Part shown: positions 1 through 64,000 of the stretch, one piece after another
Layout of the letters: every line of letters starts with the position of its first letter
Numbering within the stretch: the first letter of the stretch is position 1
DNA from: Rhodoferax sp.
GTDB lineage: Bacteria > Pseudomonadota > Gammaproteobacteria > Burkholderiales > Burkholderiaceae_C
DNA length: 64,000 nt
Assembly (NCBI GenBank): GCA_031428695.1
Contig: JANOYE010000093.1
Coordinates: 2,700 to 66,699, forward strand
Direction: 5' to 3'
Notes under the pieces: model-generated
Databases searched by the model: none
The model's input: only the letters and a program-made list of their open reading frames with translations
Told to the model about the DNA's origin: nothing
Position numbers and translations under genes: made by a program

Positions 1-546
1 CCTGGACTGGACACCCAGGGCCAGCAAATGCCGGCCATCCTGCTGGTCAAACACCAGTCGCAGTACGAAACCTTTCTGCTGCCGCTGATCATGCCGCGCC
101 CGCTTGCCTACGTGTTCAAGAAGGAACTGCTGTATGTGCCGTTTTTCGGCTGGGGCATTGGCCTGCTGGACATGATCCACATCGACCGCAAACTCGGTAA
201 ACTTGCGTTTTCGAAAGTGGCCGAACAAGGCAAACGCCTGTTGGCCAGAGGCACCTGGATCATCATGTTTCCTGAAGGCACGCGCATACCACGCGGCAAG
301 GCGGGCCAGTACAAATCCGGCGGCACGCGTTTGGCCATCGAAACCGGGGCGCCAGTGGTTCCCATAGCGGTCACCTCGGCCAAGTGCTGGCCGCGCAAGG
401 CCTTCACCAAGCGGCCGGGCATCGTCGATGTGTCGATCGGCAAACCGATTTCAAGCCTGGGCCGAACGCCCGACGAATTGCTGACGGAAGTGCAAACCTG
501 GATCGAGTCCGAAATGCACCGGCTCGACCCAGAAGCCTACCGATGA
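1..546 (+). CDS. 1-acyl-sn-glycerol-3-phosphate acyltransferase (PlsC family), 5' end cut by window edge
   Basis: The frame is open from nt 1 (track ORF 28..546). Acyltransferase blocks KHQSQYET (HX4D/E-type) and FPEGTR are present, plus PVVPIAV. Confidence 0.8.
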   Translation, partial: PGLDTQGQQMPAILLVKHQSQYETFLLPLIMPRPLAYVFKKELLYVPFFGWGIGLLDMIHIDRKLGKLAFSKVAEQGKRLLARGTWIIMFPEGTRIPRGKAGQYKSGGTRLAIETGAPVVPIAVTSAKCWPRKAFTKRPGIVDVSIGKPISSLGRTPDELLTEVQTWIESEMHRLDPEAYR

Positions 547-1529
547 ACCCCCTGCGAAGCCTGCTGCAAATGACGCTGGACATGTTTGAGCCAGCGCCGG
601 AGAAAAGGCCGCCCAAAGCTGATTTGATTGGAAAACGTAAAGAAAATCGTCCTCCAAGTCACGTATTAATTGCACAATACGCTCCTGAAAATATAGCAAC
701 TGACAGCGGCTTTCGCGCCGAACCGTTGCAAGACGTGATGGCGCCAGCCAACTTTCGCCATCCCCGCGCCAACCGCGAATCCCGCTTGCGCGACGCGCTG
801 GTCGCTTACGAATTCAAGCGGGCCCGTCGCCGCACCATCGGGTTTCAGGTGGGTGCGGACGGCCTGGTTGTCAGCGCCCCCAACTGGGTTCCTCTCTATG
901 AGGTGGAGGCCGCGCTGCAGGAGAAAGCCGCTTGGGTGCTGAAAAAGCTCGACGAAACCCGCGTGCGCAAGGCGCAGCTCGACGCCAACCGCATTGAATG
1001 GCGCGATGGCACCAATTTGCCGTTTTTGGGAGAGCAAGTCATCGTGGTGCTCGACCCACGCCATGCGTTTGGCGATGTGGGCGCTGTGCTGCACACCGAT
1101 GAAGCTGCGCCCAACCTCACGCTGGCCGGTGTGCCACGCCTGACGCTGCATGTGGCTCTGCCGCACAACGCCTCGCCCACGCAGATTCGCGACGCCGTGC
1201 AGGCCTGGTTGATGCGCCAGGCAAAACGCGTGTTCATTGAGCGGCTCAACCACTACGGGCCGCTCCTAGGCGTGCAATGGAAAAAACTCTCCTTGAGCAG
1301 CGCTGGCACGCGATGGGGCAGCGCCAGCGCCGATGGTTCCATCCGCCTGAACTGGCGGCTCATTCATTTCAACCAGTCGGTGATCGACTACGTGGTGGCC
1401 CATGAGCTGAGCCATCTGCGCGTGATGGACCACAGCCCGCGATTTTGGGACACGGTGGCAACGGTCGTACCCGACTACGCCCACCTGCGCCACCAGCTCA
1501 AAGACGATTCATTGCCGCGTTGGAACTGA
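543..1529 (+). CDS. YgjP-like DUF45/M48-fold zinc metallohydrolase; start uncertain (ATG 543 or ATG 738)
   Basis: C-terminal HELSHLRVMDHSPRFW (HExxH) is typical of YgjP/DUF45. ATG 543 overlaps the plsC stop as ATGA. The first ~65 codons are AT-rich and carry repeat copy E, so ATG 738 (MAPANFRH) is an alternative start. Confidence 0.75.
   Translation: MNPLRSLLQMTLDMFEPAPEKRPPKADLIGKRKENRPPSHVLIAQYAPENIATDSGFRAEPLQDVMAPANFRHPRANRESRLRDALVAYEFKRARRRTIGFQVGADGLVVSAPNWVPLYEVEAALQEKAAWVLKKLDETRVRKAQLDANRIEWRDGTNLPFLGEQVIVVLDPRHAFGDVGAVLHTDEAAPNLTLAGVPRLTLHVALPHNASPTQIRDAVQAWLMRQAKRVFIERLNHYGPLLGVQWKKLSLSSAGTRWGSASADGSIRLNWRLIHFNQSVIDYVVAHELSHLRVMDHSPRFWDTVATVVPDYAHLRHQLKDDSLPRWN
655..699 (+). repeat. 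45-bp AT-rich composite motif, copy E
   Basis: CAAGTCACGT-N16-GCTCCTGAAAATA-TAGCAA. It aligns column for column with the eight other copies (see findings). Confidence 0.7.
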
Positions 1530-1530
1530 C

Positions 1531-2628
1531 ATGTCGCGGCGGCGCTACCTGTGGAACTTCCTTGTCGGCCTGGCGCTTGCCGCACATGCACCCTTGGCGT
1601 TTGCTCAGGAAAAGCAGTGGGAGCGCGCGTTTGATGTTATTTACGAAACGCAGTGGCAACAGTCTGGTATTTTGGATGGCGTAAAGCGTTGGCCAGCGCG
1701 TCAGGACAAGGTTTTGACGTTCACCATCAACGTCGGCGCGAGTTCGTCGAATGCTGATCGCGCGCGCAGCGCCTTGGCGCGTGTGCTGGCGGTTCTGGAC
1801 ATGACGACACGTGAATTGGTGGCGGGTGATGAAACCGCGCAAATCCAGTTCGACATCCGCCGTTTTGCGCCAGAAGAGCTGCTCCAGCATGCCTGTTACG
1901 CGCAATCGACCTCAAGCGGCGGTCAGCTCAGCCGAGTCAAGCTGGTGCTCAATGAGCCGTCGACCTATTGGTGCGTGCTGCACGAGTTGATGCATGCCAT
2001 GGGGCTTCCGGGCCATCCGCAGGGCGATACTGTGTTGAGCTACTTTGAGGGCAACCGGCTGTCATTGAAGCCAATTGACGAATTTCTGCTCAGGGCCTGG
2101 TACACCGACGGCATCAAGCCGGGCATGTCGCCGCTGGTCGCCGTGCGGATCATCAACCGCATGTGGATCGAGCAATCTCTGGCGCCGCAAGAGCAGGCCA
2201 GGGCGGCGTTGGTGGAGCGGCAATGGTACGAACGGACAATTGCTGGTTTGGAGGCCTTTGCCAATGGCGCGGGTGAGCCGCCATTGATTTTGTTTCGTTC
2301 CGGAAAGCTCAATGCGACGGGCATGAAAATGGGCCAGATGAACGTGCAGTCGATACTCGGATTTTCGTACTTTAACGGCCTGTCCGTGGCGCAAGACCGC
2401 ATCAAAGGCGCAGGTTATATGCTGAAGGCGGCCCAAAATGGCAACCGCAATGCGGTTGCCAATCTGTTGCGGGTGTTGGCCATCGCGGATTTACCAGTCG
2501 AGGTGTCAGCGACCCTGTGTAAGTGGTTCGCAACGGCAGCTGTCGAAGAAACCGGCCTGACCAAACCTGCGCAGGATCAGGCGTTGGCCTCAGCAGCATG
2601 CAAGCCAGGCACCGACTCAAACCGGTAG
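1531..2628 (+). CDS. Secreted putative zinc metalloprotease with C-terminal Sel1-like repeats
   Basis: N-terminal signal peptide (LALAAHAPLAFAQE). Zincin/metzincin-like HELMHAMGLPGH. C-terminal Sel1-like segment GFSYFNGLSVAQDRIKGAGYMLKAAQNGNRNAVANL. Confidence 0.6.
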   Translation: MSRRRYLWNFLVGLALAAHAPLAFAQEKQWERAFDVIYETQWQQSGILDGVKRWPARQDKVLTFTINVGASSSNADRARSALARVLAVLDMTTRELVAGDETAQIQFDIRRFAPEELLQHACYAQSTSSGGQLSRVKLVLNEPSTYWCVLHELMHAMGLPGHPQGDTVLSYFEGNRLSLKPIDEFLLRAWYTDGIKPGMSPLVAVRIINRMWIEQSLAPQEQARAALVERQWYERTIAGLEAFANGAGEPPLILFRSGKLNATGMKMGQMNVQSILGFSYFNGLSVAQDRIKGAGYMLKAAQNGNRNAVANLLRVLAIADLPVEVSATLCKWFATAAVEETGLTKPAQDQALASAACKPGTDSNR

Positions 2629-3698
2629 ACGCCGCCAGAATCGCGCTTGCGGGCAAGTTTTCCCTCAAACCACAACTTGTGCAGATGCGCCACCGCCTCG
2701 CCCAGGGCGAAAGTCATCTGGTGCAAATCCAACTCTCGTTTGAACATCACCGGCACGACATCGGCCGCGCTGGCGGATGTGTTGGCGCACAGGTCGATCA
2801 CCTCGGCCAGCCGCGCGGTATGGTGCAGGTGAAGTTGCTCGATGCGCCGGTGCAGCCCGGTGAACGGTTTGCCGTGGGCGGGCAGCGTCAAGGTGTCGGG
2901 GGGCAAGCGCCTGAACTTGTCGATGGAGTCGAGAAACTGCGTCAGCGGGTTGGACTCAGGCTCGTTGTCGTGCACGCTCACATTGGTGGAAATGCGCGGC
3001 AGCATCATGTCGCCGCCAATCAGCACTTGGAGGTCAGGGCAATACAGCGCGATGTGCTCCGGCGCGTGGCCATAACCGCTGATGCATTGCCAGGCGCGCC
3101 CGCCAATCTGGATTGAATCGCCATCTTGCATGCGGCGAAAACTGCGCGGCATGGTCGGCACCAGGTTGGTGAAGTAGTTGGTGCGGGCGCGGATTTGCGC
3201 CAGGTGATCGGGGCTACTCATGCCGTGGGCGGCGAAAAATTCTGCCGCATGGCCACCACCACCAAAATTCATCGGCATCACCGAGGCCATCTGCGCCACG
3301 CCAAAATCCGTCGCGCTGATCCACAGGCGGCAGGTGTGCGCCGGCGTGCTCCAGCGCTCGCAAAGCCAGCCGGCCAGGCCGATGTGGTCCGGGTGCATGT
3401 GGGTGCAGATCACGCGCAGGATGGGAAGCCCCTCCAGCTCGCGCTCAAAAATTTGCCGCCATTGGGCGCGCGACTCTTCCTGGGAAATGCAGGTGTCAAC
3501 CACCGTCCAACCCTGGAGTTTGCCGCCGCCGCTGGCGCTTTCCAACTCATCGCGAATCAGCCAAAGGTTGATGTGGTTCAGCGCAAAGGGTAGGCCCATG
3601 CGAATCCATTTGATGCCGTCTGCCACACCAAGCGTTGTGCCCAGCTCGGGCAACGTGTCGCCCAATGGGTAGTGAAGCTCTCGTTCGAGTTCGTTCAT
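2577..3698 (-). CDS. MBL-fold metallo-hydrolase
   Basis: HxHxDH motif (CTHMHPDHIGL). The start is placed at ATG 3698 (MNELEREL) because the 52 upstream codons of track ORF 2577..3854 run across the liuR operator region. Confidence 0.8.
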   Translation of the reverse strand: MNELERELHYPLGDTLPELGTTLGVADGIKWIRMGLPFALNHINLWLIRDELESASGGGKLQGWTVVDTCISQEESRAQWRQIFERELEGLPILRVICTHMHPDHIGLAGWLCERWSTPAHTCRLWISATDFGVAQMASVMPMNFGGGGHAAEFFAAHGMSSPDHLAQIRARTNYFTNLVPTMPRSFRRMQDGDSIQIGGRAWQCISGYGHAPEHIALYCPDLQVLIGGDMMLPRISTNVSVHDNEPESNPLTQFLDSIDKFRRLPPDTLTLPAHGKPFTGLHRRIEQLHLHHTARLAEVIDLCANTSASAADVVPVMFKRELDLHQMTFALGEAVAHLHKLWFEGKLARKRDSGGVYRFESVPGLHAAEANA

Positions 3699-3747
3699 TG
3701 GGGGGAGTCTTTTTGGCGAGCGGTTTTGACTGATAATTCGGCTTGAG

Positions 3748-3769
3748 TTGACGTTTACGTAAACGTCAA
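3748..3769. promoter_or_regulatory. Candidate LiuR (MerR-family) operator
   Basis: Perfect 22-bp palindrome TTGACGTTTAC|GTAAACGTCAA in the divergent MBL/liuR intergenic region. Confidence 0.6.
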
Positions 3770-3841
3770 CTGACCAACCCATTGTAGAGGCGGCTGGCTT
3801 TGGACCCTGTCGCCAATTTGCCGCCCACTTCCACCCGCCAC

Positions 3842-4270
3842 ATGAGCACTGCAACTTTCACCATCAGCGATTTGGCGCGGGAATTCGACCTCACCACCCG
3901 GGCCATCCGGTTCTACGAGGATATGGGCCTGTTGGAGCCGGTGCGCACCGGCCCTGGCGGGCGCAGCCGCATCTACAGCGGGCGAGATCGCACGCGGCTG
4001 AAGCTGACGTTGCGGGCAAAACGCCTCGGGCTGTCGCTCACCGAGGCCAAAGACATCATTGACATGTACGACAGCCCGCGAGACACCGGCGCGCAACTGA
4101 AGAAATTTCTCGCCGTGCTGGCCGCGCACCGGGCGCAAATCGAAGAACAATTGGCGGAATTGCAGGCCAATCTCGAAGAAGTGAAAACCCACGAGAAAGA
4201 GGCCCGCGCGCTGCTCCTAAAAATTGGAAAATCAGACAACGACCTTGCTCTGAAAAAGGAATCAACATGA
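3842..4270 (+). CDS. liuR: MerR-family transcriptional regulator LiuR
   Basis: N-terminal MerR HTH ([26 protein letters not shown]) and a coiled-coil C-terminus. It lies immediately upstream of isovaleryl-CoA dehydrogenase with a 4-nt ATGA overlap. Confidence 0.8.
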
Positions 4271-5526
4271 ACCTGCCCGGCCTTGACTTCCAGCTCGGCG
4301 ACGACATCAACGCGCTGCGCGACGCTGTGCGCGAATTCGCGCAGATTGAGATCGCACCGCGCGCCGCCGACATCGACAAAAACGACCAGTTCCCTATGGA
4401 CGTGTGGCGCAAGCTCGGGGATTTGGGCGTGCTCGGCATTACGGTGGCCGAAGAGTACGGCGGTGCGGGCATGGGGTACCTTGCTCACATGATCGCCATG
4501 GAGGAAATCTCCCGCGCGTCCGCCTCAGTGGGCCTGTCTTACGGCGCCCACAGCAACCTGTGTGTGAACCAGATCAACCGCAATGGCACCGAGGCGCAGA
4601 GGCGCAAATACCTGCCCAAACTGATCAGCGGAGAGCATGTCGGCGCATTGGCCATGAGCGAGCCGGGCGCGGGCAGCGATGTCATCAGCATGAAACTCAA
4701 AGCGGAAGACAAAGGCGGCTACTTCCTGCTCAATGGCAGCAAGATGTGGATCACCAACGGCCCGGACGCCGACACTTTGGTCGTCTACGCCAAGAGCGAA
4801 CCTGAGGATGGCCCCCACGCTTCGCGCTTCGCGTCTTCGCTGCCCCCCGAGGGGGCTGTTTCGGCTCGGGGCGGCCCAGCGCCGAAACGCGGCGCCAATC
4901 ACATTACCGCCTTCCTGATCGAAAAGGGGATGAAGGGTTTCAGCGTCGCGCAAAAGCTGGACAAACTCGGCATGCGCGGCAGCCACACTGGCGAGCTGGT
5001 GTTCAACAACGTCGAGGTGCCGGCGCAAAATGTGTTGGGCGGCCTCAACAATGGCGCCAAGGTGCTGATGAGCGGGCTCGACTACGAACGCGCCGTGCTC
5101 ACCGGTGGGCCGCTGGGGATCATGCAGTCGGTGATGGACAACATCATCCCGTACATCCATGACCGCAAACAGTTTGGCCAAAGCATCGGCGAGTTTCAGC
5201 TGATCCAGGGCAAAGTGGCTGACATGTACACCGTGCTGCAGGCCGGGCGCTCATTCGCTTATACGGTGGCGAAAAACCTCGACATGCTGGGCGCTGAACA
5301 TGTGCGCCGCGTGCGCAAGGACTGCGCTTCCGTCATTCTCTGGACAGCCGAAAAAGCCACCTGGATGGCCGGCGAAGGCGTGCAGATTTTCGGCGGCAAC
5401 GGCTACATCAACGACTACCCGCTGGGCCGCCTGTGGCGCGACGCCAAGTTGTATGAGATTGGCGCTGGCACCAGTGAAATTCGCCGCATGTTGATCGGGC
5501 GGGAATTATTTGCTGAAACGATGTAG
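4267..5526 (+). CDS. liuA: Isovaleryl-CoA dehydrogenase, carrying a ~27-aa in-frame insertion
   Basis: Full-length acyl-CoA dehydrogenase similarity with IVD-type blocks ([44 protein letters not shown]). liu gene context. Confidence 0.9.
4813..4893 (+). repeat. GC-rich hairpin-containing (REP-like) 81-bp in-frame insertion inside liuA
   Basis: Tandem CGCTTCG heptamers. Hairpin GCCCCC-cga-GGGGGC (4842-4856). Hairpin GTTTCGGC-N15-GCCGAAAC (4858-4888). Encodes [27 protein letters not shown], which is absent from the canonical IVD YAK...GITAF loop. Confidence 0.5.
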
Positions 5527-5538
5527 ATGCGGCCAGCC

Positions 5539-5562
5539 TATAATGATCACATTGTAATTACA
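5539..5562 (+). promoter_or_regulatory. Putative mazEF promoter -10 box plus operator palindrome
   Basis: TATAAT at 5539-5544 and the 10-bp palindrome TGTAATTACA at 5553-5562, directly upstream of mazE. Confidence 0.4.
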
Positions 5563-5572
5563 TCGCCAATCC

Positions 5573-5815
5573 ATGCAAACACATATCGTCCCCATCGGCA
5601 ACTCGCTCGGCTTGCGGTTGCCTAAGGCGGTGCTTGAGTCGCTGCATCTCGTTCGCGCATCGGCGCTGAGCATCCAGGTGCGCGCTGACAGCATCGTGCT
5701 CAGGCCGCTCAAGTCGCCGAGGAAAAATTGGGCTGAAGCCTTTGCCGCCGAACCTGCAGCCGAGGGTGAAAACCTCTGGGGCGATATGCCCTTGGCCGAA
5801 GCCTGGGACGAATAA
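5573..5815 (+). CDS. mazE: AbrB/MazE/SpoVT-family antitoxin
   Basis: MQTHIVPIGNSLGLRLPKAVLESL swapped-hairpin motif. It lies 2 nt upstream of a PemK/MazF toxin gene. Confidence 0.8.
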   Translation: MQTHIVPIGNSLGLRLPKAVLESLHLVRASALSIQVRADSIVLRPLKSPRKNWAEAFAAEPAAEGENLWGDMPLAEAWDE

Positions 5816-5817
5816 GC

Positions 5818-6162
5818 ATGGCGACGCGGCCGGCGGCAGAGCGAAGTTTCCCCCGCCAGGGCGAGGTTTGGTGGGTCAACCTTGACCCAGCCGTGGGCAA
5901 GGAGATCAGCAAAAGGCGGCCCTGCCTGATCGTGTCGCCTGACGACATGAATGAACACCTGGCCACCGTGATCGCAGCGCCCATCACCAGCACCCTGCGA
6001 GAGTGGCCGACCCGCGTGAAAATCCGGCTGCAACGGCAAACCAGCTCGATCGCCCTGGATCAAATGCGGTCTGTTGACCGCGCCAGACTGGTCAAAAAAA
6101 TGACGGCCATCGACCCTGAACCCACGCTTGAAGTGCTGCGTGAAATGTTTGAAAAACCATGA
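5818..6162 (+). CDS. mazF: PemK/MazF-family endoribonuclease toxin
   Basis: GEVWWVNLDPAVGKEISKRRPCLIVSPDDMN and ITS..REWPTRV blocks typical of MazF/PemK. Confidence 0.85.
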   Translation: MATRPAAERSFPRQGEVWWVNLDPAVGKEISKRRPCLIVSPDDMNEHLATVIAAPITSTLREWPTRVKIRLQRQTSSIALDQMRSVDRARLVKKMTAIDPEPTLEVLREMFEKP

Positions 6163-6818
6163 CCAACTCGATCCAAAACCTCTTTGACCACAACCGTGCC
6201 TGGGCCAGCGCCATAGCGCGCGAGCGCCCCGGCTTTTTCACCAACCTGAAGAACCAGCAGTCGCCCAAATACATGTGGATTGGCTGCTCAGACAGCCGCG
6301 TGCCGGCCAACCAGATTACTGGGCTTGAGCCGGGCGAAGTGTTCGTGCACCGCAACGTGGCGAACATCGTGGTGCATTCGGATTTGAACGCGCTCTCAAC
6401 GATTCAATTTGCGGTGGAGCGCCTCAAAGTGCAGCATGTGATGGTGGTGGGCCACTTCGGCTGTTCGGGTGTGCAGGCGGCCCTTGAAGGCGCGCGCATT
6501 GGGCTGGCTGACAACTGGCTGCGCCACATCCAAGACGTGCGGGATCGCCATCGTGGGTTGATCGAATCGTTGCCTGAAACCGTGCGGCACGATGCGCTGG
6601 TGAAACTCAATGTGATCGAGCAGGTGGTGCATGTGGCGCAAAGCACGGTGTTGCAAGACGCTTGGAGCCGAGGGCAAGTGGTGACGCTGCACGGCTGGGT
6701 GTACGGTGTGCATGACGGTTTGCTGCAAGACCTGGAAATGTCAGTTGCTGGGCTGGATTCCCTGGATGGCCAATATCTCAAAGCTGTTGAGGCTGTAAGT
6801 CTCGTAAAACCTGCGTAA
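6159..6818 (+). CDS. can: Beta-class carbonic anhydrase
   Basis: WIGCSDSRVPANQITGLEPGEVFVHRNVANIV and VVGHFGCSGV zinc-ligand blocks, collinear with E. coli Can. Confidence 0.9.
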   Translation: MTNSIQNLFDHNRAWASAIARERPGFFTNLKNQQSPKYMWIGCSDSRVPANQITGLEPGEVFVHRNVANIVVHSDLNALSTIQFAVERLKVQHVMVVGHFGCSGVQAALEGARIGLADNWLRHIQDVRDRHRGLIESLPETVRHDALVKLNVIEQVVHVAQSTVLQDAWSRGQVVTLHGWVYGVHDGLLQDLEMSVAGLDSLDGQYLKAVEAVSLVKPA

Positions 6819-6840
6819 TCAGCTTCAATAAACATAGCAA
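6796..6840 (+). repeat. 45-bp AT-rich composite motif, copy I (spans the can stop codon)
   Basis: TAAGTCTCGT-N16-GCTTCAATAAACA-TAGCAA. The first 14 nt after the initial base are identical to copy H. Confidence 0.7.
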
Positions 6841-6852
6841 CTTCCAGTCACC

Positions 6853-8748
6853 ATGGCCACCAGCATGTTCCCCCAGCGGCTTGATTCAAGCCTGGCCTAT
6901 GACATCGCCAAAGCGATGATGGACGGCTTCAACCGCCACTACCGCTTGTTCCGCACCGAATCCGCGCGCGCCAAACACCGCTATGAAGTGGCAGATTGGC
7001 ACGGCCAGCAACGCGCCCAGCGCGAGAGAATCGAGTTTTACGACCTGCGTGTCAAAGAGTGCTCGACCCGGCTGGAGCGCGAATTCAAAGCCGACGACCA
7101 GCCGATGGACATCTGGCAACAAGTCAAGCTGCATTACATTGGCCTCTTGGTGAACCACCACCAGCCGGAATTGGCTGAGACGTTTTTCAATTCGGTCACC
7201 ACCAAAATCTTGCACCGCACGCACTTTCACAACGACTTCATCTTTGTGCGCCCGGCGGTCAGCACCGAATACATCGAGAACGGCGAACCCGAGGCCCGCC
7301 CCACTTACCGCGCCTAATACCCAACGCGCGAGACCATGCAGCCGGTGATCACCCAATTGGTGCGCGATTTCGACCTGCGGGTTGAGTTTGAAGACCTGGA
7401 GCGCGATGCCGACTTTGTCGTAACTGCGATGGGCGCGCGCCTGCAGAACGCGACGGTGCGCGCCAATTTCCAGATCCAGGTATTAACCAGCCTCTTCTTT
7501 CGCAACAAGGGCGCCTATGTGGTGGGCAAGCTGATCAACGGGTTCAACGAGTTTCCGTTCGCGCTGCCAATCCTGCACATCGAGCAAGATGATGAGGCGC
7601 TTCCCCGCTTGGTGATCGACGCCGCGCTGTTTGGCGAAGACGATCTGCTCATGTTGTTCAGTTTCGCCCGTGCCTACTTCATGGTGGACATGGAGATTCC
7701 TTCGGCCTACGTGCAGTTTCTGCGCAGCATGATGCCGCGCAAGCCGCGCAACGAAATTTACAGCGCGTTGGGGCTGCAAAAGCAGGGCAAGACGCTGTTC
7801 TACCGCGATTTCCTGCACCACCTGCGCCATTCGAGCGACCAATTTCGCATTGCCCCTGGCATCAAGGGCATGGTGATGCTGGTGTTTGATTTGCCGTCTT
7901 TCCCCTATGTGTTCAAGGTCATCAAAGACTTTTATCCACCGCAAAAAGACACAACGCGCGAGCAGATCCAGGGCAAATAATTACTGTTCTAACAGCACGA
8001 CCGCGTAGGCCGCATGGCCGACACACTCGAATACAGCGAGGTGGCCTTCCCGCGCGAACGTTTTGAAGACGAGTTGATTGAGGAGATCAAGAAGTTCGCT
8101 CCGAGCCAGCTTGAAATCAGCGACCGGGACGCTGATGGCCGCGTCGAGGTGATCATCAAACACGTCTACATCGAGCGGCGCATGATTCCGCTGAACATCT
8201 ATTTGCAGGAAGCCTTTGACGCCGGTGGTGCAAAGCTGCACTCGCCCGGCGCCGAGTCAGACACAACGGCTGAGCCGGCGCCCGAAACGACACGTGCGCG
8301 CGAGCAGATCGAACGCGGCGTCATCGAATACGGCAACGCCATCAAAGACCTTGTCGCCGCCAACATCTTCCCCGGCGACATGTTGTGGAAAAACTTCGGC
8401 ATCACGCGCCATGGCAAGGTGGTGTTTTACGACTACGACGAGATCGAATACATCACTGACTGCAACTTCCGCAAGGTGCCCGAGCCGCGCAACGAAGAAG
8501 ACGAAATGAGCGGCGAAGTTTGGTACAAAGTCGGCCCCAAAGACGTGTTCCCCGAAACCTTCGGGCCTTTCTTGCTGGGCAACCCGGCAGTGCGTGGCGT
8601 CTTCATGAAACACCACGCTGATTTGCTGGAGGCCGCTTTCTGGCAGGGCCACAAAGAGCGCATTCAGGCCGGGCACGTGTTTGACGTGTTCCCCTACGAG
8701 CAGGAAAAGCGGTTTGCGCGGGGTCCGACCGCCGGGGTGCCCGCATGA
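6853..8748 (+). pseudogene. aceK: Isocitrate dehydrogenase kinase/phosphatase interrupted by three in-frame TAA codons
   Basis: Three collinear frame-1 ORFs (6853..7317, 7336..7980, 8014..8748) together cover full-length AceK ([83 protein letters not shown]). They are separated only by TAA at 7315-7317, 7978-7980 and 7990-7992, with no frameshift. Confidence 0.85.
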
Positions 8749-9233
8749 TCTCGCGAGACACCTGGGAGCTGTGGAGTTTTATCGTTACCACGTTGGGCTT
8801 GCCGTTCGGCATCGGCATTTTTCTGTGGCAGCAACGCAAAGAGCGCGAAAACGAAGACGAAGAGGGATACCAGTTGCTGTCGGACGCCTACAACGATTTT
8901 TTGAAAGTGGTGCTGGCGCATCCCGACCTTCAGTTGCGCAGCAACGAGCCGCTGCAGAACCGCTCATCTGAGCAAAACGAACGCATGCTGGTGGTTTTCG
9001 ACATGTTGATTTCGCTTTTCGAGCGGGCCTACCTGGTGGCTTACAAGCCCACAATGAGCGAAGAAGAGCGACGCCGCTGGAACAGCTGGGACGACTACAT
9101 GCGTGAATGGTGCCGCCGGGATGATTTCCATAATGCGATGCCCTTGTTATTGCGCGGCGAAGACCCTGATTTTCAGGCCTACATTCGCCGCGTGGCCACC
9201 CAAGAGCGCGGAAGTTTGATCCAATCGGGGTAG
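8745..9233 (+). CDS. Hypothetical protein with one N-terminal transmembrane helix
   Basis: 162-aa ORF whose ATG overlaps the aceK stop (ATGA). Hydrophobic [22 protein letters not shown] is followed by a charged soluble region. I do not recognise the family. Confidence 0.5.
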
Positions 9234-9266
9234 CGCCCAGCGGCTGTGGCCCACGCTCCCAACCTG

Positions 9267-9308
9267 TACATCTGCCCTTACATCCACCTTTACATCCACC
9301 TTTACATC
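9267..9308 (+). repeat. Four phased 12-bp direct repeats (TACATC core)
   Basis: TACATC at 9267, 9279, 9291 and 9303, exactly 12 bp apart. Units 2 and 3 are identical (TACATCCACCTT). The array ends 3 nt before the thiolase AGGAG Shine-Dalgarno. Confidence 0.6.
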
Positions 9309-9322
9309 TCAGGAGTATCCAA

Positions 9323-10504
9323 ATGAATGATCCCATCGTCATCGTCGGCGCAGCCCGCACCCCTATGGGCGCTTTTCAGGGAGATTTTTCCTCCCTGTCA
9401 GCCCATGATCTGGGCGGCGTGGCGATCAAGGCCGCTGTGGCCCGTGCTGGCATTTCGGCCGATGCCGTCAATGAAGTGCTGTTTGGCAATTGCCTGATGG
9501 CGGGCCAGGGCCAGGCGCCGGCCCGCCAGGCGGCCTTCAAAGGCGGTTTGCCCAACAGTGCGGGCGCTGTCACACTGTCCAAAATGTGCGGCTCAGGCAT
9601 GAAGGCGGCCATGTTCGCACACGACATGTTGCTGGCCGGCACGCATGAGGTGATGGTGGCAGGTGGCATGGAGAGCATGACCAACGCGCCGCATTTGCTG
9701 CTCAAGGGCAGGAGCGGCATCCGCATCGGGCACGACCGCGTGATGGACCACATGATGCTCGACGGCTTGGAAGACGCTTACGAAGCAGGCCGCTCCATGG
9801 GCACGTTTGGCGAAGAATGCGCAGCCAAATACAACTTCACGCGCGAGCAACAAGACGCGTTTGCCACCGCGAGTGTGCAGCGCGCCCAGAAGGCGACCAC
9901 GTCGGGCGCCTTCTCGGCAGAAATGGCCCCGGTCACAGTGAAGGGCCGTGCCGGCGACACGGTGATTTCGATTGACGAAGGCCCAGGCAAGATCAAGCTC
10001 GACAAAATTCCCGCTTTGAAGGCGGCGTTCAAAAAAGACGGCACCATCACGGCGGCCAGCAGCTCCAGCATCAATGATGGCGCGTCTGCGCTGGTGATGA
10101 TGCGCGAATCGACCGCGAAGAAGTTCGGCTGCAAACCGCTGGCCAAAATTGTCGCCCATGCCATGCACGCACAAGAGCCCAACTGGTTCACCACGGCGCC
10201 GGTTGGTGCTGTTCAAAAGGTTTTGGCCAAAGCGGGCTGGAGCGTCAAAGACGTGCAGTTGTGGGAGGTGAACGAAGCCTTTGCCGTGGTGCCGATGGCG
10301 CTGATGAAGGAGTTGGGCGTCAGCCACGACATCGTCAACGTCAACGGCGGCGCTTGCGCGCTGGGGCACCCCATTGGCTCGAGCGGCTCGCGCATCATGG
10401 TGACGCTGATGTATGCCATGCAGGCGCGCGGGCTCAAAAAAGGCGTGGCGACACTGTGCATTGGCGGCGGTGAGGGCACGGCCTTGGCGCTGGAGATGGT
10501 TTAA
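9323..10504 (+). CDS. Acetyl-CoA C-acetyltransferase (thiolase II)
   Basis: Thiolase signatures LSKMCGSGMKA (active-site Cys), NVNGGACALGHPIGSSG and CIGGGEGTAL. AGGAG RBS. Confidence 0.9.
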   Translation: MNDPIVIVGAARTPMGAFQGDFSSLSAHDLGGVAIKAAVARAGISADAVNEVLFGNCLMAGQGQAPARQAAFKGGLPNSAGAVTLSKMCGSGMKAAMFAHDMLLAGTHEVMVAGGMESMTNAPHLLLKGRSGIRIGHDRVMDHMMLDGLEDAYEAGRSMGTFGEECAAKYNFTREQQDAFATASVQRAQKATTSGAFSAEMAPVTVKGRAGDTVISIDEGPGKIKLDKIPALKAAFKKDGTITAASSSSINDGASALVMMRESTAKKFGCKPLAKIVAHAMHAQEPNWFTTAPVGAVQKVLAKAGWSVKDVQLWEVNEAFAVVPMALMKELGVSHDIVNVNGGACALGHPIGSSGSRIMVTLMYAMQARGLKKGVATLCIGGGEGTALALEMV

Positions 10505-10566
10505 ATGCTGAAAATAATCGTGTATTATGAATATTTGTGTTTATTATGATTATTTTACGTTTTGAT

Positions 10567-10611
10567 AATCATCTAAATATATAGCAAATATTTAAATAAA
10601 TACGTGACTTA
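10567..10611 (-). repeat. 45-bp AT-rich composite motif, copy A (partial: lacks the distal TAGC)
   Basis: Minus strand reads TAAGTCACGT-N16-GCTATATATTTAG-ATGATT. It lies in the AT-rich island 10505-10684. Confidence 0.7.
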
Positions 10612-10684
10612 AACCAGCTAATAGTGTATCTCTATATTTGAAAAATATTTATTTCATGCTTAAGCGCAAGCTTCGATCCATCCT

Positions 10685-11812
10685 GTGATCCTCTCCTCTG
10701 AACAAGAAATGGTTCGCGATGCCTTGCGCGAGTTTGCGCAAGCGGAGTTGTGGCCCAACGCTGCGCGCTGGAGCCACGAGCGGCACTTTCCAAGAGAAGC
10801 CCTGCGGGGCCTGGCCAAGCTGGGCGCCTACGGCATCTGTGTGCCGGAAGAGTTTGGCGGGGCGAACCTCGACTACCTTTCACTGGCCCTGGTGCTCGAA
10901 GAAATCGCGGCGGGCGATGGCGGCACCAGCACCATCATCAGCGTGACGAACTGCCCTGTGAACGCCATCCTGCTGAACTACGGCAGCGCCGAGCAGAAGA
11001 AAAAATGGCTGACGCCGCTTGCGCAAGGCAAGTTGCTCGGCGCGTTTTGCCTGACCGACCCGCACGTGGGCTCGGACGCCTCGTCCCTGAAAACCACGGC
11101 AGTGAAGGTGGGTGGCGACTATGTGATCAACGGCGTCAAGCAGTTCATCACCAGCGGTAAAAACGGCGACGTCGCCATCGTTATTGCAGTCACCGACAAA
11201 GGCGCAGGCAAAAAAGGCATGAGCGCCTTTTTGGCGCCCACCGATTCACCCGGTTACGTAGTGGCACGTCTTGAAGACAAGATGGGCCAGCACAGCAGCG
11301 ACACGGCGCAGATCAATTTCGACAACTGCCACGTGCCCAGCGAGAATTTGATTGGTCAAGAGGGCGAGGGCTACAAAATTGCCTTGGGCGGCTTGGAAGG
11401 CGGGCGCATCGGCATTGCCGCGCAAAGCGTTGGCATGGCGCGCAGCGCGCTCGACTGCGCCATTGCCTATGCCAAAGAGCGCACAAGTTTTGGCCAAAAC
11501 ATCTTCAGCCACCAGGCGGTGGGTTTTCGGCTCGCCGACTGCGCCACGCAGCTCGAAGCGGCGCGGCAACTGATCTGGCACGCCGCATCGCTGCGCGATG
11601 CTGGCAGGCCCTGCCTGAAAGAAGCCGCGATGGCCAAGCTTTTTGCCAGTGAAATGGCCGAGCGGGTAAGCAGCGCCGCGCTCCAGACGCTTGGCGGTTA
11701 CGGGTATGTGAGCGACTTTCCGGTCGAACGCATCTGCCGCGACGTGCGGGTGTGCCAGATTTACGAAGGCACCTCCGACATCCAGAAAATGATCATCCAA
11801 CGCAGCCTTTGA
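10685..11812 (+). CDS. Acyl-CoA dehydrogenase (short/branched-chain type)
   Basis: Full-length ACAD similarity ([32 protein letters not shown]). GTG start at 10685; the next ATG is at 10709. Confidence 0.9.
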
Positions 11813-11818
11813 GTCCAA

Positions 11819-13114
11819 GTGCCCTCCCCAAGCGCCCTCCCCATGACCCAGAAACTGACCGCCGAGCAGGTAATGAGCTTGTTGCACGAGAACCTGGGCG
11901 CCGCCGTCAGCATCATGGATCGGGAGTTCAACCTCAGATACGTCAATGTCGGATTCGCGCAAGGCTTTGATGAAAACCCGCAGGCGCTGGTGGGCCGCAA
12001 CATTCGAGACGTCTACAGCGATTCCGACTTCGCCGAATTTTCGCCTCATCTGTACCGCGCCTTGTCCGGCGAAACAGTGAGTTACGAGCGGGTAGGGCGG
12101 CTGCGCCAGCGCCGCGCCATCTGGCGCACGGTGTCTTTGTCGCCCTGGCGGGATGCCGGGGGCGGCGTCGCCGGCATCGTCATGTCGTCGCTTGCTGTGC
12201 ATGAGCTCATGGTTGCCACCGATTCGCTGCGCGCAGCCAATGAACGGCTGTCATCACACATGGACAACAGTCCGTTGACGGTATTTGAGTTCGATGCCGA
12301 TTTGCGTGTCACGCGGGTCTCCAGCCGCGTGCAGGAGCTGCTGGGAATGCAGCCCTCGGAGGTTGTCGGGCACGGGTTGTGGGCGGTGGTGGGCCAAGAG
12401 CCGCAGTCCGAAGACTTGAGGGCCGCGTTCGCCCGCTTGCAGAGCGGCGAAGAAACCAGCAACCGGGTCGTCTCAACACACCGCCGCGCCGATGGCGCCA
12501 AGGTATTTTGCGAATGGTTCAATTCCGCCTTGATGGGGGTCGACGGACAGGTGAGCTCCTTGATGTGCCTGGTGGAAGACCGCACCCTGCGCGTGCTGGC
12601 CGAGTCGCAATTGCGCGTGCTGGCGATGACAGACCAACTCACCGGGTTGCCCAACCGCACGGCGTTCATCGAGAAGCTCAAAGGCTCGTTGACCCGTGCC
12701 GTGCGAAGCCGTCAGGCGGTGGTGCTGCTCTTCATCGACCTGGATGGATTCAAGAGCGTGAACGACAACTTCGGCCATGCCAGCGGCGACGAAGTGCTGC
12801 GCGAAGTGGCGCGGCGCCTTCAAAGCGCCATCCGGGACTCCGACGCAGTGTGCCGCATGGGGGGCGACGAATTCGTGGTGCTGCTCGACACCGAGGTGCA
12901 GGAGGCCACGGCCGAACGCATGTGCAAGCGCATCTTGGCCGTGCTGGGGCCGCCGTGTGTGTTCAGCAATGGGCAGGCTTATGTCGGCGCGTCGATTGGT
13001 GTGGCCAGGCAGCCGCCCTTGTTTGTTCAGCCGCATGAGCTGCTGCAACGGGCGGATGCTGCCATGTACGAGGCCAAGCGCGCGGGCAAAGGCAGGGTGA
13101 GTTTCGCCACTTGA
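11819..13114 (+). CDS. PAS-domain diguanylate cyclase (GGDEF)
   Basis: Two PAS-like segments followed by a GGDEF domain (LTGLPNRTAF, RMGGDEFVVLL) with an RxxD I-site (RDSD) 5 residues upstream. The start codon is uncertain. Confidence 0.85.
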   Translation: MPSPSALPMTQKLTAEQVMSLLHENLGAAVSIMDREFNLRYVNVGFAQGFDENPQALVGRNIRDVYSDSDFAEFSPHLYRALSGETVSYERVGRLRQRRAIWRTVSLSPWRDAGGGVAGIVMSSLAVHELMVATDSLRAANERLSSHMDNSPLTVFEFDADLRVTRVSSRVQELLGMQPSEVVGHGLWAVVGQEPQSEDLRAAFARLQSGEETSNRVVSTHRRADGAKVFCEWFNSALMGVDGQVSSLMCLVEDRTLRVLAESQLRVLAMTDQLTGLPNRTAFIEKLKGSLTRAVRSRQAVVLLFIDLDGFKSVNDNFGHASGDEVLREVARRLQSAIRDSDAVCRMGGDEFVVLLDTEVQEATAERMCKRILAVLGPPCVFSNGQAYVGASIGVARQPPLFVQPHELLQRADAAMYEAKRAGKGRVSFAT

Positions 13115-13211
13115 CGCCCGGCCAGGCGCAGTGGCATTCGCCGCGTGGCTGCAGGGCAAATAATCCAAACATTCACATAGTCATCTTTCAACCAGCCTTC
13201 AAGGAGCACAT

Positions 13212-13622
13212 ATGCCTATCACCAAGGGCTTCCGGCAATTCGTCGATGAAGCCATGAAAGAAGTCAAGACCTACTCGGTTGCGCAGGTGCAAGCGCGCCT
13301 GGGCCAGCCGGGTGTGCAGATCGTCGATATCCGCGATGTGCGTGAGTTGAACGACGGCACCATCGCGGGCGCATGCCACGCGCCGCGTTGCATGTTGGAG
13401 TTTTGGGTCGATCCAGACTCGCCCTATTTCAAGAAGATGTTCGCCGACGAAAGCAAAGAATTCATTCTGTTTTGCGGCGCTGGCTGGCGCAGCGCGCTGG
13501 CCGCGAAGACCTTGCAAGACATGGGCATGACCAATGTCGCGCATATTGGCGGTGGTTATGGCGATTGGGTCAAAGCCGGTGCACCGACTGAGACGCTGGC
13601 GCAGTACAAAGCCCGCAAATAG
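13212..13622 (+). CDS. Rhodanese-like domain protein
   Basis: 136-aa single rhodanese domain with an active-site loop (LFCGAGWRSA). GGAG RBS. Confidence 0.8.
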   Translation: MPITKGFRQFVDEAMKEVKTYSVAQVQARLGQPGVQIVDIRDVRELNDGTIAGACHAPRCMLEFWVDPDSPYFKKMFADESKEFILFCGAGWRSALAAKTLQDMGMTNVAHIGGGYGDWVKAGAPTETLAQYKARK

Positions 13623-13631
13623 GCGCGCCAC

Positions 13632-14300
13632 ATGACGAGGTTCCAGGCGGTTCTATTTGATTGCGACGGCGTGCTGGTGGACAGCGAGCCCATCACCAAT
13701 GGCGTCTTGCGTGAAATGTTGGCCGAGCGCGGCTGGCACATCACCCAAGAAGAGTGCATGCGCACTTTTGTCGGCAAGGCATTGAAAGATGAAACGGCGC
13801 AGATCGAAAAACGCACCGGCGCTGCCGTGTCCGCGGCGTGGCTTGCCGAATTTGCAGAGCGCCGAAATGCGGCGCTGATGCTGCGCGTTCTGGCGGTTCC
13901 GAACGTGGTTGACGCGGTGCGCCAGATCCACGCGGCTTACCCAGGGCGGATTGCCTGCGCATCAGGCGCCGACCGGCGCAAGGTCGAGTTGCAGCTGCGC
14001 AAAGTCGGGCTGTTTGACTGTTTTGAAGGCCGCATTTTCAGCGGTTATGAAACACCACGATCCAAACCTTTTCCGGATGTGTATTTAGCCGCCGCAGCGG
14101 CACTCGCTGTCGATGCGGCCCATTGTGCGGTGGTGGAAGACACGGTGCCGGGCGTGACCGCCGGCGTCTCGGCCAAATCAACCGTGTTTGCCTATTCGCC
14201 GCCCAGCACGTTTCATGTGAGCCCGCAGCAGTTGCGGCAGGCAGGCGCACATCACCACTTCGTGGACATGGCCCATTTGCCGCCGCTTTTGGTGGCGTGA
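13632..14300 (+). CDS. HAD-superfamily hydrolase (subfamily IA phosphatase-like)
   Basis: Motif I LFDCDGVLVDSE and C-terminal VEDTVPGVTAG. Confidence 0.8.
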   Translation: MTRFQAVLFDCDGVLVDSEPITNGVLREMLAERGWHITQEECMRTFVGKALKDETAQIEKRTGAAVSAAWLAEFAERRNAALMLRVLAVPNVVDAVRQIHAAYPGRIACASGADRRKVELQLRKVGLFDCFEGRIFSGYETPRSKPFPDVYLAAAAALAVDAAHCAVVEDTVPGVTAGVSAKSTVFAYSPPSTFHVSPQQLRQAGAHHHFVDMAHLPPLLVA

Positions 14301-14347
14301 TGGCCTGGCTGCGGAAAATTTAGAAGAAGAACACGGAGAATTTTCAA

Positions 14348-15970
14348 ATGGCGATTCTGGAAACCAAACTCAATGCGCGGTCTGCCGACTTTCTGGCCAA
14401 TGCTGCTGCCATGCGCGCCGTGGTGGAAGACCTGAAAACAAAGATTGCGCAAACCGCTTTGGGCGGCGGCGACGCGGCCCGCGCCAAACACACGGCACGC
14501 GGCAAGTTGTTGCCACGTGAGCGGGTGCAAATGCTGCTCGATCCCGGCACGCCGTTTCTGGAGTTTTCGCCCCTGGCGGCGATGAACATGTACCCCGACC
14601 GTGACGGCACTGACAGCGCCCCGTGCGCGGGTGTGATCACCGGCCTTGGCCGCGTCAGCGGTGTCGATTGCCTGATTGTCTGCAACGACGCCACGGTGAA
14701 AGGCGGCACCTACTACCCCATGACGGTGAAGAAACATTTGCGGGCGCAAGAGATCGCGCAGCAGAATAATTTGCCGTGCATCTATCTGGTTGATTCCGGT
14801 GGCGCGAATCTGCCGAACCAGGACGATGTCTTTCCTGACCGAGACCACTTTGGCCGTATCTTCTACAACCAGGCGAACCTCAGCGCGCAGGGCATCGGCC
14901 AGATCGCCGTGGTGATGGGCTCCTGCACAGCAGGCGGCGCTTATGTGCCTGCGATGAGCGACGAAACCATCATCGTCAAAAACCAGGGCACGATTTTTCT
15001 GGGCGGCCCGCCCTTGGTGAAGGCGGCGATTGGCGAGATTGTGTCGGCGGAAGATTTGGGTGGCGGCGACGTGCACACGCGGTTGTCTGGCGTGGCAGAC
15101 CACTTGGCGCAGAACGACCCGCATGCATTGGCGTTGGCCCGGGCGGCTGTCAAGAATTTGAACAGAAACAAGGTTTCAAGTCTCGTAAAACAAGCGTCAA
15201 TCGCTCCTAAATATGTAGCGAAAGAAATTTACGGCGTCATCCCTGTTGACACCCGAAAACCGTACGACGTGCGCGAAATCATTGCTCGCATTGTTGATGG
15301 CTCCGAGTTTGATGAATTCAAAGCGCGTTTCGGCAGCACGCTGATCTGTGGCTTTGCCCGCATTGAAGGCATGCCCATTGGCATCGTTGCCAACAACGGC
15401 ATTTTGTTCAGCGAATCGGCGCAGAAAGGCGCGCACTTCATCGAGCTGTGTTGCCAGCGCAAGGTGCCGCTGTTGTTCCTGCAAAACATCACCGGTTTCA
15501 TGGTCGGGCGCAAATACGAGAACGAAGGCATTGCCCGCCATGGCGCGAAGATGGTCACCGCTGTGGCCACCGCGCAAGTGCCCAAATTCACCATCATCAT
15601 TGGCGGCAGTTACGGGGCGGGCAACTACGGCATGTGCGGCCGCGCCTATTCGCCGCGCTTTTTGTGGATGTGGCCCAACGCGCGCATCTGCGTGATGGGC
15701 GGCGAGCAGGCCGCCAGCGTGTTGGCCACCGTGCGGCGCGACGGCATCGAGGCCAAAGGCGGAACCTGGAGTACCGATGAGGAGTTGAAATTCAAGCAGC
15801 CTATGCTCGACCAGTTCGCCCTCCAGTCGCATCCTTATTACGCCAGCGCCCGACTGTGGGACGATGGCGTGATCGACCCGGCGGACACGCGGCGCGTGTT
15901 GGGGCTGGCCTTGTCAGCATCGCTGAACGCCCCGATTCCAGATACTAAGTTCGGTGTGTTCCGGATGTGA
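14348..15970 (+). CDS. liuB: Methylcrotonyl-CoA carboxylase, carboxyltransferase (beta) subunit
   Basis: Full-length carboxyltransferase similarity ([41 protein letters not shown]-terminus). liu context. Confidence 0.9.
15177..15221 (+). repeat. 45-bp AT-rich composite motif, copy H (inside the liuB coding sequence)
   Basis: CAAGTCTCGT-N16-GCTCCTAAATATG-TAGCGA. It encodes [16 protein letters not shown] in a variable linker of liuB. Confidence 0.7.
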
Positions 15971-15982
15971 TGGCAAAGACAA

Positions 15983-17119
15983 ATGACTGACAATATTTTC
16001 ATCACACCCGAGCACGAGTTGCTTCGGGAGCAGATCGCCCGGTTCATCGCCCGCGAAGTGGAGCCACATGCCGCCGCCTGGGAAGAAGCCGGTTTCACGC
16101 CGCGCGAGGTTTTGCGCAAGATGGGCCAGGCTGGGCTATTTGGCCTGATGTACGAGGCGCAATATGGCGGGGGCGAGGCCGACGCGTTGGCCAACCTGGT
16201 GTTTGCCGAAGCGCTGTCGCAATCCACTTTCGGCGGCTTCATCATCACGGTGCTGGTGCACACGGACATGGCCAGCCCGCACCTGCACCATGCCGGCACG
16301 CCTGCGCAGAAGGCGCGTTATTTGCCAGGCGTCATCCGGGGCGACACCATCACAGCGGTCGGCATCACGGAGCCCGGCGCGGGTTCTGACGTGGCGGGCA
16401 TGCGCACAACCGCGAAGCGCGATGGAGGCGACTGGGTGCTCAACGGCACCAAGATGTTCATCACCAACGGCGTGCATGCTGACCTGTATTTCGTCGCTGC
16501 CAAAACTGGCACGGCGCGGCATGACATGTCGATGTTCATCGTCGAAAAAGGCACACCCGGCTTTTCGGTGGGGCGGGCGCTGAACAAGACCGGCTGGCTG
16601 TCGTCCGACACCGCCGAGTTGGTGTTTGACAACAGCCGCATCCCTGCGGGCAATCTGCTTGGCGAAGAGGGCAAAGGCTTTTACTCGGTGATGAAAAACT
16701 TTCAGACCGAGCGCATTGCGTTGGCGGCCATGGCGGTTGGCCACTGCACGCAGGCCCTCAAACTCACACTCGACTTTGTGCGCCAGCGCCAGGCTTTCGG
16801 CGCACCCTTGTGGGAGAAACAAACCATCCGCCAGCGCATTGCCATGTGCGACGCCAAGACGCGCTCCGCGCGGCAGTTCATGTACCACTGCGCTTGGGGC
16901 GTGACACAGGGGCGCGACATTGTGCAGGAGGTGTCGATGCTCAAGGCCTTGACAGGCGAGCTCGTCAACGAAGTGCTGCAAACCTGTCAGCAGTTTCATG
17001 GCGGCATGGGTTACATGCGTGAAAGCCCGATTGAGCGCCTGTGGCGCGACGCGCGGGTGCTGGCGATTGGCGGCGGCGCCACGGAAGTGATGTTGGAAGA
17101 GGTTGCGAAAAGATATTGA
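15983..17119 (+). CDS. Acyl-CoA dehydrogenase family protein
   Basis: ACAD blocks ([32 protein letters not shown]). It occupies the position between liuB and liuD where liuC is usually found. Confidence 0.85.
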   Translation: MTDNIFITPEHELLREQIARFIAREVEPHAAAWEEAGFTPREVLRKMGQAGLFGLMYEAQYGGGEADALANLVFAEALSQSTFGGFIITVLVHTDMASPHLHHAGTPAQKARYLPGVIRGDTITAVGITEPGAGSDVAGMRTTAKRDGGDWVLNGTKMFITNGVHADLYFVAAKTGTARHDMSMFIVEKGTPGFSVGRALNKTGWLSSDTAELVFDNSRIPAGNLLGEEGKGFYSVMKNFQTERIALAAMAVGHCTQALKLTLDFVRQRQAFGAPLWEKQTIRQRIAMCDAKTRSARQFMYHCAWGVTQGRDIVQEVSMLKALTGELVNEVLQTCQQFHGGMGYMRESPIERLWRDARVLAIGGGATEVMLEEVAKRY

Positions 17120-17120
17120 G

Positions 17121-17148
17121 TGTGTACAATTAATAGTATTCATACACA
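17121..17148. promoter_or_regulatory. Inverted repeat upstream of vapBC (possible operator)
   Basis: TGTGTA (17121-17126) and TACACA (17143-17148) flank an AT-rich spacer just upstream of the vapB ATG. Confidence 0.3.
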
Positions 17149-17165
17149 TATTAAGATGATCCACC

Positions 17166-17405
17166 ATGCGAACCAACATCGTGATTGACGACAAACTCAT
17201 GGCTTCGGCCATGAAAGCAGGCGCATTCAAAACCAAGAAAGACGCGGTTGAGGAAGGCTTGCGTTTGCTCGCCCGCCGCGCGGCCTACCAAAACCTCCGG
17301 GCTTTGCGGGGCAAGTTGCAGTGGAGCCTGGAGGGCGATTGGACGCAATCGCAAAACGTGGTTCAGCAAACGGGTCAGCCCGGGTTCTCAACCCCCGCAA
17401 GATGA
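17166..17405 (+). CDS. vapB: VapB-family antitoxin
   Basis: MRTNIVIDDKLMASAMK N-terminus is typical of VapB-type antitoxins. Its stop overlaps the vapC ATG (ATGA). Confidence 0.75.
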   Translation: MRTNIVIDDKLMASAMKAGAFKTKKDAVEEGLRLLARRAAYQNLRALRGKLQWSLEGDWTQSQNVVQQTGQPGFSTPAR

Positions 17406-17809
17406 TCACCGCCGACAGCAGCGTCTGGATCGACTACTTCGGCGGCCGCGTCACGCCCGCCACTGGGCAACTCGACGTGGTGCTGGACGACTCCAGCCAG
17501 GATGTGGTGCTGTTGGACGTGGTGTTGATGGAAGTGCTGCGTGGTTTCCGTTTTGACCGCGAATGGAAAGTGGCCCGCGATGCCTTCGCTGCCGTGCCGA
17601 TCTTGACCGCAGGCGGTGAAACCGTGGCCATGAAGGCGGCCAGCCTCTACCGCATGCTGCGCAGTGAAGGCTCGACGATTCGCTCTTCCATCGATCTGTT
17701 GGTGGGCACATGGTGCATCGAAAATGATTGTGGATTGATTCACAGCGACCGTGATTTCACGCCCATGGTGAACCACGGCTTGCAAGTTTGGAGCCATGAA
17801 GGCGCATAG
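17402..17809 (+). CDS. vapC: PIN-domain toxin VapC
   Basis: MITADSSVWIDYF (first acidic residue), LMEVLRG, and IDLLVGTWCIENDCGLIHSDRDF. The start is moved to ATG 17402 within track ORF 17321..17809. Confidence 0.85.
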   Translation: MITADSSVWIDYFGGRVTPATGQLDVVLDDSSQDVVLLDVVLMEVLRGFRFDREWKVARDAFAAVPILTAGGETVAMKAASLYRMLRSEGSTIRSSIDLLVGTWCIENDCGLIHSDRDFTPMVNHGLQVWSHEGA

Positions 17810-17814
17810 TTGCC

Positions 17815-18492
17815 ATGGACACACTCCTCCAACTCTGGCAATCCATTGCCGGCCTGGCCCACAAAAACACCCAGGCGATGGACATGGCGCAGTTGCTGGC
17901 GCTGGCAGCCGCGCTGGGCTGGGCCAGCGGCTTGCGGCTTTATTTGGTGGTCTTCATCACCGGCATGGCGGGCTGGCTGGGCTGGTTGCCATTGCCCGCG
18001 GGTTTAAGCATCTTGCAGCACCCGGCGCTGTTGTTTGGCAGCGGTTTCATGGTGTTCATTGAGTTTTTTGCCGACAAGATTCCGGGGCTGGATTCTGTCT
18101 GGGACTTGGTGCATTCGGTGATTCGGGTGCCCGCTGGCGCGGCCTTGGCGGCCGGAGTTTTTGGAGCCGACAGTGCGACGATGGGCATGATGGCTGGCCT
18201 CTTGGGTGGCTCACTCGCAGCCACCTCCTACGCCACCAAGGCCACCACCCGCGCGGCCATCAACACCTCGCCCGAGCCATTTTCAAACATTGCCATGAGT
18301 CTGGTGGAAGATGGCGCTGTGGTGGGAATGATGTGGCTGGCCACCAACTACCCGGTTGCCTTTGGCATTGCGCTGTTTGTGGTGCTGGTGCTCAGCATTT
18401 GGTTGCTGATCGTCTTGATCAAATTTTTGAAATCCCTCATCCGGCGTATCCAGACCTGGTTTGGTGGTGAATTTATGGCCCCTTCAGGCTAG
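17815..18492 (+). CDS. Integral membrane protein (DUF4126-like)
   Basis: 225 aa with several predicted TM helices and Gly/Ala-rich segments. The family assignment is from memory and tentative. Confidence 0.6.
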   Translation: MDTLLQLWQSIAGLAHKNTQAMDMAQLLALAAALGWASGLRLYLVVFITGMAGWLGWLPLPAGLSILQHPALLFGSGFMVFIEFFADKIPGLDSVWDLVHSVIRVPAGAALAAGVFGADSATMGMMAGLLGGSLAATSYATKATTRAAINTSPEPFSNIAMSLVEDGAVVGMMWLATNYPVAFGIALFVVLVLSIWLLIVLIKFLKSLIRRIQTWFGGEFMAPSG

Positions 18493-18501
18493 AAAGAAGC
18501 G

Positions 18502-20526
18502 ATGTTCAACAAGATTCTGATTGCTAATCGAGGCGAAATCGCCTGCCGCGTTGCCGCAACTGCCAGACACATGGCCATCAAGACAGTGGCGGTTTACTCC
18601 GATGCTGACGTGCATTCAAAACACGTCAGCGCGTGCGACGAGGCCGTCCATATCGGTGGCAACGCGCCCAAAGACAGCTACCTGCGCTGGGAGCGCATTC
18701 TGGACGCGGCGAAAGCCTCGGGCGCGCAAGCGGTGCATCCGGGGTATGGGTTTCTCAGCGAAAACGAAGAGTTTGCGCAGGCCTGTGCGGATGCGGGGCT
18801 GGTCTTCATCGGCCCGCCGCCGTCGGCCATCAAAGCGATGGGGCTCAAGGCCGAGTCGAAGCAATTGATGGGAAAGGCGGGCGTGCCGCTGGTGCCGGGG
18901 TACCACGGGGCTGACCAGGATGCGGCCTTGCTTAAACTCGAGGCCGACAAAATCGGCTACCCCGTGCTCATCAAGGCCAGCGCCGGGGGCGGCGGCAAGG
19001 GCATGCGGGCCGTGGAAAAAACCGAAGAGTTTGACGCGGCATTGGCCTCGTGCAAACGCGAAGCCAAAAACAGTTTTGGCGATGACGCCGTGTTGGTCGA
19101 AAAATATGTGCAACGCCCGCGCCACATCGAGATTCAGGTGTTTGGCGACACGCAAGGCAACTACGTTTACCTGTTCGAGCGCGACTGCTCGGTGCAGCGC
19201 CGCCACCAAAAAGTGCTCGAAGAAGCCCCAGCGCCGGGCCTGACGCAAGCCATGCGGGAAAAGATGGGCGCCGCCGCCGTGGCGGCGGCGCGCGCGGTGA
19301 ATTATGTAGGCGCAGGTACGGTGGAGTTCATCGTCGAGCAAAAACCCGATGGCGCCATGAACTTCTTTTTTATGGAGATGAACACGCGCTTGCAGGTGGA
19401 GCACCCGGTGACAGAAGCAATCACCGGGCTGGACTTGGTGGAGTGGCAGTTGCGTGTGGCATTTGGTGAGGCGCTGCCACTGAAGCAGGAGCAGCTGCGC
19501 ATCAACGGCCATTCGATTGAAGCGCGCATTTGCTCCGAAAACCCGGACAAGAATTTTCTACCCGCCACGGGAGACTTGCGGGTTTACACCTTGCCGGAAT
19601 GTGTGACTTTCGAGCGTGGCGCCTGCCGCGTGGACTCGGGCGTCCGCGAAGGTGATTCGATTTCACCGTTCTACGACTCGATGATCGCCAAACTCATCGT
19701 CCACGGCGCCACGCGGGCCGAGGCGTTGGCGCGCATGGACGCGGCGCTGGCGCAAACGCACATCGTGGGGCTCGGCACCAACGTGCAGTTCTTGCGGCAC
19801 GTCGTTCAAAGCCGGTCGTTTTCAGAAGCCGATCTCGACACCGCCTTGATTCCGCGCGAGGCTGCGGCATTGTTCAATCAGGAAAATGTCGGCCTTGACT
19901 TGGCCGTTGCGGCCAGTGTGGCCAACAGCTTGATTGCCGAACGCAGAGCTGCCGACACGCCGGGCGCAGACGGCTGGATCGACCCGTGGGCCCGGCGCGA
20001 TGGCTGGAAACCATTTGGTGTCACCACACGGCGTTTTGATTTTGAATTCCACGGCGAAGCGGCTACGGCCACACTCACGTATCTGCACGATGGCGGGTTA
20101 CAGCTCGTCGTCGGCAACAAACCCCATCCCAGCTCAAGCGTCTTTCGCTTTCAGCCCGACGGCGACGCCATCAACATCGAGTTTGCCGGGCAACGCCAGT
20201 GCGCCACCGTGTACCAACAGGGAGATTGGGTTCATATCCACTGCCCGCACGGTGCGACTCAAATCCTCGCTATTGATTTGCTGGCCCACGCTGGCGACGC
20301 GCAGGCAGAGGGCGGCAGGTTGACCGCGCCAATGCCCGGGAAACTGGTCTCCTTCTCGGTGAAGGCGGGCGACAAAGTGGTCAAAGGCCAAGCGCTGGCG
20401 GTGATGGACGCGATGAAGATGGAGCACACCATTGCCGCCCCGGCAGATGGCTCGGTGGCCGAGCTTCTGTACGCGCCGGGCGACCAGGTGGCTGAAGGCG
20501 CAGAGCTGCTGAAGATCGCAGTTTGA
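18502..20526 (+). CDS. liuD: Methylcrotonyl-CoA carboxylase, biotin carboxylase/BCCP (alpha) subunit
   Basis: Biotin carboxylase N-terminus (KILIANRGEIACR, ATP-grasp GGGGKGMR). C-terminal biotinyl domain with the AMKMEH biotinylation motif. Confidence 0.9.
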   Translation: MFNKILIANRGEIACRVAATARHMAIKTVAVYSDADVHSKHVSACDEAVHIGGNAPKDSYLRWERILDAAKASGAQAVHPGYGFLSENEEFAQACADAGLVFIGPPPSAIKAMGLKAESKQLMGKAGVPLVPGYHGADQDAALLKLEADKIGYPVLIKASAGGGGKGMRAVEKTEEFDAALASCKREAKNSFGDDAVLVEKYVQRPRHIEIQVFGDTQGNYVYLFERDCSVQRRHQKVLEEAPAPGLTQAMREKMGAAAVAAARAVNYVGAGTVEFIVEQKPDGAMNFFFMEMNTRLQVEHPVTEAITGLDLVEWQLRVAFGEALPLKQEQLRINGHSIEARICSENPDKNFLPATGDLRVYTLPECVTFERGACRVDSGVREGDSISPFYDSMIAKLIVHGATRAEALARMDAALAQTHIVGLGTNVQFLRHVVQSRSFSEADLDTALIPREAAALFNQENVGLDLAVAASVANSLIAERRAADTPGADGWIDPWARRDGWKPFGVTTRRFDFEFHGEAATATLTYLHDGGLQLVVGNKPHPSSSVFRFQPDGDAINIEFAGQRQCATVYQQGDWVHIHCPHGATQILAIDLLAHAGDAQAEGGRLTAPMPGKLVSFSVKAGDKVVKGQALAVMDAMKMEHTIAAPADGSVAELLYAPGDQVAEGAELLKIAV

Positions 20527-21471
20527 ATGGCAGTCACGCCACCAAACCCAATGCGCATCAGCTTCTGTTGCACTGACACCAAGGCCGAGCCCTGGCTCGC
20601 TGGACTGCGTGCGGCCTTGCCGCAGGCTTCTGTAGAGGCCTGGACACCCGGCGTGCCAACCGCTGATTACGCCGTGGTCTGGGCCCCGCCACAGCAATTT
20701 GTCGATGAACAAACCGGCCTGAAAGCCATGTTCAACATCGGCGCTGGGGTCGATGCCCTGATGGGTCTGAAGATTCCCGCAACCATGAAGGTGGTGCGGC
20801 TCGACGACGCCGGCATGTCCGCGCAAATGGTGGAGTACGTGTGCCACGCCGTGATCCGCCATTTTCGCGAATTCGATGCCTACGAAGCCGATACGAGACA
20901 GGGCAAATGGTCGTACCGCAAGCCGCGCAGCCGGGCTGATTTTCCGGTGGGTGTGATGGGTTTGGGCGTTTTGGGCGCCAGCGTGGCGCAAGCGGTTGCC
21001 CGATTTGGTTTTCCAGTGCTGGGCTGGAGCCGCACGGCCAAGCAGATTGACGGTGTGGCCTGCCATGCCGGCGCCGCTCAGTTTGACAGCTTCCTCGCGG
21101 GCGCCCAGGTGCTGGCGTGCCTGTTGCCGCTGACGCCCGAGACACGCGACATTGTGAATGCCGCAAACCTCGCCAAACTTCGGCCAGGCGCCTACGTGAT
21201 CAACGTGGCCCGGGGCGCGCACGTGGTCGACGAAGACCTGATCGCCCAGATTGACAGCGGCCACCTCAGCGGCGCGATGCTTGACGTGTTTCGCATCGAG
21301 CCGCTGCCTGCCGCACACGCCTTCTGGAAACATCCGAAAATAACCCTCACGCCGCACACTTCGGCGCGCACGCTGCGTGAAGAAAGCATCGCCCAAATCG
21401 CCGGGAAGATTGTGAAAATGGCACAGGGGGAGCCGGTTGCCGGCACTGTGGAGCCTGGCCGGGGTTATTGA
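20527..21471 (+). CDS. D-2-hydroxyacid dehydrogenase (glyoxylate/hydroxypyruvate reductase A-like)
   Basis: Collinear with GhrA-type enzymes (ADYAVVWAPP, GVMGLGVLG NAD fold, INVARGAHVVDEDL, HPKITLTPHTSA). An alternative start is ATG 20551. Confidence 0.8.
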   Translation: MAVTPPNPMRISFCCTDTKAEPWLAGLRAALPQASVEAWTPGVPTADYAVVWAPPQQFVDEQTGLKAMFNIGAGVDALMGLKIPATMKVVRLDDAGMSAQMVEYVCHAVIRHFREFDAYEADTRQGKWSYRKPRSRADFPVGVMGLGVLGASVAQAVARFGFPVLGWSRTAKQIDGVACHAGAAQFDSFLAGAQVLACLLPLTPETRDIVNAANLAKLRPGAYVINVARGAHVVDEDLIAQIDSGHLSGAMLDVFRIEPLPAAHAFWKHPKITLTPHTSARTLREESIAQIAGKIVKMAQGEPVAGTVEPGRGY

Positions 21472-21519
21472 GCCTGGCGTGAAACTGTTGAAATTTGCAT
21501 TGAATAAAGAGAGATTGAT

Positions 21520-22440
21520 ATGAGCTTGCCTACCCGAGTCAAATTGGTTGACGTTGGCCCACGCGATGGCCTGCAAAATGAAAAACTGCCGGTCAGCGCG
21601 GCGGTGAAGATCGAGCTGGTGCACCGCTTGCAGGCGGCGGGCCTGAAGGAGATTGAGGTCACCAGTTATGTCAGCCCCAAGTGGGTGCCGCAAATGGGTG
21701 ACAACGCGCAAGTGATGGCGGGTATTGAACGTCGCCCAGACGTGCGTTATTCGGTGCTGGTGCCCAACATGAAAGGCATGGCGTCTTTGCTGGGAGCGCC
21801 TCGCGCGTTCTGGCCGCAGGAGATTGTGGTGTTCGCCGCGGCCAGTGAGGCTTTCAGCCACCGCAACATCAACTGTTCGATTGACGAAAGCATCGAACGC
21901 TTCCGCCAGGTCGCTGACGCGGCAAAGGCCAACGGCATTTACGTGCGAGGCGCCATTTCGTGCGCGGTCGGGTGCCCGTACGAAGGGGAAGTTTCGCCCG
22001 CAGCGGTTGGCAAGGTCGCGGCTGCGCTCAAAGGCATTGGCGTGCAGCATGTGGGCGTGGCCGACACCATTGGCGTGGGCACACCGCTCAAAGTGCAGCG
22101 CGCCATGGAAGCCACGTTGAAACACTATGACATCAACGATGTTTCCGGCCACTTTCACGACACCTACGGCCAGGCGCTGGGCAACACCCTGGCAGCCTTG
22201 CAAATGGGCATTTGGCAATTCGACACCTCGGTGGCCGGCCTGGGCGGCTGCCCTTACGCCAAAGGCGCGACCGGCAACGTGGCCTCGGAAGACGTGGTCT
22301 ACATGCTCGACGGCATGGGCATTGAAACTGGGGTGAGCCTGGACAAACTCATTGACGCAGGCAAGTTCATCAGCGATTTTCTGGACCGCAAGCCCAATTC
22401 CCGCGCCGCTACCGCACTGCTGAACAAACGCGCAGGCTGA
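21520..22440 (+). CDS. liuE: Hydroxymethylglutaryl-CoA lyase
   Basis: VKLVDVGPRDGLQNE, ADTIGVGTP, HFHDTYGQALGN and GLGGCPYAKGATGNV blocks. Confidence 0.9.
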   Translation: MSLPTRVKLVDVGPRDGLQNEKLPVSAAVKIELVHRLQAAGLKEIEVTSYVSPKWVPQMGDNAQVMAGIERRPDVRYSVLVPNMKGMASLLGAPRAFWPQEIVVFAAASEAFSHRNINCSIDESIERFRQVADAAKANGIYVRGAISCAVGCPYEGEVSPAAVGKVAAALKGIGVQHVGVADTIGVGTPLKVQRAMEATLKHYDINDVSGHFHDTYGQALGNTLAALQMGIWQFDTSVAGLGGCPYAKGATGNVASEDVVYMLDGMGIETGVSLDKLIDAGKFISDFLDRKPNSRAATALLNKRAG

Positions 22441-22443
22441 GCG

Positions 22444-22977
22444 ATGTGCGGCGCTGAGCTCAAAAGCCTTCCCGATTCCGTGCAGCGCGTCGCGCAGGTG
22501 CTGCAAGCCCACAACCACGCCCATGCGCCGGTGATGCTGGATGACGCGGCCCGCACCGCGCAGCAGGCCGCTGACGCACTGGGCATTGTGGTCGGGCAAA
22601 TCGCCAAAAGCATCATTTTCAGGCGCAAGGCCGATGACGTGGCGGTGCTCGTCATCACCTCTGGCGACCGTCGCGTTGATGAAAAGAAGGTCGAGGCCTT
22701 GGTCGGCAAGCTGGGCCGCGCCGACGCCGACTTTGTGAAAACCGCAACCGGCTTCAGCATTGGCGGTGTAGCGCCGCTGGCGCATGCTGCAGCGCCCGTC
22801 ACGCTGATTGACCGCGAATTGTTCCGCTTCAGCGAGATCTGGGCCGCTGCGGGCCACCCGAACGCGGTGTTCAAACTTACGCCGCAAGATTTGGAGCGGA
22901 TGTGCAAAGCGCCCGTTGCAGACGTGGCGGCCGGCTTGGCGGCCAACCGGCGGCCAAGCCATGAAACAGCGCCATGA
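22444..22977 (+). CDS. YbaK/EbsC-type aminoacyl-tRNA editing domain protein
   Basis: GQIAKSIIFR ... SIGGVAPLAH blocks typical of the YbaK/ProX family. Confidence 0.75.
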   Translation: MCGAELKSLPDSVQRVAQVLQAHNHAHAPVMLDDAARTAQQAADALGIVVGQIAKSIIFRRKADDVAVLVITSGDRRVDEKKVEALVGKLGRADADFVKTATGFSIGGVAPLAHAAAPVTLIDRELFRFSEIWAAAGHPNAVFKLTPQDLERMCKAPVADVAAGLAANRRPSHETAP

Positions 22978-23213
22978 GTGACGTCTTCACCACGCGCGCC
23001 CCGCTGCACGCCGTTCCTTCGCCCTGCATCGCCGTCTGCGCCATGAACCCGGCGAGTGATTTTTGCGACGGTTGCCAACGCACGATCGACGAAATCGCCG
23101 CCTGGTCAACCATGGACAACACGGAGAAGCGGCAGGTCTGGGCGCGCATTGGCCAGCGCAGGGCAGGCGCCGCCGCGCTGCAAACGCCGGTACCCGGTCG
23201 CGGTCAAAGTTAA
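22974..23213 (+). CDS. DUF1289-family small Cys-rich protein
   Basis: SPCIAVCAMNPASDFCDGCQRTIDEIAAW (CxxC...CxxC). ATGA overlap with the upstream gene. Confidence 0.75.
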   Translation: MSDVFTTRAPLHAVPSPCIAVCAMNPASDFCDGCQRTIDEIAAWSTMDNTEKRQVWARIGQRRAGAAALQTPVPGRGQS

Positions 23214-23232
23214 ACCCTCCTTCGGTCTGCCT

Positions 23233-23883
23233 GTGAAACACATCACTTTTTATTTTGACTTCATCTCGCCCTACGCGTACCTCGCCTTTGAGAAGTTGCC
23301 GCAGGCGCTGCAGGGCCATAGTTACAGCGTGACCTATCAGCCGGTGTTGTTCGCCGGGCTGTTGAAACACCATGGGCAGCTGGGCCCCGCCGAGATTGCC
23401 GGCAAACGCGAGTGGACCTACCGCCAGGTGATGTGGTTGGCAGAAAGGCACGGCACGCCGCTCTTGATGCCCAAAACCCACCCCTTCAACCCCTTGGCGC
23501 TGTTGCGGCTGGCCTTCGCCGCTGCGCCGCTTGGGGCCGATGGCGGCACGCCCAACCGCTTTGTCTGTGAGAGCATCTTCCGGCATGTCTGGCAGTCCGG
23601 CCTGGACGCAGGCGACCTGGCGCGCCTTGCGCAACTCGTGGCGCAGTTGCAGCCGGCACTTGGCTTCGACGATGCCGCCGTGAAAGAGCGGCTCAAAGCC
23701 AGCACGCAGCAGGCCATTGACAGCGGCGTTTTTGGCGTGCCCACCCTGCGCGTTGACGACAAACTGTTTTGGGGCCTGGACGCCTTGCCGATGCTGCGGG
23801 ACTACCTGGACCAAACGCCCTGGTTTGTTTCGCCCGCCTGGCACGACGCGGCGCAGGTGCCGGTGGGCCAGGCCAGAACCTGA
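23233..23883 (+). CDS. 2-hydroxychromene-2-carboxylate isomerase / DsbA-like thioredoxin-fold protein
   Basis: ITFYFDFISPYAYLAF N-terminus and GVFGVPTLRVDDKLFWGLD. GTG 23233 is chosen as start within track ORF 23056..23883; the start is uncertain. Confidence 0.75.
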   Translation: MKHITFYFDFISPYAYLAFEKLPQALQGHSYSVTYQPVLFAGLLKHHGQLGPAEIAGKREWTYRQVMWLAERHGTPLLMPKTHPFNPLALLRLAFAAAPLGADGGTPNRFVCESIFRHVWQSGLDAGDLARLAQLVAQLQPALGFDDAAVKERLKASTQQAIDSGVFGVPTLRVDDKLFWGLDALPMLRDYLDQTPWFVSPAWHDAAQVPVGQART

Positions 23884-24039
23884 GGCCCGCCGGAGCGCCG
23901 CCGCTTGCCGCAGGAGCGGGTTCAATTTTAAATTAATTTGTATGTTAATAAATTGATGAAATTGAGTAAAAATTAACATGTATGTTAATTGTTGACGCAA
24001 TTTTCGTCAACGTTCAAAAATATGAACATTTTCGCCATC

Positions 24040-24084
24040 CAAGTCACGTGAAATGGCCATTTGTTGCTATATATAATATAGCGT
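24040..24084 (+). repeat. 45-bp AT-rich composite motif, copy D
   Basis: CAAGTCACGT-N16-GCTATATATAATA-TAGCGT in the AT-rich island 23920-24110. Confidence 0.7.
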
Positions 24085-24110
24085 CCATCCGGTTGCAAAA
24101 TAAGTGGATC

Positions 24111-24404
24111 ATGTTATTGGCCGTCCTTGTCCTGAAAAGCCTGTTGGAGTTGTCGCTGATGGCGATCGCCGGCCGCTTCGTGTTGGGCCTGATGGCGGGC
24201 GCCCAGCGCCGGGGCAACCTCTTTTGGCAGGTGCTGGACATCGCGGCCAGGCCGGCGCTCGGGTTGACGCGGCGGGTCAGCCCGAGCTTCGTGCTGGACC
24301 GTCACATCCCGCTGGCCGCCGCCAGTTGGTTGTTGGTCGCCTGGGTGTTGATGCTGGCGCTCAAAATTGAGCTTTGCGCCACTGCGGCCACCGCTTGCCG
24401 CTGA
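24111..24404 (+). CDS. Small hydrophobic membrane protein (unknown function)
   Basis: 97 aa from ATG 24111 with two or three hydrophobic helices. The upstream in-frame extension to 23982 lies in the AT-rich island and is rejected. Confidence 0.45.
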   Translation: MLLAVLVLKSLLELSLMAIAGRFVLGLMAGAQRRGNLFWQVLDIAARPALGLTRRVSPSFVLDRHIPLAAASWLLVAWVLMLALKIELCATAATACR

Positions 24405-24415
24405 CCGCCCCGCCC

Positions 24416-24712
24416 ATGCAAGCCCGGCAACCCCCTTTGCAGGAAACGCAGTTGCATGCGCAAGCCCAGCGCCAATTGCACTGGCGCAAAACGGTTGGGT
24501 TGACCTGCAGCTTGTTGGCGCTGTGGTTTTTCGTGAGTTTTGTGCTGGTTTTTTTTGCCCGTGCAATGAGCTTCAAGCTGTTCGGGTGGCCGTTTTCATT
24601 TTGGCTGGCAGGCCAGGGCGCGCTGATCGCGTATTGCCTGATCGTCTGGTTTTATGCCCGTCGCATGAACCGGCTGGACGCCGAATTCGCGCCCGCGGAC
24701 GAGCCCGGCTGA
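24416..24712 (+). CDS. DUF4212 small subunit of a solute:sodium symporter
   Basis: Two TM helices and the FKLFGWPFSFWLAGQGALI motif. It lies immediately upstream of an SSS-family permease. Confidence 0.75.
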   Translation: MQARQPPLQETQLHAQAQRQLHWRKTVGLTCSLLALWFFVSFVLVFFARAMSFKLFGWPFSFWLAGQGALIAYCLIVWFYARRMNRLDAEFAPADEPG

Positions 24713-24719
24713 GCCCCGC

Positions 24720-26828
24720 ATGTTCGGCTCCAGCAACCAGACACCGGCCGAGTTCAGGAAGAGCCTGAACAAGGTCTACGCCTGGTACACGCTGGGCTTC
24801 ATCCTCTTTGTGCTGGCGGTGGCGGCCCTGGAGCAAATGGGCCTGTCCCGAAACGGCATCGGCTACTTCTTCCTGGTGGCCACCGTGCTGGTCTACGCCA
24901 GCATCGGCATCATGAGCCGCACCAGCGACGCTGCCGAGTATTACGTTGCCGGGCGGCGTGTGCCCGCCGTCTACAACGGCATGGCGACGGCCGCGGACTG
25001 GATGTCGGCGGCGTCGTTCATCAGCATGGCCGGCACCCTGTACCTGAGCGGTTACGGCGGCCTGGCGTTTGTCATGGGCTGGACGGGTGGTTATTGCCTG
25101 GTGGCGCTGTTCCTCGCGCCCTATCTGCGCAAGTTCGGCCAATTCACCATTCCGGATTTTCTCGGCGCGCGTTTTGACGGCAATTTGCCGCGCGTGATCG
25201 GCGCCCTGGGCGCCATCCTGTGCTCCTTCACCTACGTGGTGGCGCAGGTCTACGGCATCGGGCTGATCACCACGCGGCTGACCGGCCTGGCCTTCGAGAT
25301 CGGCATTTTCGCGGGCCTGGCGGGCATTCTGGTGTGTTCCTTCCTGGGCGGCATGCGCGCCGTCACCTGGACCCAAATCGCGCAGTACATTGTGTTGATC
25401 ATCGCCTACCTGCTGCCTGCCGTCTGGCTGTCGGTGAAACACACCGGCATGCCGGTGCCGCAGGTGGTTTATGGCTACACGCTGGAAAAAGTCACCCAAA
25501 CCGAAGGGAAAATCCTCAACGATCCCAAGGAGATGGAGGTGCGCCGGTTGTTTCAGCTGCGCTCGCTGGAGGCGGCGGCCAAGCTCAAGGATGTGCCTGC
25601 GGCCATGGCGGCGGACCGGGCCGTGGCGAAGAAGAGACTCGACGACCTGCGAAGCGTCAACGCGCCGTTCACCGACATCCGGGGCGCCGAAAGCGCGCTG
25701 GCCGCGCTGCCCAAGGATGTGGAATCGGCGCGTGCGCAATACGTGGCCGCACAGTTGTCCAATGCGGCGCGGGCGCAGCCGCCGGCGCCCCACGCGCAGC
25801 CGTTTCCGGGGGCGAACGAAGACGCCAGCGATGTCGCGCGCAAGAATTTCATGGCGCTGGTGTTTTGCCTGATGATCGGCACGGCCGCCCTGCCGCACAT
25901 CCTGATCCGCTACTACACCACGCCCTCGGTGCGGGAAGCGCGTGAGTCGGTCGGCTGGTCGCTGTTTTTCATCTTCCTGCTGTATTTCACAGCGCCCGCG
26001 TTGGCGGTGTTGGCAAAATTTGAAATCTACACCGTGCTGGTGAACACCCCTTTTGACCGGCTGCCGGAGTGGATTGCGCGCTGGAGCAGTGTCGACAAAA
26101 CGCTGGTTTCGGCGGTCGACATGAACAAGGACGGCATCCTGCAACTGGCTGAGCTGGTGATTGGCGGCGACGTGATTGTGCTGGCCACGCCGGAAATCGG
26201 TGGCATGCCGTATGTGGTGTCGGGCCTGGTCGCCGCCGGCGGCTTGGCTGCGGCCCTGTCCACGGCCGACGGACTGCTGCTGACCATCGCCAACGCCCTG
26301 TCCCACGACCTGTATTTCAAAATCCTCAATCCGAAGGCTTCGGCGACCAACCGCGTGATGGTGTCAAAATTCCTGCTGCTGGTGGCCGCCCTGGGCGCCG
26401 CGTATGTGGCGGTGCACAAACCCGCGGACATCCTGTTTCTCGTGTCGGCCTCCTTTTCATTTGCCGCCGCCACTTTTTTCCCGGCGCTGACACTGGGCAT
26501 TTTCTGGAAACGCGCCAACAAATGGGGGGCTTCGGCCGGCATGCTGGCAGGGCTTGGCACCACGCTCTATTACATGTGCCAGACCCAGCCCTGGCTGTAT
26601 GCGCTGACCCACCCTGGCGCCTTGTCCCCGGAAATTCTCAAGGCCAACCTCTGGTGGGACATTGAGCCAATTTCGGCAGGCCTGTTTGGTGTTCCAGCGG
26701 CGTTCCTGGTCACCCTTGTGGTCTCCCTCCTCACCCCCCCGCCGAGCCGCGCGGCGACGGAATTGGTCGACTTTGTGCGGCTGGCGCAGGACGAGCCATC
26801 GCTGACTGGCGGCGTCGGCAGCCGCTGA
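24720..26828 (+). CDS. Sodium:solute symporter family permease (VC_2705/ActP-like large subunit)
   Basis: 702 aa with multiple TM helices, SSS blocks (YYVAGRRVPAVYNGMATAADWMSAASFISMAG) and a large soluble loop. Paired with DUF4212. Confidence 0.9.
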   Translation: MFGSSNQTPAEFRKSLNKVYAWYTLGFILFVLAVAALEQMGLSRNGIGYFFLVATVLVYASIGIMSRTSDAAEYYVAGRRVPAVYNGMATAADWMSAASFISMAGTLYLSGYGGLAFVMGWTGGYCLVALFLAPYLRKFGQFTIPDFLGARFDGNLPRVIGALGAILCSFTYVVAQVYGIGLITTRLTGLAFEIGIFAGLAGILVCSFLGGMRAVTWTQIAQYIVLIIAYLLPAVWLSVKHTGMPVPQVVYGYTLEKVTQTEGKILNDPKEMEVRRLFQLRSLEAAAKLKDVPAAMAADRAVAKKRLDDLRSVNAPFTDIRGAESALAALPKDVESARAQYVAAQLSNAARAQPPAPHAQPFPGANEDASDVARKNFMALVFCLMIGTAALPHILIRYYTTPSVREARESVGWSLFFIFLLYFTAPALAVLAKFEIYTVLVNTPFDRLPEWIARWSSVDKTLVSAVDMNKDGILQLAELVIGGDVIVLATPEIGGMPYVVSGLVAAGGLAAALSTADGLLLTIANALSHDLYFKILNPKASATNRVMVSKFLLLVAALGAAYVAVHKPADILFLVSASFSFAAATFFPALTLGIFWKRANKWGASAGMLAGLGTTLYYMCQTQPWLYALTHPGALSPEILKANLWWDIEPISAGLFGVPAAFLVTLVVSLLTPPPSRAATELVDFVRLAQDEPSLTGGVGSR

Positions 26829-26845
26829 GTCCGGCACGGCTCGCA

Positions 26846-26904
26846 GTCAGTTTCAAGTCAGTTGAGCGTCAGTCTGTGTTGGTTTCATGTCAGAGATGGG
26901 TCAG
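26846..26904 (+). repeat. Five helically phased GTCAG pentamers
   Basis: GTCAG at 26846, 26857, 26868, 26889 and 26900 (offsets 0, 11, 22, 43, 54) between the SSS stop and the MFS start. Confidence 0.5.
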
Positions 26905-26970
26905 TGCTGCCACCCACAATCCAAGTCGGCCCTCAAGGTGAGGACTCATCAATTATTTGGAGACAAACCC

Positions 26971-28632
26971 ATGGCAACTTCTGCAGTAGAAGCAAGCAGG
27001 CCAATGAGCGAGACGGAGAAAACAGTCATCTTCGCCTCCTCCCTTGGCACCGTATTCGAGTGGTATGACTTTTATCTGTTCGGTGTGATGTCGGCCATCA
27101 TTGCGGCCAACTTCTTCTCCTCACTGGACGAAAGCACCCGCAACATTTTCGTGTTGTTGGCTTTTGCCGCCGGTTTCGCGGTGCGTCCGTTCGGCGCTTT
27201 GGTGTTTGGCCGCCTGGGCGACATGATCGGCCGCAAATACACCTTCCTGATCACCATCGTGATCATGGGTTTGGCGACCTTCCTGGTGGCGTTTTTGCCG
27301 ACCTACCAAACGGCCGGCATCATCGCCCCGATCATGTTGATCGCCTTGCGCATGTTCCAAGGGCTCGCCTTGGGAGGCGAATACGGCGGTGCCGCAACTT
27401 ATGTGGCTGAACACGCGCCGCACGGCAGACGCGGTTATTACACCTCATTTATCCAGACCACCGCCACGATCGGACTGATGCTGGCACTGATGGTGATTTT
27501 GGGAACCCGCACCTACTTTGGCGAAAAAGAATTCGCTGAATGGGCTTGGCGCGTGCCTTATGCCTTGTCCGGCATCTTGTTGATCATCTCCATCTGGATT
27601 CGCCTGAAGCTCAACGAATCTCCGGCTTTCGCCAAAATGAAATCAGAGGGAAAGACCTCCAAGGCGCCGCTGTCCGAGTCTTTTGGCGAATGGAAAAACC
27701 TGAAGATCGTGATCCTGGCGTTGATCGGCTTGACCGCCGGCCAGGCTGTGGTCTGGTATACCGGCCAGTTTTACGCCCTGTTCTTCCTGCAAACCTTCCT
27801 GAAGGTCGACGGCCCGACGGCCAACGTGTTGATCGCCGTCTCGTTGATCATCGGCACACCGTTCTTCATCTTCTTCGGCACCTTGTCCGACAAGATTGGC
27901 CGCAAGCCGATCATCATGGCCGGTTGCCTGTTGGCCATCGTCACCTATTTCCCGCTGTTCAATGCGCTGACAACCTACGCCAACCCGAAGTTGCAGGCCG
28001 CGATCCAGAAAGCCCCCGTCACGGTGGAGTCTGATGCCGCCAACTGCAACCTGATCCTGAACCTGACCGGCACCGCCAAGTTCACAACCGCTTGTGACTT
28101 GGCCCGGGTTTACCTGTCCAACGCCGGCGTGAACTACGACCTGGTGACCAAAGCAGGCGCAGTGGCAACGGTTAAAGTGGGCGACAAAGCGATTGCGGGT
28201 TACGACGCCACGGCAGCAACTGCCAAAGCCGACAAACCCCGTTTTGAGAAAGAAGTGCGCACCGCCTTGAACGACGCGGGTTATCCTGCCAAGGCCGATC
28301 CGATTGCTTTGGGTTCAAGCAACTGGTTCATGTTGGTGGGGATTTTGACCATACTGGTGATCTACGTCACCATGGTCTACGGTCCTATCGCTGCCATGCT
28401 GGTGGAGATGTTCCCGACGCGCATCCGCTACACCTCTATGAGTTTGCCTTACCATATCGGCAACGGCTGGTTCGGCGGTTTCATGCCGGCCATCGCGTTC
28501 TCAATCGTCGCGGCGCAGGGCAACATCTACAGCGGCTTGTGGTACCCGATCATCATCGCCTCCATGACTTTCGTCATCGGCATGTTGTTCGTCAAGGAAA
28601 CCAAAGACATTGACATTTACGCCAACGACTGA
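26971..28632 (+). CDS. MFS transporter (metabolite:H+ symporter family, ProP-like)
   Basis: GTVFEWYDFYLFG and GALVFGRLGDMIGRK MHS signatures. GGAGA RBS before ATG 26971. A ~120-aa soluble insertion sits before the last TM helices. Confidence 0.85.
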   Translation: MATSAVEASRPMSETEKTVIFASSLGTVFEWYDFYLFGVMSAIIAANFFSSLDESTRNIFVLLAFAAGFAVRPFGALVFGRLGDMIGRKYTFLITIVIMGLATFLVAFLPTYQTAGIIAPIMLIALRMFQGLALGGEYGGAATYVAEHAPHGRRGYYTSFIQTTATIGLMLALMVILGTRTYFGEKEFAEWAWRVPYALSGILLIISIWIRLKLNESPAFAKMKSEGKTSKAPLSESFGEWKNLKIVILALIGLTAGQAVVWYTGQFYALFFLQTFLKVDGPTANVLIAVSLIIGTPFFIFFGTLSDKIGRKPIIMAGCLLAIVTYFPLFNALTTYANPKLQAAIQKAPVTVESDAANCNLILNLTGTAKFTTACDLARVYLSNAGVNYDLVTKAGAVATVKVGDKAIAGYDATAATAKADKPRFEKEVRTALNDAGYPAKADPIALGSSNWFMLVGILTILVIYVTMVYGPIAAMLVEMFPTRIRYTSMSLPYHIGNGWFGGFMPAIAFSIVAAQGNIYSGLWYPIIIASMTFVIGMLFVKETKDIDIYAND

Positions 28633-28655
28633 CATCCTGGCGCATTGACCCCTGA

Positions 28656-28683
28656 GGCCCTCCAATGCGAGGGCCTTTTTTTT
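28656..28683 (+). terminator. Rho-independent terminator after the MFS gene
   Basis: GGCCCTC-caatgc-GAGGGCC hairpin followed by T8. Confidence 0.75.
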
Positions 28684-28697
28684 GAACTGGAGCCTGT

Positions 28698-28868
28698 ATG
28701 TGGAAACTTGTGATTGGATTTGTGGCGTTTGCGGCGCTGGCCGTGTGGATGCTGAGCAAAGGCGGCGACATTGACATGGGCGGTGAAAAACACGAAATCA
28801 GCGTCCCGCACGCACCCGCACCCGCGCCGATGGCGCCTGCATCGACGCCTGAAGCTGCCAAGCTTTGA
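28698..28868 (+). CDS. Small (56-aa) membrane protein, absent from the ORF track
   Basis: GGAG RBS 6 nt upstream of ATG 28698. MWKLVIGFVAFAALAVWMLSKGG TM helix followed by a Pro/Ala-rich tail. TGA at 28866. Confidence 0.5.
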   Translation: MWKLVIGFVAFAALAVWMLSKGGDIDMGGEKHEISVPHAPAPAPMAPASTPEAAKL

Positions 28869-28960
28869 TTCCCCAGTGAAAACCAGGAAGAACCCTGTCT
28901 CGCGGTAGAAGAGCTTCTTGCTCAGTGGGTGAGCTGAACACGCGCACTTTATAATGCGGG

Positions 28961-29461
28961 ATGGCATTGGTAAAAACTGAAAAAGGTCGGCTAGCGCTGA
29001 AAGAGCGATCGCCGCTGCTGCATTCGCGTCAAAAATCGGCGCTGATATTGTTTAATGGCGTCAAGTCGGTCAGTGAAGTGTTGAGGCTGGTCGCTGGCTT
29101 GGGGGTGACCCAGGCCGACGTGGACCATATGGTCGCCAACGGGTTTTTGGCTGAAAACGCACCGCCGTCGCCCGCGCTTGCGGCCAATGTCCCACCTAAC
29201 GCATCGGGAGTTGTTGCACCCTCCGCGTCACCTGTGGCTCTGCCGTCTGCTTCAGGTCTCATGACGAATCAACAACGTTTTGCGACAGCCTGGCCGTTGG
29301 CTACGCAATTGGTGGGCGGTCTCGGTCTGCGGGGCTTTCGCCTGAACCTTTCCATCGAATCAGCCGCCGGTTATGACGACTTGCTCGCTCTGTTTCCCAA
29401 GATTCAGGCGGCAGTTGGGGTGGAAAAGGCGGAAGCCCTTGAGCGCGCGCTTAAAGACTGA
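28961..29461 (+). CDS. Hypothetical protein
   Basis: 166-aa ORF with typical GC-rich codon usage and a central Ala/Pro/Ser-rich linker. I do not recognise the family. Confidence 0.5.
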   Translation: MALVKTEKGRLALKERSPLLHSRQKSALILFNGVKSVSEVLRLVAGLGVTQADVDHMVANGFLAENAPPSPALAANVPPNASGVVAPSASPVALPSASGLMTNQQRFATAWPLATQLVGGLGLRGFRLNLSIESAAGYDDLLALFPKIQAAVGVEKAEALERALKD

Positions 29462-29565
29462 CGCGAAAGCCTGATAAGTTAGCGCCAAGCCAGACTCGCG
29501 CGGCCGGCCCGCGAGGGTCTTGGTGTCCCTAGAATGTCTCTCTTCCATAGGAAAGACACTACTCC

Positions 29566-32500
29566 ATGCCTCAGGGAATCATCCGCATTCGCGGAGCGCG
29601 CCAGCACAACCTCAAGAACCTCAATCTCGACATCCGAACTGGCGAACTGACGGTGGTTACCGGGCCCAGCGGTTCGGGGAAATCAAGCCTGGTTTTTGAC
29701 ACCTTGTACGCCGAAGGGCAACGCCGCTACGTCGAAACGTTTTCAGCCTACGCACGCCAGTTCATGGACCGCATGGACAAACCGGCGGTGGACAAAGTCG
29801 AAGGCGTGCCGCCGGCCATCGCGATTGACCAGACTAACCCGGTGCGGTCGTCGCGCTCCACCGTGGGCACGATGACGGAGCTCAATGACCACCTCAAACT
29901 GCTGTTCGCGCGGGCCGGGGCTTTGTTTGACCGCGACACAGCGCAGGCCGTGCGGCACGACTCGCCAGAAAGCATTTATGCGGAGTTGATGGCGAAGACC
30001 GCAGGCCAGCCCGAGCTTCGTATTGCGGTGACGTTCCCAGTCGAATTGCCAGGCAGCGCCACACCGCAAGAAATTGAACAATGGCTGTCCGTGAGCGGCT
30101 TCACACGCGTGCAGGCACAGCGCGAAGTGGCCAGTGTGACGGGGCCGCGCAAGGTGCTTGACGTGGTGGCAGACCGTTTCCGCCTCGCCAACACGGAGCG
30201 CGCGCGCGTGGTTGAAGCGATTGAAGTGGCGCTCAAACACGGAAGTGGGCGAATGTCGGTCTACCCTGTGCTTGAAGACGACAACGCTCAGCCATTGATC
30301 TGGAAGTTTTCAACCGGGCTGCACTGCGCCGACAGCGACATTCGTTACGCTGACCCGATTGCTTCGATGTTCTCATTCAACTCGGCGGTCGGGGCTTGCG
30401 AAACCTGCCGTGGTTTTGGCCGCGTAATCGGTGTTGACTACGGTTTGGTCATTCCCGACGACAAGAAGACCTTGCGCGCAGGGGCCATCAAACCCATGCA
30501 AACGCCGGCCTGGCAGGAGTGTCAGGACGACCTGATGCGCCACAGCGAGGCGGCGGGCATTCCGCGCGACACGCCCTGGTACAAACTCACGCCCGAGCAC
30601 CAGCAGTGGGTCATCAACGGCTCGCCGAACTGGAATGGCAAATGGAACCAGCACTGGTTTGGCATCAAGCGCTTCTTTGAATACCTGGAGACCAAAGCCT
30701 ACAAGATGCACATCCGGGTGCTGCTCTCCAAATACCGCAGCTACACGCCGTGCCACGCCTGCGGCGGCGCCCGTTTGAAGACCGACAGCCTGTTGTGGCG
30801 CATCGGCGCAAAGACCGACGCCGACGACGTGTTGGCGCCGGCGAAGCGCTTCATGCCCCAAGGTGTGAAATGGACGCGCGCCCAGGTTGAAGCCTTGCCC
30901 GGCCTGTGCCTGCACGACCTGATGACCTTGCCCGTCGAACGGTTGCGCCGGTTTTTTGACCGGATGGCGGCGAGCCAAGTGCGCGCGACCAAAGATGGTG
31001 AAGCACAGGCCCTGAAGCTGTTGTTTGAAGAAATCTGCACGCGGCTCAAATACCTGTGTGACGTCGGCATTGGTTACCTCACGCTGGATCGCCAAAGCCG
31101 CACGCTGTCGGGCGGCGAGGTGCAACGCATCAACCTCACCACCGCGCTGGGCACGTCGCTGGTCAACACGCTTTTCGTGCTGGATGAGCCCAGCATCGGC
31201 CTGCATCCGCGTGACATGAGCCGCATCATCGTTGCCATGCAGCGCCTGCGTGACGCCGGCAACACCCTGGTGGTGGTCGAACACGACCCAGCGGTGATGC
31301 TCGCTGCAGACCGCATGATCGACATGGGCCCCGGCCCCGGCGAGCGCGGCGGGCGCATCGTGTTTGACGGCTCTACGCGTGACTTATGCAACGCCGACAC
31401 CTTGACGGGCGCCTACCTTGGCGGTCGCAAGCAAGTTGGCATGGGCTTCAAGCGGTTGGTGGCAGACAACACGCCTAGGTTGATACTTGAGGGCGCGTCC
31501 GAGCACAACCTGAAGAACGTGACGATTGAATTTCCACTCCAATGCCTGGTGTGTGTGACCGGTGTCAGCGGTTCAGGTAAATCTACGTTGATTCAGGATG
31601 TGCTGCACCCTGCCTTGGTGCGCCACTTTGGCAAGGCTACGGAAACTCCGGGTGCCCATGAGCGCTTGTTGGGGGCGGATTTCCTCGGCGAAGTGGTGTT
31701 TGTCGACCAGTCGCCCATTGGCAAGACAGCCCGCTCCAACCCGGCCAGTTACGTTGGCGCCTGGGACGCCATCCGCGAGATTTTTGCCAACGCCCCTCTG
31801 GCGCGCCAACGCGGCTACACCGCGACCAAATTCAGCTTCAACAATGGCGATGGCCGTTGCGCCATGTGCGGCGGCTCCGGCTTTGAACACATCGAGATGC
31901 AGTTCTTGAGCGACGTGTACCTGCGTTGCCAGGATTGCGACGGTAAACGTTACCGACCCGAAATTCTCGAAGTGATGATTGAGCGGCGTTCGGCTGACAC
32001 CGCCCAACTGGCGGGCATGAACGTGGCCGCCGTGCTGAATCTCACAGTGAGTGAAGCAGCCCTGGTGTTTGAAAACGACCGTGACGTGCTTCGTGCGCTG
32101 CAACCCATCATCGACGTGGGGCTGGAATACGTCAAACTGGGCCAGCCCGTGCCCACACTCTCCGGTGGAGAATCTCAGCGCCTGAAGTTGGCTGGGTTTT
32201 TGGCGGGGGCGGCGAAAAGCGCGTCCGCCAGCAGGCAGCCGCTGGCGCGGCGCGGCACACTCTTCATGTTCGACGAGCCCACCACCGGCCTGCATTTTGA
32301 TGACATTGCCAAACTCATGCGCGCCATGCGTAAGTTGCTGGGCGCGGGCCATTCGATCATTGTCATCGAGCACAACCTGGACGTAATCCGCGCCAGCGAC
32401 TGGCTGATTGATTTAGGCCCCGAAGGCGGGGACGCCGGCGGCGAGCTGGTAGCAGTCGGCACGCCGGAGGACGTGCGCCAACATCTCAGCTCACACACCG

Positions 32501-35292
32501 GCAAGGCGCTGCGGGAGTACGAGCAGGCTTTGGGGCTGGGCTCGCATGTGGCGATGGACAGTCTGGCGGTTCGACCTCCCAAGGTCAGGCCACCTGTGCT
32601 TGACGCGATCCAAATCGTCAACGCCAAAGAACACAACCTCAAGTCACTTAGCGTCAACATCCCGCGCGGCAAGTTCAACGTGATCACGGGAGTCAGCGGC
32701 TCTGGCAAATCAACGCTGGCGTTTGACATTTTGTTCAACGAAGGCCAGCGCCGCTACCTTGAATCGCTCAACGCCTATGCCCGCAGCATCGTGCAGCCAG
32801 CCGGTCGGCCCGAGGTGGACGCGGTGTACGGCATCCCCCCCACCGTGGCGATTGAGCAGCGCCTCTCGCGCGGCGGGCGCAAGAGCACGGTCGGCACCAC
32901 CACCGAGGTGTGGCATTTCCTGCGCTTGTTGTTTGTGAAGCTCGGCACACAACACTGCGTGAATGACGGCGCGGCAGTCGCCCCGCAAACGCCTGACAGC
33001 ATTGCCGCGCAATTGCTCAAAACCTACCGGGGCCAACACATCGGCTTGTTGGCGCCCTTGGTGATGAACCGCAAAGGCGTTTACACCGAGCTGGCCGACT
33101 GGGCGCGCCCGCGCGGCTTCACCCATTTGCGGGTGGATGGCAACTTTTTGCCGACCACCCAATTCCCGCGCATCGACCGCTTCAAAGAGCACACCATCGA
33201 GCTGCCGGTGATGAGCCTGGATGTGTTGCCCGAGCGCGAATCGCGCCTGCGCGAAGCGTTGGCGCAGGCGCTCACCCACGGCAAAGGTGTGGTGCATGTG
33301 TTGAGCGAGCTGGCCGGTTTGAAAGAAGCCATGCGGGACGTTGCATCAACAGCAGGCATCGGCAAGCTCGAAGTGTTCTCAACCACCCGCGCCTGCCCAG
33401 TCTGCGCCACCTCCTATGCCGAGCTTGACCCGCGTCTTTTCTCCTACAACAGCAAACACGGCTGGTGCAAGGAATGTGTGGGCACGGGTGTGCGCCTCAC
33501 CAAAGAACAACGCAAGGCGCTGGACGACTCGGTGCAGTCAGACGACACCTCAGGCCGCGAAAAGACCTTTGGCGAGCCCGAGCTGGACGACGTGGCCGAT
33601 GCCGCTTGCGCAGTCTGCCTGGGCACACGGCTGAACCCAACCGCCCGCGCCGTGAAATTCACCGGCGTCGGCATCACCGAACTGGCGCGCATGAGTGTGA
33701 CCGACATTCGCCAATGGGTTGCAGCGTTGCAAACCCAAGGCAAACTCAGCCAGCGTGAGACCGACATCGCCCGTGACTTGATTCCCGAGATCAAAAGCCG
33801 CCTTGAGTTTTTGGAGGAGGTGGGCCTGGGCTACCTCACGCTGGATCGCGGCGCGCCTACCTTAAGCGGCGGCGAAGCGCAACGCATCCGCCTGGCGGCG
33901 CAACTGGGCAGCAATTTGCAGGGTGTGTGTTACGTGCTTGACGAACCGACGATTGGCCTGCACGCGCGCGACAACGCCATCCTGCTGGGCGCCTTGAAAA
34001 ATCTCAGCGACAAGGGCAATACCCTGGTGGTTGTGGAGCATGACGAGGAGACCATTCGCGCGGCCACCCACATCATCGATATTGGGCCCAGCGCCGGCAA
34101 ACGCGGCGGCCAATTGGTGGCCGAAGGCTCGGTGAAAGACATTCAAAAGGCCAAGAACTCGCAAACTGGCCGCTACCTGCTCCATGCGATGAAACACCCG
34201 GTGCAGGCGCGGCGGGTGATGGCCAAGCCAGACTGGTTGACGGTGGCTGCTGCCAGCTTGAACAACCTGCAATCCGTCACCGCGCAAATCCCGTTGGGTC
34301 GCCTGGTTGCCATCACCGGCGTCAGCGGTTCCGGCAAATCCACCTTGGCGCGCGATGTGATGCTGGCCAACGTGCAACGGGCCGTGCAAAAGCGCAGCAC
34401 GAAAGCCGGGCGCGACGCCTTGGCAGCGGGTGAAAACATCGCCTGGACGGGTTGTGCCAGCGTCACCGGCTTTGAAATAGTTGACCGGGTGCTCGAAGTG
34501 GACCAAACTCCGATCGGCAAAACGCCGCGCAGTTGTCCCGCCACCTACATCGGGTTTTGGGACATCATCCGCAGGCTGTTCGCCGACACACTGGAAGCCA
34601 AAGCGCGCGGTTACGCGGCGAACCGCTTCAGTTTCAACACCGGGGACGGCCGCTGCGCCGGTTGTGAAGGCCAGGGCATCCGCACCGTGGCGATGAGTTT
34701 TCTGCCCGACGTGAAAGTGCTGTGTGAAACCTGCAAAGGCGCGCGCTTCAACCCGGAGACGCTGGCCGTCACCTGGCGCGGCAAAAATATTGGCGACGTG
34801 TTGCAGATGGAGGTCGATGAGGCGGTGGAATTTTTTGCCGCCATGCCCGCCATCAGCCACCCGGTGCAATTGCTCAAAGATGTCGGCCTGGGGTATTTGA
34901 CGCTCGGCCAGCCGTCGCCCACCTTGAGCGGCGGCGAAGCCCAGCGCATCAAACTGGTGACCGAGCTTTCCAAAGTGCGCGACGACATCACCCGGCGTGG
35001 CCAAAAGCCGCCCCACACCTTGTACGTGCTGGATGAACCTACGGTGGGCCTGCACATGGCCGATGTCGAAAAACTCATTCGCGTGTTGCACCGCCTGGTT
35101 GATGGCGGGCACAGCGTGGTGGTGATCGAACACGACCTGGACGTGATCGCCGAGGCCGATTGGGTCATCGACCTGGGCCCCGAAGGCGGCGACGGCGGCG
35201 GCCGCATCGTCGCAGCGGCCACCCCTGAGGGTGTCGTGGCCCGGAGCACCCACACTGGGCAGGCGCTCAAGGCGGTGTTGGCGCGGGCTTAA
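29566..35292 (+). CDS. Tandem-duplicated UvrA-like ABC ATPase (two complete UvrA units in one 1908-aa chain)
   Basis: Four Walker A motifs (GPSGSGKSS, then 3x GVSGSGKST), four signatures (LSGGEVQRINL, LSGGESQRLKL, LSGGEAQRIRL, LSGGEAQRIKL) and four Walker B motifs (LDEPSIGLH, FDEPTTGLH, LDEPTIGLH, LDEPTVGLH). UvrA zinc modules are present. Confidence 0.9.
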   Translation: MPQGIIRIRGARQHNLKNLNLDIRTGELTVVTGPSGSGKSSLVFDTLYAEGQRRYVETFSAYARQFMDRMDKPAVDKVEGVPPAIAIDQTNPVRSSRSTVGTMTELNDHLKLLFARAGALFDRDTAQAVRHDSPESIYAELMAKTAGQPELRIAVTFPVELPGSATPQEIEQWLSVSGFTRVQAQREVASVTGPRKVLDVVADRFRLANTERARVVEAIEVALKHGSGRMSVYPVLEDDNAQPLIWKFSTGLHCADSDIRYADPIASMFSFNSAVGACETCRGFGRVIGVDYGLVIPDDKKTLRAGAIKPMQTPAWQECQDDLMRHSEAAGIPRDTPWYKLTPEHQQWVINGSPNWNGKWNQHWFGIKRFFEYLETKAYKMHIRVLLSKYRSYTPCHACGGARLKTDSLLWRIGAKTDADDVLAPAKRFMPQGVKWTRAQVEALPGLCLHDLMTLPVERLRRFFDRMAASQVRATKDGEAQALKLLFEEICTRLKYLCDVGIGYLTLDRQSRTLSGGEVQRINLTTALGTSLVNTLFVLDEPSIGLHPRDMSRIIVAMQRLRDAGNTLVVVEHDPAVMLAADRMIDMGPGPGERGGRIVFDGSTRDLCNADTLTGAYLGGRKQVGMGFKRLVADNTPRLILEGASEHNLKNVTIEFPLQCLVCVTGVSGSGKSTLIQDVLHPALVRHFGKATETPGAHERLLGADFLGEVVFVDQSPIGKTARSNPASYVGAWDAIREIFANAPLARQRGYTATKFSFNNGDGRCAMCGGSGFEHIEMQFLSDVYLRCQDCDGKRYRPEILEVMIERRSADTAQLAGMNVAAVLNLTVSEAALVFENDRDVLRALQPIIDVGLEYVKLGQPVPTLSGGESQRLKLAGFLAGAAKSASASRQPLARRGTLFMFDEPTTGLHFDDIAKLMRAMRKLLGAGHSIIVIEHNLDVIRASDWLIDLGPEGGDAGGELVAVGTPEDVRQHLSSHTGKALREYEQALGLGSHVAMDSLAVRPPKVRPPVLDAIQIVNAKEHNLKSLSVNIPRGKFNVITGVSGSGKSTLAFDILFNEGQRRYLESLNAYARSIVQPAGRPEVDAVYGIPPTVAIEQRLSRGGRKSTVGTTTEVWHFLRLLFVKLGTQHCVNDGAAVAPQTPDSIAAQLLKTYRGQHIGLLAPLVMNRKGVYTELADWARPRGFTHLRVDGNFLPTTQFPRIDRFKEHTIELPVMSLDVLPERESRLREALAQALTHGKGVVHVLSELAGLKEAMRDVASTAGIGKLEVFSTTRACPVCATSYAELDPRLFSYNSKHGWCKECVGTGVRLTKEQRKALDDSVQSDDTSGREKTFGEPELDDVADAACAVCLGTRLNPTARAVKFTGVGITELARMSVTDIRQWVAALQTQGKLSQRETDIARDLIPEIKSRLEFLEEVGLGYLTLDRGAPTLSGGEAQRIRLAAQLGSNLQGVCYVLDEPTIGLHARDNAILLGALKNLSDKGNTLVVVEHDEETIRAATHIIDIGPSAGKRGGQLVAEGSVKDIQKAKNSQTGRYLLHAMKHPVQARRVMAKPDWLTVAAASLNNLQSVTAQIPLGRLVAITGVSGSGKSTLARDVMLANVQRAVQKRSTKAGRDALAAGENIAWTGCASVTGFEIVDRVLEVDQTPIGKTPRSCPATYIGFWDIIRRLFADTLEAKARGYAANRFSFNTGDGRCAGCEGQGIRTVAMSFLPDVKVLCETCKGARFNPETLAVTWRGKNIGDVLQMEVDEAVEFFAAMPAISHPVQLLKDVGLGYLTLGQPSPTLSGGEAQRIKLVTELSKVRDDITRRGQKPPHTLYVLDEPTVGLHMADVEKLIRVLHRLVDGGHSVVVIEHDLDVIAEADWVIDLGPEGGDGGGRIVAAATPEGVVARSTHTGQALKAVLARA

Positions 35293-35416
35293 ATTCCTGG
35301 CGGGTTTTTAGGCCTGCAAGCAAATTTGACGCGGAGTAAAGTCAAGATATTCAGAGCGTCTAAAATTGCGTTTAGTATAAATTGTTGTTTATTTTGTGAC
35401 TCTTTAAAAGTCTAAT

Positions 35417-35461
35417 TTAATTTAAATAATGTAGCAAATACTTGAAAAAATACGTGACTTA
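35417..35461 (-). repeat. 45-bp AT-rich composite motif, copy B (partial: lacks the distal TAGC)
   Basis: Minus strand reads TAAGTCACGT-N16-GCTACATTATTTA-AATTAA. It lies in the AT-rich island 35293-35551. Confidence 0.7.
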
Positions 35462-35551
35462 CCTTGCTTTCAATTAGCTAAAAAATTTAGGAGAATAGTT
35501 ATTTTTAATCCACCTGACTCTGCGCCAGACTCTCATTGGAAACATGGTGGA

Positions 35552-35989
35552 GTGCGCGTCATTCCAGGCAACAACCTGGACGGCAACACGGCCCAAACCC
35601 CAGGCATGGACCGCAAGGCGGCGATCAATTTCGCCCGCGTCGGCGCGCAAAAACTCTGGGCAGGCACGGTCACCATTCACGCCAACGCCAAAACCGGCGC
35701 GCACCACCATGGCCATTTGGAGAGCGTGATCTACGTTGTCAAAGGGCGTGCCCGCATGCGTTGGGGCGACGCCCTTGAGTTTGTCGCAGAAGCCGGGCCT
35801 GGCGACTTCATTTACGTGCCGCCCTACGTGCCGCACCAGGAGATCAACGCCAGCCCCACTGAAGCGCTTGAATGCGTGTTGTGCCGCAGTGACGGCGAGG
35901 CAGTGGCGGTCAATTTGGCCATCGCGCCTATTGAAAATCCGGAACAGGTGTTGTGGATTGATCCGACCCACCCGCACGGCGGCGTATGA
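35552..35989 (+). CDS. Cupin-domain protein
   Basis: GAHHHGHLESVIYVVKG ... GDFIYVPPYVPHQEIN cupin motifs. GTG start is uncertain. Confidence 0.75.
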   Translation: MRVIPGNNLDGNTAQTPGMDRKAAINFARVGAQKLWAGTVTIHANAKTGAHHHGHLESVIYVVKGRARMRWGDALEFVAEAGPGDFIYVPPYVPHQEINASPTEALECVLCRSDGEAVAVNLAIAPIENPEQVLWIDPTHPHGGV

Positions 35990-35997
35990 GTGTTGAG

Positions 35998-36849
35998 TCA
36001 GCCGGGTGAAATTTGGCGCTTGGCTGCCCAACCCTGGCGCTGCAACACGGCCCGCGCCAGCTCGGCAAACCCGGCGCCGCGCGCGCCTTGAGTAACGTAA
36101 CGCGGCTTGTGGTTGAGCTGCGGCAAAAAGCGTTCGATATTGGCCACACCCACGCTGTAAGTGAAGTGATGGAACATGGCCTGGTCATTGCCTGAATCAC
36201 CGACGAACACCCAGGCGTCCAGTTCGCGCGCCAGATCAATGCCCCACAACTCGCGCGCAATCCAGCAGGCGCCGCGCCACTTGTCAAACACGCCGAAGCA
36301 GCCGTGGATGTGGATGCTGCTGACCGTGGTGTGCATGCCCTCGTCTTGCAGGATGGCCAACACCTTCGCCACAGTTTCGGGCGGCAATCTCACATGTTCG
36401 TTGTAGTCAAAGGCCAGGTCGGTTTCGCGCCCCGCGCTGTCGGCTGAAAGCCCGGCTTCGGGAACTTCTAGCAACACCCGGGCCGCCACCTGCTGCATTC
36501 GCCGGAAATTTTGACTGCGATTGGCGGCGTCTTGTTGATATAATTTTAATAGCAAACTATCGCCATTTTGCGTGACTTGGATGCCGTTTTTATTCTTGAT
36601 CAATGCGACGGAGCCGTTTTCGGCCACTATCGTACCCAATATGGGGTTTATTTGAATGAGCGCTTCACACCAGCCGACCGGGCGCCCCGTGATGGCGATG
36701 ACGCGCAGGCCCGCTGCCTGCAGACTGTCCAGCGCCTCAAGCGCGTCTGGCGTAATCTCGCCCTCGGTCGTCAGGGTGTCGTCGATGTCGGTGAACACAC
36801 CCGTGATGTTGCGGCGTTGCGCCAGCGGCCAATCTGCCAGGGGCTTCAT
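35998..36849 (-). CDS. HAD-IIB family hydrolase (sugar-phosphate phosphatase-like)
   Basis: Motif I VFTDIDDTLT, ITGRP, and C-terminal VGDSGNDQAMF. The start is moved to ATG 36849 (MKPLADW). It lies 13 nt downstream of prfC. Confidence 0.8.
   Translation of the reverse strand: MKPLADWPLAQRRNITGVFTDIDDTLTTEGEITPDALEALDSLQAAGLRVIAITGRPVGWCEALIQINPILGTIVAENGSVALIKNKNGIQVTQNGDSLLLKLYQQDAANRSQNFRRMQQVAARVLLEVPEAGLSADSAGRETDLAFDYNEHVRLPPETVAKVLAILQDEGMHTTVSSIHIHGCFGVFDKWRGACWIARELWGIDLARELDAWVFVGDSGNDQAMFHHFTYSVGVANIERFLPQLNHKPRYVTQGARGAGFAELARAVLQRQGWAAKRQISPG
36535..36579 (-). repeat. 45-bp AT-rich composite motif, copy F (inside the HAD-IIB coding sequence, sense orientation)
   Basis: Minus strand reads CAAGTCACGC-N16-GCTATTAAAATTA-TATCAA. 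It encodes QVTQNGDSLLLKLYQ. Confidence 0.7.
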
Positions 36850-36862
36850 CAGGCAGGCAGTT

Positions 36863-38494
36863 TCAATTGGATGACTGCAGCGCCAGGCCCGCGTGTTCCC
36901 GCAGCGGGTGGAAATGGATTTTGGGAAATCGCTCCTGCGCCAGCCGCACGTCATACGGCGACGTGCACAGGAACGCCAGTGTGTCTGCCGCGTCGCGCGC
37001 CATGCGCATGGGGTAGGCCTCGCAGAAGGTTTTCAGCTCGGCCGGTGTATCGGCGGTGATCCAGCGCGCCCCCGTGTACTGGCTGTTTTCCAGCCGAATA
37101 TCGGCATCGTATTCACCCTTGAGCCGGTGCTGCACCACTTCAAACTGCAATTGGCCTACAGCGCCCAGCAACATGTTGCCGCCGATTTCCGGGCGGAACA
37201 CCTGAATGGCGCCTTCTTCGCCCAACTGCGCCAGCCCTTGCTGCAATTGTTTGGTGCGCAAGGGGTTCTTGAGAATCACCGTGGTGAACAACTCGGGCGC
37301 GAAGAAGGGCAGCCCGGTGAATTGCAGGTTGACCGTGCCATCGGTGATGGTGTCGCCCAACTGCACGCCGCCGTGGGTGGTAAAGCCCACAATGTCACCG
37401 GCAAACGCCTCACTCACCGCTTCGCGGCGCTGGCTCATGAAGGTCACCACGCTGGTCGGGCGCAACTCTTTGGCGGTGCGCATCACCTTCAACTTCATGC
37501 CCGGCGTGTATTTGCCCGAGGCCATGCGCACAAAGGCGATGCGGTCGCGGTGGTTGGCGTCCATGTTGGCCTGAACTTTGAAAACCACGCCTGAAAACGC
37601 GTCGTCGTCGGGTTGGATTTCCTTGATCACGGGCTGTTTGTTGACAACAAAGGAGCTGGTGCGTGATTGCGGCGAAGGCGCCAGGTCCACCAACGCGTCC
37701 AGCACCTCCATCACGCCAAAATTATTCACGCCCGAGCCAAAGAAAACCGGTGTTTGTTTGCCTGCCAAAAAGGCCGCATGGTCCCATGCGGGTGACGCGC
37801 CAGTGGCCAGCTCCATGCTTTCCTCGGCGGTTTCAAACTCGTGGCCGAAGCGTTTCACCAGCGCGTCGCGGTCGGCCAGCGGCATCACCGCAAAGTCTTG
37901 CGGCAGGCGTTCGCTGCCGGACTCAAACACCGTCATCGCCTTGGTGCGCAGGTTGATGATGCCGCCAAAAGTCTTGCCTTGCCCCACCGGCCAGGTCATC
38001 GGCACACACGGCATGCCCAGTTCGCGCTCGATTTCGTCCAAGATGTCCAGTGGCTCACGCACTTCGCGGTCCATCTTGTTGACGAAGGTGATGATGGGCG
38101 TGTCGCGTTGCCGGCAAACCTCGATCAGGCGCCGGGTTTGCGCCTCGACGCCGTTGGCCGCGTCAATCACCATCAGGGCCGAATCAACCGCCGTCAGCAC
38201 ACGGTAGGTGTCTTCAGAAAAGTCTTTGTGGCCGGGTGTGTCCAGCAGGTTGACAACGTGGTCGCGGTAAGCCATTTGCATCACGCTGGAGGCCACCGAG
38301 ATGCCGCGCTGCTTTTCAATCTCCATCCAGTCGCTGGTCGCATGCCGCGTTGCCTTGCGCGCCTTGACCGAGCCCGCAATCTGGATCGCACCTGAGAACA
38401 GCAACAGCTTTTCAGTCAGCGTGGTTTTGCCGGCGTCGGGGTGGGAGATGATGGCAAAGGTGCGGCGGCGGCGGGTTTCGGAGGTGAAGGACAA
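36863..38494 (-). CDS. prfC: Peptide chain release factor 3
   Basis: RRRTFAIISHPDAGKTTLTEKLL G1 motif, DTPGHKDF, NKMDR. Full-length RF3 collinearity. Confidence 0.95.
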   Translation of the reverse strand: MSFTSETRRRRTFAIISHPDAGKTTLTEKLLLFSGAIQIAGSVKARKATRHATSDWMEIEKQRGISVASSVMQMAYRDHVVNLLDTPGHKDFSEDTYRVLTAVDSALMVIDAANGVEAQTRRLIEVCRQRDTPIITFVNKMDREVREPLDILDEIERELGMPCVPMTWPVGQGKTFGGIINLRTKAMTVFESGSERLPQDFAVMPLADRDALVKRFGHEFETAEESMELATGASPAWDHAAFLAGKQTPVFFGSGVNNFGVMEVLDALVDLAPSPQSRTSSFVVNKQPVIKEIQPDDDAFSGVVFKVQANMDANHRDRIAFVRMASGKYTPGMKLKVMRTAKELRPTSVVTFMSQRREAVSEAFAGDIVGFTTHGGVQLGDTITDGTVNLQFTGLPFFAPELFTTVILKNPLRTKQLQQGLAQLGEEGAIQVFRPEIGGNMLLGAVGQLQFEVVQHRLKGEYDADIRLENSQYTGARWITADTPAELKTFCEAYPMRMARDAADTLAFLCTSPYDVRLAQERFPKIHFHPLREHAGLALQSSN

Positions 38495-38524
38495 GGGGGA
38501 TTCCAGAAAAATCAGCAGTAAAAA

Positions 38525-38836
38525 TCAAGGTTCAAGGAGAACCGGAATGTTGGAGGCTTGGTGCAGCACGCGGATGATTTCGATGTCATCCGCACGCTCC
38601 CGGTAAAACACGGCGTAGGGAAATTTACTCAACGTCCAGAACCTGAGTTCAAAATCGACTTCTGAAGTTGTGTATTTTCGAGAACCAGTACCCGGGAAGC
38701 GGCTGATGTGCCAGAGCGCTTCATCGTAAGCGTCCACAAACCGCTCGGCCACCTCAAATGACGCTTGGGTTAAATAGTACGTCACGGCCTCGTCAACGTC
38801 ACTTTCAGCGAGCGCTGAAGGGGTGCTGGGTTTCAC
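38525..38836 (-). CDS. parE: RelE/ParE-family toxin
   Basis: 103 aa with a ParE-like C-terminus (YAVFYRERADDIEIIRVLHQASN). It overlaps the upstream antitoxin gene by 4 nt. Confidence 0.8.
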   Translation of the reverse strand: MKPSTPSALAESDVDEAVTYYLTQASFEVAERFVDAYDEALWHISRFPGTGSRKYTTSEVDFELRFWTLSKFPYAVFYRERADDIEIIRVLHQASNIPVLLEP

Positions 38837-39102
38837 GGGGCTCGGCGCGTCGCTACCTGCTTTGCAGAATCAATCCGCGCGCGCAATGCGGCTTTGTGTT
38901 CTTCCCAGGGCTTTCCCGGCCCAGAATCCAGCCCAGCTTGAATCAGCGCCTTAAAGCGCTCTTCTTTCGCGCGTTCTTCATCGCGCCGCAAAAGATCGCG
39001 CACATATTCGCTCGATGAGCTGTAGCCCCGCGTTTTGACGCGGTTGTCCACAAAGGCTTTTAAATCGTCGGTAAGGGAAATGTTCATGGTGACGGTGGTC
39101 AT
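38833..39102 (-). CDS. parD: ParD/CopG-type ribbon-helix-helix antitoxin
   Basis: MNISLTDDLKAFVDNRVKTRGYSSSSEYVRDLLRRD, a ParD (COG3609)-type RHH. Confidence 0.8.
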   Translation of the reverse strand: MTTVTMNISLTDDLKAFVDNRVKTRGYSSSSEYVRDLLRRDEERAKEERFKALIQAGLDSGPGKPWEEHKAALRARIDSAKQVATRRAP

Positions 39103-39120
39103 GCCCGCATTTTAACGAGC

Positions 39121-39137
39121 TTGGCAAAGATTGCCAA
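39121..39137. promoter_or_regulatory. Palindrome upstream of parDE (possible operator)
   Basis: TTGGCAA-aga-TTGCCAA, 19 nt upstream of the parD start on the minus strand. Confidence 0.35.
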
Positions 39138-39169
39138 TGCAAAAATCTCCAAACGCGCTAAAATCCGCG

Positions 39170-39272
39170 CATCCGAGGAGCGATGCAGTTCAATCCCCAC
39201 CCAGGTGGCATGAACGAGGCTCGGATCTGGCAAGCCGCAGGGCAAGCCGCCTGTTTCAACCGCGCTCACCCA
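39170..39272 (+). promoter_or_regulatory. SAH (S-adenosylhomocysteine) riboswitch
   Basis: CCGAGGAGCGAUGCAG ... GAGGCUCGGAUC ... CAACCGCGCUCAC matches the conserved SAH-element segments as I recall them. It lies directly upstream of ahcY, the usual context in Betaproteobacteria. Confidence 0.75.
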
Positions 39273-39348
39273 CTGTTCTGTGAGGTGAGTCCCCCAAAGA
39301 TTCCGTCACAGCCACCGTGGTTCTCAAATTTACTTTTGGAGCACACTT

Positions 39349-40812
39349 GTGAGCGCTGTATTGAAACCCATTAAAAACCAAGATTACGCGATTGCCGACC
39401 TGAGCCTGGCCGCCTGGGGCCGCAAAGAGCTGAACATCGCCCAGACCGAAATGCCCGGCCTGATGTCGATCCGCGAAGAGTTCGCCAAGTCGAAGCCGCT
39501 GAAGGGCGCGCGCATCACCGGCAGCCTGCACATGACGATTCAAACCGCCGTGCTGGTCGAAACCCTGCAAGCCCTGGGCGCCGAAGTGCGTTGGGCCTCG
39601 TGCAACATTTTCTCCACGCAAGACCACGCCGCTGCTGCCCTGGTGGCCGCAGGCACGCCGGTGTTTGCCTACAAGGGCGAGAACCTGGTGGACTATTGGG
39701 ATTACACCCACCGCATCTTCGAATTTGATGGCAAAAAGGGTTCCGCCGCTGAAGGCCCAAACATGATTCTGGACGACGGCGGCGATGCCACCCTCCTGAT
39801 GCACCTGGGCAGCTTGGCCGAGAAAAACCTCAAAGTCGTCGCCAAACCCACCAGCGAGGAAGAAATTTGCCTCTTCAACGCCATCAAGGCCAAGCTGAAG
39901 CTTGACCCGACCTGGTACAGCCGCCGCCTGAAAAACATCATCGGCGTGACCGAAGAGACGACCACCGGCGTGCATCGCCTGAACGAGATGAGCGCCAAAG
40001 GCACGCTGATGCTGCGCGCCATCAACGTCAACGATTCCGTCACCAAATCCAAATTTGACAACCTGTATGGTTGCCGCGAGTCCCTGGTGGACGCCATCAA
40101 ACGCGCCACCGACGTGATGATCGCCGGCAAAGTGGCCCTGGTGGCTGGTTACGGCGACGTGGGCAAAGGCTCGGCCCAAGCCCTGCGTGCGTTGTCTGCC
40201 CAGGTGTGGGTGACCGAGATTGACCCGATCAACGCGCTGCAAGCCGCGATGGAAGGTTACAAAGTCGTCACGATGGAATACGCGGCTGACAAAGCCGACA
40301 TTTTTGTCTCCGCCACCGGCAACAAAAACGTCATCAGCTACAAACACATGGCGGCCATGAAAGACCAGGCCATCGTCTGCAACATCGGCCACTTTGACAA
40401 TGAAATCGACGTCGCTTCATTGGAGAAGTGCCAGTGGGAAGAGATCAAGCCGCAGGTGGACCACGTGATCTTCCCTGCGGTAACGACGAAAAAGGGAAAA
40501 ACACCGTCCAAACGCATCATTCTGTTGGCCAAAGGCCGCCTGGTGAATTTGGGTTGCGGCACCGGCCACCCCAGTTTTGTGATGTCGTCCAGCTTCGCCA
40601 ACCAGACCATTGCCCAGATTGAGCTCTTCACCAAGCCGAAAGAATACAAAGTCGGCAAGGTTTACGTATTGCCCAAACACCTGGACGAAAAAGTCGCGCG
40701 TTTGCACCTTAAAAAGGTCGGCGCGGTGTTGACCGAGTTGACCACTGAGCAGGCCGACTACATTGGCGTCTCCAAGGCCGGCCCCTACAAGGCGGACAGC
40801 TATCGCTATTGA
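39349..40812 (+). CDS. ahcY: Adenosylhomocysteinase
   Basis: Full-length AhcY similarity ([43 protein letters not shown] fold). GTG start with GGAG RBS. Confidence 0.95.
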
Positions 40813-40844
40813 TTTGATGGCAATCAACCGTTGCGGCAACTGTA

Positions 40845-41777
40845 ATGCGGGCTGACCAGCTCCTGCTGCAACGCGGCATCGCAAGCTCCCGCTCGCAGGC
40901 GCAACGCTTGATTGCATCGGGCGTGCGCTGGCGTGCCGATATTGAAGTGCCAGTTGGCGCGTTGGCGGCGGCCTGGAAACACATCGGAAAAAACAGCGAT
41001 GAGTTGCCGGTTGAGGCCGTCATCGAGCTGCTTGATGCGTCCGAAGCGAAATACGTCTCGCGTGGCGGCTTGAAGCTTGAAGGCGCGTTGAAGGCCACCG
41101 GCGTCACTGTCGAAGGCAAAACCTGCCTTGACGTGGGCCAATCGACCGGCGGCTTCACCGATTGCCTGTTGCAACACGGCGCCAAACGGGTGATGGGTGT
41201 GGACGTTGGCAGTGGCCAATTGCACCCGTCAATGCGCCAACACCCTCAGGTGGTAGCGCTGGAGCATGTCAACGCGCGGGAGTTGTCCGCTACTGAATTA
41301 ATAGCTGCATACGAAAATAATTCGAGACTTGGCGGCCAGTTTGATGAAGAAGACGATCAAATCGGCGGCGCGCTGCTTGCATCAGCGCCTGGCTCGGCTC
41401 CTGCTGGGGGCGCGGCGTCAAACTTAGACGCAGGCTTCGACGCCAGTTTCGATCTCATCGTCGGCGACTTGTCTTTCATCTCCCAAACGCTGGTGCTGCC
41501 CGCTCTGGCGCCGCTGCTCAAGCCCGGCGCAGTTCTGCTGATGTTGGTCAAACCGCAGTTTGAGCTGCAACCCGGCCAGGTCGGCAAAGGCGGCATTGTC
41601 AAAGACGCGGCCCTGTACAAAATCGTCGAAAAACGAATTCGCGACAGTTGTGCCGAATTGGGCCTGGCCGTCATCCGCTGGGTGGACAGCCCCATCACCG
41701 GCGGTGACGGCAACCGTGAATTTTTTGTCCACGCGCAACGGCTTATTGACGTTCCCGCCCCTAACAAAGGTGCTTAA
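40845..41777 (+). CDS. tlyA: TlyA-family rRNA 2'-O-methyltransferase with a ~45-aa internal insertion
   Basis: N-terminal S4 domain (MRADQLLLQRGIASSRSQAQRLI), SAM motif DVGQSTGGFTDCLL, and DLSFISQ ... LVKPQFE. Low-complexity insertion between NAR and FDLIVGD. Confidence 0.85.
   Translation: MRADQLLLQRGIASSRSQAQRLIASGVRWRADIEVPVGALAAAWKHIGKNSDELPVEAVIELLDASEAKYVSRGGLKLEGALKATGVTVEGKTCLDVGQSTGGFTDCLLQHGAKRVMGVDVGSGQLHPSMRQHPQVVALEHVNARELSATELIAAYENNSRLGGQFDEEDDQIGGALLASAPGSAPAGGAASNLDAGFDASFDLIVGDLSFISQTLVLPALAPLLKPGAVLLMLVKPQFELQPGQVGKGGIVKDAALYKIVEKRIRDSCAELGLAVIRWVDSPITGGDGNREFFVHAQRLIDVPAPNKGA
41287..41331 (-). repeat. 45-bp AT-rich composite motif, copy G (inside the tlyA insertion, antisense)
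   Basis: Minus strand reads CAAGTCTCGA-N16-GCTATTAATTCAG-TAGCGG. Confidence 0.6.
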
Positions 41778-41779
41778 CC

Positions 41780-42619
41780 ATGAGCGCTTCATCAAAACTA
41801 CCCATCAGCATTGAGTTCTTTCCGCCTAAAACCCCGGAAGGGGTTGAAAAACTGACCGCTGTGCGGCAAAAGCTGTACGCCCTAAAGCCGCACTTTTTCA
41901 GCTGCACCTACGGCGCTGGCGGCTCCACGCAAGACGGCACGTTGCAAACCGTGCAGGCCATTTTGGCGGACGGTTTTCAAGCTGCGCCGCATTTCTCTTG
42001 CATTGGCGCTACGCGTGCCAGCGTGCGCGGCCAGTTGGCGATTTTCAAAGCGGCTGGCATTCAGCGCATGGTGGCGTTACGCGGCGATTTGCCCAGCGGT
42101 TACGGCGGCTTTGGTGAATTCAAATATGCCAGCGAGCTGATTGAATTCATCCGCGCTGAAACCGGTGGCCACTTCCACATTGAGGTAGGTTGTTACCCCG
42201 AAGTGCATCCCCAGGCCAAATCACCCGAAGCAGACCAGCAGGCTTACCTGGCCAAGGAGCGAGCGGGGGCCAGTTCTGCCATTACCCAATACTTCTACAA
42301 CGCAGACGCCTACTTTCGTTTTGTCGAAGACACCGACGCCTTGGGCGCGACGCTGCCCGTCGTGCCGGGAATCATGCCCATCATCAGCTCCACCCAACTC
42401 ATGCGATTCAGCGATGCCTGCGGCGCTGAAATTCCGCGCTGGATTCGGCTGCGACTGCAAGCATTTGGTGACGACACGGCATCGATCAAGGCATTCGGCC
42501 TCGACGTGGTGACCGACCTGTGTGAACAACTGCGCGCGGGCGGCGCCCCCGGGCTGCACTTTTACTGCATGAACCAGGCAGCAGCCACTTTGGAGATTTG
42601 CAGACGGCTTGGTGTCTAA
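41780..42619 (+). CDS. metF: 5,10-methylenetetrahydrofolate reductase
   Basis: ISIEFFPPKT, CTYGAGGST, ALRGD and GLHFYCMNQ blocks. Confidence 0.95.
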   Translation: MSASSKLPISIEFFPPKTPEGVEKLTAVRQKLYALKPHFFSCTYGAGGSTQDGTLQTVQAILADGFQAAPHFSCIGATRASVRGQLAIFKAAGIQRMVALRGDLPSGYGGFGEFKYASELIEFIRAETGGHFHIEVGCYPEVHPQAKSPEADQQAYLAKERAGASSAITQYFYNADAYFRFVEDTDALGATLPVVPGIMPIISSTQLMRFSDACGAEIPRWIRLRLQAFGDDTASIKAFGLDVVTDLCEQLRAGGAPGLHFYCMNQAAATLEICRRLGV

Positions 42620-43575
42620 CCTGAAATTGCCTGGGGCAGCAACAACTGCTTGTCCAACAGCTCTGCCACAACCTGCGCTTGCAAGCCGTCGCGCACGCGT
42701 TTGATCGGGTCTCGCGAGTGGCTTTTTGCCAACCGGTTCTTTAGCCGGACAAAAGACTGCGGCGCAATGGTGTTCATGCGCGCCATTGAGCCGTCAGTCG
42801 CCACGACCACCTGTGAAAAGCGCTGCCCAGAGACCATCTTTTCGCCCGAACCTACCTGAACCGCCCAAAGGTCGTCTTCGTGCGGGCTCATGCGCAGCGG
42901 GTGGGGATCACCATCTTTGGCTATTCGCCGAATCACGTCAACCTCAAACCCAGAGGCATTGACGGCGGTTTGAAGTTGGTCTGGCCTGACCTCAAACGTC
43001 TTGTCCACCTTCTTCAAAACCTCGATCAGCGATAGATCATGCTGGGCCAAACGGGTGAGGAAAGAGAGGCGTTTTCGCGTGTCAAACAAAATATCAACAT
43101 CTTGCGTTGCCAAAACCTGCGCCTCGACACGCACGCCGGCAGCCGTCTCGTAAGCGTACAACGCGTGAGTGCCAACCGTTAAAAAATGCTCAGCCAAATC
43201 CAACGCGGCGAGCCGGGCCAGAATACCAACGACCAAGGGGGGGCATCGCCCCACCCGCAAGGCGCGATTTAGCCGCTGGTTGCGCTGCATCGCTTCGTCA
43301 AGTGACGTAATTCGTGTTTTAAGAAGTGCCTTGCGCGTGGTGAATTTGTCAAAAATAGCTTGGGTTTCAGCATTTCTTGGGCCAAGCCGATGTTGCTTTG
43401 CCCGGGTTGACGCGCGAACCAAATAAGCCTTGCCATGCTCCGTCCGCCAAAACATCGACCCTCGAACCTCACGCCCAGCCAAAAGCGCGCTTTCATGTGC
43501 CGAAAACACCGACTCGGAATCAATGTAGTGGCGAAGCTGGTCTGCTGAGAGTTGAATAAAAACCATATCGCACAA
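42616..43575 (-). CDS. Nucleotidyltransferase-fold protein (GSU2403-like family, tentative)
   Basis: 319-aa ORF with visibly lower GC than its neighbours. The central TVGTHALYAYE ... ATQDVDILFD resembles the minimal NTase fold. The family name is from memory. An alternative start is ATG 43566. Confidence 0.55.
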   Translation of the reverse strand: MCDMVFIQLSADQLRHYIDSESVFSAHESALLAGREVRGSMFWRTEHGKAYLVRASTRAKQHRLGPRNAETQAIFDKFTTRKALLKTRITSLDEAMQRNQRLNRALRVGRCPPLVVGILARLAALDLAEHFLTVGTHALYAYETAAGVRVEAQVLATQDVDILFDTRKRLSFLTRLAQHDLSLIEVLKKVDKTFEVRPDQLQTAVNASGFEVDVIRRIAKDGDPHPLRMSPHEDDLWAVQVGSGEKMVSGQRFSQVVVATDGSMARMNTIAPQSFVRLKNRLAKSHSRDPIKRVRDGLQAQVVAELLDKQLLLPQAISG

Positions 43576-43613
43576 ATTATTTCATAATTCAATAATTTTT
43601 GTGCGCAAACTCG

Positions 43614-44519
43614 TCAATTGCCGGTTGATGATGTTCGATTCACCAGATAAATCCCCGGCAAAACCAACGCCAGGCCAATGAAGTGGTGAATTTGCAGGGC
43701 TTCACCCAAAACCAGCCAGGCGATCACGGCGGTATAGATGGGCCCCAGGTACATCACCACGCTAACCCGGGCTGCGCCCAGTTCGCGCTGCATCACTGAA
43801 AACGCCAGGTAAGCGCCGTAGCCCGGAAACAGAGCCACGGCCAGGGAGAGGCCGAAACCAGGCCAAGTCAACATGGGAAGCGGGTTGGTCGCGGCTTCGA
43901 AAATGGTGAAAGGCAACATCACCACCACGCCCGCCAGCGCGATCACCGCCAGCCGCGCGCTGGCCTCCAAGGGGCTGTGCCAACGCTTGAGCAGCAAGGA
44001 GTACACCGCCCAGGCCAATGCGGCGGCCAAGATCCAGCCGTCTCCGGGCACAAATTGGACGGCTGCCAAGTTATTCCACTGCCCTTTGAGAATCACGTGT
44101 AGCACACCGGCAAACGCCATCAGCACGCCGGTTGCCTGCACCGCGCTCACGCGCTCCTTGAGCCAATGCGCGGAGGCGATCACCACCAACAAAGGTGAAA
44201 TGCTGTAGATCAGCGGGATGTTCACCGCCATGGTGGTGCGCCCGCCCACATACACCCAAGCGCCGCAGATCCACATGCCCAAAGCGCCCAAGATCAAGTA
44301 ATGCTTCCAGTCGTGCAAAATTTGCCGCCGCTCGGCCCAGATTTGGCCCCAATACCCCAGGCTAAACAGAAAACCGGCCATCAACCAGCGCAACGAGGCC
44401 AGTGCGTGTGGCTCAATCACGCCGGGCGCCTTGCGGGCCACCAGGTAATTGACAGTCCAAAACGCGGGGGTAATGACGATCAGCGCCAGGGCCAGGCGCT
44501 GTTTGCTCGAATAACTCAT
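43614..44519 (-). CDS. EamA/DMT-family transporter
   Basis: 301 aa with ten predicted TM helices in two EamA-like halves. Confidence 0.85.
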   Translation of the reverse strand: MSYSSKQRLALALIVITPAFWTVNYLVARKAPGVIEPHALASLRWLMAGFLFSLGYWGQIWAERRQILHDWKHYLILGALGMWICGAWVYVGGRTTMAVNIPLIYSISPLLVVIASAHWLKERVSAVQATGVLMAFAGVLHVILKGQWNNLAAVQFVPGDGWILAAALAWAVYSLLLKRWHSPLEASARLAVIALAGVVVMLPFTIFEAATNPLPMLTWPGFGLSLAVALFPGYGAYLAFSVMQRELGAARVSVVMYLGPIYTAVIAWLVLGEALQIHHFIGLALVLPGIYLVNRTSSTGN

Positions 44520-44578
44520 TCGGTGTGCAGTGTAAGGCGCGAGTTCCCGTTTTGAATCGGGTTATCGGCGCGCCAATG

Positions 44579-44601
44579 AAAAACGGCAGCCTAAGCTGCC
44601 G
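44579..44601 (-). terminator. Rho-independent terminator downstream of the PEP-CTERM gene
   Basis: Minus strand reads CGGCAGC-ttag-GCTGCCG followed by TTTTT. Confidence 0.7.
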
Positions 44602-44641
44602 TTGGGGAGAGTGCTGAAACTCGCTGGGAACTCAGCTGAAT

Positions 44642-45541
44642 TCAGGCCGCCTGCTTGCGACGGCGGGACAGCGCCACACCAACCAAGGCCAAACCAAACA
44701 GACCGAGCATGGTGGGCTCTGGCACCGTGAATACCCGCAGTTGGGTGATCGTCGAGCTCAACACATTTTCCGCCGTGTAGGCAAGAACCCCAAGGCCACC
44801 GGGGAGAACCACGGCGGTTTCATTCACAAAGCGGAACGAGATGAAATAAGGCGTACCACCCGCATCGGTGAAGAACTGGAAGGTGGCCTCCAGCGGAGTC
44901 GTTGAAAACACGTCATCGCAAGGAAGTGGCGAACCCGTTGGATTGGGGGTAGGACTGCACAATGCTTCAGAGGCCGCATTGAAGGTTTCAAGGAATGAAA
45001 TCGGGCTCAAACCTGGAACACCCAAACCGCCGAAACCTGGCTGAGCAAGTAGCGACACTTCCGCAAAAATGGCGACAAAGTTCATGAAGCCGCCGGCTTG
45101 TGTGAGAACGTTGTTTTGATGGGAGAACCGGTCGATGGTTTCCCAAGCACCGTTGGTCGTGACTGTTGTGAGGCCGTTCATGATATGAGCAACGTCCAAA
45201 TAACTTTGGCCAGCGCCAGTAGAAGTACCCCAAGACACACGGTTGAATGTAGGCAAACCAACAACACCTGTTAGAGGTGGCGTTGTCAGACCAGGGGTAA
45301 ACGCGGCGACAAGGAAGGGGGGAACGGTAGGATCCAAGGCAATATTGGGTACTAACCCCGTTTGAACCGCGCCAGTGTAAGCAAGGCTGCACGAGATAGA
45401 GCCACCACCGTCACAAGTAGCGCTGCCCCCAATGAACCCACCGGTTGTATTGGTGCCGAATGAAGAAATCAGCGGCGCTGCCTGCGAACCCACCGCCAAG
45501 GCGGTGAACGCCAAGGCCGCAGCAATTTTGTGTAGTTTCAT
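44642..45541 (-). CDS. PEP-CTERM sorting-domain protein (exosortase substrate)
   Basis: Signal peptide MKLHKIAAALAFTALAVGSQAAP. C-terminal VPEPTMLGLFGLALVGVALSRRRK (PEP motif, TM helix, basic tail). AGGAG RBS. Confidence 0.85.
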   Translation of the reverse strand: MKLHKIAAALAFTALAVGSQAAPLISSFGTNTTGGFIGGSATCDGGGSISCSLAYTGAVQTGLVPNIALDPTVPPFLVAAFTPGLTTPPLTGVVGLPTFNRVSWGTSTGAGQSYLDVAHIMNGLTTVTTNGAWETIDRFSHQNNVLTQAGGFMNFVAIFAEVSLLAQPGFGGLGVPGLSPISFLETFNAASEALCSPTPNPTGSPLPCDDVFSTTPLEATFQFFTDAGGTPYFISFRFVNETAVVLPGGLGVLAYTAENVLSSTITQLRVFTVPEPTMLGLFGLALVGVALSRRRKQAA

Positions 45542-45590
45542 AATCGACTCCTAAAAAATGGTTGGGCTTAATGGCCCATGCACAAGTAAA

Positions 45591-45606
45591 AGCAATATCA
45601 ATGCCA
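45591..45606 (-). promoter_or_regulatory. Sigma54-type (-24/-12) promoter for the PEP-CTERM gene
   Basis: Minus strand reads TGGCAT-TGATA-TTGCT, with canonical GG-N10-GC spacing. The -12 element is ~50 nt upstream of the ATG. Confidence 0.65.
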
Positions 45607-45791
45607 AGTTTTCAATATCCTTATTTATCAAGGACTTAGTCAATTCCAAAAAAAAATCTAGGGGAGAGGTGTAAAAAAATTCGACACGCAAACCCCGGAA
45701 ACTGATGCTGCGGGGCTGGCGGGCGGTTCAGCTCTATACTTTGCCGAAGAGAGTGGAAAATTTCCAAAAAGCCCGCCCGCAGGAGCCATTG

Positions 45792-46661
45792 ATGTCAACC
45801 CCGCCTGTTTTCAACTATGACCGCGCATTCTCCAGAAACATTGGCTGGGTTACTCTGGGGGAGCAAGAAAAGCTGAAGAAAGCCCGCATTGGCATCGCCG
45901 GAATGGGTGGTGTGGGAGGGGCACACTTGCGAACCTTGGCCCGCCTGGGGCTGACCAAATTTAACATCTCCGATTTCGACGATTTTGACGTGCACAACCT
46001 GAACCGCCAGGCCGGGGCGTTTGTGTCTACCCTCGGGCATTCCAAGCTTGAATCGATGGCCAAGCTGGCCCTGGACATCAACCCCGAGATTGACCTGAGA
46101 AAATTCCCCAAAGGGGTTCAGCCCGACAACGTCGATGAGTTTCTGCGTGACGTTGACATTTACGTCGATGGGCTGGACTTTTTTGCTTTGCCAGCGCGCC
46201 GCATGGTGTTTGCCAAGTGCCGTGAAAAGGGCATTCCGGTGTTGACGGCAGCGCCGCTGGGCATTGGCACGGCATTTTTGTATTTTGACGCCAAAGGCAT
46301 GAGCGCGGAAGACTACTTTAAGTGGGAAGGGCACGAAGTGCAGGAGCAATATGCCCGATTCATCGCCGGTTTGTCGCCAGCGATGCTGAATCGCGACTAT
46401 TTGGTGGCGCCTGACGCGGTCAACTTCAAGGAAAAACGGGGGCCATCAACGATCATGGCCTGTGATCTTTGCGCAGGCGTCATGGGGGCTTCGGTGTTGA
46501 AGTTGTTGCTGGGCCGAGGCGCGCTTCGCGCGGCGCCGTGGGGCATGCATTTCGACGTTTACCACCAAAAACTGAAGTTCACCTGGCGGCCATGGGGCAA
46601 TTCCAACCCGTTGCAATGGCTGATGCTGAAGTTCATCCGGCCGCGGCTGGGCATGAAATAA
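45792..46661 (+). CDS. ThiF/E1-like adenylyltransferase family protein
   Basis: Rossmann loop IGIAGMGGVGGAHL, then DFDDFDVHNLNRQ. AGGAG RBS before ATG 45792. Confidence 0.8.
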   Translation: MSTPPVFNYDRAFSRNIGWVTLGEQEKLKKARIGIAGMGGVGGAHLRTLARLGLTKFNISDFDDFDVHNLNRQAGAFVSTLGHSKLESMAKLALDINPEIDLRKFPKGVQPDNVDEFLRDVDIYVDGLDFFALPARRMVFAKCREKGIPVLTAAPLGIGTAFLYFDAKGMSAEDYFKWEGHEVQEQYARFIAGLSPAMLNRDYLVAPDAVNFKEKRGPSTIMACDLCAGVMGASVLKLLLGRGALRAAPWGMHFDVYHQKLKFTWRPWGNSNPLQWLMLKFIRPRLGMK

Positions 46662-46701
46662 GCGCTTTTTGCGTTCTTGAGGCGCATGGCAGAATCGCGC
46701 C

Positions 46702-47709
46702 ATGAAAATTTTGTTGACTGGCGCAGCCGGATTCATCGGCATGACGACCGCGCTGCGCCTGTTGGCACGGGGCGATGAGGTTGTTGGGCTCGATAACCTG
46801 AACGACTATTACGCGGTATCGCTGAAAGAAGATCGGCTCAAACGGCTGACACCGCACCCCAATTTCAGGTTTGTGAAGCTCGACGTGGCCAACCGCGAGG
46901 GCGTGGCCGGCTTGTTTACCGCTGAAAAGTTTGACCGCGTGATCCACTTGGCCGCCCAAGCCGGCGTGCGTTATTCGTTACAAAACCCGCATGCCTATAT
47001 CGACAGCAATATTGTCGGTTTTACGAATATTCTGGAAGGGTGCCGCCACAGCAAGGTGCAGCATTTGGTGTACGCCTCAAGCTCCAGCGTGTATGGCGGC
47101 AACACCAAAATGCCGTTTTCAGAACATGACAGCGTGGACCACCCGATCAGCCTTTACGCGGCGACCAAAAAAGCCAATGAACTGATGGCGCACACCTACA
47201 GCCACTTGTATGGATTGCCGACAACGGGGCTTCGCTTTTTCACAGTTTACGGCCCTTGGGGCCGGCCAGACATGGCGCTGTTTTTGTTTACGCGGGCTAT
47301 TCTGGAAGGGCGCTCGATAGACGTATTCAATCAAGGCAACATGCAGCGCGATTTCACGTTTGTCGATGACATCGTGGAGGGCGTTATTCGCGTGGTAGAT
47401 CGCGTTGCCGAGCCGAATGCTGCTTATGATCCGCTGGAAGCTGACCCAGCCACCAGCAGCGCGCCTTACCGGATGTTCAATATTGGCAACAATAACCCGG
47501 TGCAGTTGCTGGAATTTATTGCTTGCATAGAACGGGCGTTAGGGCGAAAAGCGACAAAAAACCTGCTGCCGCTGCAGGATGGCGACGTGCCAGCCACCTT
47601 TGCCAATACCGACGCGTTGAACGCCTGGGTTGGTTTCGTGCCGGGAACCTCTGTTGAGACCGGAGTGGCCCGCTTTGTCGATTGGTACCGTGGGTATTAC
47701 AAGGTTTAG
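46702..47709 (+). CDS. NAD-dependent nucleotide-sugar epimerase (UDP-glucuronate 4-epimerase-like)
   Basis: [22 protein letters not shown], and a YAATK catalytic motif. Confidence 0.9.
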
Positions 47710-47777
47710 CTTCTAACTTTACTGCCATCGTTATTTCTAACTTTAGCGGATTGAGAAGCCCTGAAATCTCGGGGCGG

Positions 47778-48290
47778 TTAGGGCCGCGTAGCGAGTTTGG
47801 CAAGAATTTGCTTGGCACCCGCTTCGCACAAATCGAGTACACGCTCGAAACCCGCCACGTTGCCGTAATAAGGGTCCGGAACTTCGATGGGCAAGGGCGG
47901 GGCGCTTTGGTCGACAGTGGCACCCGCGGTAACGCCATAAGTGGCTCCGTAAGCAAGGTACAAATGCAGTTTGTTGCTCTGATCAGGCGGGCAGATTTGC
48001 TGCATGGCAGCAAGATTGGCCGAGTCCATGGCGAAGATCAGGTCAAACTCTGAGAAATCCTTGATGCTCACTTTTCGGGAGCGCATTCGCCCGATTTCGT
48101 ATCCTCGGCGCAACAGCGCGGCCTCGGCCCGTGGGTCGGGTTTTTCGCCGAAATGACTGGCATGCGTGCCTGCCGAGTCGACACTGACCAATTTTTGAAG
48201 CCCGCCGCGTTGCGCCTGCGCCCGCAGCGCCACTTGCGCCATGGGTGAGCGGCAAATGTTACCCATACAGACGACAAGCAGCTTTTTCAT
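47778..48290 (-). CDS. Low-molecular-weight protein-tyrosine phosphatase (Wzb-like)
   Basis: MKKLLVVCMGNICRSPMAQ (CX5R(S/T) P-loop) and a DPYYG motif. It is divergent from the EPS export operon. Confidence 0.9.
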   Translation of the reverse strand: MKKLLVVCMGNICRSPMAQVALRAQAQRGGLQKLVSVDSAGTHASHFGEKPDPRAEAALLRRGYEIGRMRSRKVSIKDFSEFDLIFAMDSANLAAMQQICPPDQSNKLHLYLAYGATYGVTAGATVDQSAPPLPIEVPDPYYGNVAGFERVLDLCEAGAKQILAKLATRP

Positions 48291-48512
48291 AGGAACGAAT
48301 TCTAGAGATGCAAAACACAATGCAAGCAGCGCAGGGTTTCATCTCCGCATAAAAAATGCCTAGGGCAATGTAATATTTCTCGCTTGCGTCCTCAATTGAA
48401 GAGGCGCGCCAATTTGCTATCAGTTTTACGCCCAAATGCGTTATATTCAATGGGAATCACCTGATTGCCGGGCGCTGTCAATCCTGAAACCCCGAGAAGA
48501 ATGGAAGCTGTC

Positions 48513-49145
48513 ATGAAAAATATTTGCACACAAACAGTCTTTGTCGCGCGCTGGGCCTTGCTGGCTTTGGTGGTTTCGTTTGTTACTGCGTGTGCCCAAG
48601 GACCGACCTACCCGCCAGCGCCCACTGGCGCGGCCAATGCAGGCTACAACTATATTGTTGGCCCTGGAGACTCGCTCAACATCATAGTTTGGCGAAATCC
48701 TGAGCTGTCGATGTCCGTGCCAGTGCGGCCAGACGGCAAGTTGACCACCCCGCTCGTGGAAGAGCTGTACGTTCAGGGCAAAACATCCGTAGAGATCGCC
48801 CGCGACGTGGAGAAGGCTTTGGCCAAGTATGTTCGTGACCCGGTCGTGACCGTGATCGTGACCGGGTTTGTTGGCCCCTACAGCGAACAAATCCGCGTGG
48901 TCGGCGAAGCATCCAAGCCGCAATTCTTGCCCTACAAGCAAAAGATGACGCTGCTCGACGTGATGATCGCGGTGGGTGGCCTGACAGATTTTGCCGATGG
49001 CAACGCGGCTACCATCTACCGGGCGTCCGAGGGTGACAAGCGGTATTCAGTTCGTATCAAAGACCTGATTAAACGCGGCGATATTTCTGCCAATGTAGAA
49101 ATGAAGCCGGGCGACGTCCTGATAATTCCTCAGGGTTGGTTCTGA
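48513..49145 (+). CDS. Polysaccharide export protein (Wza-like), PEP-CTERM locus type
   Basis: Lipoprotein signal (VSFVTAC) and the Poly_export block YIVGPGDSLNIIVWRNPELS. First gene of the exosortase-A EPS locus. Start is 48513 or 48501. Confidence 0.85.
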   Translation: MKNICTQTVFVARWALLALVVSFVTACAQGPTYPPAPTGAANAGYNYIVGPGDSLNIIVWRNPELSMSVPVRPDGKLTTPLVEELYVQGKTSVEIARDVEKALAKYVRDPVVTVIVTGFVGPYSEQIRVVGEASKPQFLPYKQKMTLLDVMIAVGGLTDFADGNAATIYRASEGDKRYSVRIKDLIKRGDISANVEMKPGDVLIIPQGWF

Positions 49146-49236
49146 TACAGAGGTTTGGTGAATCTCATTCGGCGGTCTCGCGGGCGTGTCCCGCGACGCG
49201 AAGATGACGCCATTTCTTGAAGAATGATGCCTGTAA

Positions 49237-50811
49237 ATGGATGAATTGCTTGGACAATTGTCGACGATTGCACGCGGTGTCTGGAAACACCGCTGGCCTG
49301 GGTTGCTCGTGGCTTGGGTCGTCGGCGCGATCGGGGCTGCTGTGGTTCTGTGGGTGCCAGACAAATTTGAAGCCAGCGCCCGGATTTACGTCGACACACA
49401 ATCGATTTTGAAACCCTTGATGTCTGGGTTGGCCGTTCAGCCCAATGTGGAGCAACAAGTGGCGATGTTGAGCCGAACGCTCATCAGTCGCCCCAATGTT
49501 GAAAAACTAGTCCGGATGGCCGATCTGGACTTGGGCGAGAAGACGAAGGAATCCCGTGACGCTTTGATTGAGCAGGTGACGAAGGCGATACAGATCAAAA
49601 ACACCGGTCGGGACAACCTCTACACCATGAGTTACCGTGACTCGGTGCCTGAAAAAGCCAGGCGCGTCGTGCAGTCGATGGTTTCTATCTTCGTCGAATC
49701 CAGTCTGGGTGACACCCGCAAAGATTCGGATGTGGCCAAGAAATTTATTGATGAGCAGATCAAGAGTTATGTTGTCAAGCTCGAAGAAGCCGAGGCGCGG
49801 CTGAAAGAATTCAAGTTGCGCAATATTGAAACCCAAACGGCAGACGGCAAAGACATGTCCGCGCGGATCAGCGAAGTAACAAACCAACTCAACCAGGCGC
49901 GCCTTGAACTTAAAGAGGCGGAAAACGCACGGGACGCCGCCAAAAAGCAGCTTGACGCCGAAAAGTCCCAAACAACCAGTGTTTCCACTCGAAGTCTGCT
50001 GCAGGAATCCGCAACCACCGTAGCTACGCCTGAAATAGATGCGCGGATCAATGCGCAAAAGTCAAATATTGACAACTTGCTGCAGCGGTTCACCGAAAGC
50101 CATCCTGATGTCATCAATGCGCGGAAGCTGATCAAAGACCTCGAAGACCAAAAGCGCAAAGAGGTTGCTGAGTTACGCAAGGCGGCCATGGCCGTACCGG
50201 CGCCACAGCCTGGCGCAAGCCTTGCGTCGCAAGAGCTGGGTCGGATGTTGGCCACGTCGGAAGTGCAGGTTGCGTCGTTGCGGGCGCGGGTTGGTGAATA
50301 CGAGTCACGGGTCAAGCGAGCTCGGGAGTTGATGAAGACGGCACCTCAAATTGAGTCTGAGTACTCGCAGCTCAATCGTGACTACGCGATCAACAAAAAG
50401 AATTACGAGGATTTGGTTTCGCGTAGGGAGCAAGCGGCGTTGTCAGGAGACTTGGAGGGGGCCGCTGGCATTGCAGATTTCCGGCTGATCGACCCGCCCA
50501 GGGTGTCTCCGCAGCCTGTTGCCCCCAATCGCCTGCTGTTGATGCCGTTGGCGCTGCTTGCCGCACTGGGCGCTGGTCTTGCTACGGCATTCATCGCCAG
50601 CCAAATGCGAGCAGTTGTATTTGATGCGCGCGGTTTGCGTGACCTTGCCGGATTGCCATTACTGGGCGTTGTTACCCTGTTGGTTAATGACACTGCCAAA
50701 GCGCGTGACCGTGGCGAGCGGAACAAGTTCGTGTTTGCTTCCGCAAGTCTTATCGGTGTCTTTATTGCCGGTATTGCCGCTTTGGCGTATTTCTCTGGAC
50801 GGGTGACCTAA
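49237..50811 (+). CDS. Chain-length determinant (Wzz/PCP) protein, PEP-CTERM locus type
   Basis: N- and C-terminal TM helices flank a long coiled-coil. Wzz-like N-terminus. Its position matches the conserved locus order. Confidence 0.85.
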   Translation: MDELLGQLSTIARGVWKHRWPGLLVAWVVGAIGAAVVLWVPDKFEASARIYVDTQSILKPLMSGLAVQPNVEQQVAMLSRTLISRPNVEKLVRMADLDLGEKTKESRDALIEQVTKAIQIKNTGRDNLYTMSYRDSVPEKARRVVQSMVSIFVESSLGDTRKDSDVAKKFIDEQIKSYVVKLEEAEARLKEFKLRNIETQTADGKDMSARISEVTNQLNQARLELKEAENARDAAKKQLDAEKSQTTSVSTRSLLQESATTVATPEIDARINAQKSNIDNLLQRFTESHPDVINARKLIKDLEDQKRKEVAELRKAAMAVPAPQPGASLASQELGRMLATSEVQVASLRARVGEYESRVKRARELMKTAPQIESEYSQLNRDYAINKKNYEDLVSRREQAALSGDLEGAAGIADFRLIDPPRVSPQPVAPNRLLLMPLALLAALGAGLATAFIASQMRAVVFDARGLRDLAGLPLLGVVTLLVNDTAKARDRGERNKFVFASASLIGVFIAGIAALAYFSGRVT

Positions 50812-50816
50812 GCTTC

Positions 50817-51764
50817 ATGACAAGTCTAATAGAGCAGGCCACATTGAGGCTCGAGCAGCTGCGTCGAGCGGGTGCATCCATGCCGGCCGGTGCCCCGGCC
50901 TTTCCAAAGAAAGAATTTGACGGCTCTGCTGAAGGCAAAGCGACAGAAATGCCTCTGGCCTCTCTTGTTCAGGCCCCTGCGGTGGCTGCCAAGCCCGCAG
51001 TGGCCTCGCGGCGGGTGGAAATTGATCTGGAAGCACTTTCGGTGGCTGGAATTGTCAGCCCCAATTCGCCGCGCTCACAAATTGCAGACCAATTTCGGGT
51101 TATCAAGCGGCCACTGATCAGCAACGCACTTGGCAAAGGCGCCTCTGCGGTGGCCAATGGCAATCTGATCATGGTGACCAGTGCGTTGGCTGGTGAAGGC
51201 AAGAGTTTCACGGCGATCAATCTGGCGATGAGCATCGCCACTGAATTAGATACCACCGTGCTACTGGTCGACGCAGACGTGGCCAGGCCATCGGTTCTTA
51301 GGGTGCTGGGGTTGCCGCCAAGTCCAGGGTTGCTTGACTTGATACTCGACGAAACGCTCGAGATGTCCAGCGTGCTTTTGCGGACCAACATTGAAAAGCT
51401 GACCTTGTTGCCCAGCGGTACGCCGCACGAGCGTGCGACTGAGTTGCTGGCCAGCGACGCCATGATCAAGTTGCTTAACAACATGGCGGACCGCTATCCA
51501 GACCGAATCATTATTTTTGACTCGCCGCCTTTGTTGTTGACAACAGAGTCACGTGTGCTGGCGACCCACATGGGGCAAATTGTGTTGGTGGTCAAGGCAG
51601 AAAGTACTTTGCAGGCCGATGTCAAACATGCGCTTTCCAATATAGAAGCGTGCCCAGTCAAACTGCTGGTCTTGAATCAGGCGAGGTCGGCCTCTCAAGG
51701 CACCTATGGTTACGGTTATGGTTACGGCTATGGCTACGGCCAGCAGGAGCAGGTGTCTCAATGA
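50817..51764 (+). CDS. BY-kinase (chain-length determinant tyrosine kinase), PEP-CTERM locus type
   Basis: Walker A SALAGEGKS, Walker A' VLLVDADV, Walker B IIIFDSPP. C-terminal Tyr cluster (YG)6. Confidence 0.85.
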   Translation: MTSLIEQATLRLEQLRRAGASMPAGAPAFPKKEFDGSAEGKATEMPLASLVQAPAVAAKPAVASRRVEIDLEALSVAGIVSPNSPRSQIADQFRVIKRPLISNALGKGASAVANGNLIMVTSALAGEGKSFTAINLAMSIATELDTTVLLVDADVARPSVLRVLGLPPSPGLLDLILDETLEMSSVLLRTNIEKLTLLPSGTPHERATELLASDAMIKLLNNMADRYPDRIIIFDSPPLLLTTESRVLATHMGQIVLVVKAESTLQADVKHALSNIEACPVKLLVLNQARSASQGTYGYGYGYGYGYGQQEQVSQ

Positions 51765-53377
51765 CGTGCCGCCCCTCCGCGTCTCAAGGCTGGCATCGCT
51801 GCCACGCGCATTTGAAGACTGGAGTTGAGTTTTGCGGGAAAACGCTTGCTGTTGCTGTGACCTTGGTGGCTGCTGGAGTGTCCAGCGGGGTTTTCGCTCA
51901 AGAAGAAGCGCAAGGCCAAACCACAGCAGGACCGACGGCAGGACGACCTGCAGTTTCAATCGTTCCAAGAGTGACAGTCACAGAAATCTTTACGGACAAC
52001 GCGACCCTGTCTGCCAATTCCAAACAATCAGACCTCATCACTGAAGTGATCCCCGGAGTGAGGATTTCTTCATCGTTTGGGCGTACAAAGGGTTATTTTG
52101 ATTACGCATTGAACGCCAGGCAATCCACCCGAGCAGGCGCTACTGGAACCTTGCAAAGTGTGTTGACGACTTTTGGTTCGATGGAGGCTGTCGACAATTT
52201 CGCGTTTATCGACTTCAGCGCGTCGATTTCCCAGCAAGCCGTTTCGGGCTTGGGAGTGCAGTCACCCGGAAATTATTCTGCCAACGCGAACCAGACAGAA
52301 ACGTCCACTTACCGGCTTTCGCCCTACCTTCGTGGGAGCTTGGGTGGTTTCGCGGATTACCAAACCAGGTACAGTTTTAGCAAGACCCGGAGCGATTCCA
52401 CCGCCACCTCAGAAATCACAACCAAGGACTTGCTGTTGTCCCTCAAAGGCAGCCCTTCGGCGAGTCGCCTGGGGTGGGGTGTGCAAGCCAGCCAACAATC
52501 TGCCAACTACTCAGTGGGCAGAACAACTGAGAGCGATTCATTGACAGGTTCGCTTTCCTACGCCTTGATGCCTCAACTCGTTGTAACCGCCACGGCTGGA
52601 CAAGAAGGCAATAACTACAACTCGCTGGCAAGGGAAACCAACCTGACGACCGGCCAGGGCATTCAGTGGACACCCTCTCCAAACGCCAATTTTTCTGCCT
52701 CTCGGCAAACGAGGGTGTTTGGGCAATCCCACACCATCAACTTTGGTTACCGCACGGGGCGTACCGCTTGGAGTTTTACAGACTCACAAGATGTGACCAA
52801 TTCCCCCAGCCAGTCGGGCTTGACAAGCTTGGGGCCGATCTACGACCTTTATTTTGCTCAATTTGCCACAGTGGAACCGGATCCAGTCAAACGGGCTGAA
52901 TTGGTTAACGCATTTTTGCAAGCAAACGGCATCAATCCCAATGCGATCGTTGTAAGCAACTTTTTGACATCCGCAGTGTCTTTGCAGCGCCGTCAAGATT
53001 TATCGTTTACGCTGCTCGGTGTCCGGGACACCATTACCTTCACTGCTTCGAGAACGGAGACATCCCGGTTGGATACGATTTCCACGGCAATTGATGATCT
53101 CGCTAACGCCACATTGATTCGCCAAACTGGTTTGAGTGTCAGTTATGCACACCGCCTCACGCCGGACACTTCCGTCAACTTAACTGGATTGAGCCAGCGG
53201 TCGTCAGACTCAAGCGGCCTGCAGGAAACGTCATCGAATTCAGTCAATCTTGGCGTTTCGACCAGGCTTGGACTGAGGACGTCCGCTGCGGTCAATGCGC
53301 GAAGGGTGATATTTGAAAGCAAAACCTCGCCCTACAACGAAACGGCAATTACCGGAACTGTCAACGTTCAGTTTTGA
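51761..53377 (+). CDS. Outer-membrane beta-barrel protein, PEP-CTERM system-associated
   Basis: Signal peptide ending VFAQE, alternating beta-strand pattern and a terminal Phe (VNVQF). The start at ATG 51761 overlaps the kinase stop (ATGA). Confidence 0.7.
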   Translation: MTCRPSASQGWHRCHAHLKTGVEFCGKTLAVAVTLVAAGVSSGVFAQEEAQGQTTAGPTAGRPAVSIVPRVTVTEIFTDNATLSANSKQSDLITEVIPGVRISSSFGRTKGYFDYALNARQSTRAGATGTLQSVLTTFGSMEAVDNFAFIDFSASISQQAVSGLGVQSPGNYSANANQTETSTYRLSPYLRGSLGGFADYQTRYSFSKTRSDSTATSEITTKDLLLSLKGSPSASRLGWGVQASQQSANYSVGRTTESDSLTGSLSYALMPQLVVTATAGQEGNNYNSLARETNLTTGQGIQWTPSPNANFSASRQTRVFGQSHTINFGYRTGRTAWSFTDSQDVTNSPSQSGLTSLGPIYDLYFAQFATVEPDPVKRAELVNAFLQANGINPNAIVVSNFLTSAVSLQRRQDLSFTLLGVRDTITFTASRTETSRLDTISTAIDDLANATLIRQTGLSVSYAHRLTPDTSVNLTGLSQRSSDSSGLQETSSNSVNLGVSTRLGLRTSAAVNARRVIFESKTSPYNETAITGTVNVQF

Positions 53378-53380
53378 CCC

Positions 53381-54469
53381 ATGTATGAAGCCTTCTATGG
53401 TTTGACCGGCAAACCGTTCCAACTGAATCCGGATCCGCATTTTTACTTTGGCAGCAAACAACATCGTCGGGCCAGGGCTTATTTGGAGTACGGTGTTCAG
53501 CGAAACGAAGGTTTTATTGTCATTACAGGCGAAGTGGGCGCTGGTAAAACGACCATTGTGCGGGGCCTGCTGGAAAGTCTTGACCCTGACTCGGTCGTCG
53601 CCGCCAATCTGGTGAGCACCCAACTTGATGCCGAAGACACCCTTCGGATGGTTGGTGCGGCATTTGGCGTCGTCGTCAGGGAATTGTCAAAGTCTGACCT
53701 GCTGATGTCACTTGAGGCTTTTTTGGTAACCCAGCTTAGCCAAGGCAAGCGCTGCCTGCTGATTGTGGATGAGGCCCAGAACTTGACGCCAAGAGCAGTC
53801 GAAGAGTTGCGTATGTTGTCGAATTTTCAGTTTGGCAAACAAGCGCTCCTGCAGACTTTTTTGGTTGGGCAGCCTGAGTTCCGTGAAATATTGCAGCATC
53901 CGAACATGCAGCAGTTGCGCCAGCGCGTGACAGCAACCTGCCACATTGGCCCCATGGATGTTGATGAGACCCGGGGCTACATAGAGCACCGGCTCAAATG
54001 TGTAGGGGCCGACGGGCGTCCCAGCTTTGATGGTCCTGCATTTGAGGCAATCCATCAGGCGACCGGCGGCATTCCGAGACGCATCAATTCGGTTTGTGAT
54101 CGCCTGCTTTTGCTCGGATTTCTGGGGGAAAAAGATGCCTTTGGTGCCGAGGACGTTGCCGTGGTGGTCGATGAAATTCGCGAAGAGTCTGGCAGCAGTG
54201 TGTTGCCGGTGGCTCAGGCTGGGCGACCCGCGCACGGCGCACGGTTCGAGGGCATTGAGGAGTCTGGATTTGACATTGATTTGGGACGGCTTGAGTTCGA
54301 ATCCAGTTCCCTCGACCACATATCGGAAAAGCTGGGCGGATTGGGCCATGAACAAGTCAAGGAGCGGTTGAACCGGATTGAAAAGACCTTGCTGCGCCTT
54401 GAGCGTGTCGATCTGGAAATACTCTCTTCCCTGCAACGGCTTGTCGGTTCCGTCAAGCGATCGACATAG
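53381..54469 (+). CDS. ExeA/GspA-like AAA ATPase, XrtA/PEP-CTERM locus subfamily
   Basis: FYGLTGKPFQLNPDPHFYF, Walker A GEVGAGKT, Walker B LLIVDEAQ. Confidence 0.85.
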   Translation: MYEAFYGLTGKPFQLNPDPHFYFGSKQHRRARAYLEYGVQRNEGFIVITGEVGAGKTTIVRGLLESLDPDSVVAANLVSTQLDAEDTLRMVGAAFGVVVRELSKSDLLMSLEAFLVTQLSQGKRCLLIVDEAQNLTPRAVEELRMLSNFQFGKQALLQTFLVGQPEFREILQHPNMQQLRQRVTATCHIGPMDVDETRGYIEHRLKCVGADGRPSFDGPAFEAIHQATGGIPRRINSVCDRLLLLGFLGEKDAFGAEDVAVVVDEIREESGSSVLPVAQAGRPAHGARFEGIEESGFDIDLGRLEFESSSLDHISEKLGGLGHEQVKERLNRIEKTLLRLERVDLEILSSLQRLVGSVKRST

Positions 54470-54489
54470 GCAAATTCCCCATAAAAACA

Positions 54490-55662
54490 ATGATTCGCGC
54501 AAGCATTGAACAAAGTCAGACTCGGCCAGTCATCTGCGTGGTGGGCGCGCGTCCCAACTACATGAAAATGGCGCCGATCTTGCGGGCGTTTCACTCGCAT
54601 GTACCTCCCATCGCAGTGCTGCTGGTTCACACCGGCCAGCATTACGACAAGGACATGAATGACCGCCTTTTCGAAGATCTGAAATTGCCGCGTCCCGACA
54701 TTAATCTCGAAGTTGGCTCGGCGACCCATGCGGTTCAGACGGCAGAGGTGATGAAACGCTTTGAACCGATCATCGACCAGTACCATCCCCGTTGCGTGAT
54801 GGTGGTGGGCGACGTGAACTCCACACTGGCTTGCGCGCTGGTGGCCGTGAAAAAGAATGTGCCAGTGGCGCATGTGGAAGCGGGTCTGCGCAGTTATGAC
54901 CGCCGCATGCCAGAGGAAATCAACCGCATCTTGACCGACCAGATTTCAGACCGGCTCTACACAACAGAACGCAGTGCGCTGGAGAATTTGCGTCTGGAAG
55001 GAATCCCCGCAGACAGAGTCGCTTTTGTCGGCAACGTCATGATTGATTCTCTGGTTGCCAGCCGTGCCGCCGCGCGGGACGCGCATGCAACGATTTCTGA
55101 TTCTGGTGGCGACCCCAAGGTGCTTGACGACCCAATAGGTTTCGGTGTGGTTACGATGCATCGGCCTTCCAATGTCGATGCGCTCGAAGCACTGGGCGAT
55201 ATTCTTGGCAGCTTGCGCGAAGTGGCCACCAAAATTCCCCTCGTCTTTGCGCTGCACCCGCGCACGCGCAGCAACATCGACAAATTCAATCTGCAGCATT
55301 TGGTTGATCCGTTGCGAATGGTTCTGTTGCCACCCCAGGGTTACCTCGAAATGCTAGGGCTGATGTCAGCGGCAAGTCTGGTGCTCACAGATTCGGGTGG
55401 CCTGCAAGAAGAGACTACTGCCTTGGGTGTTCCGTGCTTGACATTGCGCGCCAACACGGAGCGCCCGATCACCATAGAACAAGGCACCAATACCTTGGTA
55501 GGCACTGATCGCATGGCCATTTTGAGTGCCGTAGACGATGTTTTGGCGGGGCGTGGAAAGCGCGGTCGTGTGCCGGAGTTTTGGGACGGCCAGGCGGCGC
55601 AGCGAATCGCCGCCGACCTTTGGCATTGGCTTGAAACGACCGAAACTGCAGTTGGCCATTAG
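54490..55662 (+). CDS. wecB: UDP-N-acetylglucosamine 2-epimerase (non-hydrolysing)
   Basis: VVGARPNYMKMAP, VGDVNSTLA, HVEAGLRS and DSGGLQEE blocks. Confidence 0.9.
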   Translation: MIRASIEQSQTRPVICVVGARPNYMKMAPILRAFHSHVPPIAVLLVHTGQHYDKDMNDRLFEDLKLPRPDINLEVGSATHAVQTAEVMKRFEPIIDQYHPRCVMVVGDVNSTLACALVAVKKNVPVAHVEAGLRSYDRRMPEEINRILTDQISDRLYTTERSALENLRLEGIPADRVAFVGNVMIDSLVASRAAARDAHATISDSGGDPKVLDDPIGFGVVTMHRPSNVDALEALGDILGSLREVATKIPLVFALHPRTRSNIDKFNLQHLVDPLRMVLLPPQGYLEMLGLMSAASLVLTDSGGLQEETTALGVPCLTLRANTERPITIEQGTNTLVGTDRMAILSAVDDVLAGRGKRGRVPEFWDGQAAQRIAADLWHWLETTETAVGH

Positions 55663-55678
55663 TGGGTTGGAGTGATTC

Positions 55679-56551
55679 GTGTCGAAGCCAATTTCCCCAC
55701 AGCCCGTTAATGCGTTGACGATTGACGTTGAAGACTACTTTCAAGTCTCCGCGTTCGCGCCGCACATTGAGCGGTCTGAATGGAACACGTCAGAATGCCG
55801 GGTTGTCCGCAACGTTGAGCGCATACTGGAGCTGCTGGCGGTTCGTCAAACCAAGGCGACTTTTTTTACCCTGGGCTGGATCGCTGAAAGGTACCCGGCA
55901 CTGGTGCGCCAAATTGTGGCCCAAGGCCATGAACTGGCCAGCCACGGTTATGGCCACCAGAGGGCGAGTGATTTGTCGGAAGCGGCTTTTTTTGCCGATA
56001 TTTCGCGCGCCAAATTCATTCTGGAAGATTTAGGGGGCATGGAAATCAAAGGTTACCGCGCGCCAAGTTTTTCAATAGGCGCCGGAAATCTGTGGGCGTT
56101 TGACAGCCTGGCACGTGCCGGTTACAGATACAGCTCCAGCGTTTACCCGATCAAACACGACCATTACGGTATGCCGGATTCGCCGCGTTTTGCCTACAAG
56201 GTTCACCCTGACCTTCTGGAGGTTCCGGTGACCACGTTGCGGGTGCTGAACCGCAACTTGCCGTCAAGCGGTGGTGGCTATTTCAGGTTGTTTCCGTATG
56301 CTTTGTCCAAATGGATGCTCAAGCGTGTGAACAGCCAAGACGCTCAGGCTGGCATCTTCTATTTTCACCCCTGGGAAATTGACGTTCAGCAGCCGCGTGT
56401 GGCTGGGATTGGCAGCAAGACGCGGTTTCGCCACTACGTCAACATTGCCCGCATGGAAGGTCGCCTGGGTAAATTGCTGGGCGATTTCGAATGGGGCCGC
56501 ATGGACGACATCTTTTTGGGCAAGACGCATCGAGAGGCTGCGCTTGCCTGA
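55679..56551 (+). CDS. Polysaccharide deacetylase, PEP-CTERM locus subfamily
   Basis: ALTIDVEDYFQVSAF, FFTLGWIAERYP and HELASHGYGH NodB-type motifs. GTG start. Confidence 0.85.
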   Translation: MSKPISPQPVNALTIDVEDYFQVSAFAPHIERSEWNTSECRVVRNVERILELLAVRQTKATFFTLGWIAERYPALVRQIVAQGHELASHGYGHQRASDLSEAAFFADISRAKFILEDLGGMEIKGYRAPSFSIGAGNLWAFDSLARAGYRYSSSVYPIKHDHYGMPDSPRFAYKVHPDLLEVPVTTLRVLNRNLPSSGGGYFRLFPYALSKWMLKRVNSQDAQAGIFYFHPWEIDVQQPRVAGIGSKTRFRHYVNIARMEGRLGKLLGDFEWGRMDDIFLGKTHREAALA

Positions 56552-57596
56552 CTCAGGTTCGTTGACGATCACCTGTTTGTCCATTGAAGACGCTGCAGCG
56601 TCAAAGCGATGGGACGCCTTCGTACTTGGCTGCCCCCAGGCCTCATTCTTCCACCGCGCCGGCTGGCAAAAGATTGTGCGTGAAGTCTTCAAGCACGATA
56701 CCTATTTTTTGTACGCTGAACTGAACGGAGCCATCCAAGGTGTGTTGCCTTTGGCACATGTCAACAGCTGGTTATTCGGAAACTCGCTCGTGGCTCTGCC
56801 GTTTGCCGTGTACGGCGGGGTTGCGGCCAGCGGCGAGGAGGCGGCGCTGGCGCTGGAGTCCGAAGCCCAAACCATTGCCAAGCGTTTGGGCGTGGCTCAC
56901 CTGGAGTTTCGCAACACTGCGGCCCGCCATGCCGACTGGCCCACGCAGGATCTTTACGTCACTTTTCGCAAAGAAATGCTCTCGCAAGACGACGCCAACA
57001 TGCTGGCCATACCGCGCAAACAACGCGCCATGGTTCGCAAGGGCATCAAGAACGGGTTGACCAGCGAAATCGACACAAGCGTAGATCGCTTCTTCAGCCT
57101 TTATGCCGACAACGTTCACCGGCACGGCACCCCGGCCATGCCCAAGCGGTACTTCAAGGCACTGCAGGCCGAATTTGGTGCCGATTGCGAAATACTCACG
57201 GTGGTCGGCCCCGACGGGCGTTTGCTGAGTTCGGTCCTGAGTTTCTATTTTCGCGACGAAGTCTTGCCTTACTACGCGGGAGATGATGAGTCTGCCCGCG
57301 ACTTAGCTGCCAATGATTTCAAATACTGGGAGCTGATGCGCCGCGCTTGCGCCAAGGGATTGAAAGTATTCGACTACGGGCGAAGCAAACAGGGCACGGG
57401 CTCGTTCTCCTTCAAGAAGAATTGGGGCTTCGAGCCCCAGCCGTTGCACTACGAATATTGCCTGTACAAGCGTGACGCCATACCGCAGAACAATCCGGCC
57501 AACGCGAAGTACCAGTTGCTGATCAAAACTTGGCGCCGCCTGCCCATCGGCTTGGCCAACTGGCTGGGTCCATTCATCGTGCGCAACCTGGGGTGA
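56544..57596 (+). CDS. FemAB-family protein, PEP-CTERM system-associated (start uncertain: TTG 56544 or 56562)
   Basis: WDAFV ... FFHRAGW ... N-terminus and a GNAT-like duplicated fold. There is no ATG after the upstream stop, so a TTG start is inferred. Confidence 0.75.
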   Translation: MPDSGSLTITCLSIEDAAASKRWDAFVLGCPQASFFHRAGWQKIVREVFKHDTYFLYAELNGAIQGVLPLAHVNSWLFGNSLVALPFAVYGGVAASGEEAALALESEAQTIAKRLGVAHLEFRNTAARHADWPTQDLYVTFRKEMLSQDDANMLAIPRKQRAMVRKGIKNGLTSEIDTSVDRFFSLYADNVHRHGTPAMPKRYFKALQAEFGADCEILTVVGPDGRLLSSVLSFYFRDEVLPYYAGDDESARDLAANDFKYWELMRRACAKGLKVFDYGRSKQGTGSFSFKKNWGFEPQPLHYEYCLYKRDAIPQNNPANAKYQLLIKTWRRLPIGLANWLGPFIVRNLG

Positions 57597-57604
57597 GCAG
57601 GGTC

Positions 57605-58858
57605 ATGCGCAATATTCTGCTGCTGGTGCATCGGTTGCCCTATCCTCCCAACAAAGGGGACAAGGTGCGTTCTTTCCATTTGCTCAAGCATTTGGCGCAG
57701 AACAACCGCGTCTTTTTGGGAACCTTCATTGACGATCCTGCCGATGTGGTTCATCTGGGCACCGTGCGTGGGTATTGTGCAGACGTTCACGCGGCCACAA
57801 TTTCACCGATCCGGCAGAAAATTGTCAGCTTGCTGGCACTGCTGACGGGGCAGGCGATGTCGCTGCGGTATTACCATGACGACGGCCTGCAGGCCTGGGC
57901 CAAACGGGTCGTGACTGAACACCAGATTGACGCCGCAGTCGTTTTCTCATCCGCCATGGGCCAGTACGCACAGCAAAATACTCGAACCGAACTGTTGGTG
58001 GATTTCGTCGATGTTGACTCTGCCAAATGGACGCAATATGCGGCAAACCATCCTTGGCCACTGTCATGGCTCTACAAGCGGGAAGGACAAAAACTGTTGG
58101 CCTACGAACGGGAACTGGCTGCGCGCTCCAGACGCTCGTTTTTCGTCACCGAGAATGAAACCCAATTGTTTCGCAAGCATGCGCCGGAATGTGCCGATCT
58201 CGTGGAGGCCATGAGCAACGGCGTAGACTCCGACTTTTTTTCGCCAAATCCTGCGTTTCAGAACCCGTTTGGAGAGGGTGCTTTGAGGAAAGATGCTCTC
58301 CTTTCAGTTGTGTTTACCGGTGCCATGGACTATTGGCCCAATGTCGACGCGGCGACCTGGTTTGTCAGTGACATATTGCCCCTCTTGCGCAAAAAGTTTC
58401 CGCAGGCGTGTTTTTACATCGTCGGGCGCAGCCCCACGCCAGGGGTGCTTGCTTTGGCGTCCGAATGTGTGGTTGTGACCGGTACCGTTGACGATGTACG
58501 CCCCTACCTCCAACACGCCAGCGTCGTGGTGGCGCCATTGCGCTTGGCCCGAGGCATTCAGAACAAGATTTTGGAGGCCATGGCGATGGCGCGGCCAGTC
58601 GTGGCCTCGTTGTCCTGCGTTGAGGCGATTCATGCGGTGCAAGGCAGCGAGCTGGCAGCAGCCGAGTCGGCCGCTGAGTTTGTGACACAAATCGAGGCGA
58701 TTTTCCATTCACCCCAGCGGTCAGCCCAGTTGGGGCTCGCAGCTCGGCAACGGGTCGTGAAAGACTACAGTTGGGAAGCTCATATGGGCAAGATTGACAA
58801 GTACCTTGCGCCTCACATTTTGCCTCGCCCTAAAGTGCCCGTAGAGGTGCTTGGATGA
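57605..58858 (+). CDS. Glycosyltransferase, exosortase-A-system-associated (GT4-like)
   Basis: MRNILLLVHRLPYPPNKGDKVRSFHLL N-terminus and the C-terminal GT-B block RGIQNKILEAMAM. Position matches the locus order. Confidence 0.8.
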   Translation: MRNILLLVHRLPYPPNKGDKVRSFHLLKHLAQNNRVFLGTFIDDPADVVHLGTVRGYCADVHAATISPIRQKIVSLLALLTGQAMSLRYYHDDGLQAWAKRVVTEHQIDAAVVFSSAMGQYAQQNTRTELLVDFVDVDSAKWTQYAANHPWPLSWLYKREGQKLLAYERELAARSRRSFFVTENETQLFRKHAPECADLVEAMSNGVDSDFFSPNPAFQNPFGEGALRKDALLSVVFTGAMDYWPNVDAATWFVSDILPLLRKKFPQACFYIVGRSPTPGVLALASECVVVTGTVDDVRPYLQHASVVVAPLRLARGIQNKILEAMAMARPVVASLSCVEAIHAVQGSELAAAESAAEFVTQIEAIFHSPQRSAQLGLAARQRVVKDYSWEAHMGKIDKYLAPHILPRPKVPVEVLG

Positions 58859-60423
58859 CTGCTGTGTTGATGACACCGCGCAGGCAACCCGTGCCATGGA
58901 AATTGGCCTTGACGTTGTCAGTGCTGCTGCTGGCCCTGACGGTTGTCGCGTATTGGGACACAGCCTCGGCAATTGTCCTGATCTGGATGCGGTCCGAAAC
59001 TTTTACCCACGGATTTTTGGTGCCACCCATCACCGCGTGGCTGATCTGGCGTCAACGGGAAAGCCTGAGTGCACTCAGCCCCGAGCCAAACGTTTGGGCT
59101 TTGCTGGCGATGGCAGGGGCGGCGCTGGCGTGGCTTCTGGGTGATTTGGCGGCGGTCAACGCCTTGGCGCAGCTGTCGTTTGTTGCCATGCTGGTTTTGC
59201 TGGTGCCAGCGATTCTCGGCCAGGTCGTGACGAGGGCGATTATTTTCCCGCTGGGTTTTCTATTTTTCGCCGTTCCAATCGGCGAATTTGCGATGCCTCA
59301 ACTGATGGAGTGGACCGCCGATTTCACGGTGCTAGCGCTTCGCCTGAGCGGGATTCCGGTTTACCGCGAAGGGCTGCAGTTTGTCATTCCTTCCGGGAAC
59401 TGGTCGGTGGTGGAGGCGTGCAGTGGCGTGCGTTACTTGATCGCTTCGGTCACCGTGGGGACCCTTTTTGCTTACCTGAACTACCAGTCAACCAAGCGAC
59501 GGGTCTTGTTTGTCATCGTGTCATTTCTTGTGCCGGTTCTGGCAAATTGGCTGCGCGCCTACATCATCGTCATGCTGGGGCATTTCTCGGGAAACAAGCT
59601 GGCAACTGGTGTGGATCACCTGGTGTACGGCTGGTTGTTTTTTGGCATTGTCATCATGCTGATGTTCATGATTGGCGCGCGGTGGGCCGAGCCGGCACAG
59701 GTTCGGCCAGCCGTTGTGGGGTCGCATTTCGGCTCCCTGGATGCCAGCTCGACCGCCAGGCTGTGGGCAAACGCCTTGTGTTTTGCGGCGCTGGTCGGTT
59801 TGCCGCACCTGGCTCTGTGGAAAATGGAAAGCGGGCAAGCTCGCACACCCAGCCCGCTGATTGAGCCTGGGGTTTTGGGTGCGGACTGGCAACGCGTTGC
59901 TAACGTCGATCTGAATTTCAAGCCGGCCTTTCAAAACCCTTCGTCTGAAATTAACACCACCTTCTCAAGTCAAGGCAAGCAGGTTGGCCTCTATCTGGCC
60001 CATTACCACAATCAGGACTACAACCGTAAGCTGGTGAGTTCGGCTAACAGCCTGATTGGCGGCAAAGAGCCGCAATGGGCGGTGGCGCGCAGCGCCAAAC
60101 AGGCGGTAGACCTGGGGGCAACACAAGAGGCATGGCGGACGACGGAGCTGCGCGCGCTGGCATCGGCGGGGCAGTCGGCCGACATCCGCCTTGAAGTCTG
60201 GCAGATTTATTGGATAAACGGCACTCTGACAGCCAGCGACTACCTCGCCAAAGTTTATAGTGCGGTCTATCGATTGTTGGGTCGCGGGGATGATTCCGCC
60301 GTGATTGTGGTCTACACCGTCAAAGGCCAACCGGGCGCAGCGCAAGCCACTCTGCAAAACTTCCTGGCAACAAATTATCAGCAGATCAATGCAATTTTGT
60401 CAGTGCCACAGCAGCAAAAGTGA
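58855..60423 (+). CDS. xrtA: Exosortase A fused to an EpsI-family domain
   Basis: Exosortase catalytic motifs EACSGVRY (Cys), NWLRAY (Arg) and MLGH (His) in a polytopic N-terminal half. The C-terminal ~220 aa is a soluble EpsI-like half. ATGA overlap with the upstream GT. Confidence 0.85.
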   Translation: MTAVLMTPRRQPVPWKLALTLSVLLLALTVVAYWDTASAIVLIWMRSETFTHGFLVPPITAWLIWRQRESLSALSPEPNVWALLAMAGAALAWLLGDLAAVNALAQLSFVAMLVLLVPAILGQVVTRAIIFPLGFLFFAVPIGEFAMPQLMEWTADFTVLALRLSGIPVYREGLQFVIPSGNWSVVEACSGVRYLIASVTVGTLFAYLNYQSTKRRVLFVIVSFLVPVLANWLRAYIIVMLGHFSGNKLATGVDHLVYGWLFFGIVIMLMFMIGARWAEPAQVRPAVVGSHFGSLDASSTARLWANALCFAALVGLPHLALWKMESGQARTPSPLIEPGVLGADWQRVANVDLNFKPAFQNPSSEINTTFSSQGKQVGLYLAHYHNQDYNRKLVSSANSLIGGKEPQWAVARSAKQAVDLGATQEAWRTTELRALASAGQSADIRLEVWQIYWINGTLTASDYLAKVYSAVYRLLGRGDDSAVIVVYTVKGQPGAAQATLQNFLATNYQQINAILSVPQQQK

Positions 60424-60475
60424 CGGCTCGGCGCAGTGAATGAACAACTAACATGAACGCGATGGAGAAATCGAA

Positions 60476-61756
60476 ATGACCGTGGTTGCAGTGATTGGAT
60501 TGGGTTACGTGGGCCTGCCGCTCGTCGTGGAGTTTGGCAAACACATGCGCACGATTGGTTTCGACATCGCCGTGAACAAAGTGGAGTCGTGCCTCAAGGG
60601 CGTTGACCCGTCCCGAGAATTGTCGGACGACGAAATGCGGGCGTCGCCCCATGCAGCCTACACCGCAGACCCCAAAATGCTGGCCGAGGCCGACATCATC
60701 ATCGTGGCCGTGCCGACGCCAGTTGACGCCGCACACATCCCTGATTTCCGCCCCCTGATCGGCTCCAGCACCAGCGTCGGGCGCCACATGAAAAAAGGCG
60801 TGATCGTGGTGTACGAATCCACGGTCTACCCTGGCGCGACCGAAGAAGTTTGCATTCCCGTGTTGGAGCGCGAATCGGGCCTGAAGTGGAAACAAGACTT
60901 TTTCGTCGGTTATTCGCCCGAACGCATCAACCCTGGCGACAAAGAACACACGCTGACCAAGATTCTCAAAATCGTCTCGGGCGACACGCCGCAAACGCTG
61001 GACAAAGTCGCCAAGCTGTACGAAACGATTATCGTGCCCGGCGTGCACCGCGCCTCCAGCATCAAAGCCGCCGAAGCCGCCAAGGTGATCGAAAACACCC
61101 AGCGGGATTTGAACATCTCGTTGATGAACGAGTTGTCCATCATTTTTGACAAAATGGGCATCGACACCACCGAGGTGCTCGAAGCCGCAGGCACCAAGTG
61201 GAACTTCCTGAAGTTCAAGCCGGGCCTGGTTGGCGGCCACTGCATCGGTGTTGATCCGTATTACCTGACGCACAAAGCCGAGATGCTGGGTTACAACCCA
61301 CAGGTCATTTTGGCGGGGCGGCGCATCAACGACGGCATGGGCAAGTTCATCGCCGAGCAGACCATCAAACACATGATCGCGGCGGGCAGTTACATCAAGG
61401 GCGCCAAAGTTAACGTGCTGGGTTTGACGTTCAAAGAGAATTGCGGCGATCTGCGCAACTCAAAGGTGATTGACATCATCAACGAGCTCAAGACCTATGG
61501 CGTCGAAGTTTTTGTGACCGACCCGCAGGCCGAGTCCGAAGAAGCGGTGCATGAGTACGGCGTGCCGCTCTTGCCGTGGGACGACTTGCCCCGCGCTGAC
61601 GCGATTGTGGCGGCGGTGGCTCACAAGGAGTTTGCCGCGCTTTCCATGGAAGATTTCAGCAAAAAGCTGGTCAAAGGCGGCGCCTTTATCGACGTGAAGG
61701 CTGCGTTTGACCGCAAGGCCATTACGGACGCAGGCTACAAACTCTGGCGGCTGTGA
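60476..61756 (+). CDS. Nucleotide-sugar 6-dehydrogenase (TviB/WbpO/WecC-like)
   Basis: VAVIGLGYVGLPL NAD fold and the catalytic block GGHCIGVDPYY. Confidence 0.9.
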   Translation: MTVVAVIGLGYVGLPLVVEFGKHMRTIGFDIAVNKVESCLKGVDPSRELSDDEMRASPHAAYTADPKMLAEADIIIVAVPTPVDAAHIPDFRPLIGSSTSVGRHMKKGVIVVYESTVYPGATEEVCIPVLERESGLKWKQDFFVGYSPERINPGDKEHTLTKILKIVSGDTPQTLDKVAKLYETIIVPGVHRASSIKAAEAAKVIENTQRDLNISLMNELSIIFDKMGIDTTEVLEAAGTKWNFLKFKPGLVGGHCIGVDPYYLTHKAEMLGYNPQVILAGRRINDGMGKFIAEQTIKHMIAAGSYIKGAKVNVLGLTFKENCGDLRNSKVIDIINELKTYGVEVFVTDPQAESEEAVHEYGVPLLPWDDLPRADAIVAAVAHKEFAALSMEDFSKKLVKGGAFIDVKAAFDRKAITDAGYKLWRL

Positions 61757-61863
61757 CGAGCGGTGTTGCGATGGCGCCTGACTGATTTTAAAGTATTAAC
61801 TTCCATGTTAACAAATTGAATCAAACTGCCCCTTTTTGGATTATTTAAAGAAAATTATGCCTC

Positions 61864-61908
61864 TAAGTCACGAATTATATAGATTTGTTGCTATTAATAA
61901 TATAGCAA
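61864..61908 (+). repeat. 45-bp AT-rich composite motif, copy C
   Basis: TAAGTCACGA-N16-GCTATTAATAATA-TAGCAA in the AT-rich island 61781-61930. Confidence 0.7.
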
Positions 61909-61951
61909 TCAATATTTGCTGCAGAGGCGCAGTCTGATCCCATGAGCCTTC

Positions 61952-63124
61952 ATGCAGCGTGATGACCGCCCTCTCGTTCTGCATGTGATGTACCGCTTCG
62001 ACACCGGCGGGCTGGAAAACGGCGTGGTGAACCTCATCAACCACATGCCGGCCAACGCCTACCGCCACGCGGTGCTGGCGCTGTCAGAGGTGACCGATTT
62101 TTGCCAACGCGTCACCCGCTCTGACGTTGAATACATCTCGTTGAACAAGCCCCCCGGCCACGGCATCTGGCAATACGCTCGGCTTTACGACCTCTTTAAA
62201 AAGCTGCGCCCCGCCATCCTGCATACGCGCAATCTCGCGGCATTGGAGGTTCAGGTGCCTGCCTGGGCCGCTGGGGTTCCCGTGCGGGTGCACGGTGAAC
62301 ACGGCCGCGACGTGGGCGACCTCGACGGCAGCAACGTCGCCATGCAACGGCTGCGGCGGCTCTACAAACCGTTTGTCAATCACTACGTCGCGCTGTCACG
62401 CGACTTGGCTGACTATTTGACGACCAAGGTGCGAGTGCCTTCCAGCGCCTTGACACAAGCCTACAACGGCGTGGACACCACGCTGTTTGCACCACACCCG
62501 CTTGGCGCTCGGCCGATCGACGGCTGCCCGTTCAATCCGCAAGACCATTGGCTGGTCGGCACAGTCGGCCGCATGCAGACGGCCAAAGACCAAGTCATGC
62601 TGGCCAGAGCCTTTGTGCAAGCGCTCACACAGGCGCCCGAATTGCGGGCGCGCCTGCGCCTGGTGATGGTGGGCGACGGACCACTGCGCTCAGACGTGCA
62701 AAGCGTGCTCAATGCTGCGGGCGTGGCTGATCTGGCCTGGTTGCCGGGTGAACGCGGCGACATTCCTCACGTGATGCGCGGTCTGCATGCGTTTGCCTTG
62801 CCGTCGCTGGCGGAAGGCATCTCCAACACCATCCTGGAAGCCATGGCCTGCGCCCTGCCCGTGGTGGCCACGGCGGTGGGCGGGAATGCGGACTTGGTTG
62901 GCCACGGCCAAACGGGTTTTATTGTCGCCCCCGCAGCGCCGAATGACATGGCGCGGCGTTTGGTGGAACTGGCGACACAGCCCAAGGCGGCAAAAACCAT
63001 GGGAGAAGCAGGCTGCGCTCGTGTAAAAGCGAAATTCAGCATGCAAGCCATGGTGGACACCTACCAGAACGTGTACGACGCCGCCCTTCGTCTGCGCTCG
63101 CCCGCGCTTGCCATCTCGCGATAA
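61952..63124 (+). CDS. Glycosyltransferase (GT4), PEP-CTERM/exosortase locus-associated
   Basis: LVLHVMYRFDTGGLENGVVNLIN N-terminus and the GT-B EX7E region LPSLAEGISNTILEAMA. Confidence 0.85.
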   Translation: MQRDDRPLVLHVMYRFDTGGLENGVVNLINHMPANAYRHAVLALSEVTDFCQRVTRSDVEYISLNKPPGHGIWQYARLYDLFKKLRPAILHTRNLAALEVQVPAWAAGVPVRVHGEHGRDVGDLDGSNVAMQRLRRLYKPFVNHYVALSRDLADYLTTKVRVPSSALTQAYNGVDTTLFAPHPLGARPIDGCPFNPQDHWLVGTVGRMQTAKDQVMLARAFVQALTQAPELRARLRLVMVGDGPLRSDVQSVLNAAGVADLAWLPGERGDIPHVMRGLHAFALPSLAEGISNTILEAMACALPVVATAVGGNADLVGHGQTGFIVAPAAPNDMARRLVELATQPKAAKTMGEAGCARVKAKFSMQAMVDTYQNVYDAALRLRSPALAISR

Positions 63125-63149
63125 TCGTTTCAAATACCCCACCAAAATT

Positions 63150-64000
63150 ATGTGCGGAATCACCGGAATATTTGACACGCTCGGCCACAGCGACATCAGC
63201 CGTGCCGTACTGCAGCGCATGAATGATTCGCAGCTGCACCGCGGCCCGGATGAAGGCAGCCTGCACATCGAACCTGGCGTTGGCTTGGGGCATCGCCGCC
63301 TGTCGATCATCGACATAGCGACCGGCCAGCAGCCCTTGTTCAACGAAGACGGCTCGGTGGTTGTCATCTTCAACGGCGAGATTTACAACTACCAGCAGCT
63401 CATCCCCGAATTGCAGGCGCTAGGCCACGTCTTTCACACCAAGAGCGACACCGAGTGCATCGTGCACGCCTGGGAGTCTTGGGGGCCCGATTGCGTCAAG
63501 CGGTTTCGCGGCATGTTCGCCTTCGCTTTGTGGGACCGCAATCAGCAGACGTTTTTCATGGCGCGCGACCGCCTCGGCGTCAAGCCCATGTATTACGCGC
63601 TTTTGGACAACGGCCAACTGCTGTTTGGCTCGGAGCTGAAATCTGTATTGGCACACGGCGGCATGCGCCGCGACATTGATCCCTTGGCGGTGGAAGAATA
63701 TTTCGCCCTCGGTTACGTCGCCGAGCCCCGCACCATCTTCAAACAAGCGCGCAAACTGGGCCCCGGCCACAGTCTGGTGATACGCCGTGGCCAGCCGATT
63801 CCCGCGCCGCACGAATACTGGGACGTGCGATTCACGCTGGACAACCCCATCACGCTGGAAGACGCGCAGGCCGAGTTGGTGGAGCGCCTCAAGGAGTCGG
63901 TCAAGCTGCGCCTGATCGCTGAAGTGCCGCTGGGCGCGTTTTTGTCAGGCGGGGTGGACAGCAGCGCCGTCGTCGCCATGATGGCCGGCCTGAACGCCGA
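63150..64000 (+). CDS. Asparagine synthetase (glutamine-hydrolysing), exosortase-locus type; 3' end beyond the window
   Basis: Not in the ORF track because there is no stop inside the window. My translation from ATG 63150 gives MCGITGIF (Ntn Cys2), GPDEGS, RRLSIIDI, GEIYNY, and the PP-loop SGGVDSS at the window end. Confidence 0.85.
   Translation, partial: MCGITGIFDTLGHSDISRAVLQRMNDSQLHRGPDEGSLHIEPGVGLGHRRLSIIDIATGQQPLFNEDGSVVVIFNGEIYNYQQLIPELQALGHVFHTKSDTECIVHAWESWGPDCVKRFRGMFAFALWDRNQQTFFMARDRLGVKPMYYALLDNGQLLFGSELKSVLAHGGMRRDIDPLAVEEYFALGYVAEPRTIFKQARKLGPGHSLVIRRGQPIPAPHEYWDVRFTLDNPITLEDAQAELVERLKESVKLRLIAEVPLGAFLSGGVDSSAVVAMMAGLNA

Follow-up and report, generated by a model that had tools for sequence, protein, structure and literature searches.

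REP/BIME elements lie in 3' intergenic positions, are enriched between convergent genes and are rare between divergent genes. Elements of the REP/BIME/REPIN type bind proteins such as gyrase and IHF, and their lineage-specific variants co-diverge with a single-copy RAYT. The ERIC/IRU elements of Enterobacteria measure ~127 bp and occur in tens to hundreds of copies in transcribed intergenic regions; they are conserved at orthologous sites and expanded in some lineages, and their function is unknown. Rickettsia palindromic elements (RPE) form in-frame copies in coding genes, where they occupy structurally tolerant positions and are evolutionarily persistent. The USS of Haemophilus consists of a GC-containing core followed by AT-rich tracts. 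Uptake sequences were found at weakly conserved residues, and genes that have no homologues lack them (PMC2817400); these sequences also form lineage dialects (PMC3630211).

The motif analyzed here is a real, previously undescribed DNA signal that is dispersed through a stretch of 64,000 nucleotides (the window), which had been correctly assigned to the Comamonadaceae and belongs to the genus Rhodoferax. The pattern AAGTCNCG-N17-GCT has 10 exact matches in the window compared to 0.14 expected, and a count of 10 was reached in 0/100 dinucleotide-preserving shuffles. Nine of the ten matches are the sites of a preliminary description, which had their coordinates and strands right, while the tenth, at 33752-33779 on the minus strand, is GC-rich and probably a chance match within a uvrA-like gene. 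A profile scan had also been proposed, and a detection profile trained solely on copies from other genomes and then run on the window recovered 9/9 copies with E values from 3e-13 to 7e-4, the weaker ones being B, A, I and H. The nine copies, together with the upstream palindromes described further below, are as follows:

634..701 (+), copy E: box1 AAGTCACG at 656-663, then GCT...TAGC; in the N-terminal tail of a YgjP-like gene, or else preceding an alternative start; external-profile E = 6e-8
6775..6842 (+), copy I: box1 AAGTCTCG at 6797-6804; overlaps the last codons of a carbonic anhydrase gene and stops 11 nt short of the aceK start; E = 2e-4
10566..10632 (-), copy A: box1 at 10603-10610, left half-site TTTGCTAT kept, right half-site missing; in the AT-rich spacer of a thiolase and an acyl-CoA dehydrogenase gene; E = 9e-5
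15156..15223 (+), copy H: box1 AAGTCTCG at 15178-15185; sense, inside liuB (methylcrotonyl-CoA carboxylase beta); E = 7e-4
23931..23993, strand (.), upstream palindromes of unit D: two inverted repeats of the TTAA(C/T)-N6-(A/G)TTAA type, one of them TTAACATGTATGTTAA at 23973-23988
24019..24086 (+), copy D: box1 AAGTCACG at 24041-24048, then palindrome GCTATATATAATATAGC; intergenic, following a DsbA-like gene and preceding a small ORF and a DUF4212/SSF operon; E = 5e-12
35416..35482 (-), copy B: box1 at 35453-35460, right half-site missing; in the AT-rich spacer of the uvrA-like gene and a cupin gene; E = 7e-5
36534..36600 (-), copy F: box1 AAGTCACG at 36571-36578; sense, inside a HAD hydrolase gene; E = 1.5e-10
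36634..36647 (-), remnant of the type-2 upstream palindrome of copy F: ACCCCATATTGGGT, at the canonical distance from box1
41286..41352 (-), copy G: box1 AAGTCTCG at 41323-41330; antisense, in the lineage-specific linker of tlyA; E = 8e-7
61796..61811, strand (.), type-1 upstream palindrome of unit C: TTAACTTCCATGTTAA
61843..61910 (+), copy C: best match in the window; box1 AAGTCACG at 61865-61872, then TTGTTGCTAT-TAATAAT-ATAGCAATCAA; intergenic, ~42 nt ahead of a GT4 glycosyltransferase gene; E = 3e-13

Copies A, B and C are intergenic. The three coding phases proposed for the motif were inexact, because E, H and I have a common phase, the phase of F differs from it and G lies antisense to its gene. 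The ORF containing copy D is probably spurious. TAGC is present in six copies, in agreement with the earlier reading, and the TATC of copy F avoids the stop codon that an in-frame TAG would create. A low-GC polysaccharide cluster of 20 kb (about 42-61.8 kb) contains no copy of the motif.

The motif has a fixed register, in which box1 (AAGTCWCG, 8 bp) is followed by 15 bp and a 21-bp palindrome, TTGCTAT-N7-ATAGCAA, where N7 is A/T. The 45-bp motif of the preliminary description is present, but the conserved unit is longer, spanning roughly -22 to +45 as counted from box1, and comprises ~25 constrained positions. Outside the positions fixed by the search pattern, frequencies reach 0.98 for A28, 0.95 for A42, 0.94 for T19 and 0.89 for T29, so that conservation is position-specific on a saturated AT-only background. 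The proposed conservation at the DNA level is supported. The right half-site ATAGCA is conserved as strongly as the left one, pointing to dyad recognition; a clear compensatory change at palindrome positions 29 and 37 was not found. Identity between paralogues is 57% in the core and 26% in the flanks, and even the highest core identity (~81%) goes along with unrelated flanks; near-identical paralogues were absent among the copies compared. In three Rhodoferax MAGs, the motif is part of an AT-rich unit of ~150 bp with a second, terminator-like palindrome centred at ~-61 relative to box1, which in the window is carried by C, D and F and is lacking in most copies. The centres of the two palindromes are ~94 bp apart, corresponding to roughly 9 helical turns, with AT tracts between them. 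The upstream palindromes belong to two specific sequence types at a fixed distance (49 near modules, 1 far) and have extended outer arms that are variable yet complementary and often followed by T-runs. The unit is composite, with two left-end subfamilies and one common right end, and in canonical intergenic copies the upstream hairpin probably doubles as transcription terminator.

The signal occurs only in one small group of freshwater Rhodoferax. The three MAGs contributed 69 of the 72 database loci, and in 1.03 Mb from close relatives (54-91% prfC identity) there were 0 matches and nothing better than E = 1.8 with the external profile. Density is about 1 per 7 kb in the sub-clade of the window, compared to roughly 1 per 75 kb for the three MAGs, the genome-wide density being an extrapolation from ~200 kb of the high-density sub-clade. 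The previous remark that the motif was not recognisable as any named REP, MITE or transcription factor motif was borne out by an Rfam search, which gave no match, and by literature searches, in which the motif was not found as a named family. Intergenic copies make up 72/83 (87%). Copies are enriched between convergent genes and depleted between divergent genes: of 49 copies, 18 are convergent (10 such genes confirmed by Pfam), 15 and 12 are tandem in the two orientations and 4 are divergent. Flanking genes are functionally heterogeneous without a common function, and coding copies are found both in sense and antisense. Placement follows tolerance, not gene control.

Copies G, F, H, A, D and I as well as a copy between metF and EamA recur at orthologous positions in other genomes, and the ones within tlyA, liuB and the HAD hydrolase gene are kept across species in variable protein segments. 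At orthologous sites, identity is 76% at high-information positions compared to 57% elsewhere (p = 2e-7). Copy H coincides with the most variable segment of LiuB and causes neither an indel nor a length change relative to distant homologues; its position carries AGGTCTCG in L160 and GGCCGTCA in L159. The motif-covered part of G aligns codon for codon with motif-free relatives, and G is kept in L154 and L155 (AGGTCTCG) and in L157 (GGCCGTCG). Copy A has orthologs in L160 (AGGTCTCA) and L159 (GGCCGTCG), D in L160 (AGGTCTCG) and F in L157 (GGCCGTCA), whereas the ortholog of I is present in L160 and absent from L159. In an identical register, box1 forms dialects: it reads AAGTCWCG in 9/9 window copies and GGCCGTCR in 5/5 copies of another genome (L157+L159), coding ones included (Fisher p = 5e-4, with about 0.04 expected by chance according to a hand estimate), while AGGTCTC(G/A) is found in 3-4/6 copies of a third (L155+L160), where box1 is mostly AGGTCTCG. 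This concerted change could result from gene conversion among copies.

Compared with the described systems, the motif resembles DUS of Neisseriaceae and USS of Pasteurellaceae in being lineage-specific, over-represented and present in both orientations, with intergenic copies tied to terminators, coding copies at poorly conserved residues that arose by substitution (PMC2817400), concerted lineage dialects (PMC3630211), absence from a probably foreign gene cluster, and a GC-containing core followed by AT-rich tracts. However, DUS and USS have 9-12 bp (~30 bp with flanks), whereas the Rhodoferax motif covers about 45-75 bp and includes a 21-bp palindrome as well as a second box, and the ~25 constrained positions count against an uptake-like signal. 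So does the density, which is 10 to 100 times lower than the ~1 per kb of DUS/USS, and so does the core, because box1 on its own shows no over-representation (8 occurrences in the window, 6 of them within copies). The additional palindrome at fixed distance is a further difference. With REP/BIME elements and REPIN-RAYT systems, the motif shares tens to hundreds of extragenic 3'-end copies, scarcity between divergent genes and hairpin-forming palindromes, but those elements are GC-rich hairpins with a GTAG head, while the Rhodoferax motif is AT-rich and asymmetric, has conserved intragenic copies and originated in situ by substitution; no RAYT was seen in the sequence covered. ERIC/IRU are similar in size, copy number, location, orthologous conservation and lineage expansion, yet ERIC is one long imperfect palindrome without sequence similarity to the Rhodoferax unit, which is asymmetric with two separate short palindromes and a box. 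RPE likewise have long-lived in-gene copies at tolerant positions, but they are insertions that add length, unlike copy H and the codon-aligned motif part of G, and show no sequence similarity to the motif.

Several explanations can account for parts of these observations. A rather unlikely one is a REP/BIME-like site with local function, at which a lineage-specific architectural protein would occupy the two palindromes and box1, with gyrase, an IHF-like factor or a roadblock factor as partners, and each copy would be selected for terminating or insulating converging transcription or for relieving supercoiling. The 3' intergenic, convergent-rich and divergent-poor placement, the helical spacing of the palindromes with AT tracts between them, the complementary variable arms with frequent T-runs and the orthologous conservation all agree with such a role. 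Moreover, upstream palindromes of two specific types at a fixed distance and almost only beside modules suggest that a larger nucleoprotein complex assembles and acts locally at gene ends, something an uptake signal would not require. On the other hand, the conserved mid-gene copies in liuB, tlyA and the HAD hydrolase gene would be odd for a terminator or insulator that could have used intergenic DNA within a few hundred bp; the majority of window copies have no upstream palindrome, and only a few percent of gene ends carry the unit (estimated from an inferred ~50 units per MAG). The hairpin beside units in transcribed 3' regions, often followed by T-runs, and the small-RNA-like unit size would also suit an RNA element, either a small RNA present in many copies or a signal for processing or stability in the 3' UTR, which would be read off a single strand and terminate at the upstream hairpin. 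We consider this very unlikely, given the lack of an Rfam match and of covariation in the second palindrome, the random orientation relative to flanking genes and the presence of both sense and antisense coding copies.

The promoter/operator cassette that had been suggested earlier was not supported and appears improbable. In this model, which involves an alternative sigma factor or an activator, box1 would be the -35-like or activator site and TGCTAT(A/T)(A/T)(A/T) the extended -10 element, with transcription starting at ATAGCA; owing to the palindrome, the cassette could be bidirectional, driving genes, internal transcripts and antisense RNAs. The motif indeed resembles extended -10 or sigma-S-type promoters in its similarity to TGnTATAAT with C at -13, which TTGCTAT provides on both strands, in the centre-to-centre distance of ~23 bp between box1 and GCTAT, equal to that of -35 and -10, and in the A/T-rich, UP-like region upstream. 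E, I, D and C lie 11-45 nt upstream of co-oriented starts, and box1 dialects could track sigma factor region 4. However, the downstream gene is co-oriented in just 25/61 related copies, indicating that these are not ordinary promoters; the divergent spacers where promoters live are depleted (4/49), 18/49 copies are in convergent spacers, and there is no gene that the conserved metF-EamA copy could drive. T is found at position -7 in just 45% of copies, a sigma-70 scan calls no -35/-10 pair at the module, and the flanking genes are unrelated. The sole viral match, in a divergent spacer ~120 bp upstream of and aimed at a terS-terL-portal operon, would suit a promoter, but phages whose TerL shows 70-84% identity do not carry the motif. 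The miniature mobile element that had been suggested earlier was not supported either. A repeat of this kind (MITE, REPIN or RPE-like), non-autonomous and spreading by transposition or short-patch conversion from master copies, sometimes in frame, and homogenised within a lineage, is similarly doubtful. It would account for the composite unit with palindromes almost only beside modules, for concerted box1 change as the expected product of conversion, for the modal GATAGTTTGCTAT string in coding copies of L157 and for the synteny breaks or extra gene at the metF-EamA unit; the tlyA linker (G) and the HAD loop (F) are absent from outgroups and could be old in-frame insertions of about unit size. 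Nevertheless, no terminal inverted repeats bracket the unit and no transposase adjoins paired copies, information peaks at specific positions and does not decay evenly, and G is codon-aligned in its motif part. The diverged paralogues, the lack of terminal inverted repeats and the indel-free liuB copy show that this is not an active MITE.

Among the three options considered originally, a protein-binding site fits best. We tentatively propose that the motif may be the recognition site of a lineage-specific, co-evolving trans-acting factor, most likely a protein, and accumulates in situ like DNA uptake sequences. The 21-bp palindrome looks like a dimer site. Copies arise and are kept by base substitution without transposition, at places where an AT-rich stretch is tolerated, namely 3' intergenic spacers, the tails of genes and variable loops of proteins, and then stay at orthologous positions for long periods. 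A shift in reader specificity would change box1 in concert across all copies of a genome and thereby create dialects, to which gene conversion may contribute. Such behaviour is that of a genomic watermark which spreads through a bias in transmission or selection, comparable to DNA uptake signal sequences, and not that of a signal controlling its neighbouring gene. We infer that in these Rhodoferax, bias in DNA uptake, transfer or conversion, and not local function, would drive the accumulation of the motif.

We found 10 exact matches to AAGTCNCG-N17-GCT in the 64 kb of the window, compared with 0.14 expected from dinucleotide-preserving shuffles, and 10 matches were reached in none of 100 such shuffles. 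Nine of them are the sites A to I of the preliminary description, all correctly placed and, as described, in both orientations (five on the plus and four on the minus strand). The tenth match (33752-33779, minus strand) lies in GC-rich sequence inside a uvrA-like gene, has no other feature of the motif and is probably a chance occurrence. A profile HMM trained only on copies from other genomes recovered every one of these nine sites, C being the best match (E = 3e-13) and H the weakest (E = 7e-4). The observation of a dispersed motif is confirmed, but the length of 45 bp originally assigned to it was too short: the conserved unit spans about -22 to +45 around box1, the 8-bp left box.

The window is a segment of a betaproteobacterial chromosome, and one 12-kb metagenome scaffold is identical to its sequence. 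It contains a leucine/fatty-acid catabolism cluster (liuR, ivd, can, aceK, thiolase, acyl-CoA dehydrogenases, liuB and others), genes for a UvrA-like protein, a cupin and a HAD hydrolase, prfC, a SAH riboswitch with ahcY followed by tlyA and metF, and a lower-GC polysaccharide/exosortase cluster. A ParD/ParE toxin-antitoxin pair lies between prfC and the riboswitch. The isovaleryl-CoA dehydrogenase gene ivd carries at about 4807-4887 an 81-bp palindromic in-frame insert (27 aa, 72% GC) that is missing from the orthologs in the related contigs L159 and L160; it is GC-rich, REP-like and bears no relation to the AT-rich motif. Searching the whole window against Rfam 15 at gathering thresholds yielded only the riboswitch, and no tRNA genes were found.

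Structured RNA in the window
39169-39274: SAH riboswitch (Rfam RF01057, 45 bits), upstream of ahcY

In a single scan of 185,579 species-representative genomes with a stricter pattern, which matches only five of the nine window copies, at least 72 loci were found; among the matches listed, 69 came from three Rhodoferax sp. metagenome-assembled genomes (MAGs), one from a Rhodoferax isolate and two from unrelated taxa. The match in Rhodoferax sp. U11-2br (L045) was judged to be due to chance because its spacer is GC-rich, and those in the unrelated Roseburia and Pontibacter were treated in the same way. Neither a motif copy nor a match to a dialect-agnostic palindrome pattern was present in 80 metagenomic loci with prfC at 54-91% identity (1.03 Mb), and on 1.03 Mb of related genomes the best E-value of the profile HMM was 1.8. 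Since these prfC-bearing relatives lack copies, the motif is confined to a narrow Rhodoferax sub-clade. Strong over-representation, lineage restriction and occurrence in both orientations are properties that it shares with DNA uptake sequences (DUS/USS). At about 11269-11297 of L076, a relative without the motif system, CAAGTC immediately abuts GCTATCAGAGTAATAGCAAC (profile E = 1.8), a string that may have degenerated from the motif, reflect its ancestral state or be due to chance.

In the MAGs, the bipartite motif forms the right-hand portion of an AT-rich unit of ~150 bp; between about -100 and +50 the GC content is 0.27-0.4, compared with about 0.62 in the background. Across copies, information peaks at specific positions and shows no even decay; the constrained positions read T.GGC..T.AAGTCACG.A.....T...T...TTGCTAT-N7(A/T only)-ATAGCA. 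The right end of the unit is a 21-bp dyad, TTGCTAT-N7-ATAGCAA, of which copies A and B lack the right half-site. The two half-sites are conserved independently of each other, without clear covariation between positions 29 and 37 of the dyad, a pattern expected of a site for a dimeric protein; judged by its sequence, the dyad looks like such a site, not like a selected hairpin, and the lack of clear covariation led us to reject a hairpin or RNA role for this palindrome. An RNA element in general is also highly improbable, as there was no Rfam match, and unit C produced only noise (E above 1) even at permissive Rfam 15 thresholds.

Another palindrome has its centre at about -61. It is either of the type TTAACA-N4-TGTTAA or of the type TACCCA-N3-TGGGTA, with arms of 6-23 bp whose outer parts vary among copies while remaining complementary. 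Because T-runs often follow, it is terminator-like. Both types are nearly confined to the vicinity of the module consisting of box1 and the dyad part (49 near vs 1 far); in the window, the palindrome is present at C and D and left as a remnant at F. The sole 'solitary' type-1 palindrome among the MAG loci (L017, 1188-1320) is followed by a copy with the box1 AGGTCTCA, indicating that the AGGTCTC variant also occurs in a MAG otherwise using AAGTCACG.

Where copies lie within genes, they occupy variable segments. The segment of LiuB that contains H aligns gap-free to the P. aeruginosa enzyme and is the most variable stretch of a protein that is otherwise about 90% conserved, and H is of substitutional origin. 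Copy G lies antisense at the edge of a linker in TlyA, where the codons of L074, L076 and L078, relatives without the motif system, align one to one without forming the motif. This linker (window 41292-41445; compared in L074, L076, L078 and L077) is located within the FtsJ methyltransferase domain, is of low complexity and variable length (0 to about 50 aa) in the clade, and is absent from PDB homologues and more distant relatives. Copy F is found in a variable loop of the HAD hydrolase, its right half overlapping the conserved peptide LLKLYQQ, and it has TATC, as previously noted, where TAG would be an in-frame stop. Coding copies born by substitution at poorly conserved residues are also characteristic of DUS/USS.

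Contigs from graded relatives, obtained via TlyA and LiuB homologues, showed that copies persist for long at orthologous positions. G is present in every TlyA relative contig (L154, L155/L156, L157/L158), F was also detected in L157, H-like sequence in L159 and L160, A in both of these contigs, and I and D in L160. L154, L155/L156 and the MAG locus L026 have a canonical unit in the spacer where metF and EamA converge, and in L157/L158 this unit is inverted and devoid of the palindrome. In orthologous pairs, high-information positions were 76% identical vs 57% elsewhere in and around the motif (p = 2e-7). Directly downstream of copy I, the window aceK (6853-8748) has three in-frame TAA stops (7315-7317, 7978-7980 and 7990-7992), at least two of which replace Tyr or Lys codons, whereas L159 and L160 have an intact ortholog (634 and 623 aa, respectively); the window gene is probably a recent pseudogene.

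Box1 differs from genome to genome.

Box1 sequences by genome
Window: AAGTC(A/T)CG, 9/9 copies
L157+L159: GGCCGTC(A/G), 5/5 copies (orthologues of A, H, F, G and the metF-EamA site)
L155+L160: AGGTCTC(G/A), 3-4/6 copies
L154: AAGTCACG and AGGTCTCG, one each

For the L157+L159 dialect, the chance expectation is about 0.04 (hand estimate) and the difference from the window is significant (Fisher p = 5e-4). The register of box1 and N17 before GCT is constant across dialects, and the GCTAT...ATAGC dyad is invariant in all dialect genomes. Because H switches dialect without an indel in liuB, the comparison indicates that the change of box1 is substitutional and concerted. Its simplest cause would be a trans-acting reader that varies in specificity from lineage to lineage, with gene conversion among copies as the alternative. 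Lineage dialects kept within a genome are likewise known from DUS/USS.

Density also varies. Nine copies in 64 kb amount to about 1 per 7 kb in the window; L155+L160 has about 6 in 36 kb and L157+L159 has 5 in 43 kb, whereas about 400 kb of MAG loci contained only about 5 besides the 69 seeds, roughly 1 per 75 kb. From these counts, the motif appears to have undergone a roughly tenfold expansion in the sub-clade of the window, in part within coding sequence. No copy lies in the 20-kb low-GC (0.52-0.58) exosortase/polysaccharide cluster at about 42000-61800 of the window, nor in the same cluster in L154 and L155; outside it, the window has about one copy per 5 kb.

Among 2.9 million viral contigs, one contained a good copy (E = 5e-8).

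Viral copy
L161 (IMGVR_UViG_3300049825_000167), 4329-4395: motif copy with box1 AAGTCTCG

It is situated in a divergent spacer about 120 bp upstream of, and pointing at, a terS-terL-P22-like-portal operon. In 34 related TerL loci, some at 70-84% identity, the motif is missing and the segment is not shared; therefore the viral copy does not represent a pac site or late promoter conserved among P22-like phages. The contig may stem from a phage whose host bears the motif, or from one that borrows a host signal.

The preliminary description had offered a promoter/operator cassette, a mobile or converting cassette and a chromosome-organising protein site as possible explanations. Outside genes, where 72 of 83 copies are located, the motif favours 3' spacers.

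Orientation of the upstream/downstream genes relative to the motif (copies with two called neighbours only, total 49)
same/opposite (convergent genes): 18 copies
same/same: 15 copies
opposite/opposite: 12 copies
opposite/same (divergent genes): 4 copies

Ten convergent partners were verified as real genes by Pfam, among them citrate synthase, CoaD, a class-I glutamine amidotransferase (GATase) and YhbY. The downstream gene shares the motif's orientation at just 25 of 61 copies, and no common function was found among the genes adjoining copies; this placement rules out an ordinary promoter or regulon, and a promoter for an alternative sigma factor or activator is improbable for the same reason. 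Consistently, scanning for near-consensus -35 and -10 hexamers 16-18 bp apart revealed no sigma-70 site at the box1/TGCTAT register of module C and only an offset pair at D (GTGAAA / TATAAT, 18-nt spacer), and the T frequency at -7 is only 0.45. A terminator consensus scan around C and D called nothing at this register. The consensus sequences for sigma-54, ECF, sigma-28, IHF, CRP, Lrp, LexA, KorB, parS, dif and the LysR-box did not fit by eye; there was no Rfam match, and searching the literature by sequence and topic yielded no description of the motif, which the preliminary description had not recognised as any named REP, MITE or TF motif either. The observed placement matches a gene-end function or plain tolerance of 3' spacers. 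A REP/BIME-like binding site at gene ends would account for the extragenic 3' position and the avoidance of divergent spacers, but the unit is AT-rich and asymmetric instead of a GC-rich palindrome with a conserved head as in REP/BIME/REPIN. This reading ranks second and is somewhat unlikely.

A mobile or gene-converting repeat has little probability. No terminal inverted repeats were detected around units C and D, only internal palindromes; within-genome paralogues are diverged (mean identity 57% in the core and 26% in the flanks, about 81% in the core of the best non-orthologous pair), and the near-identical full-length paralogues typical of MITEs were not found. Copies of a MITE would add length; H resides in liuB without an indel and the G motif aligns gap-free to relatives, but the TlyA linker and the HAD loop that hold G and F are missing from outgroups. 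The motif is probably not an active mobile element, and the miniature element initially considered is not supported. A composite transposon was rejected as well, the genes between the paired copies of the MAG locus L013 being ordinary (SDR and MFS transporter). Synteny between L026 and the window breaks at the metF-EamA unit, so that units may be hot spots of rearrangement or insertion. At this spot, where L154, L155 and L026 have the canonical unit, the window contains, within 42616-43613, an extra NTP_transf_8 gene and only a 38-bp AT-rich palindromic remnant (43576-43613).

Among known systems, DNA uptake sequences come closest in behaviour: they sit at poorly conserved residues and are missing from genes without homologues (PMC2817400), show lineage dialects (PMC3630211) and, like the motif, are associated with terminators. 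However, DUS/USS have a short core of 9-12 bp that occurs about once per kb, whereas the motif exceeds that length several-fold, is 10 to 100 times sparser and shows no excess of its core alone. Its accompanying palindromes at fixed distance also count against membership and suggest a nucleoprotein complex at gene ends. We tentatively favour a watermark or recognition site with drive-like accumulation, and infer a co-evolving protein reader and accumulation by bias instead of a local role at each site. That the function is specifically uptake or transfer is doubtful; our literature search found nothing on competence in the group. In this speculative version, the motif would be a new kind of uptake/transfer signal, the first beyond Neisseriaceae and Pasteurellaceae, in free-living freshwater Comamonadaceae. 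Its bipartite build would be unusually long and would be read by a dimeric protein plus a fast-evolving specificity module, changes of which would create dialects and, through them, barriers to recombination between sister lineages.

The motif, a candidate recognition site, is noteworthy for its dialects and its conserved in-gene copies. The organisms that bear it are uncultured. If our reading is correct, abundant freshwater bacteria known only from metagenomes would bear a genome-wide, protein-read watermark that shifts its dialect between sister lineages and is strong enough to alter the amino-acid sequences of conserved enzymes. It would provide a sequence-only marker for lineage boundaries and for resident vs foreign DNA, and a tractable case of co-evolution of DNA-binding specificity with hundreds of sites. 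Should the motif instead be an architectural or termination mark of gene ends, it would be a REP/BIME-like system of a new kind, whose binding code is defined and can be tested. If the watermark is real and the bias acts on uptake or transfer, self-preferring DNA exchange would extend far beyond the two pathogen families in which it is known.

Follow-up and report, generated by a model that had tools for sequence, protein, structure and literature searches.

Has the bacterium from which this DNA derives lost its isocitrate dehydrogenase kinase/phosphatase, does it read TAA as a sense codon, or does the public record differ from the organism? The question is raised by the aceK reading frame at positions 6853-8748 (+ strand) of the window, the 64,000-nucleotide stretch analysed here (C93:2700-66699), which comprises 631 codons if read through and is interrupted three times. 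Translation of 6853-8748 bears out a preliminary description of this DNA, in that TAA occurs within the frame at 7315-7317, 7978-7980 and 7990-7992 (codons 155, 376 and 380), ahead of the natural TGA at 8746-8748. The gene is present as a single copy in its source, a Rhodoferax-like MAG of 4.42 Mb in 400 contigs (94% complete, 59.8% GC, N50 17 kb), apparently from glacier-fed streams, the origin also of many of the Rhodoferax and Polaromonas MAGs that are the nearest to it among named genomes.

The Pfam domains AceK_regulatory and AceK_kinase (1e-46 to 5e-89) lie collinear in this one frame, and their profile coordinates continue across every stop; the frame matches the Escherichia coli AceK structures 3LC6/3EPS at 1e-129, shares the two-domain architecture of that enzyme and keeps the motif FKVIKD, which contains the ATP-binding lysine. 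The earlier statement that the AceK blocks are collinear with no indel is confirmed by Pfam, by 11 congeners and by a 99.8% identical allele. Unlike the E. coli gene, which has an aceBAK context, aceK here sits in a leucine-catabolic (liu) cluster, and in this record its frame is interrupted at the counterparts of E. coli residues 143, 357 and 361. Stop 1 (7315-7317, +) lies in the regulatory domain, where TAC has become TAA (7317 C>A; Tyr155 to stop, aligned with E. coli F143). Stops 2 and 3 share a short patch with a missense change: TAT>TAA at 7978-7980 (+; 7980 T>A; Tyr376 to stop, E. coli Y357), 21 codons 3' of the ATP-binding lysine K355 (equivalent to E. coli K336); GTC>TTC at 7987-7989 (+; 7987 G>T; Val379 to Phe, E. 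coli V360); and AAA>TAA at 7990-7992 (+; 7990 A>T; Lys380 to stop, E. coli K361). The stops leave a 154-aa fragment (6853-7314, +, as called in the public record) that holds the N-terminal half of the regulatory domain (AceK_regulatory positions 1-135); a 214-aa fragment from an ATG at 7336 (7336-7977, +) that holds the rest of that domain and the initial 47 positions of the kinase domain, among them the ATP-binding lysine; and a 244-aa fragment from an ATG at 8014 (8014-8745, +) that holds the remaining kinase/phosphatase domain without its N-lobe. The stops part K355, in the second fragment, from the remainder of the kinase domain in the third, and no single AceK polypeptide carries both the ATP-binding lysine and the catalytic kinase part.

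Comparison with intact alleles isolates what is peculiar to this record. The exact proteins of the aceK fragments are on record only on the MAG's own 68,013-bp contig. Their 90% cluster also includes 12 full-length alleles, of which eleven have 631 aa and one, divergent at its C-terminus, has 644 aa; the nearest of these alleles (P0023) is an intact 631-aa protein encoded on an 18.7-kb ENA contig (L013) from another assembly. L013 aligns with positions 1-15704 of the window at 99.78% identity, with 35 mismatches and 0 gaps over 15.7 kb. In aceK there are seven differences: synonymous transitions at 7839, 8229 and 8433, and four transversions, namely the three that create the stops and the one that replaces Val379. 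A second conspecific contig (L014, 99.2% identical) shows that the window has the derived base at all four disruptive sites. Apart from these changes, the 15.7 kb differ from L013 by 22 synonymous, 7 missense and 2 intergenic changes and 0 indels, a background that reads as the normal divergence of strains under purifying selection and not as a noisy record. Against the L013 allele (AAATATTTACTGGTCAAACAG) the patch departs at only three bases (7980 T>A, 7987 G>T and 7990 A>T), in 11 bp, and not at the approximately five previously estimated; the other A/T bases of the patch are already present in intact sister alleles.

Alignment with sister strains, a check proposed in the preliminary description, found aceK intact in 11 congeners, with Tyr, Tyr, Val and Lys at the affected codons. 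The comparison was extended to 173 other Comamonadaceae-type aceK loci (80 species-representative genomes, 80 JGI metagenomes, 11 congeners and 2 conspecifics), in none of which does an internal stop occur. Residues Y376, V379 and K380 are invariant, with Tyr, Val and Lys each found in 173/173 loci; position 155 is Tyr in 161 of the 173 and is otherwise occupied by Trp, Phe or His. The three ORFs that possible ATG starts define (at 6853, 7336 and 8014) might be taken as the parts of a functional split gene, or as the remnants of an old, decaying pseudogene. We give these readings next to no credence: no frameshift and no excess of missense changes mark the frame, which differs from the intact allele by 3 synonymous changes; the ATP-binding lysine and the catalytic part fall in fragments 2 and 3, neither of which is a complete kinase domain; and none of the 173 relative loci shows such a split.

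The broken allele was also sought beyond the aligned loci. With N at its three altered sites, the patch has no exact-pattern match in JGI metagenome or GTDB genome contigs. The window proteins that were looked up and that carry private missense changes are all unique to the MAG as well, its haplotype being absent from other assemblies; the absence of the broken allele elsewhere is therefore not diagnostic.

A frame that stays open and conserved past each stop would also be expected if TAA were decoded, by recoding, suppression or programmed read-through, and full-length AceK were made. The preliminary description held recoding to be unlikely, and the wider data uphold that judgement to the point where we find it scarcely credible. 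TAA terminates 174 of 679 strongly coding ORFs (26%); neither a tRNA with a UUA anticodon nor a suppressor tRNA is present among the 33 tRNAs detected, an incomplete set; and sister strains 99.8% identical to this one use ordinary sense codons at the stop sites. Relatives have Tyr, Tyr and Lys at the three positions, and Glu at the position of a further in-frame TAA in an ATP-grasp gene of the MAG, which leaves the codon no single meaning, and in-frame TAG and TGA are present in the MAG too.

The surroundings of aceK are shared with sister strains, in which the order liuR-ivd-mazEF-can-aceK-orf162-thiolase is the same. The beta-carbonic anhydrase gene can (6159-6818, +) ends 34 bp before aceK, and a 162-aa ORF without a Pfam family (8745-9233, +) follows it; the ATG of this ORF overlaps the aceK TGA (ATGA), an overlap that had been pointed out before and is real. 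The protein of the ORF (P0091) is found with identical sequence in other assemblies, on 6 contigs in NCBI and ENA. Among genes of the metabolism that AceK governs, the MAG has four Iso_dh-family genes and the C-terminal half of isocitrate lyase, on a 2-kb contig and interrupted by the contig end; the malate synthase Pfam was not found in the 94% complete MAG.

Several sources for the patch were considered within the genome itself. Gene conversion was rejected, as no second copy of the 15- or 19-mer occurs at two or fewer mismatches in the 4.4-Mb assembly; nor was a donor for site 1 found in the whole assembly. Correction of a hairpin or quasi-palindrome would account for no more than one of the three changes in the patch: 7987 G>T completes a 5-bp inverted repeat (CTGTT..AACAG) that has 7990 in its loop, the change at 7980 destroys a perfect 8-nt palindrome (AAATATTT), and the derived patch folds more weakly (-5.8 vs -7.3 kcal/mol). 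A dispersed 45-bp AT-rich motif is unrelated: the intact sister allele carries the same copy of it at 6796-6840, and this copy does not resemble the patch. The preliminary description had offered recent inactivation, a localised mutational or patch-replacement event, or sequence error. A recent, local change or an error agrees with a gene that is otherwise undecayed, with 3 synonymous differences, and with lesions that are private and clustered; replacement of the patch from a donor within the assembly does not survive the search.

Other interrupted genes in the MAG were sought by a reference-free, genome-wide scan based on a codon log-odds score and followed by Pfam. Loose codon-score thresholds returned 630 mostly false candidates, in which the share of TAA was the same as among true terminators. 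Stricter thresholds combined with Pfam confirmed aceK, a CP_ATPgrasp_2 gene (TAA, C163:7095), guaB (TAG, C85:6447) and kynA (TGA, C163, minus strand), the other Pfam-checked candidates being gene boundaries; a homology scan of approximately 15% of the proteome against 1.2 Mb of a congener (G017) added only a DctP-like gene (TAG and TGA, C249). Fragments of kynA and of the DctP-like gene recur in NCBI, Logan and ENA assemblies, which marks these two genes as real pseudogenes shared within the species. Fragments of aceK, CP_ATPgrasp and guaB are found in this MAG alone. The guaB stop is a lone C>T on a private background of 59 synonymous changes and 1 missense change, in a comparison with relatives only 96% identical, which polarises the stop and is too distant for a cluster search. 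In the CP_ATPgrasp_2 gene, intact on 20 other contigs, the stop belongs to a cluster of three changes in 39 bp of C163, read against six conspecific contigs: 7057 A>T (N>I), 7073 G>T (synonymous) and 7095 G>T (E>TAA).

The clustering was then placed against the private variation of the MAG at large, by comparing 87,222 bp of it (parts of C93, C163, C6 and C73) with contigs from other assemblies that are 99-99.9% identical. Private changes in these 87,222 bp number 286. Transitions account for 183 (126 synonymous, 40 missense, 0 stop, 17 non-coding), purine>T/pyrimidine>A transversions for 48 (21 synonymous, 17 missense, 4 stop, 6 non-coding) and other transversions for 55 (28 synonymous, 23 missense, 0 stop, 4 non-coding). 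Runs of at least three consecutive private purine>T/pyrimidine>A changes within 50 bp occur only three times, in aceK, in the CP_ATPgrasp gene and in a gene for a TctC/Bug-type binding protein on C163. The last cluster was discovered independently of stops; it consists of 17214 G>T (G>V), 17249 T>A (F>I), 17268 T>A (V>E) and 17273 G>T (V>F), all four bases being derived relative to one conspecific and eight congeners, and it turns the conserved motif YGSGGNGSAGHLAGEMFKAQAGVFV (YGSGGNGS...GEMF) into YGSGVNGS..EMIKAQAGEFF. The changes of the CP_ATPgrasp cluster all lie on one strand, and those of the aceK and TctC clusters mix both.

All 11 changes in the three clusters and at 7317 are of the purine>T/pyrimidine>A class, to which 37 of the 275 other private changes belong. 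They comprise 4 stops, 6 missense changes and 1 synonymous change (10/11 non-synonymous), as against 20 synonymous and 11 missense changes of the same class outside the clusters (Fisher test by hand, one-sided p ~0.002; ~0.02 without the stops). A label-shuffle test for runs of this class is weak (P = 0.09 for at least two runs), since recombination tracts gather the private changes into clumps, and the contrast of synonymous with non-synonymous changes is the stronger evidence. By that contrast the cluster changes appear unselected, unlike the rest of the record. Since clusters of the same type affect at least two other genes of the MAG, their cause is genome-wide and not specific to aceK, and the aceK stops are a by-product of the process that made the clusters, not of selection on aceK.

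This bears directly on whether inactivation of aceK was selected in the population, which would explain the excess of nonsense changes. Three of the four non-synonymous changes are stops; 7.1% of the possible purine>T/pyrimidine>A changes in aceK create a stop, and both the probability of at least three stops given four changes of this class (P = 1.4e-3) and that of finding three of six derived changes within 11 bp (P = 1.4e-3) are inflated by ascertainment, the gene having been flagged for its stops in a very large scan. Stop codons begin with T and are A-rich, so that changes of this class often make stops in a gene of 60% GC. Loss of aceK is also a known target in laboratory evolution. Even so, adaptive loss is very improbable: one stop suffices to inactivate the gene, and two stops 4 codons apart with a Val-to-Phe change offer selection nothing more; the same type of cluster yields missense and synonymous changes in unrelated genes; an excess of nonsense is to be expected in a gene chosen for its stops; and 0/173 other loci have lost aceK.

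The class of the changes may point to damaged template. When A is inserted opposite a purine or an abasic site (the A-rule, SOS-type), G:C>T:A and A:T>T:A transversions result, and the 11 cluster-associated changes are, by analogy, of the kind that such mutagenesis would leave. They differ from known bypass in vivo in being much denser, with 3-4 changes in 11-60 bp. 8-Oxoguanine artefacts and MutY/MutM mutator spectra offer a partial likeness, approximately half of the changes being G>T or C>A, of damage type and unselected, but 8-oxoguanine does not account for the A>T and T>A changes that make up the other half; known oxidative artefacts, moreover, have a low allele fraction and are not clustered.

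Two readings of these data have to be weighed, and we leave only a small probability to everything other than an artefact or a real mutation. The first, to which we assign about an even chance, is that the aceK stop cluster is an error in the consensus or assembly record. The changes, which are private to the MAG, of a single class, clustered and devoid of the mark of selection, would on this reading have arisen outside the living lineage: damaged template may have been miscopied during library preparation, and the miscopies fixed into contigs through low local coverage, duplicates or iterative assembly, while the organism itself most likely has an intact aceK like that of its 99.8% identical sisters. 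The privacy of the stops, the intact and nearly identical P0023/L013 allele and the 0/173 other loci interrupted all argue for such an error, as does the recurrence in the same record, in the CP_ATPgrasp_2 and TctC-type genes, of the same apparently unselected signature. Sister samples were processed by enzymatic fragmentation (NEBNext Ultra II FS), NovaSeq sequencing and iterative MEGAHIT assembly in IMP3 (PMC9021309), a library and assembly route in keeping with the proposed error, although the pipeline of this particular MAG may differ. The reading is weakened by the accuracy of the record elsewhere (0 gaps in 15.7 kb, with a background that bears the imprint of selection) and by the position of aceK in the longest contig (68 kb), where, at 10 kb from the end, very low coverage is not to be expected. 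Four errors in a short-read consensus would require most reads to carry them; no sequencing chemistry could be named that gives both G>T and A>T; and no inverted-repeat or fold-back source explains the patch.

The other reading, which we rate somewhat short of an even chance, is that the changes are real and that aceK has only just become a pseudogene, in the clone that dominates the sample. On one or two occasions clustered lesions (abasic sites or purine damage) would have been bypassed with errors that follow the A-rule, for example by an SOS or ImuABC-type polymerase, to give the aceK lesions; the two other clusters and the guaB nonsense change would stem from that burst of mutation and would have been carried along as the clone bloomed. 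Elsewhere the assembly is clean, its private changes bear the mark of purifying selection and the locus lies deep in a 68-kb contig; the kynA and DctP-like nonsense pseudogenes of the species are reproduced in several assemblies. All 11 cluster-associated changes fall in the class that A-insertion opposite purines or abasic sites would make, and the aceK lesions lie on both strands within 10 bp, as may be expected of multiply damaged sites. The difficulty is one of density and of load. Within the clusters 7-27% of bases are changed, far above the error of known polymerases on undamaged DNA. A rough estimate of ~20-50 clusters per genome, which rests on one stop-independent cluster in 87 kb, two stop-bearing clusters from a partial scan and a ~20% chance of a stop per cluster, implies dozens of radical changes at conserved residues and several nonsense codons, a heavy burden for the dominant strain of a free-living population. 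Two of the genes hit, guaB (59 synonymous changes and 1 missense change) and aceK (173/173 intact), are strongly constrained, and the aceK, CP_ATPgrasp and guaB alleles appear in no independent assembly.

A bolder form of the reading that the changes are real, and one we consider unlikely, holds that mutation showers left the clusters in the genome of a wild Rhodoferax cell, which may have lain dormant for a long time in ice or sediment. Purine losses at short distances from one another, or multiply damaged sites of the radiation type, would have been copied with A by an error-prone polymerase; several conserved genes would have been knocked out together, with aceK hit three times, before the clone bloomed on the stream bed.

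Whichever of these holds, the aceK feature belongs to a known and ordinary type, being a nonsense cluster private to one record that represents a very recent lesion or else an error of record; it involves no new decoding and no new enzyme. It resembles the spurious or very young internal-stop pseudogenes of draft genomes and MAGs, which are likewise private, sit in an otherwise pristine and strongly constrained gene, and are read with sense codons in nearly identical sequences elsewhere; it differs from the usual case in its tight clusters, its single class of transversion and its three stops in one gene. A useful by-product is that a recurrent, unselected cluster signature of purine>T changes can be recognised in the MAG. 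The case also serves as a warning, for short A/T-directed clusters of substitutions in the record give rise, in conserved genes, to spurious pseudogenes and spurious radical variants, and metabolic reconstruction would mislabel the organism as auxotrophic for guanine or as without AceK control at the glyoxylate branch point. If the clusters are real, they would represent an unusual process of clustered transversion in nature and, on the bolder reading, would preserve a trace of clustered-lesion bypass and of the instant loss of a gene, by multiple nonsense changes, in an environmental population. Taken at face value, the sequence describes a dead aceK, with no piece that holds both the ATP-binding lysine and the catalytic part. 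Should that be the true state of the organism, the downstream ORF that overlaps the aceK stop would lose its translational coupling, isocitrate dehydrogenase would stay unphosphorylated and permanently active, and isocitrate would be poorly partitioned into the glyoxylate shunt, with a weaker glyoxylate flux during growth on acetate or on acetyl-CoA derived from leucine.

The MAG that contains the window (G000) carries, in a CP_ATPgrasp_2/Alpha-E fusion gene on another of its contigs (C163:7057-7095, outside the window), three private changes within a span of 39 bp: an N>I substitution, a synonymous change and the conversion of a glutamate codon to TAA. Each of these changes replaces a purine by T, the same signature as that of the private T>A, G>T and A>T changes of the aceK patch; on 20 other contigs, the fusion protein is 887 amino acids long. 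Another cluster on the same contig, detected independently of stop codons, lies in a gene for a TctC/Bug-family binding protein of 330 amino acids (C163:17214-17273, corresponding to positions 1666-1725 of the locus L310): four private purine>T or pyrimidine>A changes within 60 bp replace residues of the conserved YGSGGNGS...GEMF motif (G>V, F>I, V>E and V>F), and polarization against one conspecific and eight congeners indicates that these changes are derived in G000.

Within the window, private differences are also dense in four tracts (10150-10171, 31572-31731, 33012-33058 and 37150-37171), where they are of mixed types and mostly synonymous. In contrast to the transversion clusters, from which they differ in kind, these tracts resemble small segments imported by recombination from a more divergent allele.

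G000 carries further premature stop codons. The private in-frame TAG of guaB, encoding IMP dehydrogenase (C85:6447), results from a single isolated C>T change (CAG>TAG), the other private changes in this gene relative to 96% identical relatives being 59 synonymous and one missense. The tryptophan 2,3-dioxygenase gene kynA (minus strand of C163) contains an in-frame TGA, and a gene for a DctP-like binding protein contains a TAG and a TGA 72 bp apart (C249:25847 and 25919) with an adjacent L>R substitution. Because the same truncated products of both genes recur in several assemblies from NCBI, Logan and ENA, these are real pseudogenes shared among assemblies; intact alleles of kynA exist as well. 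At C119:4429, the stop codon of an epimerase-like open reading frame is followed immediately and in frame by a DctP domain that begins at profile position 69, which reflects either truncation of the gene or a chimeric join within the contig. Two predicted proteins from ENA contigs of other samples (P0015 and P0050) terminate in '...LSLIHI', which we take to be translated Nextera adapter remaining at the contig ends of those assemblies.

Of isocitrate lyase, the genome contains only the C-terminal 215 amino acids, cut by the end of a 2,024-bp contig (C126), and a search of the whole MAG for the malate synthase Pfam family gave no match. The aceK gene of the window adjoins neither aceA nor aceB; it lies in a leucine-catabolic cluster (window 4267-10504, also present on the ENA contig L013) comprising MerR/LiuR, isovaleryl-CoA dehydrogenase, mazEF, beta-carbonic anhydrase, aceK, orf162, thiolase and acyl-CoA dehydrogenase, the order of which is unchanged in sister strains.

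Follow-up and report, generated by a model that had tools for sequence, protein, structure and literature searches.

An in-frame copy of a dispersed mosaic repeat with species-specific words in the linker of a liuB gene

The methylcrotonyl-CoA carboxylase beta gene in the window (the whole 64,000-nt stretch of Rhodoferax sp. DNA that was analysed) contains a full-length member of a dispersed repeat family, here called copy H, which is translated in frame. The host linker keeps its length, its codons are biased at the level of the DNA, and related species carry their own versions of the repeat at the identical codons; conservation of position among family members extends through the genome. Our preferred reading, held with moderate confidence, is that copy H is an old in-frame copy of a mosaic repeat whose DNA is kept and rewritten through templated patches, and that it is a tolerated passenger in liuB. 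In what follows G000 is the genome of this window, and other G and L codes are the genomes compared with it; all are fragmented MAGs, with genes called by a crude in-house caller.

Copy H in the liuB linker

The gene and the parts of copy H are as follows.

14348..15970, + strand: intact liuB-like gene (methylcrotonyl-CoA carboxylase beta subunit), 540 aa, identified by ORF, Pfam and the match to 3u9r_B
15158..15227, + strand: motif copy H, full 70-nt family match translated in frame, 53.6-53.8 bits
15178..15185, + strand: left word AAGTCTCG, a variant of the species word AAGTCACG, encoding part of S-S-L-V
15186..15202, + strand: 17-nt AT-rich spacer TAAAACAAGCGTCAATC
15203..15219, + strand: right module GCTCC-TAAATAT-GTAGC, a variant of the palindrome GCTAY-W7-RTAGC

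Residues 48-535 of LiuB match Pfam Carboxyl_trans (profile positions 2-490 of 493), and the P. aeruginosa MCC beta subunit (3u9r_B) matches LiuB with E = 3e-256. The linker is ungapped in the latter alignment, the 5 residues that the 540-aa LiuB has in excess of 3u9r_B mapping near residue 85. No linker indel was found in 29 liuB orthologues of relatives or in 71 of 80 named Burkholderiales orthologues. The linker is thus of the same length in these relatives, in most of the Burkholderiales compared and in P. aeruginosa, and there has therefore been no net insertion. An earlier note, made from the sequence alone, had supposed this equality with P. aeruginosa and had argued that copy H, if so, is not a simple insertion, and the alignments bear out both points; the linker NLNRQK that it gave for P. 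aeruginosa is incorrect, as 3u9r_B reads NLNWRKQGQLQCRAPRAPLYPAEELYGVIP. Variovorax and Polaromonas have independent copies in the same linker of liuB, with 5 to 10 additional aa. In a low-confidence structural model (mean pLDDT 57.5) the linker, residues 272-290, is coil with helices 257-271 and 291-297 on either side.

The GC content of positions 15150-15239 is 0.38-0.42, against roughly 0.6-0.7 in the flanks, and the patch has a GC3 of only 0.35, where its peptide would lead one to expect 0.70 and liuB as a whole has 0.74. The right module overlies the conserved A-P-K-Y plus V-A. Scored with a 70-nt matrix of ~680 copies from which it had been left out, copy H reached 53.6 bits (family median 57.8 in 682 matches), and the motif, AT-rich patch and peptide are in the sequence as the earlier note had described them. 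By comparison, 200,000 shuffles of the patch bases reached at most 9.2 bits, 200,000 synonymous recodings of the patch peptide drawn with the codon usage of this genome reached at most 30.9 bits (mean -20), and the reversed genome gave a top score of 23.2 bits and zero matches of 30 bits or more. The match is far beyond chance. The T variant of the word occurs in 53 of 614 family copies, and the GCTCC variant of the palindrome arm is likewise not confined to copy H, being found for example in the copy at 636-705. A sub-family defined by linkage of the word T variant with TAAAAC was not significant (p = 0.33). No recent donor of copy H was found in this genome; the best match had 41/58 identities, a level that sequences drawn independently from the matrix reach as well.

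The repeat family and its species-specific words

The family has ~640-680 copies in the 4.42 Mb genome, or about one per 6.5 kb. Each unit is directional and has a mosaic order: an optional upstream palindrome standing at fixed distance, an A-tract, an 8-9-nt word, a 17-nt AT spacer that is invariant in length across copies, and the palindrome GCTAY-W7-RTAGC. The conservation profile runs from about -80 to about +50 with no evident matching termini, and conservation is uneven by position, which argues for constraint and not neutral decay. Most G000 copies have diverged as much as independent matrix draws. The exact string AAGTCACG-N17-GCTAY occurs 357 times in G000 (179 forward, 178 reverse) and 0 times in the reversed control. 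Besides copy H, the following family copies lie in the window.

636..705, + strand: 64.6 bits, in the 5' part of ORF 543-1529
6777..6846, + strand: 56.3 bits, at the 3' end of ORF 6159-6818
10561..10630, - strand: 42.9 bits, intergenic AT-rich island
24021..24090, + strand: 60.2 bits, with a P1 palindrome upstream at 23973-23988
35411..35480, - strand: 46.7 bits, intergenic AT-rich island
36529..36598, - strand: 64.3 bits, in frame and sense in the HAD-like gene 35998-36849
41281..41350, - strand: 60.1 bits, antisense in the TlyA-like gene 40845-41777, where it is the start of a genus-specific variable insertion
61845..61914, + strand: 80.6 bits, intergenic, with a P1 palindrome at 61796-61811

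About 22% of copies are intragenic (~148 of 682 lie deep inside called ORFs), 76 in sense and 72 in antisense, with a preference for three reading frames. Their hosts include liuB, purL (two copies), mutS, leuS (LeuRS), metH and hrpA. Protein length is changed by 0 in LiuB, +1 in MutS, +6 in LeuRS, and +7 and +13 in PurL; across eleven host genes compared with outgroup G033 the change is -4 to +26 aa, many genic copies adding +13 to +26 aa. Copies are enriched at gene 3' ends, and intergenic copies are divided into 121 convergent, 30 divergent, and 123 versus 132 tandem by orientation.

All 24 congeners have the palindrome, as do 37 of the 100 genera sampled in the family. The words are specific to species or small groups of species. 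AAGTCACG-N17-GCTAY numbers 357, 201, 226 and 253 in G000, G011, G018 and G023 and 0-4 in every other genome, while AGTCCCCG was counted 325 times in G005, 257 in G009 and 50 in G007, and GGCCGTCA 102 times in G006 and 0-2 times elsewhere. From sampled contigs of 100-200 kb, the words are TAGCTCTCG in G004, T[AT]GCCC[TC]CG in G014 and TAGCCCCCG in G020.

At the same four liuB codons the word is AAGTCTCG in G000, AGTCCCCG in G005 and GGCCGTCA in G006; in all three, 17 nt separate the word from GCTCC-TAAATAT-(G/A)TAGC. Those of G005 and G006 match the family words of their own species exactly, and the encoded peptides differ by species (SSLV, LVPV and EAVT). In the liuB tree G006 is the sister of the AAGTCACG clade, yet 7 of 8 word positions differ. 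The spacer retains lineage-specific sequence, AA(A/T)CAAGCGTC being common to the liuB genes of G000, G014 and G020 and partly to those of G006 and G021; any conversion tract would therefore have to be very short. The motif in liuB straddles the deepest split of the genus in this tree, and copy H is for that reason old. The patch has been lost from liuB of G011, G018, G023, G004 and others, in which the gene itself is kept. The orthologue alignment that the earlier note had proposed as a check on lineage specificity thus gave species-own words at the same codons together with loss in some relatives. Outgroup G033, which is without the family, has AGT GTC GTA and CCA AAA TTT in liuB, codons that align with AGT CTC GTA and CCT AAA TAT of copy H.

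Other loci behave similarly. The copy in the HAD-like gene has positional orthologues in 6 other species with different words, and G000 and G006 have 86% identity over the 42 nt that adjoin the word. The intergenic spacer of 61845..61914 is occupied in 7 species including G000 (inverted in G010), with the word forms AAGTCACG, AGCTCTCG, TAGCTC(T/C)CG and TAGCCCCAG; these are the species words wherever such words are determined (G000, G011 and G004), and elsewhere they have the form presumed for the species. Of the G005 and G014 copies with syntenic flanks, 14/24 (~58%) coincide with a G000 copy. The copies of G004 are nearly identical to one another, and the syntenic G000 site is occupied in 1 of 6 cases and empty in 5, four of the five empty sites being intervals of only 19-142 nt. 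This behaviour of G004 is transposition-like and speaks against the preferred reading.

Several known element types were considered for the unit. The Rfam scan of the window gave no family at any copy, its sole match being a SAH riboswitch. An RNA or DNA hairpin for GCTAT-W7-ATAGC was rejected, as Watson-Crick pairs are just as frequent as independent positions would give and there is no covariation. A Chi/KOPS-like replication polarity was rejected as well, 109 versus 78 copies being co-oriented with local GC skew, about the bias of the genes, and sigma-54 and dif/Xer sites have spacings that do not fit. Literature searches with the motif strings, or with the taxon and REP-type repeats, returned nothing relevant.

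Maintenance of copy H and competing explanations

According to the preferred reading, an unstructured inter-domain linker would host copy H in liuB, as almost any sequence of fixed length may be tolerated there. The right half-site would have been laid over ancestral A/E-P-K-Y/F codons, with the remaining linker recoded around it. It is the DNA and not the peptide that is maintained, given an AT bias of the codons far above what the peptide needs, and the liuB word would stay the same as in the rest of the species' family and would have changed together with that family from species to species. We infer a species-specific trans-acting reader that recognises word, 17 nt and palindrome, templated conversion as the homogenising process, and neutrality for LiuB. 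The conversion would proceed by short, gene-conversion-like patches that span the word and measure at most ~12 nt, with the conserved flanks as guides; with such short patches length and frame would never change. The liuB copy would then be a tolerated passenger with no regulation of the liu genes. There are two candidates for the agent behind maintenance, namely short templated conversion and an uptake signal of the DUS kind. As a tentative possibility, we also put forward that a dedicated templated process rewrites an 8-12-nt word at hundreds of sites, including housekeeping codons, in concrete form the long-sought uptake or self-recognition signal of naturally transformable Comamonadaceae with species dialects. 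Under templated rewriting, length and frame would be unchanged and different amino acids would be imposed at the same positions in sister species. No recombination system is known to convert very short tracts at hundreds of loci. Counting against the preferred reading are also the lack of a close donor for copy H and the altered protein length at other genic copies, measured against outgroups or PDB homologues.

The earlier note had offered two origins for the patch. One was that the linker had been overwritten by the cassette; the lack of a net insertion, the maintained DNA and species-own words at the same codons agree with it, and a recent one-step overwrite does not fit since the copy is old, has no close donor and has its right half on ancestral codons. 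The other was that the motif is selected inside the gene, for which maintenance at the DNA level is supported and the suggested promoter role is not. An internal sense promoter, or another cis-regulatory site, for the downstream ACAD/vapBC/liuD genes would agree with an AT-rich patch maintained as DNA in a GC-rich gene and with the long co-directional gene cluster downstream of it. The family, however, is distributed in the opposite way to promoters (121 convergent and 30 divergent copies, tandem ones nearly balanced at 123 versus 132), 72 of 148 genic copies are antisense, no pair of sigma-70 -35/-10 hexamers 16-18 nt apart occurs in 14300-16100, and G011, G018, G023, G004 and others keep liuB without the patch. 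The promoter idea is not supported and we hold it to be very improbable. Chance resemblance of an ordinary AT-rich linker has in its favour that some outgroup linkers are AT-rich too (GC 0.40-0.46 in L017, L024 and L025) and that APKY dictates part of the right module. It is effectively refuted by the control maxima (9.2, 30.9 and 23.2 bits against 53.6) and by the exact and different words of G005 and G006 at the same codons. The four genomes of other families that were scored, which have no palindrome family, also speak against it, with -13 to -105 bits at the same liuB register.

An in-frame insertion of MITE or RPE type in the ancestor of the genus, with a later deletion bringing the linker back to its length by chance, is unlikely in our judgement. 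Many genic copies do add residues (+13 to +26 aa against G033), as do the Variovorax and Polaromonas copies in this same linker; G004 has lineage-specific copies, and RPEs are a precedent for repeats lying in frame within enzymes (PMC10969869). Against this, the length of the linker is exactly equal with or without the motif in more than 100 orthologues, G033 already has similar codons at both motif halves, and the species words at identical codons would go unexplained. A DUS-like role, in which the unit is a preferred competence substrate, copies arise and stay through uptake-biased recombination, words are dialects co-evolving with a DNA receptor and liuB is a permissive site, seems to us rather unlikely. 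It would account for copies on both strands with no gene-orientation bias, for enrichment at 3' ends and between convergent genes, for the favoured three reading frames, for species-specific words on a conserved remainder and positional orthologues with switched words, and for length that is unchanged in liuB and changed by 0 to +1 in MutS. The palindrome, having no pairing covariation, acts like a site that a protein reads. In Neisseriaceae, DUS dialects and DUS inside genes are both well established (PMC3630211), and the Comamonadaceae relatives Acidovorax and Verminephrobacter are naturally transformable via type IV pili (PMC4212676). Acidovorax strains were not transformed with DNA of another Acidovorax species (PMC4212676), a failure that may reflect sequence divergence alone. 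A unit of ~75 nt far exceeds any known uptake sequence, and a 7/8 word switch between sister lineages is hard to achieve by point mutation. Upstream palindromes at fixed distance and near-identical G004 copies with empty G000 sites point to copying of units. Density also argues against a DUS-like role, ~1 per 6.5 kb against the ~1 per kb of DUS/USS.

If the preferred reading is true, environmental Betaproteobacteria of a widespread group (about 1/3 of the sampled genera of the family) carry hundreds of copies of a DNA signal that would override codon usage and amino-acid identity inside enzymes. The specificity word would turn over between sister species, with the whole dispersed family following, coding copies included, and this would be a natural system for the concerted evolution of dispersed short repeats. 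The signal would also be a candidate explanation of why transformation in Acidovorax-like bacteria is species-specific, so far unexplained, and would make conserved proteins vary in peptide sequence from lineage to lineage. The AT-rich units probably explain the strong fragmentation of this genus's MAGs. They mislead annotation, for example through false starts or apparent 'insertions' in TlyA and PurL, and their words could be used as species barcodes.

Comparison with known systems

The repeat resembles RPEs in being dispersed and in frame in many unrelated housekeeping genes (here PurL, MutS, LeuRS, MetH, HrpA and LiuB), at permissive sites, with orthologous positions kept among species and preferred reading frames. 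RPEs differ in being insertions of ~100-150 bp that add ~30-50 residues (PMC10969869) and in belonging to Rickettsiales, this repeat being found in Burkholderiales. Unlike RPEs, its genic part is ~75 nt, with a net change of -4 to +26 aa (0 in liuB), so that host proteins are not lengthened by the length of an element; it has no element-wide hairpin and no pairing covariation, with arms of only 5-7 nt (GCTAT/ATAGC), and a species-specific word that changes in concert.

USS, like the present repeat, combine a specific core with AT-rich flanks. DUS/USS and this repeat have in common that they occur on both strands, inside and outside coding sequence, prefer the terminator side, form clade-specific dialects around a conserved core, and arise or persist without indels (PMC3630211). 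In contrast, the unit here is ~75 nt against 10-32, ~6 times sparser, and has an accessory palindrome at fixed distance and bursts of copies; in sister species as many as 7 of the 8 word positions can differ, more than the 1-4 that separate DUS dialects.

With REP/BIME and REPIN-RAYT systems the family shares hundreds of short AT-rich units, a mosaic architecture, location downstream of genes, species-specific sequence and long persistence at orthologous sites, but 22% of its copies are intragenic. A link to RAYT is not supported: the RAYT-like genes own a separate flanking repeat, and the association across genera is weak, with exceptions. Three RAYT-like (Y1_Tnp) genes here are flanked by another repeat, GGGGTCAGATTCC, with its own REPIN-like doublets, and the RAYT-like gene of C134 has inverted AATTGGGGTCAGATTCCAATT as flanks and a single motif copy nearby on one side only. 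Y1_Tnp matches occur in 23 of 26 palindrome-rich genera versus 45 of 74 others (Fisher p = 0.013), and the palindrome-rich G067, G125 and G140 have zero such matches. MITEs are similar in being non-coding, non-autonomous and multi-copy, and the near-identical G004 copies with mostly empty G000 sites would fit that likeness, against the 14 of 24 sites that G005 and G014 share with G000; unlike MITEs, this repeat is a directional unit showing no obvious terminal inverted repeats or target-site duplications, with a word that has changed in place at old positions.

Copy H, its gene and the repeat family

The window corresponds to C93:2700-66699, C93 being a contig of a 4.42 Mb MAG (G000) in 400 contigs with a GC content of about 60%, whose named relatives by liuB are Comamonadaceae-type Burkholderiales. 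The liuB gene was recognized by its ORF, by Pfam (Carboxyl_trans, residues 48-535) and by the match of its product to P. aeruginosa MCC-beta (3u9r_B, E = 3e-256). GC falls to 0.38-0.42 at 15150-15239, and here both parts of copy H, the repeat copy within liuB, were read in the sequence. The linker, residues 272-290, is a coil between two helices in a low-confidence AlphaFold model.

Features of the window
14348-15970, +, methylcrotonyl-CoA carboxylase (MCC) beta subunit gene liuB, 540 aa
15178-15185, +, word of copy H, AAGTCTCG, 17 nt from the right module
15203-15219, +, right module of copy H, GCTCC-TAAATAT-GTAGC
23973-23988 and 61796-61811, palindromes upstream of copies
36529-36598, copy in a HAD-like gene; same place and length but different words in seven species

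Downstream of liuB come, in order, genes for an acyl-CoA dehydrogenase, VapB/VapC, a DUF4126 protein and the MCC alpha subunit. The vapB/vapC (PIN) toxin-antitoxin pair (17166-17405 and 17339-17809, +) and the DUF4126 gene thus sit within the liu cluster, with the dehydrogenase gene on one side and the alpha subunit gene on the other.

Seeds from the window were extended to a genome-wide family, from which a 70-nt weight matrix was built iteratively with copy H left out. The matrix finds 682 sites at >=18 bits and about 640 at >=30 bits (median 57.8), and copy H scores 53.6-53.8. Shuffling the patch's own bases 200,000 times gave a mean of -55 and a maximum of 9.2 bits, recoding its 23-residue peptide synonymously 200,000 times by the codon usage of this genome gave a mean of -20 and a maximum of 30.9, and the reversed genome held 0 sites at >=30 bits (maximum 23.2). 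Because of these controls and a patch GC3 of 0.35 versus 0.70 expected for the same peptide, the codons must be regarded as shaped, beyond the amino acids alone, to spell the motif. Copy H is a genuine member of the family, as the earlier note had held in describing a complete motif copy inside liuB, and a typical copy of the S2 reading frame.

The family consensus is ...TTTTAAgA.AAAT.GGCCTC(T/C) AAGTCACG (T/A)A.AAT.TGCGTAA... GCTAT W7 ATAGC AA. Genic copies extend only from about -32 to +46, while intergenic copies reach further upstream, where a second palindrome, TTAAYA-N4-TRTTAA (107 sites) or ACCCAA..TTGGGT (38 sites), precedes the word by 60-70 nt at 131 of the 145 sites; genome-wide, both types are found almost solely at this fixed distance from intergenic copies. 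In congener G004, terminator-like hairpins, e.g. AAAAAGAACCTGCAGGTTCTTTTTT, occupy that position. Compensatory pairing was absent from the GCTAT/ATAGC arms, pair counts equalling the expectation under independence, so the palindrome behaves as a pair of half-sites and not as a selected hairpin. In a subset of copies genome-wide the right half is swapped for extended tracts of very high AT content (GC about 0.3), giving 200-nt islands (10481-10690 and 35321-35540 in the window) that are probably one cause of the fragmented state of these MAGs.

No Rfam family matches the repeat. Elsewhere in the window, an SAH riboswitch (RF01057, 45 bits; 39169-39274, +) precedes ORF 39349-40812, which presumably encodes S-adenosylhomocysteine hydrolase. 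A very long ORF (29566-35292, +; 1,908 aa) contains three ABC-ATPase-like segments that repeat one another and may encode a duplicated UvrA-like protein; repeat families D1, D2, D5, D10 and D12 are its internal repeats.

Species words and protein length at shared sites

Each of 24 congeners carries 16-234 copies of the palindrome GCTAY-W7-RTAGC, compared with 0-1 in 16 further families of the order. Within the family itself, 37 of 100 genera have it, and controls with the reversed pattern gave values near 0. The left word, unlike the palindrome, is species-specific. All compared genomes are fragmented MAGs.

Exact word-N17-GCTAY matches per genome
AAGTCACG: G000 357, G011 201, G018 226, G023 253; all others 0-4
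AGTCCCCG: G005 325, G009 257, G007 50
GGCCGTCA: G006 102; all others 0-2
Words derived from sampled contigs (100-200 kb): TAGCTCTCG, G004; T[AT]GCCC[TC]CG, G014; TAGCCCCCG, G020

Full liuB copies (word, residues, spacer, right module)
G000: cAAGTCTCG, SSLV, TAAAACAAGCGTCAATC, GCTCC-TAAATAT-GTAGC
G005: tAGTCCCCG, LVPV, TACTTATTGAACCATTA, GCTCC-TAAATAT-GTAGC
G006: GGCCGTCA, EAVT, CAAAACAAGCCTCTGTA, GCTCC-TAAATAT-ATAGC

In a gap-free codon alignment these three words, each the family word of its own species, fall on identical liuB codons. Partial copies occur in G014, G020, G012, G021, G007 and G008, and GC-rich linkers of the same length in eleven congeners (G011, G018, G023, G004, G017, G022, G013, G016, G010, G019 and G024). 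In the tree of liuB sequences, motif-bearing species lie on both sides of the deepest split within the genus, which makes the copy ancestral and repeatedly eroded. There G006 groups as sister to the AAGTCACG clade, although 7 of the 8 positions of the G006 word are different.

Other sites, with orthology taken from flanking similarity, bear comparison. In the HAD-like gene the G000 and G006 words again differ at 7 of 8 positions, and the next 42 nt are 86% identical. In a TlyA-like methyltransferase gene (40845-41777, +) an antisense motif copy opens a genus-specific variable insertion of about 20-90 aa versus outgroups, between VNAR and FDLIVGD; the G011 copy there is eroded but still alignable. 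Seven species have a copy in the intergenic spacer around 61845-61914, with words AAGTCACG (G000, G011), AGCTCTCG (G002, G003), TAGCTCTCG (G013), TAGCTCCCG (G004) and TAGCCCCAG (G010, inverted), and the sequence around the copies is unalignable among species. Across the genome, of 24 G005/G014 copies whose flanks are syntenic with G000, 14 coincide with a G000 copy; at one, C119:3611, 47 of 61 non-word positions are identical to the G005 copy, the words being CAAGTCACG and AAGTCCCCG. For G004, 1 of 6 such sites is occupied in G000, the others showing short 'empty' intervals, and G004 copies are near-identical to one another over about 70 nt. The species-specific word is replaced in concert at orthologous sites.

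That the motif leaves LiuB length unchanged held up: the linker lacks indels in 29 orthologues from relatives, against P. aeruginosa MCC-beta, and in 71 of 80 named Burkholderiales orthologues. G033, an outgroup without the family, already reads AGT GTC GTA + CCA AAA TTT against AGT CTC GTA + CCT AAA TAT in G000, and the order as a whole conserves the A/E-P-K-Y/F block; the motif was therefore superimposed on codons that were already there and partly suited to it. Other genic copies vary, at +1 (MutS), +6 (LeuRS) and +7 and +13 (PurL) versus PDB homologues, and -4, +5, +7, +13 to +19 and +26 aa versus G033; the family therefore includes same-length and insertion-like cases, with liuB at the same-length end. 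Independent copies (AQSAIEIVA, AQAAIKSIV) lie in the same linker 5-6 codons upstream of PKY, adding 5 to 10 aa, in liuB of Variovorax sp. PCZ-1 (L150), a Polaromonas MAG (L154) and a Variovorax MAG (L155), so copies have evidently landed in this linker more than once. AT-rich GCTCCTAAATAT..GCA codons were also seen in this linker in Alicycliphilus, Simplicispira and Rhodoferax.

Genomic location and maintenance

Locations were counted on an approximate gene set from our own crude caller (4,095 genes, 88% coding). Among 614 copies at >=35 bits, 121 lie in convergent, 30 in divergent and 255 in tandem spacers (123 versus 132 by orientation), and 128 deep within ORFs; for all 682 matches the last figure is 148 (76 sense, 72 antisense). 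Three of six reading frames dominate (S2 59 copies, A2 43, A1 23), the S2 peptide pattern being ..SHEK.AQ.A.K.IA.., and host genes include PurL (two copies), MutS, LeuRS, MetH, HrpA, an RNase II-like protein and XdhA. Orientation shows a weak bias with local GC skew (109 versus 78), similar to genes. The excess of convergent over divergent sites, without tandem orientation preference, is the opposite of a promoter distribution, and no sigma-70-like site is predicted in liuB, which argues against the internal promoter suggested earlier.

The repeat DNA is maintained with position-specific strength; old copies, in-frame ones included, bear the genome's current word without length change, and the family is also able to make new copies, as in G004. 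A trans-acting reader of word, spacer and palindrome, with fast-evolving specificity, may act together with homogenisation of copies within a genome. For the latter we favour short templated, gene-conversion-like patches guided by conserved flanks, because a 7/8 switch at hundreds of loci, on a branch of about 0.13 substitutions per site, would be hard to reach by independent point mutations, and because 20% of G000 copies have a partner closer than the matrix predicts. Against such patches, copy H has no close donor in the genome (best 41/58 identities, 31st percentile of the null), and tracts would need to be very short, since the liuB spacer retains lineage-specific sequence. The patch conversion proposed in the earlier note is thus upheld in part, by the same-length linker and the species' own words at the same codons, but copy H is ancestral and has no close donor.

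The main rival is a DUS/USS-like DNA uptake signal. Every distributional hallmark fits it, natural transformation is known in Comamonadaceae relatives, which are refractory to DNA of other species (PMC4212676), and dialects are an established concept in Neisseriaceae (PMC3630211); the unit is, however, too long and too sparse, and bears marks of copying.

Relation to known repeats

A REP-RAYT origin finds no support: a REPIN-like repeat of a different kind accompanies the RAYT-like genes, and Y1_Tnp is missing from three element-rich genera. That second family, AATTGGGGTCAGATTCCAATT, has about 20 exact cores, often in inverted doublets 44-63 nt apart, and is found on either side of a RAYT-like Y1 transposase gene (C134:5500-6470, also C45, C72, C106 and C196); it resembles a classical REPIN-RAYT system, distinct from the liuB-type motif.

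We class the repeat as a dispersed bacterial repeat or genomic signal. Literature searches by sequence string and taxon, incomplete in coverage, returned no description of it, and one may exist elsewhere. The nearest analogues are RPEs, which are in-frame repeats (PMC10969869), DUS dialects and REP/BIME mosaics, none of which joins same-length in-frame copies, a concerted species word and a family-wide palindrome.
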